Shown here in pieces: positions 1 to 64,000 of a stretch of 64,000 nucleotides of DNA (positions within the stretch are counted from its first letter, which is position 1; each line of letters starts with the position of its first letter). Source of the DNA: Polymyxa betae A26-41. Taxonomy: Eukaryota; Protista; Endomyxa: Phytomyxea. Both the position numbers and the translations under genes were made by a program. The stretch covers positions 9,701-73,700 of the forward strand of contig RBZT01000266.1 in NCBI GenBank assembly GCA_003693705.1. The letters are read 5' to 3'. Under the pieces are notes generated by a model. That model was not told where the DNA came from, did no database searches, and saw only the letters and a list, made by a program, of their open reading frames with translations.

Positions 1-747
1 CTGGCGACTTTGCTGGGTGATAAATCTGCAACTGTTCGAGAAAGAGCTCGAAACAGTCTTTTGATGATCAAGAATTGTCTGGGAAAAGCGAAGTTCTCAA
101 AATTCTCGTCATCTACGCTGTCTTCTGCCGTTCTAAGCGCGATCGATGTTGCCGATAGCCAGAGCCGAAATCGGTATATTCGAAGTGCACCTCAAGTTCG
201 TAAAGTGAAGATTGGCCCTCTGCAGCCACTCATGACCAGCCGTCGGCCAGATCCTCTCTCAAGGGTGGGCTCTGAGTGCTCAGACGAGAGCATTGGCAAT
301 GTCTCATTCGACAAAGTCCCACGTCGACAAACGGCATCGTCGAACCTCTATAATAGGAAGTTCTGCGCCGAACCTGAGTTGTCGACGTTCAAGGTTCCTA
401 TCAACGACGAAGGATGCACGAATCGAAGGACAACCATTTGCACCGTCGATGGAAAGATGCTAAGAACCCAGCCCATACCTCCTGTGCCTCCATTTCGAGC
501 CAGTAAATTCGTGCCGAACCCACCACGAGCACCGACATACGGGTACGAGCAAGCACAAGGAGAGAGAACGCTGGCGCCTCGTATTTTCGAGCTGTCCTTG
601 TTACATAGCCGAATGAAACCCTATACGAACGACGCCGAAGCAAGGAATCGACGAGCTTCGGAGATGTTCGTCGCAGGCCGATTAGCCGGCGAGTCGTTAA
701 TCCAGGCAGGCGAGCTAGGGCAAAGGCGACGATCCTACCATGCATAG
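1..747 (+). CDS. TOG/CLASP-like HEAT-repeat protein, paralog A (3' part; 5' end outside window)
   Basis: The ORF aligns end-to-end with the C-terminal two-thirds of the 1856-2950 ORF (LLGDK..VRE.A..SL; QGERTLAPRIFELSLLHSRMKP identical). Confidence 0.7.
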   Translation: MATLLGDKSATVRERARNSLLMIKNCLGKAKFSKFSSSTLSSAVLSAIDVADSQSRNRYIRSAPQVRKVKIGPLQPLMTSRRPDPLSRVGSECSDESIGNVSFDKVPRRQTASSNLYNRKFCAEPELSTFKVPINDEGCTNRRTTICTVDGKMLRTQPIPPVPPFRASKFVPNPPRAPTYGYEQAQGERTLAPRIFELSLLHSRMKPYTNDAEARNRRASEMFVAGRLAGESLIQAGELGQRRRSYHA

Positions 748-1589
748 TCTGACTAACTTTTATACCTAGTGATTGTAAATTTAGTATATTCACAATGCAA
801 TCGAAGAGTCATCATGTCTCTTGTAATCAGCACTGGGGACTCTCCCTCTCTAATCACTCCCTTTCTTCAATGAAGGGGGCTGCGCCCTCTTGTCATGAGA
901 TCTTGTCTTCATTCGTCATTATAGCGATTGCCAGAGTCTGTCATTCAGTTATGATCATGGGCGTCGCCATGGGAGGGATTGCCCAGATTAAGAGGTCCTT
1001 GGTATCCGATCCCGATCCCCATCGACCCTTGCCTTCAAATTGGGGATTGCCTATAGGTTACAAACAGCATTGTGCCATTCAATTGAGGTGCAACTCAAGG
1101 CATAAAGTACAACCCAGCACCACTTAATAGATTAAAGAAAACATATTCTCAGGATAGAACTCGTTATTGGAGATGCATCAGACTTCGCCATCTGAATCCA
1201 AGGTCTTTTATCGCATCTCGACGGCTAAACAGCTGCCTTGTCAGTTGAATTGAAAAGCAGAGTATTGTTTCCTATCACTTCGTTCTAGCGGCCTTCTCCG
1301 TGGATTCTTTGGACGTGTCTTTCTCATCCTTTTGCTTCTATAATCGCTGTATCGTATCCTATTTAAAAATTCAAACCGCACCTGCAATTGGCTTTGAACA
1401 ACATTGAATGATTCATTCTTTATCAGTTCAAAGCATATTTGAGGCGATACCTCGGTTTTGTACGGTTTTTATCAGAAAGCGACAGACTTCAATAGTGCTA
1501 TATTCTAACCGTACGTTGCGATCTGATCTTCCAACTAATAGCAGTTTTGTCGCTATATAACACAATCACTTCAGCCCTTCGTGGCGAGC

Positions 1590-2950
1590 ATGTGTACTGA
1601 CCTATCGGTAAGCCATTGTATCGCTTGTCAGCAGATCACCATCTCAATATCGCAATATAGGCAGCATTGGCAAAGTTTGATGGCCTGCCGTGGGATCAAC
1701 AAGTTCATACCCTGAAATACGTCATGGAAATTCTTGACGACGATGAAGGCCGGGATCTAGTTTTAGATAATCTGTAAGTCTTCCATCTTCGACGATTTGA
1801 ATAGCTATCTGATCCCGTATTCAGACGCCAGATCTGCATTGTTACTTGTGCTGCCATGGTCAGCTTACGATCCATGGTCGTTCGTGTCGGGATATCCACT
1901 CTATCAGCGTTATTCTCTTGTCTGGGTCAAGCTATGGATAGCGAGCTAGATTTCCTGATGCACCCTGTCGTGAAGAAAGTCTCCGATGGCGGCAACAGAT
2001 TTATTCGCGACGAGGCAATCGAATTGCTTCACGTGATTAGCGAAGCCATAGCGCCGGCTTCGCTTTGTAAATCGCTGCTTGACTACGTGCTTTCAAAGAA
2101 CGATTCTATTCGAAAGATCATGACAGAGCTCATTGCCAAATGCTTGCAAAGGTCCGCCGATAAGATATTATCGAGCCGAAATCTTGCGACAAGAATCATT
2201 ACAATATTGGCGACTTTGCTTGGCGATAAATTGGCAGCGGTTCGGGAGAATGCAAAGAGCAGTCTCATAGTGATCAAGAATTCGTTGGGAAGGGCGAAGT
2301 TCTTAAAGTTCTCATCGACAACGCTGTCATCTGCCGTCCTAAGTGCAATCGATCTTGCCGATAGACAAGGGCGAAATCGCTGCGTTCGAAGCGCGCCACA
2401 AGTTCGTAAAGTGAAGGCCGTTGCTCTTCAGCCATTAATGAGTAGTCGTCGGCCAGATTCTATTTCAAGGACAAGCTCTGCTTCTTCGGATGACAGCATT
2501 TGCACTTTGTTTGAGGAAACTGTATCACTTCGGCAGACAACGTCGTCGAGCGTGTTCAACAAAAAGTTCTGCGTCGAACCTGCATTGACGAGTTTCAAAG
2601 CTATAAGCGACGAAGAATGCAGGAGACGCAGGACAGCCAACTGCATTGTCGATGGGAAGCTACAAAGAACCCACCCGATCCCAAATACGCCTGTATATCA
2701 AGCCAGCAAAATCAGCTCAAATACACAACGAAGGCCAACATACGACAGCGACCGAGCTCAGGGAGAAAGGACACTGGCGCCTCGTATATTTGAGCTGTCC
2801 CTGTTACATAGCCGAATGAAACCCTGCAGGAACGACGCCGAAGCAAGGAATCGACGAAGTTCCGACATGTTTGTCTCAGGGCGGTCGGCCGGTGAGCCAT
2901 TAATCAGTACAGCTGATCTGGGGCAAAGGCGATCATCCTACCAGGCCTAA
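1590..2950 (+). CDS. TOG/CLASP-like HEAT-repeat protein, paralog B (3 exons; introns 1608-1660, 1774-1824)
   Basis: ATG at 1590; the GT-AG introns keep frame. LPWDQQ..., SLRSMVVR, NRFIRDEA and LGDKLAAVRENAK are CLASP_N/TOG HEAT-like motifs, followed by a basic Ser/Arg-rich tail. Confidence 0.7.
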
Positions 2951-3824
2951 CATCACATTCTACCTAATCATCATAAATTTAGTATAGTCGTCCAGCAACA
3001 ATATCGTCCTTGGCTCGAAGCCGTACGATTGTGGTTCTCCACAAAAGTCGAAGCAGTAGCTGGTTCAGAAAGATAATTATTCTGCTAGGGTCGGCTGCAC
3101 ACAGCAGCTGATCGTTGCGTAGCATGAGTGATTATTGTCGATGGAGATGTTCGATGGTTAGAATGGCCACCTCCTGAGATGCGCAGACAAACAACGATGA
3201 CGTCACGTCTGCACAATCGGCTGACAGGAAACAACAACAGGAAGGGAGAACGTGACAAGATAAAGAGCTTTTGTCAATCTATCTCCCGTGATCAAGCAAA
3301 TCCTGTGCCATCATGGCCTTGGCACATCTGTGATGGTGTTGGGAGTTGGAAGAAGAGGGTTGCGTCATGAGGACTGTAACATGACTTTGGTGTGCGCTTT
3401 GTATGTACCTAACACCCCAAACGACAGTTTTAGCGTAGATTCGGCCGTGGTCGCAGTTTTCTGAAAACTGCGTGTTTTGACAACTCGAAACTGTGGACTG
3501 GCGGAAAATCACTCAACAACATCAACTACCGTATTTGGTGACTTTGAACAATTCGATTGGCCGATGAACTTCAGACATTTAATCTCCGAGAGGGTTATTT
3601 AAGGGCTCTAAGATATGATATCTAAAGGAAGAGAACTATTTCTACGATTATCAAAGAAGCTGTTGGAGCCTACATAACAACACAACACTCACACTCAGTT
3701 TCCGTTGTCGAAACTGGCTCAAAACTGTTGTTTTTATAAAACCGAACTCCGAGCTCCGTTTTCCTCCAGTTTTGAATCTGTCGAAAGGAAGGAAAAGGGG
3801 AGTGTTCGAGGAATCCAGAGTGCC

Positions 3825-4529
3825 ATGGGCGTCCAGTTCAGCATTCCAATTTTTATCTTCTTCGCCGCCCTCTTCATTCCGAGTCCCGCGACCCATTTCT
3901 TGCTGAGCCGCGAGGAGTTTAGGAGGGCCAGAGACGAGGTGATATATAGCGACGCGTACATGAACTCGACCATCAACGGAAAGGATATGGACCCGGCCAC
4001 TTCCATGCACCGGGGGCTGTTGTACTTCGGCAGATTGGAGAACTTCTTGGAGTTCGTGAGGCCTTTGAATATGTGGCGAAGGCCATGGCAGGTCCAATAC
4101 TGGTTGAGCCCGTCCTTGACCGTCAGGGACAGAGCCATGGTCAACCACATGTCCGAAGGCTTTGCGAAAGTGTGCTCCATTTTCTACGCTCGGCATGGAC
4201 TACCCAGCGGTGCCGAGCGACGGCTGCCCAATGGATTCAGGGACTTCGTACGAGAGTTCGCCCGCCAGAATTATCCCCGATCCTCGCACCTCATGGCGCT
4301 GCATGGCGAGCTGGAACGCCAACTGACCATAGAGATATCGCATTGGCGCACGCAGGGTTCGCTGGGGGGAGCGGGCCGCGCTGGGGGCGAAGGGGGCGCT
4401 GGGGTCGAAGGGGGCGCTGGGGTCGAAGGGGGCGCTGGGGTCGAGGAGCGTAGGGAGGAGATTGGGCAGGGTCAGCAGATAGAGACGCCTGAGGATGAAT
4501 TCAGACTGTGGGTGAAGGAGGAACCCTGA
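3825..4529 (+). CDS. Intronless secreted orphan protein, effector candidate
   Basis: ATG 3825 gives a signal peptide MGVQFSIPIFIFFAALFIPSPATH. Single open exon, C-terminal GGAGVE repeats and acidic tail; no recognisable domain. Confidence 0.65.
   Translation: MGVQFSIPIFIFFAALFIPSPATHFLLSREEFRRARDEVIYSDAYMNSTINGKDMDPATSMHRGLLYFGRLENFLEFVRPLNMWRRPWQVQYWLSPSLTVRDRAMVNHMSEGFAKVCSIFYARHGLPSGAERRLPNGFRDFVREFARQNYPRSSHLMALHGELERQLTIEISHWRTQGSLGGAGRAGGEGGAGVEGGAGVEGGAGVEERREEIGQGQQIETPEDEFRLWVKEEP
4392..4445 (+). repeat. 18-bp coding tandem repeat GGGGGCGCTGGGGTCGAA x3 (GGAGVE), plus a degenerate upstream unit
   Basis: Directly visible in the sequence. Confidence 0.9.
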
Positions 4530-4968
4530 GACATCAAGGGAGTCGTCGATGATGGATATGGCCACCAGATTCGCCCTTGTCGTCACTGCCTGGTGCATGA
4601 CGACGTAAAGACGCTTGCCGAACCTCGAAGGTAACCGTGCAGGAATAGGCTCTCACCATCGACGCTGTCTAATTGAGACATCTGACTCCCTAACCTACAC
4701 CAGATGAGCCACATCTTGCTGACTTTGATACAAAACACAGAATAAAATTCAGCAAAAAATAAGTTTTTTCTTAGACAAAACTGGGCGAAAACCCGAAACG
4801 GAACCTGGGAGGCTCCCCCCTGACTAGGAGGCTCCCCATTGCAAACTGTGACTTGATGAAACGTCCAACATGTTGCGCCAGTTTGATGCTAAACAAAAGT
4901 CTTCAGCTGATCACATACTTATGTGATCCTGTCAGTTCTGATTGATTGATTAATAGGCAGCTAACAGT

Positions 4969-6547
4969 ATGCAGCTGAAGCTGTCGCGAGCCAACCTCAT
5001 CGCCTTCCTTGCCATCTATCCCTTGCGGGCCATTGTCGGTAGGCTTCTTCATCCACCAGATGTCCTGCTGAAATCTGCCTGCAGACGCCCGCGTCCATCG
5101 TGCTCTTGGTGATCTGCGCGTTGCGCTTGAAATCGGGCATCGCTTCGTTCTTTCGCGGATCGCGCATCAGAACGGCTCTGTTCTTTTACAGCTGCGTAGA
5201 AACGACGTTTTATTTATGGTTTCTGTACGCGCGAAGACGAGCTCAACGACGCCATCTGCTGGAAATCTCGGAGACGAAACATGATCGATGGGCGCTCCTG
5301 AATCGGATTCGTCAAGTCGGTCTACCAGGATGTAAATATCAGTTCGTTCGAGAATGGTTCGCTCCAACGCCATTGGAGAAGGTCGGGCGCGACGATCTCA
5401 AGCGATGGTTATCGTGGGCGTTCTTCGACAGATCCCTGGAAGAGGTCCTGCGGAGCGACGACGCCGACGAGCTCGACGAGATGGTGACGGAGCTCGAGAC
5501 CGACCTCGACATCCGCTTCACATCCGGCTCAACGAGCACGCCCTTGATCTTGCTGAATCTGGATCCGGTCGTCGCCAATCATCGTCCTTTCCTTCATTAC
5601 GCCGTCACCTCCTGCCTCGGCCTAGCCATGAACGCGAATCTTCGCATGAAACGGTTCCGGCGATATCACGTTGCCGGCACATCGTACTGGATCCGGGATG
5701 GAGCCCAGCACGACCTGCGTCCTTTGGTGTTCGTTCACGGGGTCGGAATCGGTCTGGCGACGTATTTACCATTTCGTAAGAAACCCTAACCCTAGCTGGA
5801 GTTGTGAGCTGAGTATCGTTGCAGTGAATGAAATCAGCCCGAATCGGGCGTTGATTCTGATCGAGTTGCCGCACGTGTCGATGAAGCTGCGATTGCGATT
5901 GAAGAAGATTCCATCGATGAGAGAGACGGTGGACGCCATCGAACGCATCCTGTTTCAGCACGGATACGAATCAGCGCTCTGGATGGGACACTCGCTGGGC
6001 ACCTTCATCGTCGCCTGCGCCCTGCAGTTCAAGCCCGAGATCGTCAGCAACGTGATCCTGATCGATCCCGTCTGTCTGATGCTCTGGGAGCCTCTCTTGG
6101 TGAAGAACTTCGTTTATCGAAAGCCATCGACGGCCAAACAGCGAATTCAGAGCTATCACGTCGCGTGAGTATCACGAATTGCTGATTCGTTTAACTCCAC
6201 TGAAAGAGGAAAATTCTGTAGTTTTTCCTTTTTAGGTTTTTCATATTTTTTTAGTACTTTTTTTAAATTTTATTAATTTATTTCTTAGAAAAGAGTTGCA
6301 TATCAGCTATTATTTCCAGAGGCATTTCTGCTGGCGTCAATGCGCGTTGTTCGCAGATCAACTGCCGTCCGATTCGACCGTCTTCGTCTGCGAACATGAC
6401 AATATCTGCAATCACGATCGAATCGTTTTATACCTGCAAAAGCACAGCATCGCTACGACATCGTTCGCCAGGCACGGACACGGCGGATGGATTCTGCGAC
6501 CCGATTCACGAATGAAGATTGTCGAAGCCATTGAAATGTATTCATAG
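4969..6547 (+). CDS. Membrane-anchored alpha/beta hydrolase (4 exons)
   Basis: FVHGVGIG oxyanion motif, GHSLG nucleophile elbow, LIDPV, and a C-terminal HGHG His motif. Introns about 5035-5084, 5776-5824, 6165-6288. Confidence 0.85.
5781..5797 (+). repeat. Telomere-like element AAACCCTAACCCTAGCT in hydrolase intron 2
   Basis: Exact 17-mer, also at 26440-26456 and 29385-29401. Confidence 0.85.
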
Positions 6548-6749
6548 ATAATAATCTGCTTGAGTAAAAAAACATGTGAATTTTATCATCGGTGCCCTAT
6601 TATCTCGAAGTCCGTGGCGGCCTTCCGAGCTCAAGTTCGCCTCTATCGTTCACATCTGAAACTCTGACGGACTAGCCACCGACCTCGGTTTAAAGCTTCC
6701 CCCAACAGCCAGTATCGTTCAGGCCCAGATTCCACCACCAGCAACAGCC

Positions 6750-7685
6750 ATGAGCAGCGAACGTGTCTATTCGGAGCGCAAGGTCGACTTCTGCGACCGC
6801 CTCAAATCGTACTTCAACGACAACAAGAGCATCCTGGTCGTACACGCCGACCATGTCGGCTCGAACCAGCTCCAGAAGATCCGTATCGAGCTTCGTGGCA
6901 AGGCCGTGATCCTGATGGGCAAGAACACCATGATCCGTCGTGTGATTCGTGAATGCATGATTCAGAACCCGAAGCTCGAGTCGCTTCTGCCTCACGTTCA
7001 GTCGAACGTCGGTCTGGTGTTCACCAACAACGATCTGAAGGAGATCCGCGACAGCATTCTGTCGAACCAGCTGCCGGCCGCCGCCCGTGCTGGTGCTGTC
7101 GCTCCCTGCGATGTCTTCATCCCGGCCGGACCGACCGGTTGTGACCCCGGTCAGACGTCGTTCTTCCAGGCGTTGAACATCCCGACCAAGATCGTCAAGG
7201 GTAACATCGAGATCACCAACGTCGTCCATCTGATCAAGAAGGGCGAGAAGGTCGGCAGCAGTGAAGTCGCTCTGCTCAACAAGCTCAACATTAAGCCGTT
7301 CTCATACGGTCTGATCGTGACCCAGATCTACGACAATGGCTCAACTTATGGCTCCGAAGTCCTCGATCTGTCTGAGGCCATGCTCATGCAGAAGTTCGCC
7401 CAGGGCGTTGCCGCCGTTGCCGCTCTGTCGCTGTCGGTCGGATACCCGACGTTGGCGTCGATTCCGCACTCGATCGCCGCCGCCTTCAAGTCGTGCTTGT
7501 CGGTTGCTGTCGAGACCGAGTACGAGTTCAAGGAGGCGACCAAGTTCAAGGAGTTCCTGGCCAACCCCGATGCCTTCATGGTCGCCGCCCCGGCCGCCTC
7601 CGAATCCAAGCCCGCCGAAGCCGCTCCAGCCGAGGAGTCCGAGGAGGAGAGCGAAGACGACGCCGAGTTCAACCTCTTCGACTAA
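6750..7685 (+). CDS. RPLP0: 60S acidic ribosomal protein P0 (uL10), intronless
   Basis: VGSNQLQKIR..LRGKAVILMGKNTMIRR, GPTGCDPGQTSFFQALNIPTKI, acidic tail ending FNLFD; strongly C/G-ending codons. Confidence 0.98.
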   Translation: MSSERVYSERKVDFCDRLKSYFNDNKSILVVHADHVGSNQLQKIRIELRGKAVILMGKNTMIRRVIRECMIQNPKLESLLPHVQSNVGLVFTNNDLKEIRDSILSNQLPAAARAGAVAPCDVFIPAGPTGCDPGQTSFFQALNIPTKIVKGNIEITNVVHLIKKGEKVGSSEVALLNKLNIKPFSYGLIVTQIYDNGSTYGSEVLDLSEAMLMQKFAQGVAAVAALSLSVGYPTLASIPHSIAAAFKSCLSVAVETEYEFKEATKFKEFLANPDAFMVAAPAASESKPAEAAPAEESEEESEDDAEFNLFD

Positions 7686-8083
7686 GTTCAACTATCTTCA
7701 TTCAATACACCTCTTGTTATCGTCGTTTTACAGAATATTTTGTTCGATTGTATTGAGGTAGCAGTTCTCCCATCTAATAGTCGTCAAGGTAGGACGCTCT
7801 ATAGAATCTTGCTCGAAGGCATTCCTTTTGCTTACCGAACGCCCGCGATGGAAACCATTCGGTCACACACCAGATCGCCGATGATGAAGTTTTCGGTCGG
7901 AACCGTCATGCCCAGAATCATTGCAACAGCCACAAGTTTTATATGTGATCAATTTGCACGAGATATTGCAAGGTCCAGTTGTCCTCCTGCAACGGCAACC
8001 ACGACTTCAACAGCGATTTATCGCCATCATCAAGCCCAGGAATCGATTTGTGTTCCGTTCTCGGTTCCTATCTCATTCTGATA

Positions 8084-8566
8084 ATGAAAATGCTTTACTA
8101 TCTCGGAACGCTTGCACTGCTATTGGCTTCGGCGTACTCGGCAGAAGAGGGCGCTGCGGCGACACCGCCAGCAGAACCCGACAACAAACAGTTCCAAGCC
8201 TTACAATATGGGTATTTAGGGCCACTAGGAGGAGTACCAGGTTATCCTGTTCCTGATCCTTTCGTGGATCCGTTCTATTACGACACGTTCCTGCCCTATG
8301 GATATCTTGGCTATGGATATGGTGGATACCCAGGCATTCCCATCTATGGTGGTGGACTCGGTGGTTGGGGATGGCGATCAGGTCTCGGCTATGGACGACG
8401 TCGAGGACGGTTTGGCGGATGGGGATGGAATCGTGGATATCGTCATCTAGGATCACCAGGATTCCGAGGGGGCTGGGGATATGGCGCTCGACCGCTTGGG
8501 CGAGGGTTCCGAGGATTCCATGGCGGTCGCGGCCGCTTTGGCAGACGATTCGGAGGGCGACGTTGA
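8084..8566 (+). CDS. Small secreted Gly/Tyr/Pro-rich then Gly/Arg-rich protein
   Basis: Signal peptide MKMLYYLGTLALLLASAYSA; intronless; GYG/GWG/GRG/GFRG low-complexity repeats. Confidence 0.75.
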   Translation: MKMLYYLGTLALLLASAYSAEEGAAATPPAEPDNKQFQALQYGYLGPLGGVPGYPVPDPFVDPFYYDTFLPYGYLGYGYGGYPGIPIYGGGLGGWGWRSGLGYGRRRGRFGGWGWNRGYRHLGSPGFRGGWGYGARPLGRGFRGFHGGRGRFGRRFGGRR

Positions 8567-8612
8567 TTCTGATTTCTATCACAATTTTAGATAAATCTCA
8601 GAAACAATTCCC

Positions 8613-11600
8613 TCATTCAGGTAGATCATCATCGATTTCGTCGAAGTCGCCTTGATCGTCTTCGGCTTCGGCGCTCTCGCCGAGATCTTGCAGTACGTTG
8701 GCTCGAATAAAGGGTCTTGGGTCCAGCTGGCATTGTTTCATGCGCTGAAGTAGAGCACCAGCTTGAGCAAAGTCGCCCTTTCCATGAAGGTACTCGATCA
8801 TCATCGCATACACATCTCCTTCGCGAATCGCATTCTATGCGAAACCCAATCAAAGCTGTGATTATAGTTATAGTGAGATCCGAACCTCAATATCATCCTG
8901 CTCAGTCAGGAAGACACAAATTCGAATAGCATCGGTGGCAGCACCTTGAGCAATAAGTGTCCTGGCCTGGATGAATTGCTCGATCAAATACACGCGCCTC
9001 TGCATTTGCTGCAGAGCTGATGGCTGCGCATTACTCGATTCCAGTACTTTTAGGCTCTCTTTCATTGCTAAAAGGGCCTAGAATTTGAGTTCCTAAGTAT
9101 GTACTTTGATGATTCTTAAAGTTCCTCAAACCTTATCGTAGTCCCGGTAATCATCAATCTCCTTTTGGGCGCACGAATCATAGAATAACGCCAACGACTC
9201 GTAAGCTCCCGCCTTTGTATAGAACGATATAATGGTTTTTGTGATCTCTGGATCGGAATGCCAATCGCAATTCTGTAGATGATTCGCAGCCAACATATAA
9301 ATCTCTCTCTTCTTGGTCATTGTTGCATAGTAGATAATTTTGCTGGTATCATTGGATTTTAGTAAGCACTTCATCGCTCTAACTTTATCTCCAGCCTGGG
9401 CGAGCTAAGGCAGACGTGTTAAAGCGTTCCGATATTTTACCTGTGTAAGCTTTTTCGTTGCCATATGATAGGAACCTATCGAAACCAAATATTTGGCCAG
9501 ATGTTTGAGATGCTCGTTTCTTTCAGGAAAGTCCATGTCTTTGGGGGGTGTTAGGCTTTCGGCTAAGTCGTCTGAGATGGGAAGCCGGTTGTTTATGCAA
9601 ACTTCTAAAGCCTATAATTCGCTTCCGTAATGCTGATCTGAACCAGATACGAGACTGCATACCTCTTTGTATCTTCGTCCTGATATGTACAGCTGAACTG
9701 TTTTCTCGTACTGTTGACTTTCCAGGAAAAATGATGCACATCTCTCGATGAGATCAGATGGTGTGTCGTTACCCATATCTGCGGTTAGCGACGCCAAACT
9801 GTCAAATTGATTTGTCTATCAAGATTAAATCAACAAAGCGGTAACAACAAGTATGATAGTCAAACCTGAAAGCATAAATCTAAAGCACGATTTAGTTTTC
9901 CTGCTTTCTGATAGAGCGTAATCGCTTTATCAAATATTTCTTGCTTCTGGAAATATTCGGCAGCTTCCATCTGTAGATCTGGCGGGCTCTCTAGGGCCAG
10001 TTTGTATAATTCCTTGATAACGAATGTCAGAGCTCGGAAAAACTTCTTCGAAAAGATAACTCACCTTGGTTCTATTTTGTTCTTTGGCGAGACGAAGAGC
10101 ATGGTTAAACCTGTTAGCTTGAGCATATAAACTGATGGCTTCATCATATTCCCCTTTAAGCTCTAATGTTCTGCCTAGCTGATAACAAGCGGCCATATTT
10201 TTACTTTGCTTGCATAGGCTCCTTGCTTTATCGAGATCTCCCTGAATTCACTAAAAATCGATACGTCATCGGATTCCAGGCGAGTACCTGAATGCAGTAG
10301 ATTCGAACACATGATAAGTAATCGTTGGCAGATAGATACCATTGGAGGGCAACTTCAAGACAGCCACGACCTTCATTATATTGGCCAAGCCAGACTTTAA
10401 GTTTCGGTTCGTTTGTCTTCTCGATATATCTTTCGAGTTCGCCAAGCTGTCCCAATTTCAAATACAACCGAGGAACCTGGGTGACAGAAATTCACAAATG
10501 CTGCCGGGCATCATTGCCAATACACACCGACCTCTGTGAAATGCGAATTACTAGCTTCATAAGCAGCAATGGCCTTTGAGATTTCGCCTCGAGATTCTAA
10601 GAGCTTGCCGTGAGAATACCTATATAAACAATATGTTTAGATTATCCCCATTGCCAATCCTGCACAATGTACTTTAGAGTCTTGAGCATGATTCGATGAT
10701 GTTTCTCGCATAATGCAAACGCTTCGTCCCATTTATCACACGCTGCGTACATTGATATCAGAAGATCATACCGACCGCAATCTGTGTAAAGCGCTACTGC
10801 CTATGATAAGGAATAAATCAGTGATCGTAACGAAATGCTTTCAAGCTGGAAACCAACTTCTTCGATCATGCCAAGCTCAATAGCTAGCGAGGCTAATTGC
10901 GCCTACGAACTCTGGTCATGAAACATGTACAGATACGGAATGTTGCTCTATTTACTTCTGGCTGCTCAGTTCGACACTCCCTGAGTGCTCTGGCGCCAGT
11001 AGCAAACCCCATATTCCCCAGACAGATACTGGCCATGTCCAAACGACGGGTAATCACACACATCTTAGCCATGCTCTTCCAGATTGATGGGCTGTCGATA
11101 TTCCTGACAGCGTGATACGCCTACGTACATTCTGAGAATGTCAGCACGCTTTGAAAAGCATCGTCGACCTCATCCATATCACCGATCGCCATCTTGAAAC
11201 TGAACTTCGCCAGGTCTCTCTTTGTCTGGTCATCGACACCCTCCAATCCGACGAAGTCTCTCATCACTCTCTTATCAATATGAGGTAATGACCCGGCTCC
11301 AAACCTATGTCAAGCATGAAAACTTAACGCAAAACGACCTGGATTCTATCTCATTACATGCCAGCCTGGCTCTTGATGTAGTATGTGAATGGGGTTTCAC
11401 TGCCAATCAGGAGATCGTCGCCGATCTCGAATCGATCCTGAAACTGGATGCCGTGCTCTGGTGTGACAAATAGAGCAAAAACGAGCGACGACGAAGACGT
11501 CTAAAGCACATCCATTAGATCGCGAATCAGTGCCCAGCGTCTGCGTTTACCGTTGACTTGGTCTGTCCAGGTTCAGGCTCTTCGGAATCTTTCGGGCAAG

Positions 11601-13864
11601 CAACTACCGACAGCAGGCTTGAATCGAATCCATCCCAGAATAACCGAGAGGGCAATACGAATTTCGTAGCAAAATCGTACGTTTCGAACTAAAGCGCATG
11701 AAATCGCAAATTTGAGAAGTCGGCAATGGCCATACCCGATCTAGTTCGATATCGTAAATTAGCAGACGGCTATCAATGGTTGTATTCTCTGAAGGTTGGT
11801 GCAGGTGGCAAAGAAGGGCAACATGAGTGCACGAGCGATTCATTCGGCAGTCGAACGCAGCGCCGAAATCCGACGGGAGACGACGGCCTGGGACTATAGC
11901 TCGTGCTTCCCGACGGCCTACTTCCCAGATTTTCATCGTTCCCTGATCGGAAACGGCAACCAGATTGTCACCAGACACATCCAGAAGGGTTGGTTTGCCT
12001 GCACACGTTTTCAAGAAATTTAAACTGGTTATCGCACGAAGTACCTTCGTCCTCAGAGAACGAGAATGCTTTCTTCACTATACCCTGGAAGTTGCAAAAA
12101 TCGATCCTGGAATCGACTGATGTAAACAAGGTTTGGCCTTGAATGCAGCAGCAGCTTGTCGTGCAATTAAACGACGACAGGAACTTGATCGAGTCGTCGT
12201 CTGCTATTTCAAAGATTTCGATTTTCTTCTCATTCCACACCACGATCGTTTTTTCACCAACACACAGCCCTATCATTAAAATGCCTTTTCAGAATGACAA
12301 CTCATCTGATGCGATGCTGACGCCATGCCTTTAATTCGAACGTTGGCAGTAACTTTTCGTGCCTTGCCACTTGGTGTATAAACAATGATCTTATCGGCTG
12401 CGACCTGGCAGGCCGTGATATTGAACGCTCTTGCATTATGAAGGACAGTGGCAGTCATGATACTGAATCCACCCTTTGACGCGACTGCAATCATTTCACC
12501 CATTCCAGATAATCTCAGAAAGGATAGTTCGGCTTCCCAGCTGGTATTAACGGGCGCCAAGCACTAAACGGGTTCTTCAGCAATTACAATCAAGGAAGCG
12601 TGGTCATGATACCAGCCATTGTTCTTCGGATAAACATGATCCTTCCAGGTTTCGTTGCGATTTCTTTCTACGCCACATTACAATACGTCCAAGCATCGTC
12701 CCAGCAACCAGCGTGTGCGTTTTGTTATTGAATGTGACATTACAAATGACATCGTTCCCTTTCGCCATATGTCGAGGATCTACAGTTCCCGCATTAATCA
12801 GCAATTTTGACGAATTGATTTGATAGAACCTACCTGATAGCGGAAGAGACAAACTTTCGTCGTTGTCCACAGACCATATTCGCACACAAGGCTCTTTATT
12901 GGCAGCCATCAAGAGATTGTTCCCATCCCATGCGTAGACAAGATCTGATCCTTCACCCTTAATCGACAATTTCACCTTTTTGTTCAGGGTCGGTTTATGT
13001 TCATGGTTAATCTAGATTGCAGTTAAGACTTTCAGCGAGCATATTATTAATGAGCAGGCATTACACCAAATACAAACATGACAGCTTGGATCGAGACAAC
13101 GACAGCGATCTTATCACGATTTCCGTAAAAAATGTCGCGAACAGAGCTGCCGATGGATCCAATCTTCGTAATATTGGATGCCGTCTCGTCCGCAGCATAT
13201 ATGGTACCGTTCTCTGCACCGGTTATGAACTGAGAAGAAGTCATAATAATTGCTCGATTCGGGGTGCTGTCGATTGAATATGTCTGCAACGGGACAAATT
13301 GCCCAGATCGATTGTCGTATAACGAGATTAAGCCTTTCTGTGGGGCCGTTATTATAAGGCTAACGATTCGATTCCACTAATGTTTGACCTTATCAGACAG
13401 CAGAATTTTGTCACCTGATGGCGACCACACAATGGATGCTAAAGGTGATGCATTTTCAGGCAAAATCGGGCTCAAACGAGAATTGGAATCGGTCCAGAAA
13501 CTAACTGTGCCTGTCTTAATATTAATTAATGATCCAGGACTGATATATGCATATCATAACCTGAATTCCATCCGATCGCTAATATCTTACTATTTGGATG
13601 CCATTCGATAATTACAGCTTCGTGGTCTTGCTCGTTTACGATCGGTTGATCCTTACTGACAATGCCCTATTTATTGGTTGCCAATCTGCTGGCTGTTAAA
13701 AAGCTTCTGGACCATACCTCGGCGTCAACGATTGTCAGCTCTCCGCTCGATCGGATAACAGCCAGCAGTGGCCGAGAGTGATTATCCAGGCTCCATTTTG
13801 CTTCATGAAATTGCTGCGAAGGATCACAAAGGGCGTCGACTTTCGACTCCAGATAAAAGGACAT
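8613..13864 (-). CDS. IFT140: Intraflagellar transport protein 140 (IFT-A), many exons
   Basis: N-terminal MSFYLE WD40 region and TPR C-half. AMKCLLKSNDTSKIIYYA..KKREIYMLAANHLQ, FYDSCAQKEIDDYRDYDK and IWKSMAKMCVITRRLDMA match IFT140 hallmarks. Confidence 0.93.
12270..12328 (-). other. Probable GC-AG intron in IFT140
   Basis: Only AAAG|gcatgg...tgatag|GGCTG gives an in-frame join (RIKG-LCVGEK) with normal intron length (59 nt). Confidence 0.55.
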
Positions 13865-14162
13865 TGCAGTGTGCTAGGTGTACAGCTGGCTCGTTTCGCG
13901 GTCTTGCACTGTCAGTCAGTGTGGCCGGGCGTAGGTTGATGTCGGATGAATCTCCATTCCAGCCATCAGCAAAGGGCCTCGCTGATACAGAATCTGCCAT
14001 ATCAATTCGCAGACTGAATTCGAAAGGGATATTCTCATCACCCATTCTGACTCTCCTGTAACGTTACAATCATGAGTATCACTTCTAACAGCCATCATGA
14101 CAAAGGGGAACCACGACATTGAAAGACTTAAATAGTTTAGGTAAATAGATATAATAACAGGA

Positions 14163-14792
14163 TTATGAATCAAGCGGCAGGCCATCTGGTGACATCAGCT
14201 TGTTTGAAGTCATCTTGTACGATACACTGGCCTTGGCCAGAATATCCATTTCGCGATCGATCATGCTCTTGCTGATGAGATTCGTTGATCGCTCCTTGAG
14301 TTTGATCGGGGCCGCCTTCTCAAGCATAATCACTGTAATGACCGTGGCGCCCTCTGACGGATCATGCTTCAGAGTGTGTTTCCGTGCGTTGTATGCTCTG
14401 CAGAACAACTGGTTGCAGACTGAACAGGCGAACGGTTTCTCTCCTGTATGGCATCTTTCATGACGATGCAAAGAACCGGCTTCGGCGAACGCCCTCGAGC
14501 ATGTCTCGCATACATAGGGTCGCTCGCCGGTGTGAATCCGTAGATGCCGTTTCAAATCCGATCCCTTGCGAAACGTCTTATCGCAAACATCACAATTAAA
14601 TGGACGTTCTTCTTTGTGCACATTCGCGTGATGTTTCGGAAGCTGCCCGCTCGAGACGTACTTGTCTGTCAATGGCCGGCAAGCTAGCGACTGATTCGAA
14701 TTCTGTTGCTGTGTTGCGGCGTCGCCGCCCGTTGACGACGCTAATGTCAGCAATGCGGATGATGCCATGCATTCGATCGGAGACAACGACAT
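14163..14792 (-). CDS. C2H2 zinc-finger protein, intronless paralog (3 intact fingers and 1 degenerate)
   Basis: CDVC..FRKGSDLKRH, CETC..FAEAGSLHRH, CSVC..FCRAYNARKH with HTGERP/HTGEKP linkers; first in-frame ATG at 14792. Confidence 0.88.
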   Translation of the reverse strand: MSLSPIECMASSALLTLASSTGGDAATQQQNSNQSLACRPLTDKYVSSGQLPKHHANVHKEERPFNCDVCDKTFRKGSDLKRHLRIHTGERPYVCETCSRAFAEAGSLHRHERCHTGEKPFACSVCNQLFCRAYNARKHTLKHDPSEGATVITVIMLEKAAPIKLKERSTNLISKSMIDREMDILAKASVSYKMTSNKLMSPDGLPLDS

Positions 14793-15206
14793 AGGCGGAT
14801 CCACCGGCGAAGTCGTTCGTTGCCTTTCCGATGTCAAACGAAGTCAAGTACAACACAGTGACACCGCCTGTTGGCACCAGCAGGATGGAGCAGACGATGA
14901 TAATTCGCTGCCCGCTGTGACTGGGCCTGGAAGTGCAGCCGCACGGAAGTCGCAGGGTAGTTCGACTTCGACAAAACTGCATGACTTCGGCGGCTTGCAT
15001 TTGACTGCACAGCCAACTTCAGATGAAAACGGACAACTGCCAAAGCTAAATCTGTTCTGCAATGCGATTCTACCTGCCATATGCTTGAAGTTGGTCGAAC
15101 AGAACAGTTTATTGGCAGTTGAGAGCGAATCGAACGGAGGATCGCGAACGTTAATGGCTCAACATCAATGTATATATAATGATTCCTTGACTAGATAAAA
15201 ATAATT

Positions 15207-15692
15207 CTATTCAAATTTTTCCAGTTCACCCATCCTTCCCAAAATTGTGTTCTTGTTGGTTTCTTGCAGTTCGCCGGCTAAGACGAATTCGTCGATGATC
15301 GCATAGACTTTGTAGAAATTAAAAACCAGATCGAGCTCGCAAACGTTGCCGAAATATTTGTCGAGTAATTCGACAAAGAAATGGATGGCCTCAAGGTAAG
15401 CAAACTGATTGTCGCTGATATCAATACAGAACGTGAAATACAGACCAGCATAGCGCCTGTAAACCAGCCGGAATGTACGGTACTGCACACCAAACATATT
15501 AGTTGCAAAGTGATGCAAGAGACAACGATCTCAGCGAACCTCGATGAAATTGGTAAATTTACTATCACGATTGACGACGAGCTGATGAATTTCACGCTCG
15601 ATGCTGCGCTTCTCTGGATTCTCATACGGTGAATACCATTTCGACAGGCGCGTCTTGCCCTGTCGGTTTTGCAGCAGAACGAACTGAATCAT
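15207..15692 (-). CDS. AP2S1: AP-2 complex sigma subunit (2 exons)
   Basis: [20 protein letters not shown]...[10 protein letters not shown]...[14 protein letters not shown]. Confidence 0.92.
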
Positions 15693-15790
15693 TGGGCGTC
15701 ACGACCCAGCCTAGCCGGCGCTTGCTTTGGCCAAATGAAGATGAGATCTGACCTCGTCTGTCTGTGTCGTCTATTGTTAAGGGAAGGGGA

Positions 15791-15799
15791 GCGGCCTCC
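15791..15799 (-). promoter_or_regulatory. GGAGGCCGC motif about 100 bp upstream of the AP2S1 start
   Basis: One of five exact copies found, all upstream of ATGs. Confidence 0.55.
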
Positions 15800-16419
15800 T
15801 CCCTTCATGAACTGTCACATGGATTTTCGGGAAGCTAAAAATCATAGCTAGAGGTAGAGCTATAGGCACTATGAATGTCGGCATCAGTCAGAGCCTATCT
15901 CGCGGTTGGGTTCTCCAGCCTGAGTTCTCGAGATCCAGCAGCAGTATCTCAACTGCTACTTGAGATTGAGATAGCGCTTTTTGGAGAAAGTTAATGAATA
16001 TCTTCTTGCCTTGATTGGCATTGGCTAGCTTCCCTTAACATCCGAATTTTTATGCAGACTCTTCGTTTCCATGACACAGCGCCTTTGGACAACATTGGAG
16101 GAGTTTTGCCAAGATCCCAGCCCATCTCACTCAGGCCGCCAGAAATTCGCCTGCTGCGATAACGTTCTGCTCCTGCGTGAAGCAAATTCTGTGAACATTA
16201 CTATATGAACAGGTCGCTAATACACGAATCTCTAACTCGGTTGCAAGATGCGTTTCCGAAATGCGATCTGTATCTCTACCTGAATCGCTGACAACAACCG
16301 AAACGTTCAACTCTATCTTTGGGCACGCAGTACATAGTATCTCTATCTCTAGCTTTGATTCAGCGTGCCGAAAATCCACTATTGACATTCCTGCTTTTAT
16401 TCTCAACAAAGGATGCTGA

Positions 16420-17950
16420 TCATATTGGTATTGGGTTGCGGTGCTGGCCGACAACGTAGAGTAAGATGGCGGCATAATGCCCAGCTGAGCCCAGCAGAAC
16501 CCAGCAATGCCAGATAATGTGAAATAAGGGCTTACTGCCGCCTCGAATGAGGGCTAGAACCCCAATGGTGTAGGCTATGCCGCCTTGAAGCAGTAAAATA
16601 AGAGCTGGTTCTGGAATCAGCTTCGATTGGACAATCGGAACACCAGCAATGATCTGAACCAATTGGTAGTCAACGAATACTGTCGTCTGGAAATTCGATA
16701 TTTGACACTTACACACATCCACCCCATTGTAAGATACATTGTTGTTGAAATCTGTTATCAATTAAATCTAAACGCATTCAATCACTGCGCTATTGCATAC
16801 CACAGTAAAAAGCTTGTGCGTTTTCATGCAGGTTGTGACGTACAAACCGGCAAACGCTAACCCCCATATTACCACGAGCATCGGCAGGGCAATCACTGGA
16901 TGCTTTTCCAGCGAAATTGTGAGAAACGGTGTGTATGTGCCTGCGATTAGAAGAAACACGCTTCCATGATCGAGATATTTGAAGAATCTCTTCGCAGCTC
17001 GCAATTTGAACAGGCTGTGATACAACGTCGAGCTAAGATAGGTCAAGCAGAGCGACATTGCATACGGCAGAGCGCCGAAAAACACTCTCCAGCTATCGGC
17101 CTCGAGAGCTCGCTGCAACAAAACATAGGATGCTAATAATGCGGCAAGCAATCCGATTCCATGAGTAATCGAATTGACAACCTCATGGATATAAAGATTG
17201 CTCTCTAAATCGACTATGACGATGTTAGGGAAACCCCCAAGCAATGGACCTTTTCATAGCACCTTCTATACTTGTGTTGCTCGCTTGTAGAGCGGTGATG
17301 ATGGATTCACCCAGCTGATTCGATGAAATGTCGAGAAATTTCAGAGGGGAGTTGTTCTCGACGACCGCTGGATGAAGCGGTTATCAATATAGACTGTTTT
17401 GACTAAGAGAATTTACCTAACAGAGGTGATTGTAAGGATGAACCCAATGAGCAAAGTCGCAGATTGACGATTTGAACATAGACTTTATCTGGCTGGCTTA
17501 GATACTGTAACAGAGGCAAAGCGCCTTCCGGCCCGATTTTCGATCCCTGCAACAATTCATTCCAATGCGTATCTATGGACAGAAAACCGCTATACCTCCA
17601 GATTCAGAAGCACCAGATTCGGCAAGAACGGCAAACAGCTGACAAGAAGTTGAATGCCGGAGGCACTGAGTTTCGATCGTCGCAGATAGATTTCTTCGAC
17701 ATGTTGCATATGCACTAGAACCGTATGCAAAGGCAGCATGTCGGCCGTCTGGGCGATCTTCTCGAACATCAGCGTCTTGCTATTCAGCTTGATGGCCGCA
17801 CAGATCCCTGATCACGACCCATCACAAGGTGGTTGGGGCGCCATACGAATCCGGGGTCGTACCGGCATCGACAGGAACCTGGAACCGTTGGCATTCCTTG
17901 ATGTAAAGGTCGAGAACCCGATCCGACTCGCTGCTGCTGCTGCTACACAT
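16420..17950 (-). CDS. N-terminal RNI-like LRR fused to a hemolysin III/PAQR membrane domain
   Basis: The spliced N-part reads MCSSSSESDRVLDLYIKECQRFQVP...VEEIYLRRSKL..LVLLNLEGSKIGPEG..LKFLDISSNQLG. The C-part has EVVNSITHG, SSTLYHS, LDHGSVFLLIAGTYTP, a YLTMGW mini-exon and HIIWH. Confidence 0.75.
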
Positions 17951-18074
17951 GACGCATGCCAATCTGGATTCAGGCTCACATCAATCGGCCGGTCCGGAAA
18001 AATCTCTGCCCTATTATTACTACCGAGTATGGAATCTTCAAAATCCAACATGATTTTGTTTAGTTTTTTTGACT

Positions 18075-19082
18075 CTATGGGTAGAGAGGGTACCTGTCGA
18101 GGACCTCGTTTATGAATTCTATGGATCGCTCTAGAACCACCTGCTGGTCATCGGGCACGCTGTGAACCATTCGCGTTCTAGCCTGGATAATCGGCTTGAG
18201 AAGGATGCAGATTGGAACAACCCAAGCTTGCAATAGCTCGTCGGAAGTTTCGATCGCCGATGATAGGCAGAAACAGACCGTGTTGATGAATGCGAGAACC
18301 TCTTTCATGCGATTTGTCGAAGTCCAACATCCAAGGCTGATCAGAGCACCGATTACGGGAAGGACGAAATTCGGCGAGCACTGCGAAGCTATTCTTTCCA
18401 ACGCTTCCATCAGATCAAATTGACGATCGACGAGCATTTCACTAAACTTGTCTGGTAAGAGCCTCTGCAGACGCAGGCTTTGGGCGAGCACAGAACAAGC
18501 CAGAACCGGCATACGTTCCGAGTCGTATTCAGAGCAACCAATGGCGTCGAACAACGCCCCAATCACATCTCTCCTCGACATGATCACTTCTGCGACCTCC
18601 GGGCCGTCTGCCGAGGCGATCAGTAAGCGAAGTAAGCAATGCAGACATGCATTGACAATATCGTCATGAGATTCATGCATGTGATAGGAGAGAGCCTCGC
18701 AAAGCAGATCGGCCAATGAAACAGCGCCTTCGGAGGCGTCTTGCAGGCAGGTGGACTGCCAGAGAAGGGCGGCCAACAGATCGACAGATTCCCTGGCGAT
18801 CGACCTAGACTTCGAGCTGGCAGCGATCCAGGCCAGACGGAGCAAGAACGAAGGCGTCAGCAGAGGCGCTGGGATCGGCGTCGTCACCGATGACGCCACG
18901 AGGCGCAGCGTCGTCTCGACTAGATCGCTGTTCATTGATTCTACCAGGTGATAGATCCGATCGATGGAGATGGGGCCAGCACAGCATGCCTCCAGGTCGC
19001 ATAATGCCTCGTATTTCTCTTCATCAGTGTTGTCGCCATCAATGATCTGCAGCGCCCTGTTCCTGCCATCACCGCCAGGCAT
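18075..19082 (-). CDS. Leu-rich helical (ARM/HEAT-like) hypothetical protein
   Basis: Open frame of about 335 aa with amphipathic helical pattern; 3' end uncertain (possible intron near 18092). Confidence 0.55.
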   Translation of the reverse strand: MPGGDGRNRALQIIDGDNTDEEKYEALCDLEACCAGPISIDRIYHLVESMNSDLVETTLRLVASSVTTPIPAPLLTPSFLLRLAWIAASSKSRSIARESVDLLAALLWQSTCLQDASEGAVSLADLLCEALSYHMHESHDDIVNACLHCLLRLLIASADGPEVAEVIMSRRDVIGALFDAIGCSEYDSERMPVLACSVLAQSLRLQRLLPDKFSEMLVDRQFDLMEALERIASQCSPNFVLPVIGALISLGCWTSTNRMKEVLAFINTVCFCLSSAIETSDELLQAWVVPICILLKPIIQARTRMVHSVPDDQQVVLERSIEFINEVLDRYPLYP

Positions 19083-19442
19083 CAATCGGAGCGCCACGCA
19101 TTCAAATGTTTCAAACCCAAATCAGGGTGCAAAAGCAGCAAGCAGCGAAAAAATTGCTTCTGATCGAACTGAAGTAATAGCAAAGCTGCAGAAGGATGAA
19201 ATTCTAGAAAACCAAATATGACCCAGTTCATGGATGTGTCTAAAAGACATCCAGATAAAAAAACCGCAGAAAAAATTGCTCTGGAATCGTATCCTCAACC
19301 GCTAGATGAAAACGCGTTCTACTGCTGAATCTTGCATGACTATACAGCAATGCATGATGCCCGTTATCGTATTGAAATAAAGATTAAAATATTTGTCTCG
19401 AAACGAGCGCCAACACTATTCCAGGTCGTCACCCTCTAATTA

Positions 19443-20311
<869 letters not shown>

Positions 20312-20336
20312 TGAGGTCGAACGACACTAGTAACTG

Positions 20337-20366
20337 GGAGGCCGCGCATATTTCGGAGGCCGCGCA
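20337..20366 (+). promoter_or_regulatory. Tandem GGAGGCCGCGCA x2, 26 and 44 bp upstream of the zinc-finger gene ATG
   Basis: Exact 12-bp direct repeat at 20337-20348 and 20355-20366. Confidence 0.65.
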
Positions 20367-20964
20367 ATGCTCAACCTCCCTCGGTCGGTGAAACGTTGCG
20401 CTCCGACGGGTGACCACTGCTCGGGGAAGTTAGATGGGTGGCTGCGCCAGCGCGCCTCCTAAACTTATCGCCCACCAATCGATTTCGTGGTTAAAAGCGA
20501 CGGGCTTTGTAGGCGATGTTATCGGAGTTGCCGTGTGGCATATCCCGTCATCTTATAGAGGTCACCGGCCCTAAGTCCTTCATCGTCAAATGATTGTGAC
20601 GCTGCTGTCCATTGATTGAGGGTTCAATGCGTGCTGTCATCTTGTCGTCTTTCTCAGATACTTGAGGAATCATATCAATAAATCATTCAATTCTATGCCA
20701 GTCATGTGGGTTGGGAGAGACGGCACATTTGTCTGTGCCTGAACAGTTTCTTCTCGTTGCGCTCGACATTGCTGAGCTGGGACCCTCATAATGTTCATGT
20801 TAATTTTCAAATACAAGCGACGTGATGAGGAGGAGGACCCTTAAACATCTTGTAACATTACTGACCTCATCCCGTGACCTGGATGTGGGTTGCGCTATTT
20901 CAGTCATCATCTGTGTTGAGGGAGTCGCTCATCTGATCATCTCTTCTCCTGTCGTTTCAGCGTA

Positions 20965-22461
20965 ATGTCTGATGGTGAGGACACACGTGTAAGAGCATTC
21001 TCCATCGGGCTCGATGTTCTTGTTGTTTTAAGCCTGATTGTTATCAGGTGCGAGCCAGCAAGGCTCGAAAAGCCGAGAGGTTGCAACAAAATTCTGATCG
21101 AAGAAAGCGATTAGGTTTACAAAACACGCAAAGGTGCTGGCCTGTCCCAGGGTTGCCAGCGCTGCCGATTGTAATTATTGACAGCGTTATAGTGACCAGG
21201 AACGAATCCGTACGAGGCAAGAATTTCGAAGTCTGTAAACATCCAGCGATGGTCTTCATATTGGCTCTCTAAATACAGGGATAGAGCTTATTGATAAAAC
21301 GAAAAAGTCTAAAGGCGCTGTGACTGCTGGCAACCAACAGCTGCTTAAAGAACTCCATGAAGAGCATTCCGTGCTTCATGAAAATGGTTCGAATTTCTCC
21401 TCGTCCTAGTCATGTTCCTGATATATTCTTCTAGTTTTATTTCCGTCCGAAGCCAATCTTGATGTCGAAGAGCTGTCGCTTTTGGCAACCATCACTGCAG
21501 AGAAGACGAAGAGAATGGCCGAAACTTTTACTGCTGTCTCAGCCGAGGCAGGTTTTTTTTATCTGAAAGCACCCAAAGTCTATACTTAAATACGGAAAGG
21601 ATTACGTAACCAAGATCAAATCACTATTTTCGTCAAATACACGCATGGATGACGATGATGATGATGGTAAGTTATGCCAATTCGCAAGATTCCCATACAT
21701 GTCTCTGATAGTTTTCGTTTTAGATGGGACAGGCACTACAAACATCATCTGGAACGCTTTGGGAATGCATCCATTAAACCGATTTCTCACGGTGCACACT
21801 GTCGATTTCATTCCAAACGTCATGGAACTCGAAATCGTCGCTGCCCAGAAGAAGCAGGCGACCAGAAGAAATCGTGAAGTAGACACTCAGGTACAAATCG
21901 TATGGGTCGCCTTGTTTTAGTTTCAGATGAATTTGGCGTTAGGCTGAACAAGTGAAAGCTCTCGCTAATACAGAATCACTTGTAAAAACGCAGACTGAGA
22001 GTCGGGTTCAGCTGCTGCTCCGAATTTTGGCGAGTTTCGACAACCATCCCGATTATCCTATGGGCATTCCCCTGATGCTGCTCATTGTCAATCCCGCAGA
22101 TTTCACTCAAACAGTCGAGAATATGTTTGATTTGAGCTTCCTTGTAAGCGTAACATTTTCCGTTACTTCGTGATCGTTGAATATAGATGCTTAGATTGGC
22201 AATGGTAATGCTTCGTTCGTACATGACTCTGAAGCTGGGGAAGTCTATGTATCTACGGCTGAAGCACCCGAAGAGCGTAGCAAGGGGAATAACAAACCAC
22301 CGATTCAGTCGATCATCACTATGACTTATGATCTTTGGGAGGTACGCTTACAAAGTGGTGACCATCTTACAGTTCTAATCTCGACGGTGTAGACAAGTAA
22401 AAACGCCTATGGCATTGCCGAATCTGTTATCCCTCACCGTAAGCCTATGTTGCTCGTGTAG
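20965..22461 (+). CDS. NSE4: Nse4/EID-family kleisin of the Smc5/6 complex
   Basis: LLIVNPADFTQTVENMFDLSFLV is the Nse4_C signature; multi-exon gene. Confidence 0.8.
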
Positions 22462-23393
22462 TTTAGGGACTAAAAACCCATTGTTTCATTTGAAAAAAGT
22501 CATGATTGTATCACATAAAACGGATTCATCACCAAAAACTGCATTTTTTGCAGGGATTCTAAACGAGGCTTGCATATTTACGATCCTTTTTTTAGGCGAG
22601 ACATGAACCCTTCCATACCCAATTTTAAAATTGCTGAATCATTATCTGCAGCCTTTCTGTGCTGAAATGGAGATCGAATGGCCCTCCTGTCTTATAAATA
22701 CCGTTTCCTGTGGGAAGTATTCTGTCTTGTTGAGCTTTCTTTTGTCGGGTTGTATTTTGCAGATCATCCTGTTTTTCTTGGACTTGGTTCGTCTTCGCAA
22801 ACACTCTCTGGGTGCTGCAGCACATTTCTATGTTCGGTCACTTCTATCATTTTAAGAATACGTTTGGCATAGTCCTTGTATACGGTGTTTTATCGCTCAT
22901 CTTACAGAGCATTGCGAACTTCGATTTCAGCAATATATCAGATCATGGCCGGGTTGTATAATCCAGGATGCAATGTTGCAATCTCTTTATTCAAAATGAA
23001 ATACGCTCTCCCCATCAAATTCATTTCGAGTGGATCATATCCGAGAATCCCAAATGTCACACAAATATTCGAGCATTTTCGCAACACAGAAATTTAAGCA
23101 GTCTGGCAGAACGCTGAGGCTGGCGTAGTGGTGGAATCTCGCACTCGGTATCAACAAGAACTCGATAACTTGAACACAAATCGCTTTCAGGAAAGCCAAG
23201 CGGTTCCGGTCCAGTTATCTAAAAATCTGCAGTGTAAATGAAAATCAAGCTTATACAAAATGGTCCGATAAATGTATTTCGAAGCAACAATACCATTTCT
23301 CCAACATGAACAGTCATAGAATGTTCATTATGATATTTTACAGGCGCACGCCATCCTTTTGATCATAACAGCAGTTACGCGAAAATCTGAATT

Positions 23394-26300
23394 ATGGATC
23401 TGATAGATGGCGCCGAACTGATTTCAACGTCTGATGACAAACAGGAAATCGAAGACAATGAAAGCATCAAGAAACCGGATCCTAGGTCGACCACCTCAAC
23501 CTATGGACTCTCTGGCGTTTTCTCGATGTACTCCAAACTAGTTCCGATAGCGACATTTACCAGCCAGGACGGTGCAACAGAATCGTGGAAACAGAAATAT
23601 GACAACCTAGCCTTTTCTCATGCGCAAGAGATTCACGGCATGCAGAAAGACATGGCCGAAATGGCCAAGAATGTTCATGGTGAGATCAGCGCCCTACAGG
23701 AACGATCTGCGACGTTCGAACATCTTGTAACGAAACTGAATGAAACAGTCGAGCAGCAGACCCAGAAAATCGCTTCCCTTCAACAGCAATTGTCTTCGTC
23801 ATTGGCTATCTGTCACCAGCAGGAGAAAACGATCGTTTCGTTGCAGGAGGAAGCTGATAAATATCGTCAACTGGCAAATGCTGAACATGAGCTAGCCCGC
23901 GTTCGATCTGATATGGCTCTCGCCGAATCCAAGGAGCAGCAAAACCTTCGGCAAGATCTCAGCCAAAGCGACGCCCTAGTTCGTGAGCTTCGCGTTGACC
24001 TGCAAAGGTTATCCCAAAATTTTAATCAAACAATTCAATCTCAAAACAAAAGCGAAGCAGAATGGTCGAGCAAGCTATCGGTGGCCGAAACTGAGGCTGA
24101 TCGCCTTCGTAAATCCTTGGACAAAGCCCAGCAGCGCTACAACAGTGATGTCTCTCGCCTTCAAGCAGAAATCGACCGCGCACAACATCAACGCACCGAT
24201 TTAATGTCAACATTGGACCAAGTGGAACGTCAGGAGAAGACGAGCGCGAGCCAGCTTAAACAAAGCCGAGCGTTGACGTTGACCCTGCAGCACAAACTTC
24301 AACAAGCAGACGCCGCCCTCGTTATCAATCAAACCGAGTGCCGACAACTGCAATCACAACTCGACAGAGCTAAAGACGACCTGTCAAGATCGCGATCGGA
24401 TTGTGAAGTCATTCGCCAGACATACGAAGAGCAGCGCATCGCCCTCGCACAAGCCCAAAAGCACGCCCAGGACGGAGTTCGCGAAATCGAAACGCTGCGC
24501 GCTGAACAAATTCGTATTGCGCAGGAGAAAGCAGCAGTCATCGACGAGAGAGAAAAGATCCAGGGAAGACTGAAGACGGAGTTAGATAAGTGTCAACAGC
24601 TCAGTCGGGAAAACGAAGAAATCGTGTCGCTTCGCGACCGACAGGCAGCCCAATTGCGGCGACATCAGGCACAATGCATTGAACTGGAGAACAAACTGGC
24701 GAATGCCATGAAGATCATCGGCCGCGATCAGGACACAATGGCCATTGCGAAGATGTCCATTGAACGACTCGGGTCGACACAAAGCATTCAACAAGAGCAG
24801 AACGAGCTGGTGACTCGCGAACTGAAAGCGAAAACAGAGGAGATCAATGAGCTGAAGGCGGTCATTGGCCGCCATACTGAGCAGATGCAAGCGCTGACTG
24901 TAACGAAAACCGAATTAGAACGCGCAAATGCCGAACTTCGAAAACGGGCCGAGCAAGATGGTCAACGAGTTCGTCAGATTGAAGAAGGATGCGAACGGCA
25001 ACGAGCCGAAAACCGATCGCTGCTTGAACGACTTGGTCAATTAAACGAAACCTACGAACAGCACCAGAAACAAACCAAAACTGATCAGCAGCAGATCCGA
25101 AGTTTGACCTGCACGATCCAGCAGCTTGAGCACGACATGAAAGCGGTCATTGCTCTCCATACTGAACAGATGCAAGCGCTGAGCGCAACGAAAGCCGAAT
25201 TGGAAAGTATAAATGCCGGGCTTCGAAAACGGGCCGAGGAGGATGGACAAAGAATTCGTCAGATTGAGATCGAACAAAATTTGCAGCTTCGCCAGTTTCA
25301 GGAAACACTGCAACAAGAACGTGACGACAACGAACAGTATCAGAAACAGATCTGTTCATTGACGGGCACCATTCAACAGCTTGAACGAAACCTGAAGGCT
25401 GCCGATCAGGAGCGGGAACGTCTTCAGCTGGAGATGAGGCAAGCGGCCCGGGACGCCTGGGACCAGGATACCGTCCTACGACAGAGCCAACTGGAAGCCG
25501 CCGAACAAAACCAGGTTGTTGGCGAACTTCGCGGCGCCCTTGAAGAGGCGAACATCGCTATCACCAAACTCCAGATCGAGTACGAGAACGCCGTTAGCAA
25601 GCACGACCAGCGCTGCCGTTTGGAATCGGATCGGTTCCGGTTAATCGAAGACGAAAGCGACGACCTTCGGCTCCGTCTGAATCTGAGTGAGGGCGAGGGC
25701 GATAAATTGCGGACAGCTGGACGTGACGCCGCCGCCCAGATTGAGGCGCTGAACAAAGAGCTGCAACATCATCACCAGCAGATCACGAAGCAAATTGCCG
25801 TCATCGACGAGCTCCGGGCTACGTTGCAGGCCCGGGACGCCGCCTTCACCGAGCTGCAGGGCGAATGTGAGCGCTCTGCTGAACAGCTGGCCGCCGCCTT
25901 GAAAGTGGCCGACGATCGCGGCGTTGCGCTGCACGCAAAGGAACAAGAATCGCGAACTCGCAACCGCTATAAGAAGATGCTGCAAAAGAAAATTGGCCGC
26001 CATAAAGCCGATAGTCGAGCCGTGCAGGCCCAGCTGCTGCGGCAGCAAGACGAGACCAAGACGCTGCAGAAAGCCAACGAATCGTGGTCGGCGGAACTGG
26101 CCATGACAAAGACTGATTTGCGGTCATTACAGGCACGACATCGGCGTCAATCCGATCAGGTTTTGGAGATGAATGCAGCGATTCTGGCGAAGGTCGATGG
26201 TGAGAAGCGGGCGAGCGACGAGATCGCCCGGCTGGGAGTGGAGCTGAAGGAGACAAAGGAAGAGATTGACATGCTGAGAGCGTCGCGAAACGAAATTAAT

Positions 26301-26892
26301 AGAGAGGTTGAGCGGTGGAAAGCTGACGCAGAACGTCTACGGGAACAGATAGTGGCGATGAAGTTGGAGAAGGAGAAGGCGATCGGGTCGTTGCGGAAGG
26401 TATCGAATGGCATCGATGCATTCCAGGTGGGAAACCTTAAAACCCTAACCCTAGCTCTAACTTCCTTTCTAGGATATCGATGTGATCCCAGTTGATACCA
26501 CTCCTGAAGATCAGATCGTCCGGCTGTCGTTGCAGCTGCATCAAGCGGATCAGGACAAGAAAGAGCTCAACGACCGGATCGTTGAGCTCAATCAGGAGGC
26601 GAAGGACCTCAGAAGACGAATCGGGTCGAAATCGGCCATGTTCGAATCAGTGCTGAAGACGCAGCTGGAGAAGGCGATCAAATTCGCGGCGCCCGATGCT
26701 CAGGTCACGACACGCTCTAGAGCGCCGCTGAATAGACAAAGCAGTATGCGGACGTTGACGGCCTGGGAGGCGGCCCAAAGAGACGATACCATCTCAATCA
26801 ATGACAACATGAATATGAGCGGTCTACAGAGGCATCATCGTCATCAAAGTATGGGCGGGGCCTCTCTCTCCAAACAACCCTGGAAGATTTGA
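23394..26892 (+). CDS. Long coiled-coil protein (one ~3-kb exon, intron 26427-26472, short last exon)
   Basis: More than 1000 aa of Q/E/L/R-rich heptads with an internal ~96-aa duplication. Confidence 0.85.
26432..26456 (+). repeat. Telomere-like element in the coiled-coil gene intron
   Basis: aaaccttaaaaccctaaccctagct, 5 nt after the donor. Confidence 0.85.
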
Positions 26893-27508
26893 TTCTCAAA
26901 GAAGCTCACAGAGAGACATCTCGAAACATTCCAACAGGCAGAGAGAACCGTTTATCCTTCCTCGTTCCTTGCCTATTTCCAAACGGTTATCAAAGGAATC
27001 GGAAATGGGTTGGTTCTTTCAATCGTCAATGAATTATACAATGAAGGCAAAATTATCTTAGGTTTTGTATCATCCACTATCAATCGAGATATTTCTTTTA
27101 GCATTCTCGCGGAAGAAAGCCACATGCATAGTCGAAGAGATTCGTGGTTCCGGGCGCCTGAGTCGTATTTGTCAGCCGATTCAGTGGTCAATTCAAATTC
27201 AGCCGAACCAGATGCCTTAGGAAAAGAGTCTAATGATATCGGTCTGAGGGTAGCGGTGTCATCATACTCGGCATCTCTAGCTTAAGTAACGATCTCGAAA
27301 AATGGCATGAGCTCGCTGTCAGCATTGACTTCTGAGGCTCAAAACATCCTGTGCATCCTATTTTATAACCAAGTAGATTCGAATCAACCACAGCGACAAC
27401 CAGTATGCAGATGCATCCTGATCCCTGGCCCAAATGATCGTACTGCAATGTCATGAGGACTTTAGACGCGCCCGTATCTCTAGATAGTGGGAACGGATCG
27501 AACAAGCA

Positions 27509-29313
27509 TCACCAGGGATTTGTCCTTGGCACAATGGTGAACAGAGCTCCAAGCAGGGCGTCCATATTGCGCCGGGTCATGGCGCTGCCGGCAACGACGG
27601 GAACATCGCCTGCCAGATCCCGGAGGCGTTTCAGGTTACGCGAGCATGCAGCAGGTCGCCGGTCGATTTTGTTCGCGAAGATCAATGATGGCCGTCGCAG
27701 CATCTCGGCGTTGTACAGACCCAGCTCGTGACGCATTTGTCGATAGTCCTCAATGGGATCGCGCGATTCCGTCCCAGCGATATCCACGACGTACAGAATT
27801 GCTTTCGTGCGCTCGATATGACGAAGAAATCGATGTCCTGAACAGCACTTTAGAAGAGTAGTTGCCGACCACCAACGGGCCAGTATGCCGACCTAGGCCG
27901 CGACCTTCAGCAGCGCCAGCTATCAGCCCGGGAATGTCAGCGACTGTGCAACGCGAAGATTCGAGATTGTCGAATTCGACGACGCCGAGGTTGGGCTGCA
28001 GAGTTGTGAATGGATAATCGGCTGCTGGACCTTTAGCAAGATTGCGCTGAACGATGGCGATAATGTCAACCAACCGATTTTAGGTCTAGCAGAGCAGATG
28101 GCGCTCAGCAGCGTCGATTTTCCGGCATTCGGATACCCCACTAGACCTATCAGATCAATTAGCAACCCGAACCTAAACGAGAATGCAGAACGCTGTCGTA
28201 GCGCACTGTGTGATAAAAGAGCATCCACCAAAAGTAAAAATAAAAAACTGAAAAAAGTCATGTAAATATCGTTCATAAGACTTAAGAAACGGATATCTGC
28301 GAAAGGAAATCTGAAACGAACCGATATCAGCTAAGATCTTGAGCTCAATCTCGAGCCTGACTCGGGCCCCTTTTGCACCTAATTCTGGGATTTGTTGGAC
28401 TCCCTTCATATACCGCATGTTCGACGTACGATTGCCCATGCCGCCTCGGCCTCCCTGAAAACGTTCTCAGCAGACGGCGTCTGCCTGACCAACAGGAAAC
28501 CTTTGCGACGACGATTTCGTCGCCGTCGTTGATGAGATCCATTTCGCTGTGGCGCTTGGCGTTTTCGTCGCTGCGTGGGTCCCCTTGGGCATCATGGCGA
28601 TCGTCGTTATGTTCGTCAAAGATGTCCAGCCAATCATGATTATCTTCTTTATCGTCAAGGAAGCGGATGACGGTTCCTCGCGGCACTCGAAGCACCGTAT
28701 TTTGCCCTTGTTGCCCGTGAGACAGATTCGGACCGCCATTCATCCCATCTGCCGAATCACGTTAATCGCAGCATGAATTGGATCAATAGGGAGACCCTAC
28801 TCTGTCCTTGGATCGTAGTTGAAGGGATAGATAGACCAAGCAGCGACGACGATGCCCTGATAACAACGTCGCCACCGTTGCCGCCATTGCCGCCATTAGC
28901 ACGACCTCTTTTACCTGAATGAGTTCGTTAATCACATCAGAGTAAAAATAGTATCAGAATTCAGATTCAAAGAGGAAACAGACCAAAATTGTTGACCATT
29001 TGTTAGCCATTCAAAATCTCAGCTGATTTTCAGCTAGACGAACTACAAAATCCAACGAAAAGTAAAGCGACTTAAGATCCAAAGAGCAGTAAATTTTGCA
29101 GTAAGATAAAGTTCGAAGCCGACCATTTCGAAGGTGCTCGAAGCTGGTGCATCCCTGGCCACCGGAGCCACCCTTCGCCACGATTCGAGCAAAGTCCACA
29201 AAACGATAGTTGGCAGCTGCCTTTCCTGATGTCCATCGTCGACCGACTCGATGACTGAAAAGCCCGCCGATCCTGACCGATGCTTGCTTGGCTGAAGACC
29301 ATGTTGGCTGCAT
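27509..29313 (-). CDS. Obg-family GTPase, probably mitochondrial (MTG2/ObgE-like)
   Basis: [17 protein letters not shown] Obg fold, [36 protein letters not shown]; Arg/Ser-rich N-terminal presequence. Start codon uncertain. Confidence 0.9.
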
Positions 29314-29379
29314 TGGGAGATGGAAATGAGCAGCGTCAGCAACGGGGTTTCTCTCATAGTCTCCCATAACTTGATACGA

Positions 29380-29401
29380 CCCTAAAACCCTAACCCTAGC
29401 T
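29380..29401 (+). repeat. Telomere-like element upstream of the Obg gene
   Basis: ccctaaaaccctaaccctagct. Confidence 0.85.
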
Positions 29402-29787
29402 TCTCCATGTGTTTTTACAGGCTCTCTCGGCATTGTCGTGAGCGATCGGACGCGAACTATCACCAACATGGACGCATGATGGCCTCGGATCGTTTCGCGG
29501 CACCGATCGCTGCCCTTTTAGATGCCAAATCAAGAATCCAGTCGCAAACACGTTGTTCGGTGAAGTCCCCAGATCGAGTGATTCGGGATTATATTCGTTG
29601 GCGAGAACAGCCTTCCCTGCTGATTAGCGATTATCTCTACTATCCATATCAATGTAATTCTCTATACTGTCCATATCAATATGATTTGATATGACAATAT
29701 CATATTACGGATATTTTGTCATCTTCCTTATTTGATTTTCTGGCTTCGAAGGCGTCCCTTTCATCGTCTGTCTGACGATCCGGCCGA

Positions 29788-30568
29788 ATGGTGGGTTCGG
29801 ACGCCAAGATCCGCCTCTGCAGTCTGCTGACTGTCGCGTGTATAGTTGCCTCTGTCGTTGCTGCGCGCTGCCGAGGGCAGTCCGATGGTACCGTTGGCGT
29901 TGTCCAGGTGCTAATTATCGTTTCTGATGTCGGTGTGGGTAGTTGGTGGAATTGAAGAACGGCGAGACGTATAATGGACGATTGGTTAATATTGATAGCT
30001 GGATGAACCTGAATCTGAAGGACATTGTTCGAACTAGTCGAGTATGTAGGTTCAGTTGATTAAGCTATCCGTGTTTTCTCTGTTTCTGTTTCACATCATT
30101 GCAAATGGAATCAATTAATTTCAATTGTTGAAAGTCGGTTGTAATTTAGCTGGTAGTGTTATAAGCCACGATAGGTCATTCGATGTGCTTTTGATCTTGC
30201 CCGTTCTCGAATTGTCATTTATTCTCACATTCGATTATCATATTTTCGGCTTTTATTGCTTTGGGAATTCCTATCTCAATATGACCTTTTGAGATTAAAA
30301 TTTTGGTTCTTGTCAATGATTAACAAACGCATTTCAGGATTGTGATCGTTTTTGGAGAATGCCTTCGGTCTACATTCGCGGCAACAACATCAAGTACCTT
30401 CGCATTCCTGAATCGACCGTCGACAAGGTCATGGAGACGGAGCGCGAGGTTCGGGCCATGCGCGGCGGCCGTGGTGGCGCATCAGATCGCGGCCGAGGGC
30501 GCGGTGGCCGTGGTGGTGGTGGACGTGGCCGTGGTCGCGGTGGCCGTGGCAGCTCTCGAAAGCCCTAG
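29788..30568 (+). CDS. LSM4: U6 snRNA-associated Sm-like protein LSm4 (4 exons; first coding exon is only ATG)
   Basis: [37 protein letters not shown]...[22 protein letters not shown] plus an RG-rich tail. Confidence 0.96.
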
Positions 30569-30690
30569 ATGAATACACACGGTCATGACACACGGTCATG
30601 CTGGAATCCAGAACGGGTCCGCGAATCCAGTAGGAGGCATGTGACGTCAGTGATGACGACTGCCCGTCATGCTGGCCGACGCCAGTGCCG

Positions 30691-32633
30691 ATGTCGTCGT
30701 TACATGGGTCGTCCAGCCACTTGATCGATGTGCGCAAGTCGTCCAGCGATCTGGTCGAAATCTGGACGATGTCGGCCGACGGTCGTCGCGCCAGCGCCGA
30801 CTCCGACGATGTCGCGACGCGCATCGACCCGGCCCAGGTCCCGGACTCGGAACGGTGGTCGCTGATGCCGGGCTCACACGTCCGTCGCGTTTGGGATTCG
30901 ATCGTGATGGTCGCCGTACTCTATTCCATCACTGTCGTACCGTTTCAATTCGGTCTGCGACAGATTCCGTCGTTGCTGCTGTGCTGAGCGTTTGTAGCGT
31001 TTTTACCGCCTTATCCGATCCCAATCGATAACTTCATCGCCGACACCATCTTCATCCTCGATGTCCTGGTCCAGTCGGTCGTCTACCATTCGAATTCGTT
31101 CGGCGACGCCGTCGTGCCTCTCTGGCGTTCGTTCCTATACTACTTGAAGGGTTGGTTCGCTATCGATCTGGTCTCGTCCATCCCATACTCTTATATCGCG
31201 CTCACCACGAACATGACCGCCTCGAACGGTGGGCGCCACTGTCGCCTGCCGCTCTCTGCTTGCTGAGCTGCCATTGCGCAGGGGCGATCTTCGTCCCCAT
31301 CAACATCCTTCGCCTGACGCGCTTGTTCAAGTTCCTGAAAGCCATCCGCCTGTCCAAGAAGTACACCTCGGCTGAGTTTAACACGCGCATCCATCCGGGT
31401 GTTATGCGGCTCACCCGACTGCTTTTAACGGTGTTCGTGGTCGGTCATATGTCGGCCTGTCTTTGGTACTTTATAGGGCGCGTCTATGATGATGACCCGC
31501 ACAGCTGGCTGAATCGCAACTCGTCCGATTTCAATATCCCGAATGCCGACGCCTTCGACCGTTACATCGTCTGCCTGTACTTCTCGTTCACGACCCTGGC
31601 AACCGTCGGATACGGTTAGGGTTTGGAGTTTTCCGGATCGTTTTTCAATGAGGCCGCTGAACGCTGTCCTGTGCAGGCGACATCACGCCGCAGACACGAC
31701 CCGAACTTGTCTTCACCATTATGCTGCTCATCATTGGCGTGGTTGTGTTTTCATGTTAGGGTTTTAGGGTTTATGCTGTTTCCTTCTGACTTGGAACAGA
31801 CGCCATGGCGAACGTCACCGCGTTGATGTACGAAATCGATCGTGATTCGCGCGCCTTCCGCAACCGCATGGGCGCGCTTCTATCATTCTGTCGGACGGCG
31901 AACGTCAGCATGGACCTGCAGCAGCTGATTCTGAAGCAGATGTCTCGGGAATGGCGTCGGGCACCTCTCTCTGAGGATTGGGAGACGATCCGCAACGATC
32001 TACCGAGCGACGTCCGCTCCCTGCTCATGTGGAACATCCATTCGGCGACGTTCCGCGCGTCGCGAACCTTCTCGCAGATCGAGGCCCAGTACGGCGCCGT
32101 CCATCGTAAGCTGATCGGCAGCGTGCGGCCCCTGCGCGCCGTCCGCCGCCAGATGATCGCCAAGGAGGGCGATATCTGCAAAGGCCTCTATCTGATCTGC
32201 AATGGGACCCTCGAACAGATCTGTAACGGACAATCCATCGCCATGTACTCACAAGGTGTCAACTGTCGTCATGGTTGTCGTCATCGCTGAAACATCGTCT
32301 CAGGATATTGTTTCGGCGAGATTCCGATGTTTCTCTCCAGAAACTCATCCTGGCTTTGCTCATACAGGTTCGGAAAAAAAAATTCGAACTCTTCCATTTT
32401 ATTTAAGAAAATTCAGGTGCCGGACGGCGTCGCTGTTCCTGTTCATTTCGCAAGCCGATCTGTTCGCAGCGTTGGGTGACTCCGACGGGTGCCAGGAACT
32501 GTTCGTCCAGCGAGCCCGATCGAAGCTCTGCAATCTGCAGGAGGCGTCCGTGAACGTGATGCAACAGAAACCGCCCCTGGTCTGATCTGCGATTCAGGTG
32601 CGGGCTAGCGAAGGCGTCCGCCACGCTCGATGA
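30691..32633 (+). CDS. Voltage-gated K+ channel with cyclic-nucleotide-binding(-homology) domain (EAG/HCN/plant Shaker-like)
   Basis: S4 ILRLTRLFKFLKAIRL, pore LYFSFTTLATVGYG|DITP, C-linker, and FGE motif of the cNMP domain. Both ends approximate. Confidence 0.9.
31755..31772 (+). repeat. Telomere-like repeat forming an intron 5' splice site (a second, shorter case at 31615-31624)
   Basis: gttagggttttagggttt begins the intron. Confidence 0.8.
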
Positions 32634-33079
32634 TTACTCGCGGCGGTCGAATCTATCACCAGAAGGCAATCTGGACACGATCCTGGCCAATATTCGGTCA
32701 CAACTTGATAAGGTCGTTGTTCGGAGGTTTCGTTCGCGCGTTTGGTATTGAGGGCGTTCTGATAGGTTCAGGAAGTGATGACGTCGTCGCCATCCGCGAG
32801 ACCAATCCGTCGCGCGTCTTCGGAGCATCTGTTAAGACGGCAGCTATCACTTTGATTGCTGCTGATAGATCGAATAGGCAGCTCGTTCTGCACGATCCTG
32901 CTGTTCATAGTTATTGTTTAAGTAGATATAATAGAAGTCGAAATGCAGCCATTCCCTCCAACTAATGTTAATTAGCAATTTGCCTGTCAATGGCTTGTCT
33001 GATGGCTTTGACAGATAACGGGCCCGGAATGGGGAAATAATGTTGAACTTTTTCCCTTTGGCCCATTCCTAAACCTTCT

Positions 33080-34438
33080 ATGCGCCTGCGGTTCTTATTT
33101 TTATTCATCACCTTTATCGGCGGTCTATTATCCGATGCTGCGTTGGGCAATCCTGAGATCGAGCACGTCTTACAGTCAAAGGATGCGAAATTTACGCTGC
33201 GTCCTGCCCGACCGAGATCGAACATGCGCAAGGTAAAGCGCCAGGCCGCCTTTCAGCAGCTGTTCGCCGAAGTGGACGTTAAACCATCGACGCTGACGTC
33301 TCCCGTGCCTGATGCGGTCGAATCTTTCGACGATGACCCTTTGTCAAAGCCATGCGTTCATCCCGAGATTGTTCCGACGCCGAAACCGTCTCTGAAACCC
33401 GACGAAACGATTCCAGCCGATTCTGACATCGGTTCCAATGAAGAACGTTTGATCTGCGATAGTATCGTCTCGCCGGTGGCAGATGACGACCGGCTGTCCA
33501 CGGTATCGACGATAACAGGGCCGGATCTGGACCCCGTCAACGATTGCCTTCCGGTGACGTCAAGTTCAGATGAAGACGACTCCTCGGTAGCATCGGATTC
33601 CAAGAACGATTCCGATCAGCTCTGCGACGTTGACGCTTGGCGTCGACAAGAACGGAAAGACCATGTTCGAGGTCGTCCTGTCCTTCTACGTCTGGCGAGC
33701 CCTGACGATCTCGACGACCATTCGCTATGCAATCTTATCGGTTCGCCTGTCACAGATGACGACGTCGACGACCGGCTGTCTACAATCTCGACGATAACAG
33801 AAACGGATCTGGACCCCGTCGACGATTGTCTTCTGGTGATAACAAGTCCAAGAAACGACGACGTTTCAATTGCATCGAATGCCAATGGCGATTCCGATAA
33901 ACAAGGCGATGCCAGGCGTCGACAAGACCGGAAAGACAATGTTCGAGGTCGTCGTGTCGTTCAACATATGGCGACCCCGGACGATCTCGACGATGCCTGC
34001 ACTTCGGATGAGGCAGTCGTCATCGAGTCGCGCAGCCCTGTAACGCCACCTTCGAATGATGCCCAACTGTCTACAGAACCTCCAACGCCAAAGGCTCCGC
34101 CGTCGCCTCCACCATCGGTGAAATCGGAGCCGCTCTCGCCGTCGCCAACACCATCGGATGTCCGGCCGACGACCGCACCAGATGGCGTCCCAGATCCCCA
34201 AAAGAAACGCGACAAGATCGGCGCCGTCCTCGATAAGTTCAAACATCGGCGTGCGGGCGACGATAGCAACCCGAGTCGTGGCCTGACGCCTCTGATCATC
34301 GTCGGCATCGTGGCCGGGGTCGTACTGGTCCTGTTGGCATGCATGCTCGTCAACCGATGCCGACAATGTTTCCGGCTACAACGATCCGCCAGCAGGGTCC
34401 GAGACGCTCGCAGGCGCTCTGTAAACGTAGCGTTTTGA
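33080..34438 (+). CDS. Intronless type I membrane protein: signal peptide, acidic duplicated ectodomain, Pro-rich stalk, TM helix, basic tail
   Basis: MRLRFLFLFITFIGGLLSDA signal; two ~94-aa repeats; LIIVGIVAGVVLVLLACMLV TM segment. Confidence 0.8.
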   Translation: MRLRFLFLFITFIGGLLSDAALGNPEIEHVLQSKDAKFTLRPARPRSNMRKVKRQAAFQQLFAEVDVKPSTLTSPVPDAVESFDDDPLSKPCVHPEIVPTPKPSLKPDETIPADSDIGSNEERLICDSIVSPVADDDRLSTVSTITGPDLDPVNDCLPVTSSSDEDDSSVASDSKNDSDQLCDVDAWRRQERKDHVRGRPVLLRLASPDDLDDHSLCNLIGSPVTDDDVDDRLSTISTITETDLDPVDDCLLVITSPRNDDVSIASNANGDSDKQGDARRRQDRKDNVRGRRVVQHMATPDDLDDACTSDEAVVIESRSPVTPPSNDAQLSTEPPTPKAPPSPPPSVKSEPLSPSPTPSDVRPTTAPDGVPDPQKKRDKIGAVLDKFKHRRAGDDSNPSRGLTPLIIVGIVAGVVLVLLACMLVNRCRQCFRLQRSASRVRDARRRSVNVAF

Positions 34439-34447
34439 TAAAGTACA

Positions 34448-34462
34448 TAGGGTTTAGGGTTT
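34448..34462 (+). repeat. Telomere-like repeat upstream of the RNase III gene
   Basis: tagggtttagggttt. Confidence 0.7.
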
Positions 34463-34535
34463 GTTTCCAAGTTCACTGAAATCGGGAGAGCGTCACGGGT
34501 CGGACTCGGACAATTCGTCGTTGTTGTCGTCTGGG

Positions 34536-36769
34536 ATGATGGCGCCGCCGGTCCCCGATCCTATCCATCTGCGGTCGCTGGGCGGGGACGGGACCGCCGA
34601 GATCGAGGCCTTGCTGGGCGACAAGATCCTCGATCTGCTTCTGTACTGGCGTCTGACACGTCGGTTCGCGATCAAGAGCGAGGGTCATCTGACCCAGCTA
34701 CGAAGTGTCTATGTTAGTAATCAGACCATGGCCATGATCGGGGAACGTTTTGTCGTCCCAAAACATATGAATAGGTTTGCTTGGGAATCGGCTTCCATTC
34801 ACGAAAAGGTCTATAGGCTTCTAATATTCCTTGTCGAGTTCTGTTTTCATTTGAAATGTTTGGCATTGCTTAGATACGATCATTTGGCAATTTGAGATAT
34901 CTTCTCGAGATGTTTCTCGGTTGTGTTTCGTTCGCAGAATCTTTAAGAATCCTCTCTATGAATCTTACCATGACAATAGGGTACTGCTGTGGAAGCGATT
35001 GTCGGCCGATCCTTCCTCCAGCACAACGGCGACATCCAGGATTTCAATCTCCTGTCGATATCGCCGTCCACTGTCAATGTCGCATACGAGATCCTGGACG
35101 CCATCGAGACCTGCGTGAAGACGAGCGCCGAACACATCGTGTCGGGTCTGCCGGCCGATACTGCTTCGAACGCCGATGAGGAGATGCTGGGCCATAAGAA
35201 CCCGGCCCAGGCCTTGTTTGAATGGTTGCAGGGCAAGCTGAGAATCACGAATCCCGCCGACACCGTCACCGTCTATCAGTCGTCGGGCATCGAGTCGGGT
35301 ATTCAGGTCGAGGCGAAATTCGTGGCCGTATTCCAGCTGCCGCGCAGCTTACGAGTCGGTGATCTGGGCGCCCCGACCAATGTGGAGATTCGTGGCGATC
35401 CCTGCCCTAATAAGAAGCTGGCCAGGGATAACGTCGCCCGTTATGTCCTGCGCCACTTTAAAATCGACTCGACGCTGTCGTTCGCGGCCGCGATGCGGAA
35501 ACCGCCACCGCCTTCGCAACGACCGCCGCCCTCCTATCTGATGCCAAAATTCGATCCGAAAAAGCAGCCGCTGCCGCACGAAAAGCCGGCGTCGTCGCGT
35601 GTCTATGAATGGCTGCAGAAGAAAGGCGTCGGCTATCCCGCCAAGGCGATCGACGTCATCGACGTCCTTGGCGAGGACGATGTGACGCGCGATGGTTCGT
35701 TCCAGGGCGTCTTCACCATGCCCAACACCGACCCGCCCGAGATCGTTCGCGGCGGCAAGTTCGCCAACAAACGCGATGCGAAGGAGGACGTGGCCGCCGC
35801 TGTCCTGGCCCTGTACGACGTGTCGTCTACAACCTCGCGTAAGCGTCGCCGGTGTTCACAGCCCCCGCTTTGCCATTCTAACTTTCCTCAAGCTGCAGAC
35901 GACGCCGTCTCCATCAGCGGCAGCCACCAATCGGTTATCCCACCGCCATCCACCTGCGTCAGCACGACCATCACCGCCCCGGCCACCAGCAAACTCGTCC
36001 AGCCCGGCGTCGCTGTTCGTCGTATCGAGACCGTCTCGGTGACATCGCAGACGCTGGCGGTAGATTCGGATCTGGCCGACATCTGGAATAAGATTCAGTC
36101 CGGGTATGGGCGGACAGCGTCGTCGAATTCTCGTGAATCTATCATTTGTGTGGATCCCGTATCTGGGGACGACTCGTTGGCTTTCGTTAATAAGTATCTG
36201 AGCCAATATTGTCGGGAGACGCGCCTCACTCAGCAAGATCTGCAGCGCATACTCACGCCTGATCTGATCGCTGACGATGTTTCGCTGCCATCGATCGCAG
36301 CAGGGTTGCTGAACTTTGAGCCGATGACGCCCTGGGATAGCTCGTCGCTACGCGAATGGTTCCAGATGTCGTGGGCCAAAAAACCCGTCAACGCTCTCTG
36401 CTTGCTGAAGGCACGCATCGGCGCTCAGTTCATGTTCAAGTTCTGGAAGTGTCGCCTGAACGGGGGTGTCCAAACCGTCCAAGACAGTCTCGTTCTGGTG
36501 GCGTTCTGGGATGGCGATTTCGGCCCATTCTTCGGTGTCGGGGTTGGCGTGAATCCGGGCCTGGCCGCTAAAGCAGCGTAACGCCCATCTATCTCTGTGT
36601 CCTTTCGGCTGTCTCTAAGTTCTGTGTGTATAGTCTGGCGCAGCTATGGCCTATGGTTAAGCCCCATGTCGATGCCTTGATTTCAGCCGCCGAGGAGAAG
36701 TATGCCGAGGCCGAGCAGCGAGCCATTGAAGCCACCCAGCTGGCGATTGCCGCTGCCCAAAGCGGCTAG
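34536..36769 (+). CDS. RNase III-domain protein with 2 clear and 1 degenerate dsRNA-binding domains (introns 34809-34979, ~36578-36633)
   Basis: EALLGDKILDL, SEGHLTQLRSVYVSN and EK|GTAVEAIVG are RNase III motifs. NPAQALFEWLQ...NKKLARDNVA and PASSRVYEWLQ...NKRDAKEDVA are dsRBDs. Confidence 0.8.
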
Positions 36770-37147
36770 CTATTATTATTGTTGTTGTTTTTCTTTAATA
36801 TATTTATTGCTAGAACCGATTCGTCCAAAATCATAACCGTAATTACACCAGGGAACTGCTAGGGGAAAGTGTATTGCTCTTAGGCGCCGGCAGCTCGATT
36901 CAGCTTCGGTTCTGGTGGCTTCAATCAGCACAATGTGTTGAAGGTTGCGCTCGGGTTCACTATCGAGTCTTGAAGCATGTAACGTTACAAGTTCGGCTTG
37001 TATGGGCGGGACCTCCAATACCTGTCAGCGTGATCAGGGTCTGCCTGAATCTCATTTCCTTTCACGATATTCCCTGCTGCTCTTACCGGCAGATCGTCGC
37101 TGTCATTATCGTAGTTGCCGCTGTTGGATGGAGGTTAGCAGGCGATA

Positions 37148-40100
37148 ATGATGGAATCTGAACTGATCGCCAAGCTGCAACGGGAGTTGCAGGGTTGGTA
37201 TTTGACTGGTCGCAAGGCATCTTGACTGCTTTGCTTATCTGCGATCATAGAATTGGAGGAAAAATCAAAACATGATCAAAGGCGTTTGGTAAAGCGACTG
37301 AAAGAACTAAACGATACCAAGCGGCAGAAAATCATTGAGGATTACGAATCACGTTTATCGAAACAGACTCATGAATATGAGGATAATGTGTGATTGTTCG
37401 TATTATTGCTGTCTAAATTAGGACTTACAGATATTCAGATTCAATCCAAACAGACCGAACTGGATCGGTCATCCGAAAGATTATCTATAATGTCAAATAT
37501 GGTCGATAAACTGAAACAGGTGCTTGGAAGTCGACAGTTGTCGGCAAAGTCTTAGTGCTATTATTAGGCTCGTATCGATTTATTAGAAAGAATCGAGCGA
37601 AAAGAATCAGAATGTTTGACGAAAGAGGAATCCTTATCGTCGGAAATTCAGGAACTGAAGTCTGAACTTGCTCGATTGAAGAAGTCGAATGCTGAAGATA
37701 ACCGAGCTTTGCAAGAGGTTGTTGGAGACGGATGTTTCCATCGGTAATGTCGTTTAACCGTTATTCAGATCTCTTCTGGATATATGCTTGAGATCAGCCA
37801 GCTTCAAGAACAACTTGCTGCAGCTCAGGCTACCCTAAAGGTCATTCAAGAAGAGGGAAGTCGCTCAGTTAGCACGGAAGTCGGTTCAGGTTGATTCTCT
37901 TCCGTCGTATCGGATTTTGAATTGATTTCAGAGTAACAGGTGTCAACGAAACTGGATCAGAAGATCTTCTGCGTATGAACGCTGTATTAAATGAGAAAGT
38001 TTCCAAGCTTGAATCAGCGTACGATGCTTGCTCACAGGAGTGTGCATTGTTGAAAACTGAACTTGAACGAGAACGGTCTCAAGTGGCTTCTATACAGATG
38101 GATTTGAATTCTTCCATCAGCGAATCTGAGAATCTTCAAAAGACCATATTGGATATGAATAACGAACTCGCATCAATTCGCGAGTGTGGATTAGAGTTGG
38201 ATCATATCAATACGTTGAATGAGCAAGTTGCTTCCTATCAACAAAAGATCTCTGATTTGCAAGCTCAGCTCAGTATACGCGGTGATAAGAACAAGAAACT
38301 ATGTGATTAGTACTGATTTTGTTTTCAGAGCGTGTTCCGCCCATTCTCCCCGATGCTGAGGTAGCTTTTTAAGGTTCTCGCTTTATTCTGAAAGTATTTA
38401 ACTTATTCTCAGGATGATGGAACCAACGTTCGCGAGCCTACCAGCGATGCTCAGAACCATTCTGTTTGCGATAAATGTGATTCGCTTTCTGCTCAGTTAT
38501 CAGAGCTTGTGGCCTCATCGCAACAGCAATCATTGCAGTCGGCTGACGGTTGCAGTTTGATCACTGCCGGTCATTCCATCGTGTCTTTGAAGCAGCTACG
38601 CGACATTCATCAGACAGCATCAGATCAATTGGAAGATATCAGGCAGTTCCAGAACGTTTTGCAGATCCATGACAATAGGATCATCTGTGATGAATTCCAA
38701 AACAGAGTGGGTTTATGATAACAGTGATGATGATGGGACAGCGCTTTCTGATCAGTGATGTTTAGTATGACGAGCTGTCGCAACGGGAATCGGCTTGGCA
38801 TGAAATGTGCAGCTATCAGCAAGATATCATCTCCAATCTGATCAGTTCACAATCAAGCCGAACTGATACGTCTGCTGAGCAGACCATTTTGCGATTGAAA
38901 CAGATTATCAGGGAGCAGGTTGAGCAACACAAAGCTCGCATTAGCAATGCAGACCAAAAGGTTTTTGATTCTCATATTTTGTTCAAAACTGACTTATTCG
39001 CAGGTATCATCGCTCGAGAATCTTCTCGCCGCTGAAAAGAAGAAAGTCCAGCAACTCGTAGCAGCATTGAAGAAAATGAAAGATTCTGCAAGTGCCGTAG
39101 CTAATTCGGTATCTCCGATTGATATCGACTTCGAACCTTTCATATTCAACTGCAGTGTACAGCAAACGCTGAAGTCGGATCTCGAGGCGGCTTTGTCCAG
39201 AGCGGAATCCGCCGAGAAACAGGTATCTGATTGTTTTTCCAACATAAGATTGCTGATATTACGATCACAGGTCGCCCATTTGCAGAAAGCAATTGAAGTA
39301 GTTGAGCTGGCCCAGAAGGAATCTGTCAAAGAACAACGGTCGACTGCCGCGAAAATTGAGCAGCTCTCGTCTGCACTTCAGGCCGAACAGGTGAGACGTT
39401 TGAACATGGTTGATCTTTATTTTCATGACGTGCCAAAAAGGAGCATGCCAAAGCTTTGGAAGGCGAGAAACAGCAAATTTCAGCATTGTTAATTCGCGCC
39501 AATAATGCCGTTGCCGAGCTGAAGGACGCAAAGCAGGCTTCATCAGCTGGGCATTCACGTTTGAACTCGATGATCGCTTCTCATTGGCTGTTGGACTTCT
39601 CAGCTTTCGAAGAAGATTCCCCTGAACTTGAAGTGTTTTAAGTTTATTTAAATGCTCATTGGTCTAAGTTCTCGTGCAGGTAACCCAGCGATGTCGGGTA
39701 TCGGATGTCTGGTGGCTGTTCATTCATGCTAAACTGAAATCTGGTAACATTACCATTATACTATAAGAATCGTATTCAAAGTCAACTAGGTGACGAAACG
39801 GTTTCCCGTTTTTTCTGGACGACGATTGAATCGTTCGATAAGTATTCGGGACGGAAAATCAACACGGGCGTTTTATCTGACGTTGAACTGGTCGAGAATC
39901 GCAACGCAGTCGTACTGTCCTCAGGTGTTGCGCTTCCTGAATCGATCGAATCAATGTCGGAGGCGATTCTCAAAGCAAAATTCGATAAAAAATGGAACAG
40001 CGCTGCAAAGAAGTTTGAGAAGAAAATCACCGAATTGGTCACCAGCTTCTGAGCTACTGTTTACTCTTTATGAACATGCATTTACAGAATCAGAAACTTC

Positions 40101-41486
40101 GTTCAAGCCAGTCTGAAATCGAAAGACTATCCAACGAATTCGCTGATTATAAGAAGCAAGCCACCCTCGCACTGGAACAGAATGTGAGTTCTGCCTCATC
40201 TATCTTACCTTTGTAATTTACGCTGTCAGTCTGGAGGCGCTCTCAGGTTATCGGAGATGCTCGATCAAATCGACTTGCTCAAACAAGAACGCGATTCACT
40301 GCAGCATTCGCTGCAAGATGCGACAAAGCGCTCTGTCGATAGCACCAATGTTGGTTGTAACGCTGTTCAGGGTTTATTCCCTAAACTTCTGGTCAGGTAG
40401 AAATCCAAAGGTTGCTGAATGTGATCGAGACGAACCGTCTGTCGTTCCACCAATCAGAAGTGAAATGGTCGCAAGAGCTACAAGCGGCTCAGGTCGAGAA
40501 TGAGCGTGTTCGGCTTCATAACACATTATTGCGAAATTGTTAATCATTTGTCCAGCTTATTAGCAAGAACCAGAAAGAAGAATCTGCCTTGATCGAATCT
40601 CTTACCAAACGGCTCAAAATCGTGCAAGATGAACTTCAAAGAAATCGAACTTCGGCCACAGAAATCATCAAAGTAGTTTGCTTATTTTACTGTGATCGAA
40701 GGAAAATGAACTTACTCTTTAGGAACGAGATAACACGATATCTGGCCTTCATAAGCAATTTGTTGCGGCTCAAGAGAACTGTCAGGAACTGCAACGGCAG
40801 ATTCGTGTTCTACAAGCCGAGCTGGTCGCTTTGAAGCAAGAATCACCCCGACAGACTCACAGCGTCATACCGGATCCTTCGCAACAACAGCGATACGGAT
40901 TGTCTCCACAACATAGAAGGTCTAACCCTTATTTCTCAAATGTTTTCTCTATTCAACTGTAATCAGGTCGAGTATTGATTCTAGCGATCATTCTGTGCAG
41001 ATTCAGAAGCTGCAATCGCTTCTAAGAGATGCCGAACTTCAGGTTATTTTTGTTGGGACTTGGCAGAGGGCTTCGCTGACAACACTTTAGAGGGAACATC
41101 ACGCAGCACAAATGAGGCAACTGCAGTCTCAAATTCGTGAACTGTCTAAATCCAACGAACGCTCCGGAGCCAATTTAGAGTAAGTTATACCAATGCACTT
41201 TTACAAGCTCGTTAACTGATATTGAAATTTAGTTATTTGAAGCATGTTGTGGTTAAATATATGGAAACAGATGAGAGCTTGGTAAACTGCTTTGAAAATT
41301 CGGAACTATCCTAATCTGCCCTAGACTTTACTGCCTGTAATCGCTAATATTCTCGCATTCGATCCTGAAGAGACCGAACGAATACGTGCGAAGCTCGAAA
41401 AAGCCAACACCGCCGGATTAATACCCAAGGTACGTTTTTGTTTTTCGTTGAACATCGAAACATTTACACTGCCATAGATCTGGTGA
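37148..41486 (+). CDS. GRIP-domain golgin (many exons)
   Basis: Long coiled coil ending ANLE|YLKHVVVKYME..LLPVIANILAFDPEE (GRIP signature). Confidence 0.85.
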
Positions 41487-41498
41487 ATTCAAAAAAAT

Positions 41499-41626
41499 CT
41501 GAATTGTATTTGTTGAAAACCTGGGATGTATTCCGTACAGATACGTTTACAATGCTATCGGTCTGATGAATTCACTATATTGAATTGTCTTTATTGAAGA
41601 ACCTGGGATGTAATCAATACAGATAC
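41499..41626. repeat. ~46-bp imperfect direct repeat between convergent 3' ends
   Basis: tgaattgtatttgttgaaaacctgggatgtattccgtacagatac versus tgaattgtctttattgaagaacctgggatgtaatcaatacagatac. Confidence 0.8.
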
Positions 41627-42122
41627 AGTGCCCAAGCTGTAGCCTGGATCGAAATGTCAGACATTATTGTAGATCGTTATGACACCGGAACATACCGTAC
41701 AGAACAGAGTGTCGTTGATGAAGGTATCGGTTGAGAATCCATCCGATTGTGGATCCCAGAAACATCGGGTCGCCATACGAACGCCGGCGCCGCGCTGTTC
41801 GCCAATCACTACTTGGACGAGGAACTTATAGCGAGCCAGACCCATTTCTAGGTAACAGGTTAATTGCAAACCTGCTATTAACTAGGATTCGTACTTCGTA
41901 ATTCGTTCTTTATCTGGTCGGCAATCTCTCGTGTTAGGGTCGGTGCTGTATCTTGATTGTAGACCTCGTCTTGTAAACGGCGTTTGAGAATGTCACGAAT
42001 CAACGTCTGGGCCGTACCCGACTTAAATCTGCTTAAAATCAGATTGAGCGCTCAACAATCATGTCGGTTTACTTGGCTTTGTATGTCGGATGAACCGGAT
42101 GGGGATCGATATTTTCGACCAT
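41614..42122 (-). CDS. Tctex1-family dynein light chain (TCTEX1D2-like)
   Basis: RYKFLVQVVIGEQRGAGVRMATRCFWDPQSD..F.NDTLFC..AWALYLY. Confidence 0.88.
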
Positions 42123-42374
42123 TATCGCAACGACTCAAGGAATCATGCTCTGTGATGTGCTGCACCGTGCATGTTGTCAGTTAAGAGCCGCATTCGCGTT
42201 GCCCGTGGCTTCATACAGACCATGGCACCGCAACAGTTCAGGGAATTGATCAAACTATGCAAAGCCTTGGTGTATCTTGGTGTATTCAGACGGAACCGAT
42301 GGCGTACTGTACCGATCCGGTCACCAGTTTGGCACCTAAACGATTAACCAGCCGATTGATTGCCAAAAGGATCA

Positions 42375-43316
42375 ATGTCGAACGAATCAGTCGACTTAAA
42401 CCAAGCGTATCTGCACTTTGGCAGGTATAATTTGCATATCGTTGGAAGCAGTTTGCTCAAGCAGCGTTTGTTGTAGACATACGGAGGCAGGAAGATTAAT
42501 ATATGCATTGTACTCAGCTAAACAGAAGTAAGATCGCTCCATTGGCTTACAGGTGGATTTAAACATTGAATTGTAAAGTCGGGGAGCGTATAAGCCGAAT
42601 GTGAAAGTCAGGAGGATGTCCAACCCGACCGATCCTCATGGTTTGAATGTTCATTCTTGCTGCTTTCCGACTGATTCGCAGTGTAGAACAGCATTTGCAG
42701 TCGTTAAAGCAAACGCCAAGGCGCGCGGTCGTGAAAGTGCCGAAACCAATCAAGCGAAGAGGAGGAGAGGACGAGCCCAGGTTCCCAATTTATGGTGGTC
42801 GGAAACCAGCAGAACTAATTCTTCGAGAGACCCAAGAACTCTTTTCAAAGGAGCGCATGAAACTTCCTGCTTTCCATCGTTAGGTTCTGATATCAAGCAA
42901 GTGCCTTTCTGAATCTTCAATGTTTAGCTGTGCAACCAAGATCGCAGGCCATTGCAGAGTTGCAGGACAAGTTTTCAGGCGAATCCCATCCAGCTGTTCC
43001 ACAAAAGATTGACAGAAAAGGGACGCATTACCAGACGACAGAATCCTTTAACGAAGCTATGATATCACAGCGTAAGCTAAAGAAGTTTGTGTTAGGCGAA
43101 TTTGCTAATTTCCAATAGTTCATCGAGAGATCGAGGAACGCGAGCAGTTCCTTGAGCAAGTACAAGGTTTGGACAAGAAAATGTTTGAGCGTATCGCACC
43201 AGGCGTCAACGCTGAGATACGACAGGTAACCACGGCAGAAAACAATTCTATTCTTTAGCTGACGCTATCGCTAGAGGACTGAAGAAATTCAGAAATTGTC
43301 GCAACCGAGTCTATAA
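42375..43316 (+). CDS. Small multi-exon protein, UPF0193/EVG1-like
   Basis: The C-terminus REIEEREQFLEQVQGL..AEIRQR resembles the EVG1 C-terminal motif as recalled; 5' structure uncertain. Confidence 0.4.
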
Positions 43317-43361
43317 TATTATCGCGTATACAAGCTGACCGGTTATCACATTTTGCTGCGT

Positions 43362-46276
43362 TTAAGCGATGATCTTGGCAACCTGGTAATAGGAGTCATT
43401 CCATGAGGTCTTTTTGGGAAGAATAAACTCGAATCATGCGCCATCTTTAGCAACAAGGGATGCGGATCGAAACGTTCGCCGTATTCTCCAGCCAACTGCT
43501 TTAAACGCGAAACAATCGCCGCCTGAAGACAGAATGACTATATAAACTACATTTCGGAAGAGATTCTGCTCACAATTCCATACTGGTCTGCGTAATTCAA
43601 CAAGCCGCCTCGGAATGGTGCAAACCCAGTCCCGAAGATCATAGCCAAGTCTAGGACCTCTGGGCTCTCACATATCTGCTCAGAGAGTATGTAGCATGCC
43701 TGTTAGTATCAATGAACTTCGTGCACAAATGTTCAGAGTTTCTCACCTCCTGAAGAGAAACCAAAATGCATCGATCGACGATGTTTTTCGGCGAGCTTGA
43801 TTTCGTTTGAGATCCGGAACGAAGGGAAGCGATCTCCGAGTATATCTCTGGATTGAGGTGACGGGGATCTGTTTTGCCGTTTTTGTCATACAAAAAGAAT
43901 CCAGCTCCTATTCAGCACGTAAATACATCCTACCCAAAATCTATATCGAATGTTTCACCTACCGGTTTTCTTTCCCAATCGTTTAGGATTCGAGACCAGA
44001 ACTTTAGTAAAGTTCGGATTTTGCTTGAAACGCGTACCCAGACCATTCTCTAGAATCGAGCCAACATGGGCGGCGACGTCCATTCCAACTACCCATTATA
44101 AGCGAACAGATCGACTCGTTGGGAAGTCGGAACCTTCGTCAATTAATCGAAACGGACCCATTGGCATTCCGAAATCTACCAATGCCTGATCGATCGAAGG
44201 AATCGAGTTCCCTTCTATAGCTAGGAGCCCAGCCTCATTCATATAAATTCCCAGGATCCGGTTGACGATGAATCCGGGTCCATCACGACATATACAGGGC
44301 GTTTTACCCAAAGATAACGCCAACCGGTAGATGACAGAAAGGCACCAATCCTGACGTGATGTTAAACCTGAGATCCATAATGCAGAACATGAACGAACCT
44401 CGGTGGCTTCGCTGCTGATTACTTCGACTAAAGGCATCTTTTGGACCGGATTAAAAAAATGCATTCCGCATATCTAAATCGACAAACTTTCAATGAGAAG
44501 ACGAAAACGATTATGGCTCTCTTAAGCACTTACCTGACCAGGTCTGCTTGACGATTTTGATAAAACAGTGATAGATAATGAGGACGTATTCGTCGCAAAT
44601 ATCGCAGACGCCGGCAGAACTTTTTCAACTTCTTGTAGGATTTTCTGCTTCAGCTGAAGATTTTCCACGGCTGCTTCAATAACAATTGAACAATCTTTGA
44701 AGCCGTCTAAGCCTGTACTGAACGACAGTGCCTGGGAAAGTTAACAGAGCTCGGATGGTGCTGAAAAGGTTTAATTCACCTTGAGCCTCGATTCGCAAAG
44801 CTGGGGCGAAAGGCGCTTCTTGGCGATGGATTCGTCGAAAATGGCTCGAACATGCTTAATACCAGCTTGGATGGCGTCTTCAGAGATATCACGAACAAAC
44901 ACAGAATATCCTTTGCTAATAGCAATAGCGGCTATTTGAGCGCCCATCACACCAGCACCGATGATCCCGATCTTTGTAATCTTTGGCAGCTGGGCCTGCA
45001 TTACCATGTCAAGCATCCACTTTCGAGCAGTATTACATGGTTAACTTTTGGTTTCAGTGATTTCGGAATCTTCTTGGCTGATTCCATCAGGTAATAAACA
45101 GCAATGAGGGATTTGCTTTCTGGTGAGACAGCCAATTGCCCAAATAGGTTCGCTTCGTAATCCAGAGCCGCCTGGATATCGACACCCAGCGAATGAACGG
45201 CGCTCTCTAATGCTAAATATGGGGCCGGGTATTTCCCATGAGTTAGCTTATCCAAGGATTCGACTGCCTTCCTTGCAACCACCCATCTGCCTACAGCCCA
45301 TTCGTTCAAGAAACTATCCTGTTGTCGCTGTTAGAGACCAATAACCAAGAGGAAAGACATTCTAACCTGAAAGCTTTCATCCGTATGATGCTGAGAGCGT
45401 TTCGTCATTCCATACTTGTTCAGCGTATCAACCGCGAACTTCTTCGCGCCAAGAAGAAATGCTTCTTCGTAGAACTTCGGAGGTCCGCATTCGATAATCT
45501 GATCAACGAGATGCATCTGGAAAGCTTTCTGGGGCCTCACTGAAGATCCAGCTAGAATCAGGCTCAGCGCTTGTTGCAGGCCGATCAACCGAGGTAATCG
45601 TACGGTCCCGCCAGCGCCTGGCAACAGTCCAAGTTTCACCTCGGGCAGGCCCAGCTGAGTCTAATACGAAAATATAAGAAGATCCCTAAATCAGCAAAGT
45701 TCGGTGACAACTTTGGGATTATCACTACAAACGCGATAATCGCAAGCCAAGGCGAGCTCCAGGCCAGCTCCGAGAGCTGGACCATTAATGCAAGCGATCG
45801 TTACAGCCTTCAGTTTTGCAATACGATTGAAAATTTTTTGACCGGATTTTGAAGCCTATTTTGCCACGATCGGTCGATTAGTATATCGACCAATTAGTAT
45901 CAGTGGATTTGAAGGTCATACATCGATTGCTTTGTGAAGATCAATATTCGGATACATTTCATCGATGTCAGCCCCAGCGATAAATGTGCCAGGTTTACCT
46001 GAGCACAGAAGGACGATTTTGACACGCCGGTCTTCAACAAGCTTCTCCAATTCGGTCAAAATCTTTAATCAAACTTGTAAGAGAAGAACGAAATGTCGCT
46101 ATCACAAGTGTTGCCTTTTCAGCGTCGTTCAAGACTGCTAAGTTGACGACATTGACAGGGCGGTTTTGCAGGTGGAAAAAGAGCCAGCCGATAGAGCCCG
46201 GTTCCAGAATCAGTGACAAATGCTGATACTGCAGGACGGCATCTGCTGATGAAATGACTTTGTTCATAAATTGCAT
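43362..46276 (-). CDS. Multifunctional beta-oxidation enzyme (enoyl-CoA hydratase plus 3-hydroxyacyl-CoA dehydrogenase; HADHA/FadJ-like)
   Basis: [72 protein letters not shown]. Confidence 0.93.
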
Positions 46277-46381
46277 TTTGTCGGACGACTCGATCAAAAG
46301 GAAAATAAAATGACTTCAATGAAGGACATAACATACTTTACGTAACGAAAGTGAAGAACTCCGTTCGCTTTGTGTTCGGTC

Positions 46382-46396
46382 AAACCCTAAAACCTA
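46382..46396 (+). repeat. Telomere-like repeat upstream of the beta-oxidation gene
   Basis: aaaccctaaaaccta. Confidence 0.65.
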
Positions 46397-46529
46397 TAAT
46401 CAGATTCTCTGTGTATGTAAAGTGTATTTACAATGGTGGCTTATTAACATATTCATTCAATTCGGCTGTTAATGTTCACTGTTAACTGAGTAATTCTGTT
46501 GACCATTAAATCACCGAGTAAGCGATCCG

Positions 46530-49500
46530 TTATACAATGTATGAGGGAGCGATGTTGACCTCCCTGATTGCCTCTATCTGTTTCTCATTTAGCTTATCTT
46601 GGACATCATGGAAATCGTCCTAAAACCACCGGTTATAGGATGTTTCGGACTGAAAGATCAACAGACCACGTGCAAATGGCGCCAGTTGATGAACGTTTCT
46701 CTGATACTATCACCGATAGGTGGCTTTTCATTAGCGTATGAAGCCAATGTATTTAGGACATCGCCAAGCCAATCAGGAATATCGTAGGCAGCAGCCCGTA
46801 CTAAACCGATTAAGCCTATCCAAAGAAATCAGCTCTAAAAAACACACCGATTCAATTCAAAGACCCAGAATGCCACCATGTCGTCTTGCAATCTGAACCT
46901 AAGCAAACTGAGCTGACAGTATTAACATCGCTTGAGTTGGTTACTTTGCCGTCAACTTGCCCGCCAACATCAATTAGTTGTTGGCACTTCAGAATAACCT
47001 CGGTTGTCTTTGGAAAGTCAAGCAATCTGGTATGTATATACAAGACAGTTAAGGTATCAGCAGCAGAATTCCGGCAGGTGATTTCCGGATCAGCTAACAG
47101 ATTACAAACACTCTAACAAGCATTGCCCATTAAACGAAACGATTCTCAATGGAAAAGAGTTCCTAACCATGTAAATATCTTGAACGCATTCCTTAGAGAG
47201 AAAATAGGAGTGTCTGGAGATTAATAAACGAGCAAGTTTTAACAAAGACGATTTCCCTCGAGATGAGAAATTCGGATCCTGACACTGACGAATTATCTTC
47301 GGCAAAATCTCGCATATGTCAGATTCGCTAAATCCGATCCAGCCAAGATAATGGGATGCCTTCTCAACGAAACTAAGCAACTCCGGATCAGTTTGCGAGA
47401 ACCCTGTCGCTAACACAGGAACGGCCAAATGGTTCAGTAAATTGCCGAAGACCATCATGCTTCCTTCTTGACATGATTCAATCATGAATAGGCAAAATAT
47501 CTCTAAGCATTGGCGAAGGGCATGGCAACCAGTAGAACAAATCTCCAGTACGTTCTCCAGAAACGTTACCAGGCATGAATGGTCAAGAACAAGAACGGGC
47601 TTGAGTGAAACCATTCTATTTTGGGAGTCTGGCTGAAATAAGCAACAAACTGAGTCGTGAATGACTTCTGACAGCGCTTGTCGAACGATGGCAGAATCAC
47701 GGAATTCGAACAATCCCTTATTGGCATTCAAAATTTGGCATGCAATATCCCGACACTGCCAGGTATACTCCAGAAGAAATCCCGAAAGAATTTCCAAAAA
47801 GAACTGAGCAAGAAGCGTCGGCTGTCCTTTTGTGAAGGCTTTAGCAACAGTTTCATCAACCAATGGGGACATCAGGCTAAAAGGCACTTGGGACGAAGCG
47901 AAGCGTAATGAAAGCAACCAATCAGGATACTACATGTGCATTAGCTCAAGGCACCAAATGATCGAACAACTGAAAAAACCAACCATTTCCGGTTCAATCT
48001 TATGTATGAAACTCCATATGAGCACTATCGTTTGCTCCTGAGCCTGGGAAGTATCAGCGACCTGGCCTAAGTTAAGAATAACACCGCAAAGGAGTTCAGC
48101 AAAGCAGGCTGAGCGTTCTTTATCGAGTCCCTCTTCAAGCGAAGCAGTCTGAAGATAGCCAAGAAACAGCGGCATCATGTCGACATTGCTTTCAAGCAAA
48201 GACTGCCACAGACGAACGTTCTCCAAGGAGAAATGAACACTGCCTCTGTTTGTTATTAAAGCCGAAAACTTCGCCTTTAACCTGAAAATTCTGAACATTT
48301 CAGATCGAATTTTGTCATTTTGATGTGTCCCATTCTTTTTACGGGACAGCGACTCTAGCAAAGCTGTGAAATGTTCTTGTATCCAAGGGTTCAGAACGGC
48401 TGAAACTGTTTCAGGGCGCAAGTTTTCACAAATGACTGATTCCACAACTTTGCTGCTGGATTCTTCAGCGCCGATAATGGGATGACCAGAAACATGATGA
48501 GTGCAACATAGAAGTAAAGGAAGAATGAAGATGGAGCATAGCTGCAGAGAGTGGTCGTCAGACAGCAAATTTTCTAAGTGGGATGAGAACACAGAACCAA
48601 GCTCGTGACTGTGGTTGGTAACAAGCATTGCATAGGCCAAAGATAGAGCCGCTATTTGATGCTTAGCGGGTAGCTTTCTCCCAATGAGGTCAAAGTATTG
48701 ATCAACGTCTTCTACAAGAGATCGACTTGAGCATTCCATCAAAGAATCAAATTGCAACATCCCCCAGTACGTTCTGAATACAACTTTAAGCTTTTGCTGG
48801 ACAGTAATATCATCAACAGTAGCAAAAGATGGCCAAATTTCAATCAAACTGTACAGATTTGATGCTTTGGAGCAGATATAAAGAGCTACCGTCGGGATCA
48901 GAAACAAACCGGCTATCTGCCGAACATAAGCATCGTGTAATCCCTTCAAATTCCTGGATACTTCAAATAGCTTTGCTGTAAAGCTTTGCATCTGAAAAAG
49001 ATGTTCACATTGCAGCATTATGCGTGAAATAGCGAGAAATGGACTAGAGCCGGCCATCAATATTTTCTCGTCGAGCAGATAGTTCAATACCTCCGAGGTT
49101 TGTGTGATACTAAAAAAGTAACTGAAGATCCCACTGAAGCGATCGCTGAGAATATTGCTTGTTGAATCGATTAATATCCTGCGAACAGAGCAGCGATGGT
49201 GCGTATGAAAATTCTTCTGCGATTCCAGCAATTTGGCATGCGCAAGCGATTGGGCAACAGTTTTTTCAAGAACGGGTTTGGATAAAACTCGAACCAAATC
49301 ACAGGCATGCTTGTAAATGGTAATTCGATCTTCTAAAACCTCCCTGCAACGAGACAGAAAGCAGAGCACTGCATCGTACAAATAGTCGCCGATGGTCTGG
49401 TTCAAGACCATAATAGGGACCAAGATATCCGATTGCCATGGATCAAGTTCGTGAAGCTCCGGAATCCGACATCTGCTTCTATTCAGCAACGTTGAGATAC

Positions 49501-51788
49501 CTCTAGCAACGGATTGCAGTGTTAAAAGTGAGCGAACGCATGTCTCAGTCGTTTTCCTAGTAACATGACCAGTTGTTAGAACGCAGACAGGATCTCTAAT
49601 GAATTCCTGGACGAACCCGGAAACAGCCTAGCGAATAATAAATCAACATAGAAAGAGTCCAGAGAAATGATAATACGTGCAATTCTTCTTTGGTAGGAAG
49701 GTGCCACGTGACGGCCAAACTAAATTCATTATCAGGCAAAAAAGCCTGACGGTGATCTTGAATGAACTGAAATGGGTAAACATCTGTTAGAGTCTTTAAA
49801 ATGTGTCTGATTATCTTGTTCGAATGGGACAGCCTGCCAATATTTTCGCTCGACAGGCCCAACTTGATAATCGGTAGAAGATCCGCGAGGTAAGGCAACA
49901 AGTGCGATCCAGTTTTCCGAATCAGACACGAGAGGTGATATAGAAGCCAATCAATTTCATTACCACTTGCAACACGAATGGAAGTGATAAAAAGAGGAAT
50001 ATAATGCGATAAAACCCAACTTGGTGAAGACATACTTGCAGCATTACACATAACTCCTAGAAGGCGGCGTGCATTCTCAATTCTCCTTGAGAAAATAAAA
50101 TCAAAGATATATTGAGAGCAAAGCCGATGCATTTCGGTAGGCAAAACCCTCAGAAATCCAACAAAGAACTCTTTGAAATCAGCTTTCATGGAAGCATCAA
50201 AAGAGGAATTCTTTGAATATTCCGGCATATTTTCACACAAATGAAACAGCTTTACCATCAGGTGAGGAGCCAACTGTTCAATAAAATCTTGATCGGAATC
50301 TTCGCATAAATTGAAGAACACTGCCATAAGGTTGATAGCAGCTCTGAGTTGGTTGGTATCGCTAGGATTAAGCGACTCTGCACAACAATAAACATGATCG
50401 TAAAACCAATCACATTGACGAAACGCTGGAAGAACATAAGCTGACAGTTTAAGGCACGCCAACCGCCGTTTTTGTGATGAAGTCGGTGAGCGCAACGTTA
50501 GATCAACGAATTGTAGAAACGACGGCTCCACAATCTCGGGCTCTAACTTCGAAAAGCATGAGTACATTTTAGCAATCGAGTGGACGAGAGTAAAGGAATT
50601 CGAATAGAGGGCTGGAGTACCCGATTTGATAAATTCTCTCAGTACTTGCTTGGAGAAATCGTCCGTTAGCTTCGGATGATTCGAACGAGTATCGTGTTTG
50701 AAACGCTGGGTGAAATGAATGGCAAAGGCCTCAAAGAAAGTCCCGAGTAAATTGCTCCAAGTACCGTAATTATTTGGATGCAAGTATGACGATATAAAAT
50801 GGAGAAAATGTTGGAGCATACTGAAATTGGAAGGACTGAGTGTGTAAGCGACCGTTTTGGCCATATCCCGAACGAGACCATTTTTTGAGCCTGAATATCT
50901 CCTCAGGAATTTCAGGTCATTGGGCCAGCTTTTGGTGTGCCCATAATCTGGTAACGGGTCTTTGTTATTTTGTTCAACGGCCAGGCCCAATGCCTGTACA
51001 AACGAAGAATAGAGAAGTGGCAAATAAGGGCCGAAGTCAAATACACCATGATGTGCACACCTGGAAAACATCTGAAACAGCACAGATTTGACAGCAGTGG
51101 ACTGGTTCATCCACTTCAAAGCGTTCAGCAATACTATCATCAGTTCTGGATCCGTGTCTTTCGTTGCATGCCGCTTGAAAGGCAGTAACAAAGAGAATAA
51201 TCCCAGAATTCGAAAAAACAGTCGATTATCTTTAAACAGGAAAGGTAGCAGCTGGTATTTGATTTCATTGTAGCTGTCATCGTGAAAATATTTCCTTGCT
51301 CGTACAGCCAGATTGCCTAAAGCGATTCTGTCCTCGTGACGAATGCCACATCCGAAAGTATCAGCAGCTCTCCAATTATCCACTTCTTCACAAACAGACC
51401 ACAATGTATTTAGCAATGGTCTATAGTCCAATAGCAGAGATTCTGGTGGCAAAGAAGGCTTAAGTTTCAACAGCTTGTAGCAAGTTGTAGTTACTCTCAG
51501 CCGTAGACCCAATCCTGAGCTGAAAGCGTTATTATACAGAATATTAATAAGCGCTATTCTATGCGATTGATTGAAGATCAATTCCGAGTTCGTAAGTTCG
51601 TTCACAAAAGCCAGATATCGGTCGATCACGAAAAAATCCGACGACTGGTTCAGAAGACCAGGCAAATTCTCAATTAACCAGATCATGACCGTCTCCGAAT
51701 AACCAGACAGCGAGCCGACAAGTTCAGCTGGCATATTGCACAAATGCTCCGATGGGCAGATGCCGCCGTCATCGAGCTCGCCAGACAT
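46530..51788 (-). CDS. PSME4: Proteasome activator PA200/Blm10
   Basis: SYLHPNNYGTWS motif, long HEAT-like body, C-terminal YDIPDWL...FINWRHLH...APSYIV; two very long exons. Confidence 0.8.
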
Positions 51789-52215
51789 TGCTCCAGGCGG
51801 CGCTGATCTCAACAGTCTTCACAAATGCTGGTGCGTTGCGTAGAAATAATTTACCCACAATGAACCTTTAAAGTGGAGGTGAATGTCCACATGTTTGGAC
51901 TTGTCACACCATGAGCCCATGTCCAAACTATAGAGACAGAGCGTCGCCGTTTTTGCAACTGCCAAGCGGGGGTTTATGTTACATCCACTATTCTGTCTAT
52001 TATGTGTCTTAAATTCTCTTCATTTAATAGTATTGCAAGCTGTGTTGCCTGCATTTATTAATCTATTGAGGCAATGAGAGGGTAGTTCCGGCTGGAAGCG
52101 CGATGTTGCCAGGGAAAGATTCTGGATCGAAATCGATCTGCGGTTCGTACTTGGAATGAAAAGGTGGCGGTTGCCAGCAATGGATATCTGGCAGCGGAAT
52201 CGATGCTGAGCGATT

Positions 52216-53573
52216 ATGGATCAGCAAAGGCCACCGATTCGTATCCCCCGGCTGAATACAGCCGATGCTCAGCGAGAACGCTCACAGGCCTATCGTAGCC
52301 CCAGCGCTAGCAGCAGCACGTCGATGTAAAAATTTGATTAAGACTTGCCATTTCATACAAGCATTTTGCTAAGACCGATCATATAGACATTTGCCATTCG
52401 CATCAGCGCGATCAAACGTTTATCTATCTACAGCTCGACCAGGCTACATTCGGCGTCCTCGTACTCAAAATCAATATCAGAAAAGGTATCCTAGGGTTTT
52501 TTGAGAACAATTTAGCGAATTTACGAATGGGAGTTCAGCTTAATGTTCGGACTCAGTGTTGCAACACCTGGGGTTAAACCATTACTGTTGCAGCAGATCG
52601 AGGAACATTTTCAAAAGGCCAGCATGCCTGAATACAAAGGAATAGGGGAACGGCGCCTCCGAATCTTTCAGGATGGACTTGACATGTTTATTAATGCCTT
52701 TGGCGTTTATAAACCTGTCCTAAGTCGCATAAAATGTGAATACCAAGCATTGTTTGAAGCATTTGCAAAACGAATCCAATACATTCCTCAACTTAAATCG
52801 CGACTCATGACGATGAAAGATGATGCTAATGCAAAGATCTGCGCAATGGCAGCTCAGTATAAAAAGGAGAAGGTAAACGCAGCCTGCGGGCGCATAGCAA
52901 GTCACTTTAATTATTTTTCTAGGCAGAGCTGGAATGTAGAGTTGCCATGCAGACCACCCTGTGTGGATCTCATCTGGAAGAAATAGCATCTCTCAAAGGT
53001 GAAGTTACCGCACTTCAGAAAGCAAAAGAGAAGCTTCGAATCGAGCGCGATGCGGAATGCGAAACCAAAAAAACACTGGCGACTGCTCTTGACAGATACA
53101 GAGCCATGCTGGACGAAGCTAATGCTGATGTCAGTGAAACATTCCAAACATAATGCGATGCTAAAATGCCAAGTAGAAAATGCAGTCAACACGAGCTGTC
53201 GTGGCAGCTAATCAAAAGGCATCAAATTACCAAGTACAACTGAAGATTCTCGATACTTACCTTTCTGACTCCATGCCCTAGATGTCTTACGAGACAGTTC
53301 TTGCAGATCTCGACGCCGCTAATCACAAACTGGAAGATTTACAAAAGCGAGTCTACTCAAACGAAGCGGTGAAGCTGGCGAAAGATCTTCACCGTGCTAT
53401 AGCGAGGACAAGTCGGCTCGAATCCGAATTCCTGCGCGTTCTAGATTTATACGAAAGGGCTGTAGGTAAACGAGCTGAGGTTGATCGTAGAGTGAGTACT
53501 TGCCATGCTCTGATTATGCTTCCATTCCTGACCTGCGTCTATCCAGATTTTAAGTGATCTGAGGAGATCATAA
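52216..53573 (+). CDS. TSNAXIP1-like coiled-coil protein
   Basis: RRLRIFQDGLDMFINAFGVYKPVLSRIKCEY resembles the TSNAXIP1 N-domain; boundaries approximate. Confidence 0.6.
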
Positions 53574-53746
53574 GAATTTTAATTTCGCAGATCCTTGATA
53601 ATGGATTTTTCCAATCTACTACAAGCCAAAACCTAGCATTGTTAAGCCTGAATCGCTGACAATAGATAGATTTATTATATATTATATAATATTAATTGTG
53701 GCAGATATGTAATGAGCATGAACAGAAATAGAACACCAAATCAATT

Positions 53747-55738
53747 TCATGTTAGCGAATCTGTCGTGAAGCATTCGTCCAAGAAGCGAGTTGTGATTTC
53801 GGACCACTTCTCATCGACCAGCTTACAACAATCGATAGACATAATGGTCTGATCTATTATGTTTCTTACTGGTTCGCATGAAATTTCTTTTTCACATTGA
53901 ATTGTAGCAATCTGCCGATAGAACGACACCGTTTCTGATATTGGCTGCTGAAGCGGCTTTGCCATCGAAGGCTGGCAGAATCCTTTGACTCTTCGGATGC
54001 TCGACGTCCTCCATAATGATTTTAGCGGATCGAATAAGGCAAGAGAAGTTTCGCATTCCTGCGGTTCAACCGCAGCAGAATTAATTTTTTGAATGGCCGG
54101 CAACCGAAAAATAAGATACGGTCGATACAAAGGCAAGTTGTCATTTATCGGGTTGTTGGCGACCTCAATCTCATTTAAATCACGAAAGACGGAAAGCGTA
54201 TCTAACTAAAGATCGACTCAGACACAATTGGACACCAAATGCAATGTTATATGTACCTGATAGAATGTGTGAAGATCATTCTCACTGAACGATAGTTTCT
54301 TCAACAAAGGAAGGGAATCGCGGACAGAAACAAAATAGGAAGAGCAGCAGTTGAAGTCTATATAGTGAAAAGAAATTGAAACAATATTGGCATATCTTCC
54401 AGACATTAACACTTCTAAACAAGGACCAAAAATGCAAAGTTGGCCTTTTTTGCTGAGGAACTCGTGAAAAGACGGTGAAGCTTTCGAACTGGACGGCAGA
54501 AGAGTCCTTTGCATCCATGTTGTTCTTACAGCATCAACGAGATCCAATCTCTCTCCATTAAACGGAATATAATTAGACAACCTTGTTGATTTGGAACCCC
54601 TAGTGCTATCTCTCGCCGTTCTCTCAGTAAATCCTCCCTCGATTTTCGGTGAGAACAGGCTCAATACTTTGAGAAGACGTCTTTCATCTGCATTAATGCG
54701 GTGCCCATCGAGAACCTTTAATTTTGGGTATTGCCCCAATACCAACGAACGGTACTGCGGATTAGATCCGTCTGCAACAGGATTGCCATCAAGAGAGAGC
54801 TCAGCTAAAGATTGAAGACTTGCTACAGCTCGAATTGAAGCTAAATCCACGATCCTATTATGTGAGAGGAACAATCTGGACAAAGTGGATAGGCTCAGGA
54901 TTTTGTCATCGATCTGAGAGATGTTATTCCTTCTCAAATTGAGCTCGGTCAAAGAGGCCAGCTTAGAGAGGTTTTCCACATCTGCTATGGTATTGCCAGC
55001 GAGATTCAAACTAAACAGATTGTCAGTTTACCATGGAGCATTGCCGACAGTGACCTACACGCGAAGATCGATAAGAGCTTCGATGCCGGATATATTTTCA
55101 ATCAGATTCGAGTGAAGATCCAGAACGTCAAGTTTTTGCAGCGCTGAGAGGTTATCAACGTGCTTGATCAAGTTTCTACCAAGCATCAAAACCCTTAATG
55201 ACGGCAAACAATCCAGCCCTGAGATATGCCTTATCTGGTTGTTATACAGATCCAAAAAAATTAAATTCGGAAGATGATTGAGATTTGAAATCTCCTTGAT
55301 CGCATTATTTTCGAGATTAAGCAATCGCAACCGGGTTTCCTCTTGAAGAACTGGACAACTCGTGAAATTCCTTCGATCGAGATTGATTCTTTCTGGGTTA
55401 GCCTCACGCGCTGCTACGTGACGGTAGATAATATGACATTCGACCTTATTCGGATCCATCGTCAAGATTATACCATCATTCTGATGGTTTTCCTGGGGTT
55501 TACTCCCTTCAGAGGTGCGATTCTGCTGAGCCCTATCATAGGATCTGATGCTCATAGCAGATTCTGGCCGTTTCGTCCAGGTTAGTCTCGGTCGGACCGA
55601 AGCGGATCGCGCTCGACCTGTTGTCGGTTGTTCGGGCATCGGCGTCTTTAGCGACGACACGACCAGCCATTCATTCTTGAAGACATTGGACTGAGAACTT
55701 CTGCGTCCTGTCCGAGATGAAGACCTGGACCAAGACAT
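53747..55738 (-). CDS. LRRC49: SDS22-like LRR protein, LRRC49-like (tubulin polyglutamylase complex)
   Basis: NPERINLDRRNFTSCP...LRLLNL, LIFLDLYNNQI, LRVLMLGRN, LDVLDLHSN, LTELNLRRN, LSRLFLSHN; LRR cap YR..VL..L..LDG. Confidence 0.75.
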
Positions 55739-56207
55739 TAGCCATGCTCTATATCAATGAATGCTATCTCCATTGAAGGTGGCAGACAGGTTGCTCCACC
55801 TATGCGATAGTATCGTAAGCGAACATTGCTTTCGCCCTCTTCATAAGTACAGTAGCAACTATCGATAAGCAATTCTCTGACATCAGAACATGGATGAGCA
55901 GCAAATAGATGATGGCGCGCTAAATAAAGTGGAATGCAGTTGTCGCGGTGTTAGCAACGGAAGGCTTCCATCCAGAATTAATAAAGTGCATATGTGAACA
56001 ATCTAGTTTAGCAGCCCAGCTCGCACACTTTCCCTATTCGATCTTCGAATCTCATTGAAGGGATGGATTCAGTTGGCAAGAAGCGATTATCAAAAATTCG
56101 TATAGATAGACCGCGGGGCCAGGCGACGTTTTGTGACGCCGTCACGTTAGCACCCTGCGACGTCCGTCATTAGCAGAATAGATCCATCATAGATACATTC
56201 CTAGATC

Positions 56208-59200
56208 ATGGCTCGCGTCGCCGAGCGTCTTATCCTGCTTAACGATGCCACTCAGGGCCTGATGGCTCGTGTTCATTATCTGATGTCCTTCGAAAAGCCG
56301 GCCGTTCTGGACAGCCAGATGGATAAAGTCTGCCAGAGATTTGTGAAGAAATTCCCGGATTTTCAAGTTAATGCTATAGAGAAAGTCTGCTGATGAAACA
56401 GTTCTGTTTTTATTCCTATTGATACTTATTTAGGGACCGGCCTATAATCTGTTTAAACAACATGCTACTGAAGTGCATAGTTCGCTGTATTCATACTATT
56501 ACACCTTGGTCGATGTGGCCCACATCAAAGATGAGAGCCTGAAATTGCTCAATGATGTTGCAAGCGATATGCTCGACCTTACTGTGAGAATTATATCGAA
56601 TCAGCAATCGTCCTTTTTTTTATTTTCATAGTTCGATGTCATGCGCGACTTAACAATCTGGTTTATGGATTTGCTCACGAACATAGTTCAGTTACTACTT
56701 TTAGTCGACCGACTTGATGACCGTAAAGAGTTCATTATCATCTTCGCCTACGCGTTCTACTTTACCCAATCGACCTATGAACCCAACTATCAAAAGTAAT
56801 TCAGAGTGTGACAACTACACGACTTTAATGCCAGTATAGGCTATCGAAGTTCTTAATTGATTGTTCGAGTCCCATTCGTCAATTACAGGATGACTGCGAA
56901 CAAATCTCTCATCGTGTTATTCACACGCTTTTAGCTTTGTCGCCGAGATTCGTAGAGAATTGTCAGCTGACAGTAATACGCGATAAGGGGTATCTAAATC
57001 TTTGTGATGCTCCTGATCATCTTTCTAAATCTGCCTGGTAAGGTGCTGCAGATACGCTTTTACAATGTTAATGACTTCAATTATTAAGTTCCGATCTATA
57101 TTTTGAATTGCAAAATGTGGAACGATTCCGTAAATGGATCTTGTACGGGTTTGTCGTCGTTCCAAGCGCTTTGGAGAAAGATGAAGTTCGCGATGTGATT
57201 CGTTTAGCTTTGCAGTTTGGGCTTGTGATTCCAATGTATCGTGATCAGTTGATAAACGTTCATGAATTGTATGGCGGTTTGTTTACTTCACCAACTTTCA
57301 AGAAACTCAAATTGTCGAAATCGAAAGAGGTTTGTTAATAACGACCATTTCCAAATTTTGCTTTTCAATATCGTTAGATAACTAAGTCGGCATTTACTCA
57401 TGCTGTGAATGAATCGGTAGCGGAACATGCTGAATCACGACGTTTTCTCCGAGCAACAATTTCGGTCTTCACTTCGCTTCTAAATGCAGCTCCAAGCCTT
57501 TTAGCACCCAAGTTTCCTGTACTCCTTGCTGCTATCTCTCTTTGCAGGCAAGAAATTTTCTGGTAAGATTTTCTAAATATTCCAAGGATTGCCAATCTGT
57601 TGCTTATCGGCCTCATTGGTTCTTGTTGAGTTACCTCATACTCAATATATGTTTCAGGTATTTCTCGCATCTTAGCGCTCGGAATCCCATACAGAAAGAT
57701 TGGAGCAAATGGTCTCAGCTGGAAGGATTCGATGATGAGTATATTGGCGAACTGCTGTTCCATGTCAACTCTTTGGTCACATTGGCAACTGCCCGCTCTG
57801 ATATCATCAAGGAATACTACCTTACCTATTTGCGCCAAGGCAAGGCCTTCCGTTGGATTCCACAAAGGAGTTTAATTTGTTGTAGGAATCGACACCCTGC
57901 TTGGTCTTGCAGAAGAGTTAAAGAAAGATACGAGGCTATCTAATTATTCGGCAAATCTTTTGCAAGCTGTCGTCGATTTTAAAAGCGAGAATGAATCCTT
58001 TGAGGCTTTTGTTATGAATTGTCATCGATTATCGGCACAGCTTATGTCTGCTCAAGCTGGGAGTCGCAATCCTGCTACCAAGGCTTTGATCCTCCATTTA
58101 AACTCGATCATTTTTAGGTAAAGACTTGTCTCAATGAGAAGCGAAGTTTGTTTATAATCTTTAGGGCACAATGCGTCGATCTGCTACCCAACCTTCTAAA
58201 GACCTATGGCTCCTTGTCTCAACTGTATTACTTTGATACAGAAGTATTTCTGGTGGTATTCTGTTGCTTGATCTCTAACCATGACTCTAGCTTAAGGAAG
58301 CATTCACTCTGTGTTTGCGTAGTCGAGGACACATACCCCGTTACTGCATGTCATTTCTTTCTATTTATGCGGATGCTAAAGATAACCAGCACCGGTTCTG
58401 TCCCGAAGAAAATGCCTTGATTGCTTCAGGTGATACTCCTGATTCCTTACGATTTCATATATAACGATACACTCTTAGACTCTATCAGATTAGCTGAGGA
58501 AGGCCTGATTGACATTTCCAATGCAGTCTCGAGCTGCCTTCGGACTCTCTCTAGTAACCTCTTGCAAATCGCTACTGAGGTAACAGCCACTATCTTGACA
58601 ATGGACGTGATTGTCTGAGTTTTGTTCAGGGAAATGATGTTGACCATCGATCCATTTCCGAGTCGCATCCACTGGATGAAGTCTTTCGAAGCATCGAATG
58701 TTCACGTCAGCTGTGTGCTAATTTATGTACAGCAATTCGTGGACATCAGGCGATTCGAGTGTATGATCATCAGCTATGTTCAGGTCCATATTATCATTGC
58801 TCTCCATCTGTTAGTTTTTCATTAAACCAATAGGCCAATATCTGGCTCAAGCTCTCAGAGCCACTTTAAAGGAGATTTTTCGAGCTGCAGCGTTATCATC
58901 CAGCGGTGTGGAGATTCCGAGCAAATTCCGCTTTAAATCCAAAGTTATTTTCCGAGCTCTTCAAGTCCGTCTTGTTGTCTTCTGTAATTGTTGCTCACAT
59001 TGGCCCAGGAAATCCAAGCTCATATCGATATCGGAACCGAATCATTGTTTAAAGAAGGTAACAAGTTTGGTTGAATGTTCATTTTAAAGCTAAGCAGACT
59101 TCTCTATGGTAGTATTGACAGAAGAGCTCCAAGAATCCAAGAAATCCGATTCCGATCCAGTGCCAGTTCCTGGGCAAACGACCGCTGTCAATTAATGACG

Positions 59201-59253
59201 TAACATTGTAGGTATCTGGCGGGCAATTATCAATTCTGGAATTGCATGCGCAA
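56208..59253 (+). CDS. NCKAP1: Nap1/NCKAP1 (HEM) subunit of the SCAR/WAVE complex, apparently lacking its C-terminal third
   Basis: MARVAERLILLNDATQGLMARVHY, FVKKFP, YYYTLVDV, KWILYGF, PSLLAPKF; 3' end uncertain. Confidence 0.8.
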
Positions 59254-59284
59254 TGTGCTAACCCAATGAAAATAAACACAATAT

Positions 59285-60904
59285 TTATTCATGTATTAAC
59301 TGGGGATATCTTAATGTGAATTGCTCCATAAGTGCAGGGCACAACGCCTGCATTACATTTCGAATGGCGACGATCTTCGATTGTTTTTTGATGGTGCTTT
59401 CTCCAAAACCCATAGATCTCCCGTTGATCGTGATATCACAACGGAACGACCCATCATGTTGCGATTTGACATCGAAAACGGCTGTTGTTCTTTCGACCAG
59501 TTGAAGGTAGGCAGCAAATAGCGCAGATAACGTCGTAATAGAGCCCTGCTCGATCCTCTCCATTAAATTGAGAACTGCTGGAGATACCGCTGGAGATACC
59601 GGTGCCCCGAAATCCATCGGCTTAATGAGTCTCTCGCGGGGATACTGATTACTGAATTGCATCTGAAACCCATGGTTGATTGTACTCAAAGCCGGAGGGG
59701 TAGGCAGATGAGAAGGATGTATATCTGACAAAGGAGGCGTCCCGGTCCTGGTTCTTTCAGGGGGTACAGCAATAAATGGTTCAGGAGCAGGCGCATATAC
59801 TGGTTGAGAAGACGGTGATGATGGCACATAAGAGCGACCGTCAGCTTCAAATGCTGTATATAGCCGAGGATCTAGTGGCGTTAGCAAACTCATCAGATGC
59901 GGGCAAAGATCGGAAATGGCGTAATCGATGGCATCCGATTGAGCAGTTTTTAAACTCGTGTTGCAACCAGTGCCAATAACTATTCCAAAGACTTTAGCCT
60001 GCATCACAATCTCGTTCCTTTCGTTCTTTCCAACGGCATTGAATGCAACTGATGTCCGAAAATTTCGACAAATATACTCGTGCAGCACGTCTTCATTGGA
60101 TTGGAACTGTCGAATACTGCACTGATACGACGCATATTCATTCACGCGTAATTTCGACCATATTTCTGGAGCAGCCGAACGTATAGCATCCTCATAAGCA
60201 AGCAACTTGGCCTGGGGTTTAAGAGCATGCTGGGCCTGGCCATAAATCCGATTACCATCGTCGACGGTCACATTGAAAAGTCGGTTTCCGAGCTGGCTGC
60301 AATTGACAATCGCCCGAGGCAGCCCCAGGCCTTCCTGCAGCGATTCGAACGCATCGCAGGGTGTGATAACTTCACCGCGGTCGATCTCGCCTAGAATCCT
60401 ACAGGCAGCAACGGATCGTCGTTGAGAATCCGAAAGCGGTGATAAGGCGGCCGGGCTTAAACGCGAATAGGGATGGGAGGCGGTGACAGCCGAAGAGGTT
60501 CGAGCTTTAGTCGTTTTACCGAAACCAGAATCAGTAACCGGCGTCTGACGCAACTTGAAAACTGAGCATTTCCGACCATTATTGTTTGACATCTTGTTGT
60601 CGAATAGCTCCAATAAATCGGGAGCTTCGTTCCGCAGGAAGTCCCTAGCGACCAGCATTTTGGCCTGCTTCTTGTGCTCATGATGGGCGAAATATCGTTG
60701 CGTGTTGGCTGAGTGCAGAGAATATGAAAACACGCCATTCTCAAATTGTTCATCATACACCGGCGATGACTTCAGGTTGACCTGGCAGTATTCATGGATT
60801 AAGGTCAAGAGCTGTTCACCAAGGTCAGGCTAGGTAATCACAGCACCTGCAGCGATTACGGTTGTCAGCTCGCCGGTTTCAATCTTGCGCTTGAGAGCTT
60901 CCAT
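59285..60904 (-). CDS. Protein with four dsRNA-binding-domain-like repeats (single short 5' intron)
   Basis: LIHEYCQ...KKQAKMLVA; G.AQHALKPQAKLLA; LHEYIC...GTGCNTSLKTAQSDA; GFGESTIKKQSKIVA. Confidence 0.75.
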
Positions 60905-61093
60905 CGAGCTGGATCGCTTACTGTGAGATTTCTGTGCAAACCAGTATGATGGTGGGATTGCCTGTTTAATGGATCTGATGGATGAGATAGACACTCTCTA
61001 GACAATGAACCCATCACCAATATTCAATACGCATTTAATAGACCGCCCATAGAAAGTTTATTCGAAATTTGGCACGAGGAGCGACGACATTCA

Positions 61094-61910
61094 TCAACGG
61101 TAGAGATGATCAGCAGCAATGTTCTGGGCGATTTCGACCTCCTAATACCACTCAGAATCAACCTTAGAATAGAAGCCATATGACGAACCCATTTGTCGCC
61201 GTTTGATAGAAGCTTCTCCTTGTTGTAGATTAGCTCTTCGTGTGTGGCGGTGGCGAATTCGAAATTCGGGCCTTCGACGATGGCATCAACTGGGCATGCC
61301 TCTTGGCACAGTCCACAGTAGATACATTTCGTCATATCGATATCATAGCGAGTAGTTCGGCGACTGCCATCAGATCTCGGCTCGGCTTCGATTGTAATGG
61401 CTAAAGCAGGGCAGACAGCTTCACATAGTTTACAAGCGATGCATCGTTCCTCTCCTGATGGATATCGCCGAAGCGCATGCTCACCTCGAAAGCGCGGCGA
61501 CAGCGGGCCTTTTTCAAATGGATAATTGATGGTAACTTTGGGACCAAGAAATGCTTCAAATGTGACAGCAAGACCACGAACTAATTCAGTAAAGAATAAC
61601 GACGATCCCGTATGAGTTAGAACTAAAGTAGCATTTGATATCTAATTGAAAAAACGAGCATATAAAATCACATTGTCCCCAGTTCATAGTTTGCCATGGC
61701 TCTGGCGCAGGCGCCGGAGGCTTAGCAACAGGAACTTGAACCTTCCCGGCTGCTTTTTTAGGTTCTAAGCTGTCATTGGTGGACAGGTTCTTAACGGCGC
61801 CTGGCAAAGATCGAAATCTACACTTATCAGCACCGGTAAACAATTTCGGTAATGACGGACCCAAGCCTGCTCTGCGCTGTTCTTAAAATTGTAAGCGACT
61901 TCGACGTCAT
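61094..61910 (-). CDS. NDUFS8: Complex I Fe-S subunit TYKY
   Basis: [39 protein letters not shown]; [27 protein letters not shown]. Confidence 0.97.
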
Positions 61911-62008
61911 GGGTGAAACCGAGCTCAGCTGGCGCCAAGCAGTCCCTAGATGTGAAGTGGGAATTTTCAAAATTGTTTTGATTTCATACCAACTTACCAC
62001 ACTCGCCA

Positions 62009-62023
62009 TCGGAGGCCGCGCAA
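62009..62023 (+). promoter_or_regulatory. TCGGAGGCCGCGCAA motif about 100 bp upstream of NDUFS8
   Basis: Exact 15-mer also present at 20353-20367. Confidence 0.6.
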
Positions 62024-62657
62024 CTAAAAAAAAATATCCAAATTTTTTCTTCTTTGATTCCAAAGGGGTTTACCGTTTACGTGTTTGCTGCTATAATATC
62101 CATTGCCGTGAGGTTGTTACATTATTAGACTCTGTAGATCTGACGAAGCTCTCAAAGCAAATTCAAATGTTACTATTGAGGGACATGGCCAGGTTTTCCC
62201 ATCGATGGATTGTTGACAGGCGCAGCGTTGTGACATGTTGAGTGGCAGCAAATGGGCCAGCCTCTCGTGCTTCTACAAACATTATGCCCTGGGCATTTTA
62301 TCGACATCTGAAGGTCCTTTAACTCAACAATCAATAAAATGGATTATCAAGGGGCGGTTTGTTCTTGGCGGTATCTATGACCAGAGAACGTCTGTCCCGG
62401 ATTGCTTGCACAATACATAAATTTGGTGACAATGTTGTGCTCATAGTTGAATAGATGAAAATTATCCACCTGGAAATTCGCTTCGGTTTGATCAGAGAGA
62501 GCACCTGATATTCGAATTAGGAACTTTACAAAGACACTGATCAGTGTTTGTGAAATAATGATACTGGATGCAAACGTTCTACGATTGTACAAGCAAGAAT
62601 CCTTCCATTCACCTCAAGCATTTCATCACAACAGTTTGTTTATTTACTGACTTTGCA

Positions 62658-63827
62658 TCATGGTGTAAAAACTGGGATTCCATACCAATCATTTGGGCGA
62701 AGATAGTGGTGATTTTTGTCTACTCCTGCAATCTTCTTCATGTCATCGTCGTCGACTTGGAATCCAAAGATGTCAATGTTGCTCTTGATTCGTTCAGCAT
62801 GGACGCTCTTAGGAATGCAAACGGTGCCTCGTTGAACGGCCCATCGCAAACAGATGGTCGCCACACTTTTCTGATGCTTTTGAGCGATTGCCTTGAGAAC
62901 AGGATCATCCAGAACTCGTGGTTCGTCTTTTCCAGCAAAGCCTGAAGTTCCCAATGGACTGTAGGCCACATACACGATTCCCAATTTGGTCATGTAGTTC
63001 AGGAGTGCTTTCTGCTGAAGATAAGGATGCGATTCCACTTGATTCACAGCCGGTTTGATTTTCGCATATGTCATCAGATCGTACAACAACACAGCAGAGA
63101 AATTGGAGACACCAATCGCTCTCACTAACCCTTCGCGATGACATTCTTCCATTGCCTCCCACGTTTCTCTTAGTTTTCAAACATTAGAAAATACAAATTT
63201 CAAGTCTTGGGATCAAACCTAATTGACACACCGTAGTCGATATTGGCACCATTGGCAGAGTCATCTGGGCTTCTCTCATAGGCATCCAAGCCGACCTTAT
63301 TGGAATCGAAAGCAACGTATTTGAAAGCAATTGGCCAGTGCATTAGCCAAAGGTCCAAATAGCCGACCTAATACCCCAATTGGTCAATCACGACAAATTG
63401 TTTCAATTCTAAATACTTTTAAATCTTTTAACGTCTTCATCAGATGGGGCTTCACATGTTCCTTTCGATGATATGGGTTGTTTAACTTTCCAGTGATGAA
63501 AACATCTTCGCGGCGAATTTGTCCTTCGTCGAAAACCTTCATTCTACAATAAATACGATTGTTCGTCAAGTTTTCAAATCAGTACTTCTTTCAACGCATC
63601 ACCAATCTCATGCTCATTCAAGTAATTGGAAGCGCAATCAATGTGGCGATATCCTGTCTTCAAGCTCGTCTTAACGGCCTGGGCAACCTCTCCAGGCTTC
63701 GATTGCCACGTTCCTGAAACATCGCATCGGAATTGGACACAGAGCAAGCCGACTTGGGTTCTCTCATACCAAGACCGATAACCGGCATCGCGGCCCCATT
63801 CGAAAGCTGTTTAGTGGGGATCGCCAT
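62658..63827 (-). CDS. Aldo-keto reductase (AKR1-like)
   Basis: MPVIGLG|[52 protein letters not shown]. Confidence 0.95.
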
Positions 63828-63960
63828 GACTCGATACAATATGATAATGGAACTTTAAGGGATGATGGTCGGACAATCGCAATCCGACAGTTCCGACTTA
63901 AGAACTTCACCGATCCACCGCCGACGAGGCCTCGTCTAGTCAAGCGATCAACTTCAGGAT

Positions 63961-63969
63961 GCGGCCTCC
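63961..63969 (-). promoter_or_regulatory. GGAGGCCGC motif about 134 bp upstream of the AKR start
   Basis: Exact copy of the recurrent 9-mer. Confidence 0.5.
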
Positions 63970-64000
63970 TTGGCTCCTTCCTGTTAAGTAAGCGATGTCA

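What the first reader, a model, noticed from the sequence alone, without database searches (positions are those of the whole stretch)
15791..63969. Candidate TF-regulon: promoter motif GGAGGCCGC matches the predicted site of the local zinc-finger protein, which has two copies in its own promoter
Seen: the 9-mer occurs at 15791 (rc; ~100 bp before AP2S1), 20337 and 20355 (26 and 44 bp before the ZF gene), 62011 (~100 bp before NDUFS8; 15-bp identity with the ZF copy) and 63961 (rc; ~134 bp before AKR). I found no copy in coding DNA. About 0.5 copies are expected by chance (128000/4^9). AAGGCCGC variants precede RPLP0 (~6618) and TOG-B (~1288), and GAGGCCGC lies in a channel intron (31650). Established C2H2 code (positions 6, 3, -1 read 5'->3'; fingers antiparallel): F4 K/N/R gives GAG, F3 R/S/E gives G(C/N)C, F2 R/D/K gives GC(G/T), i.e. 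GAG-GCC-GCG, the observed core. F1, which does not fit the flank, is the finger lost in the paralog. Inference: an autoregulated, orientation-independent GC-box-like factor for housekeeping promoters; I know of no description of it in this lineage.
Basis: partly seen in the sequence, partly recalled or inferred. Interest (0 to 1): 0.88.

Follow-up and report, generated by a model that had tools for sequence, protein, structure and literature searches.

The report
Plasmodiophorid zinc-finger factor and DNA site
In the beet-root parasite Polymyxa betae, a short DNA word (GGAGGCCGC) is over-represented outside genes and matches the predicted target of a conserved three-gene zinc-finger family, which may be the first transcription factor paired with its binding site in clubroot-type parasites, although binding has not been tested.

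Summary
All five copies are at the stated places (0.26 expected), 25-134 bp before the ATG of AP2S1, the zinc-finger gene (twice), NDUFS8 and AKR. The genome is Polymyxa betae. It holds 630 copies: 3-4x a Markov expectation (7-9x for GGAGGCCGCG), roughly 10x in non-coding DNA. About a third are coding and 65 come from one repeat. The candidate factor is a family, not one gene. Three paralogs (ZF-A, ZF-B, and ZF-C on another contig) and their Plasmodiophora and Spongospora homologs keep the base-contacting residues K/D/R-E/S/R-R/N/K unchanged. The canonical code reads these as KAG-GnC-GCK, matching 8 of 8 called positions; none of 19 other arrays scored exceeds 5. The P. brassicae homolog has the exact 10-mer 128 bp before its own ATG, the only copy in about 30 kb. 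ZF-A is spliced as modelled and under purifying selection, and its two sites probably lie in the 5'UTR. 'Housekeeping regulon' is not shown: in an unselected sample only 6 of 19 intergenic copies lay within 300 bp of a predicted ATG (p=0.08). Binding is predicted, not measured. I found no prior description in papers or scan notes.

The parts
19443..20311 (-). ZF-A gene, 254 aa, four C2H2 fingers; exons 20311-20042, 19986-19866, 19816-19443; helices (-1/3/6) F1 K/E/R, F2 K/D/R, F3 E/S/R, F4 R/N/K
   Evidence: both introns seen spliced in three runs and one of them in a fourth; poly-T loose end at 19343; 13 of 13 SNPs of a divergent strain are synonymous
20337..20346 (+). Motif copy 1 (GGAGGCCGCG), 26 bp before the ZF-A ATG, antisense to the gene, probably in its 5'UTR
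   Evidence: the run X7 contig covering ZF-A extends to about 20423 (contigs cannot fix a start)
20355..20364 (+). Motif copy 2 (GGAGGCCGCG), 44 bp before the ZF-A ATG; 18-bp period with copy 1
14163..14792 (-). ZF-B gene, intronless, 209 aa, three intact fingers K/D/R, E/S/R, R/N/K; F1 degenerate; no site within 2 mismatches of the 10-mer in its short upstream gap
   Evidence: Spongospora ortholog P0002 is 96% identical over F2-F4
15790..15799 (-). Motif (GGAGGCCGCT) about 98 bp before the AP2S1 ATG, just beyond the 5' end of the AP2S1 transcript contig (15786 in X7)
62011..62020 (+). Motif (GGAGGCCGCG) about 100 bp before the NDUFS8-like ATG at 61910 (gene on the minus strand)
63960..63969 (-). 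Motif (GGAGGCCGCA) 134 bp before the aldo/keto reductase ATG at 63827
6617..6625 (-). Variant GAAGGCCGC about 125-130 bp before the RPLP0 ATG (6750)
1288..1296 (-). Variant GAAGGCCGC upstream of a CLASP/TOG gene; distance to the true start uncertain
31649..31657 (+). Variant TGAGGCCGC in a predicted intron of the channel gene; may be chance

Best explanation
GGAGGCCGC(G) is the DNA site of a conserved plasmodiophorid C2H2 family (ZF-A, ZF-B, ZF-C in P. betae). Fingers 4, 3 and 2 lie antiparallel in the major groove and read GAG, GCC and GC(G/T). Finger 1 differs between paralogs and adds no sequence. The factor binds in either orientation close to transcription starts, upstream or in the 5'UTR, of a few hundred genes that include but are not limited to housekeeping genes. 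It also binds the leader of a family gene (two sites at ZF-A in P. betae; one exact and one near site at the P. brassicae gene), which gives feedback or cross-regulation among paralogs. Shown: enrichment, residue conservation, site placement, expression and splicing of ZF-A. Inferred: binding (recognition code), which paralog binds, feedback and its sign (repression is guessed from sites downstream of the start). Odds: about 0.7 that the family binds this word, about 0.55 for feedback on a family gene, about 0.3 for a mainly housekeeping regulon.
For: 630 copies against 78 for the reversed word, and 150-205 expected from coding plus non-coding Markov models (ratio 3-4; 10-mer 7-9), with only about 30-37 expected in non-coding DNA. 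The single-base neighbour classes at positions 1, 2, 3, 6 and 7 hold 164-312 copies per word, ratios 0.8-1.8. Position 10 is G in 226 and T in 184 (65 of the T copies from one repeat), fitting K at -1. Flanks of 30 sampled copies are mostly unrelated. The -1/3/6 residues of F2-F4 are identical in six proteins of three genera while the finger region diverges to 65%. The code (Arg/Lys/His for G, Asn/Gln for A, Asp/Glu for C, small residues variable; PMC12264921; Lys allowed G or T from my own knowledge) gives 8 of 8 called positions; the best of 19 other arrays matches at most 5; a shuffled target matches in 0.5% of cases. The P. brassicae homolog has the exact 10-mer 128 bp before its ATG, the only exact copy in about 30 kb and about 20 promoters, plus GGAGGTCGCG at -35; chance for a 150-bp promoter is 0.0006-0.002. 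A GAAGGCCGC variant lies 56 bp before P. brassicae PAC3. Unselected copies lie 105 bp before MBF1 and about 60 bp before a PH-domain gene.
Against: No binding data. C2H2 code predictions are error-prone, and Tyr at +2 of F4 can displace a finger (PMC12264921). The strongly preferred leading G is not explained by three canonical fingers. In the unselected sample only 3 of 19 intergenic copies were within 150 bp and 6 of 19 within 300 bp of a predicted ATG (background 9% and 17%; p=0.26 and 0.08), though that sample comes from contigs C1-C49, many short or repeat-bearing, and my gene finder under-calls. The P. betae ortholog of the P. brassicae gene (ZF-C) has no exact site in 986 bp upstream, so the conservation is at family level and rests on one comparison. 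Repeats and transposons supply at least 10% of the copies. Only about 22 of roughly 45-50 zinc-finger loci in the genome were scored.
Confidence: 0.65

Rival explanations
1. The motif is a real cis-element but is read by another protein (an unscored zinc-finger or another DNA-binding domain), and the code match to this family is coincidence.
For: About half of the genome's C2H2 loci were not scored. The leading G is unexplained.
Against: 8 of 8 called positions match, unique among 22 arrays, with a 0.5% shuffled-target rate. The site recurs before a family gene in a second genus.
Confidence: 0.15
2. The family binds the word, but its main targets are transposons and repeats (silencing, or elements that co-opted the site), and promoter copies are a minority or derive from elements.
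For: 65 copies lie in one contig-end repeat, copies sit before the ORFs of a DIRS-like tyrosine-recombinase element (L005-L007) and in another repeat (L019/L024). Many sampled intergenic copies have no predicted gene start nearby.
Against: Most sampled flanks are unique. The helices are invariant across three genera, unlike fingers in an arms race with elements (own knowledge). Sites sit before single-copy housekeeping genes and before the factor itself.
Confidence: 0.1
3. There is no cis-element: the excess comes from codon pairs (Glu-Ala-Ala, Ala-Ala-Ser), GC-rich islands and repeats, and the window cluster is luck.
For: About a third of sampled copies are coding. GGAGGC[AGT]GC is also 3x its reversed control, so the reversed control overstates the enrichment.
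Against: Coding models account for only 120-170 copies, and about two thirds of the sample is non-coding against about 35 expected. The window holds 5 non-coding copies against 0.26 expected.
Confidence: 0.06
4. At ZF-A the two copies act as RNA: a 5'UTR hairpin or a protein-binding element.
For: The copies are probably transcribed and can pair with an upstream purine run.
Against: Folding z-score is -1.24, with 21 of 200 shuffles as stable. The motif occurs in both orientations relative to genes.
Confidence: 0.04

Closest known systems
Sp1/KLF GC-box factors
   Same: Three tandem C2H2 fingers read a 9-10 bp G-rich word near starts in either orientation; self-regulation is known in the family (own knowledge).
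   Different: Helix signature is KHA-RER-RHK (PMC12264921) against KDR-ESR-RNK here. The site is GGGGCGGGG-like. No homology beyond the generic finger.
ZFX/ZFY/ZNF711
   Same: The last three fingers are necessary and sufficient for binding. The motif contains AGGCC. Binding is downstream of the start at many housekeeping promoters (PMC7293018).
   Different: 13 fingers, an acidic activation domain, motif AGGCCTAG, a binding peak at +240 in CpG islands. No ZFX-like protein appeared as an ortholog. Analogy only.
EGR1/Zif268-type three-finger arrays
   Same: Canonical TGE(R/K)P linkers and 12-residue spacing, so the same antiparallel triplet reading is expected (one search lists these structures as generic relatives).
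   Different: RER-RHT-RER helices and a GCG(T/G)GGGCG site (own knowledge).
Fungal Crz1 and animal YY1/E4F1 (leads from memory)
   Same: Crz1 has a finger resembling F4 (R-x-Y-N) and binds a GAGGC-type element. YY1 has four fingers and binds near starts. E4F1 has E-x-G-S-L-x-R helices like F3.
   Different: Finger order and the other helices differ. None was recovered as an ortholog. Not tested further.

Membership tests
Classical tandem C2H2 zinc-finger DNA-binding proteins | C-x2-4-C-x12-H-x3-5-H fingers matching PF00096/PF13465 | tested here: met
Classical tandem C2H2 zinc-finger DNA-binding proteins | Canonical TGE(K/R)P(Y/F) linkers between adjacent fingers | tested here: met
   F2-F3 and F3-F4 linkers are TGERPY or TGEKPF in all six proteins; the F1-F2 linker is SGARPF, SGERPF or TGERTF in the four-finger proteins
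Classical tandem C2H2 zinc-finger DNA-binding proteins | Conserved base-contacting residues at -1, 3 and 6 | tested here: met
   invariant KDR-ESR-RNK in three genera
Classical tandem C2H2 zinc-finger DNA-binding proteins | Sequence-specific binding to the predicted site | not testable with these tools
   only a code-based match
Sp/KLF family | Three C-terminal fingers with KHA-RER-RHK helices | tested here: not met
   helices are KDR-ESR-RNK (signature from PMC12264921)
ZFX/ZFY/ZNF711 family | 13 fingers, N-terminal acidic domain, AGGCCTAG motif | tested here: not met
   3-4 fingers, 200-313 aa; the motif continues GC, not TAG
Autoregulated transcription factor | Own site in own promoter, conserved between species | tested here: inconclusive
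   present at P. betae ZF-A (2 copies) and P. brassicae ZF-C, absent at P. betae ZF-C and ZF-B
Autoregulated transcription factor | Change of own transcription on binding | not testable with these tools
   needs a reporter or perturbation
Promoter-proximal (housekeeping) element | Genome-wide positional peak near transcription starts | tested here: inconclusive
Promoter-proximal (housekeeping) element | Orientation independence | tested here: met
   sense at AP2S1, AKR, MBF1 and P. brassicae ZF-C; antisense at ZF-A, NDUFS8, RPLP0 and L017

The most novel reading that the evidence does not exclude
A plasmodiophorid-specific C2H2 family acts as a general promoter factor, a functional counterpart of Sp1 or ZFX that arose independently in Rhizaria. 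It marks several hundred promoters, its three paralogs compete for one site and control each other through sites in their leaders, and resident transposons have captured the same site.
Probability: 0.3. Interest if true: 0.75.

Novelty: new member of a known kind. Interest (0 to 1): 0.58.

Why it matters
Phytomyxids (clubroot, powdery scab, the rhizomania vector) cannot be cultured apart from their hosts, and my paper searches found no described promoter element or factor-site pair for them. A conserved factor with a precise predicted site gives a cheap in vitro test, a first marker for annotating their promoters, and a natural test of the C2H2 recognition code far from animals and fungi. The mechanism itself, a zinc-finger factor on a GC-rich box with feedback, is ordinary.

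Tried and rejected
The metagenome scan gave only generic zinc-finger loci at about 50% identity, none with the signature. The NDUFS8 homolog search was wasted by too strict a threshold, so orthologous promoters of target genes were not compared. The search with the neighbouring gene's product gave one short contig and no synteny. The Spongospora protein P0002 has no contig on record; P0125 was not looked up. The reversed-word control (8x) was rejected as the measure of enrichment because a codon effect inflates it; Markov expectations were used instead. A longer consensus was rejected: NGC follows in 40 of 630 and GCA in 19 of 226. A single repeat origin was rejected. An RNA hairpin is not supported. 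I recalled the engineered helix ERGTLAR as a GCC reader resembling F3, but could not confirm its target in the one paper found, so it is not used as evidence.
Full report
Source. The window is G000:C340:9701-73700 of an assembly of 27,085,814 bases in 1,001 contigs. This matches the Polymyxa betae draft (27,085,946 bp, 1,001 contigs, 45.1% GC; PMC6328671), and the closest homologs of the zinc-finger genes are from Spongospora subterranea and Plasmodiophora brassicae.

Observation. All five are non-coding and lie 25-134 bp before an ATG: AP2S1, ZF-A twice, NDUFS8 and AKR. Pfam supports the names. The variants at 6617 (about 125-130 bp before RPLP0), 1288 and 31650 are present. The 7-mer core alone is hardly enriched (11 against 5.8), so the signal lies in the full 9-mer.

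Genome-wide counts. There are 630 copies, evenly split between strands, against 78 for the reversed word. That control is too kind, because the word also spells Glu-Ala-Ala and Ala-Ala-Ser. I trained a small gene finder on 215 kb of genome in hand (it recovers ZF-A exactly but merges and misses some genes) and computed Markov expectations assuming 45% coding DNA: 117-169 coding plus 29-37 non-coding copies, a ratio of 3-4, and 7-9 for GGAGGCCGCG (226 copies). Single-base neighbour classes at positions 1, 2, 3, 6 and 7 have ratios of 0.8-1.8; positions 4, 5, 8 and 9 were not tested. About a third of 30 sampled copies are coding, close to the coding expectation, which leaves roughly 400 non-coding copies, about ten times expectation. 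Sixty-five of these come from one repeat found mostly at contig ends, and a few from a DIRS-like element and another repeat. The remaining sampled flanks are unique. Position 10 prefers G (226), then T (184, or about 120 without the repeat), with A plus C at 220. No further consensus follows.

Position. In the window all five copies are promoter-proximal, but the window was chosen for that reason. Among the first 30 genome copies, 19 were intergenic by my model; 3 lay within 150 bp and 6 within 300 bp of a predicted ATG (background 9% and 17%; p=0.26 and 0.08). Clear cases include MBF1 at 105 bp and a PH-domain gene at about 60 bp. Others precede secreted-protein genes or transposon ORFs, or have no called gene nearby. 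The sample comes from contigs C1-C49, many short or repeat-bearing, and the gene finder under-calls, so this neither proves nor excludes a promoter peak. A whole-genome test could not be run.

The factor. ZF-A (20311-19443, minus strand, two introns) has four fingers. Contigs from public runs show both introns spliced and a poly-T end at 19343, and all 13 differences of a divergent strain are synonymous. In run X7 the contig covering ZF-A runs to about 20423 and another contig starts near 20461, with a GT-AG intron of a plus-strand gene at 20988-21048. This puts both sites probably in the ZF-A 5'UTR, next to a short divergent promoter; contigs cannot fix starts. The AP2S1 contig of X7 ends at 15786, five bases short of its site. 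ZF-B (14792-14163) has three fingers. A genome search for PF00096 revealed a third paralog, ZF-C (contig C457, L055), with the same two intron positions as ZF-A. ZF-C is the ortholog of P. brassicae P0093 and Spongospora P0125 (shared C-terminus, 95-96% identity over F2-F4). ZF-B pairs with Spongospora P0002 (96%). ZF-A is 83-86% identical to the ZF-C group. Residues -1, 3 and 6 of F2-F4 are identical in all six proteins, while F1 varies (K/E/R, K/D/R, S/N/H, or degenerate). No non-plasmodiophorid hit of the first homolog list or of the metagenome loci carried two of the three helices; the second list was not scanned for them. The joined, spliced ZF-A model was not used as a search query; searches were by reference only.

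Code match. With Arg/Lys/His for G, Asn/Gln for A, Asp/Glu for C and small residues uncalled (PMC12264921; Lys allowed G or T from my own knowledge), F4-F3-F2 read KAG GnC GCK. This matches GAGGCCGCG at 8 of 8 called positions. The best of 19 other arrays matches at most 5 positions (net score 4), and a shuffled target matches fully in 0.5% of cases. The leading G is not explained. The GAAGGCCGC and GGAGGTCGC variants differ at positions read by Lys and by the uncalled Ser, which is where a finger would be expected to tolerate change (inference).

Second species. In about 30 kb of P. brassicae around P0093 (about 20 promoters, 61% GC) the only exact copy is a full 10-mer 128 bp before the ATG of the zinc-finger gene itself, with GGAGGTCGCG at -35. 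A GAAGGCCGC variant lies 56 bp before PAC3. Chance for one 150-bp promoter is 0.0006-0.002. This test was made after the hypothesis was fixed and is the strongest independent support. Its limit is that the P. betae ortholog ZF-C has no exact site within 986 bp, while paralog ZF-A has two. The simplest reading is an ancestral feedback site kept by different duplicates, or cross-regulation among paralogs that share one specificity.

Mechanism and rivals. Most likely one or more of the three paralogs bind the double-stranded word through F2-F4 near transcription starts and on a family gene's leader (0.65 overall). Rivals are another binder (0.15), a mainly transposon-directed role (0.10), a compositional artefact (0.06) and an RNA element (0.04; z=-1.24).

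Comparison and novelty. It works like Sp1/KLF or ZFX (PMC7293018) but fails the membership features of both. It is a classical C2H2 array with its own lineage-restricted signature. Paper searches found no description of the motif or of any factor-site pair in plasmodiophorids, and the scan's notes hold no earlier report of this motif on other DNA. Verdict: a real motif with a well-supported candidate factor family, new for the lineage and ordinary in kind. The housekeeping-regulon claim is open.

Noticed in passing
L026:1495-1515 (G000 C47 end) and 64 other places: A repeat found mostly within 100-250 bases of contig ends carries the 9-mer in a fixed 18-base context; 59 exact copies and 6 with one mismatch. 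Element type not identified.
   Followed up: partly
L005-L007 (G000 C18 13-22 kb): Tyrosine-recombinase (weak PF00589 hit) element of DIRS-like appearance in several copies, each with GGAGGCCGCG upstream of an ORF.
   Followed up: partly
L032:1326-2948 (G000 C273): Eight copies of TGTAACGT/ACGTTACA around and upstream of a two-finger C2H2 gene (helices R/N/R, L/N/R); it is the top de novo 8-mer in intergenic DNA of my sample. Scan note s1-673903 reports a similar GTAACGTTAC cluster.
   Followed up: no
window 5782, 26441, 29386, 31616, 31756, 34454, 46383 and several loci: Telo-box-like AACCCTAA words are frequent, often in GC-rich genes and their introns.
   Followed up: no
window 4808-4838: Two tandem GGAGGCTCCCC boxes about 130-160 bp before a predicted hydrolase-like gene; they share GGAGGC with the motif but break F3/F2 of the predicted site (scan note s1-674984; seen).
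   Followed up: partly
window 14163-15692: ZF-B lies about 435 bp behind the AP2S1 stop on the same strand, and one spliced contig (X3, 1,560 bases) is long enough to span both, so ZF-B may be read through from the motif-bearing AP2S1 promoter; a contig cannot prove a single transcript.
   Followed up: partly
window 1-747 and 1856-2950: Two tandem, related CLASP/TOG-like genes (their translations share long similar stretches).
   Followed up: no
L042:599, L046:738, L057:2281: One-mismatch variants (AGAGGCCGC, GGAGGTCGC) lie 60, 63 and 226 bp before predicted starts at other zinc-finger loci, hinting at regulation of further factors.
   Followed up: partly
window 20461-22461 (+): A spliced plus-strand gene diverges from ZF-A (intron 20988-21048); no Pfam hit for the exon tested.
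   Followed up: no
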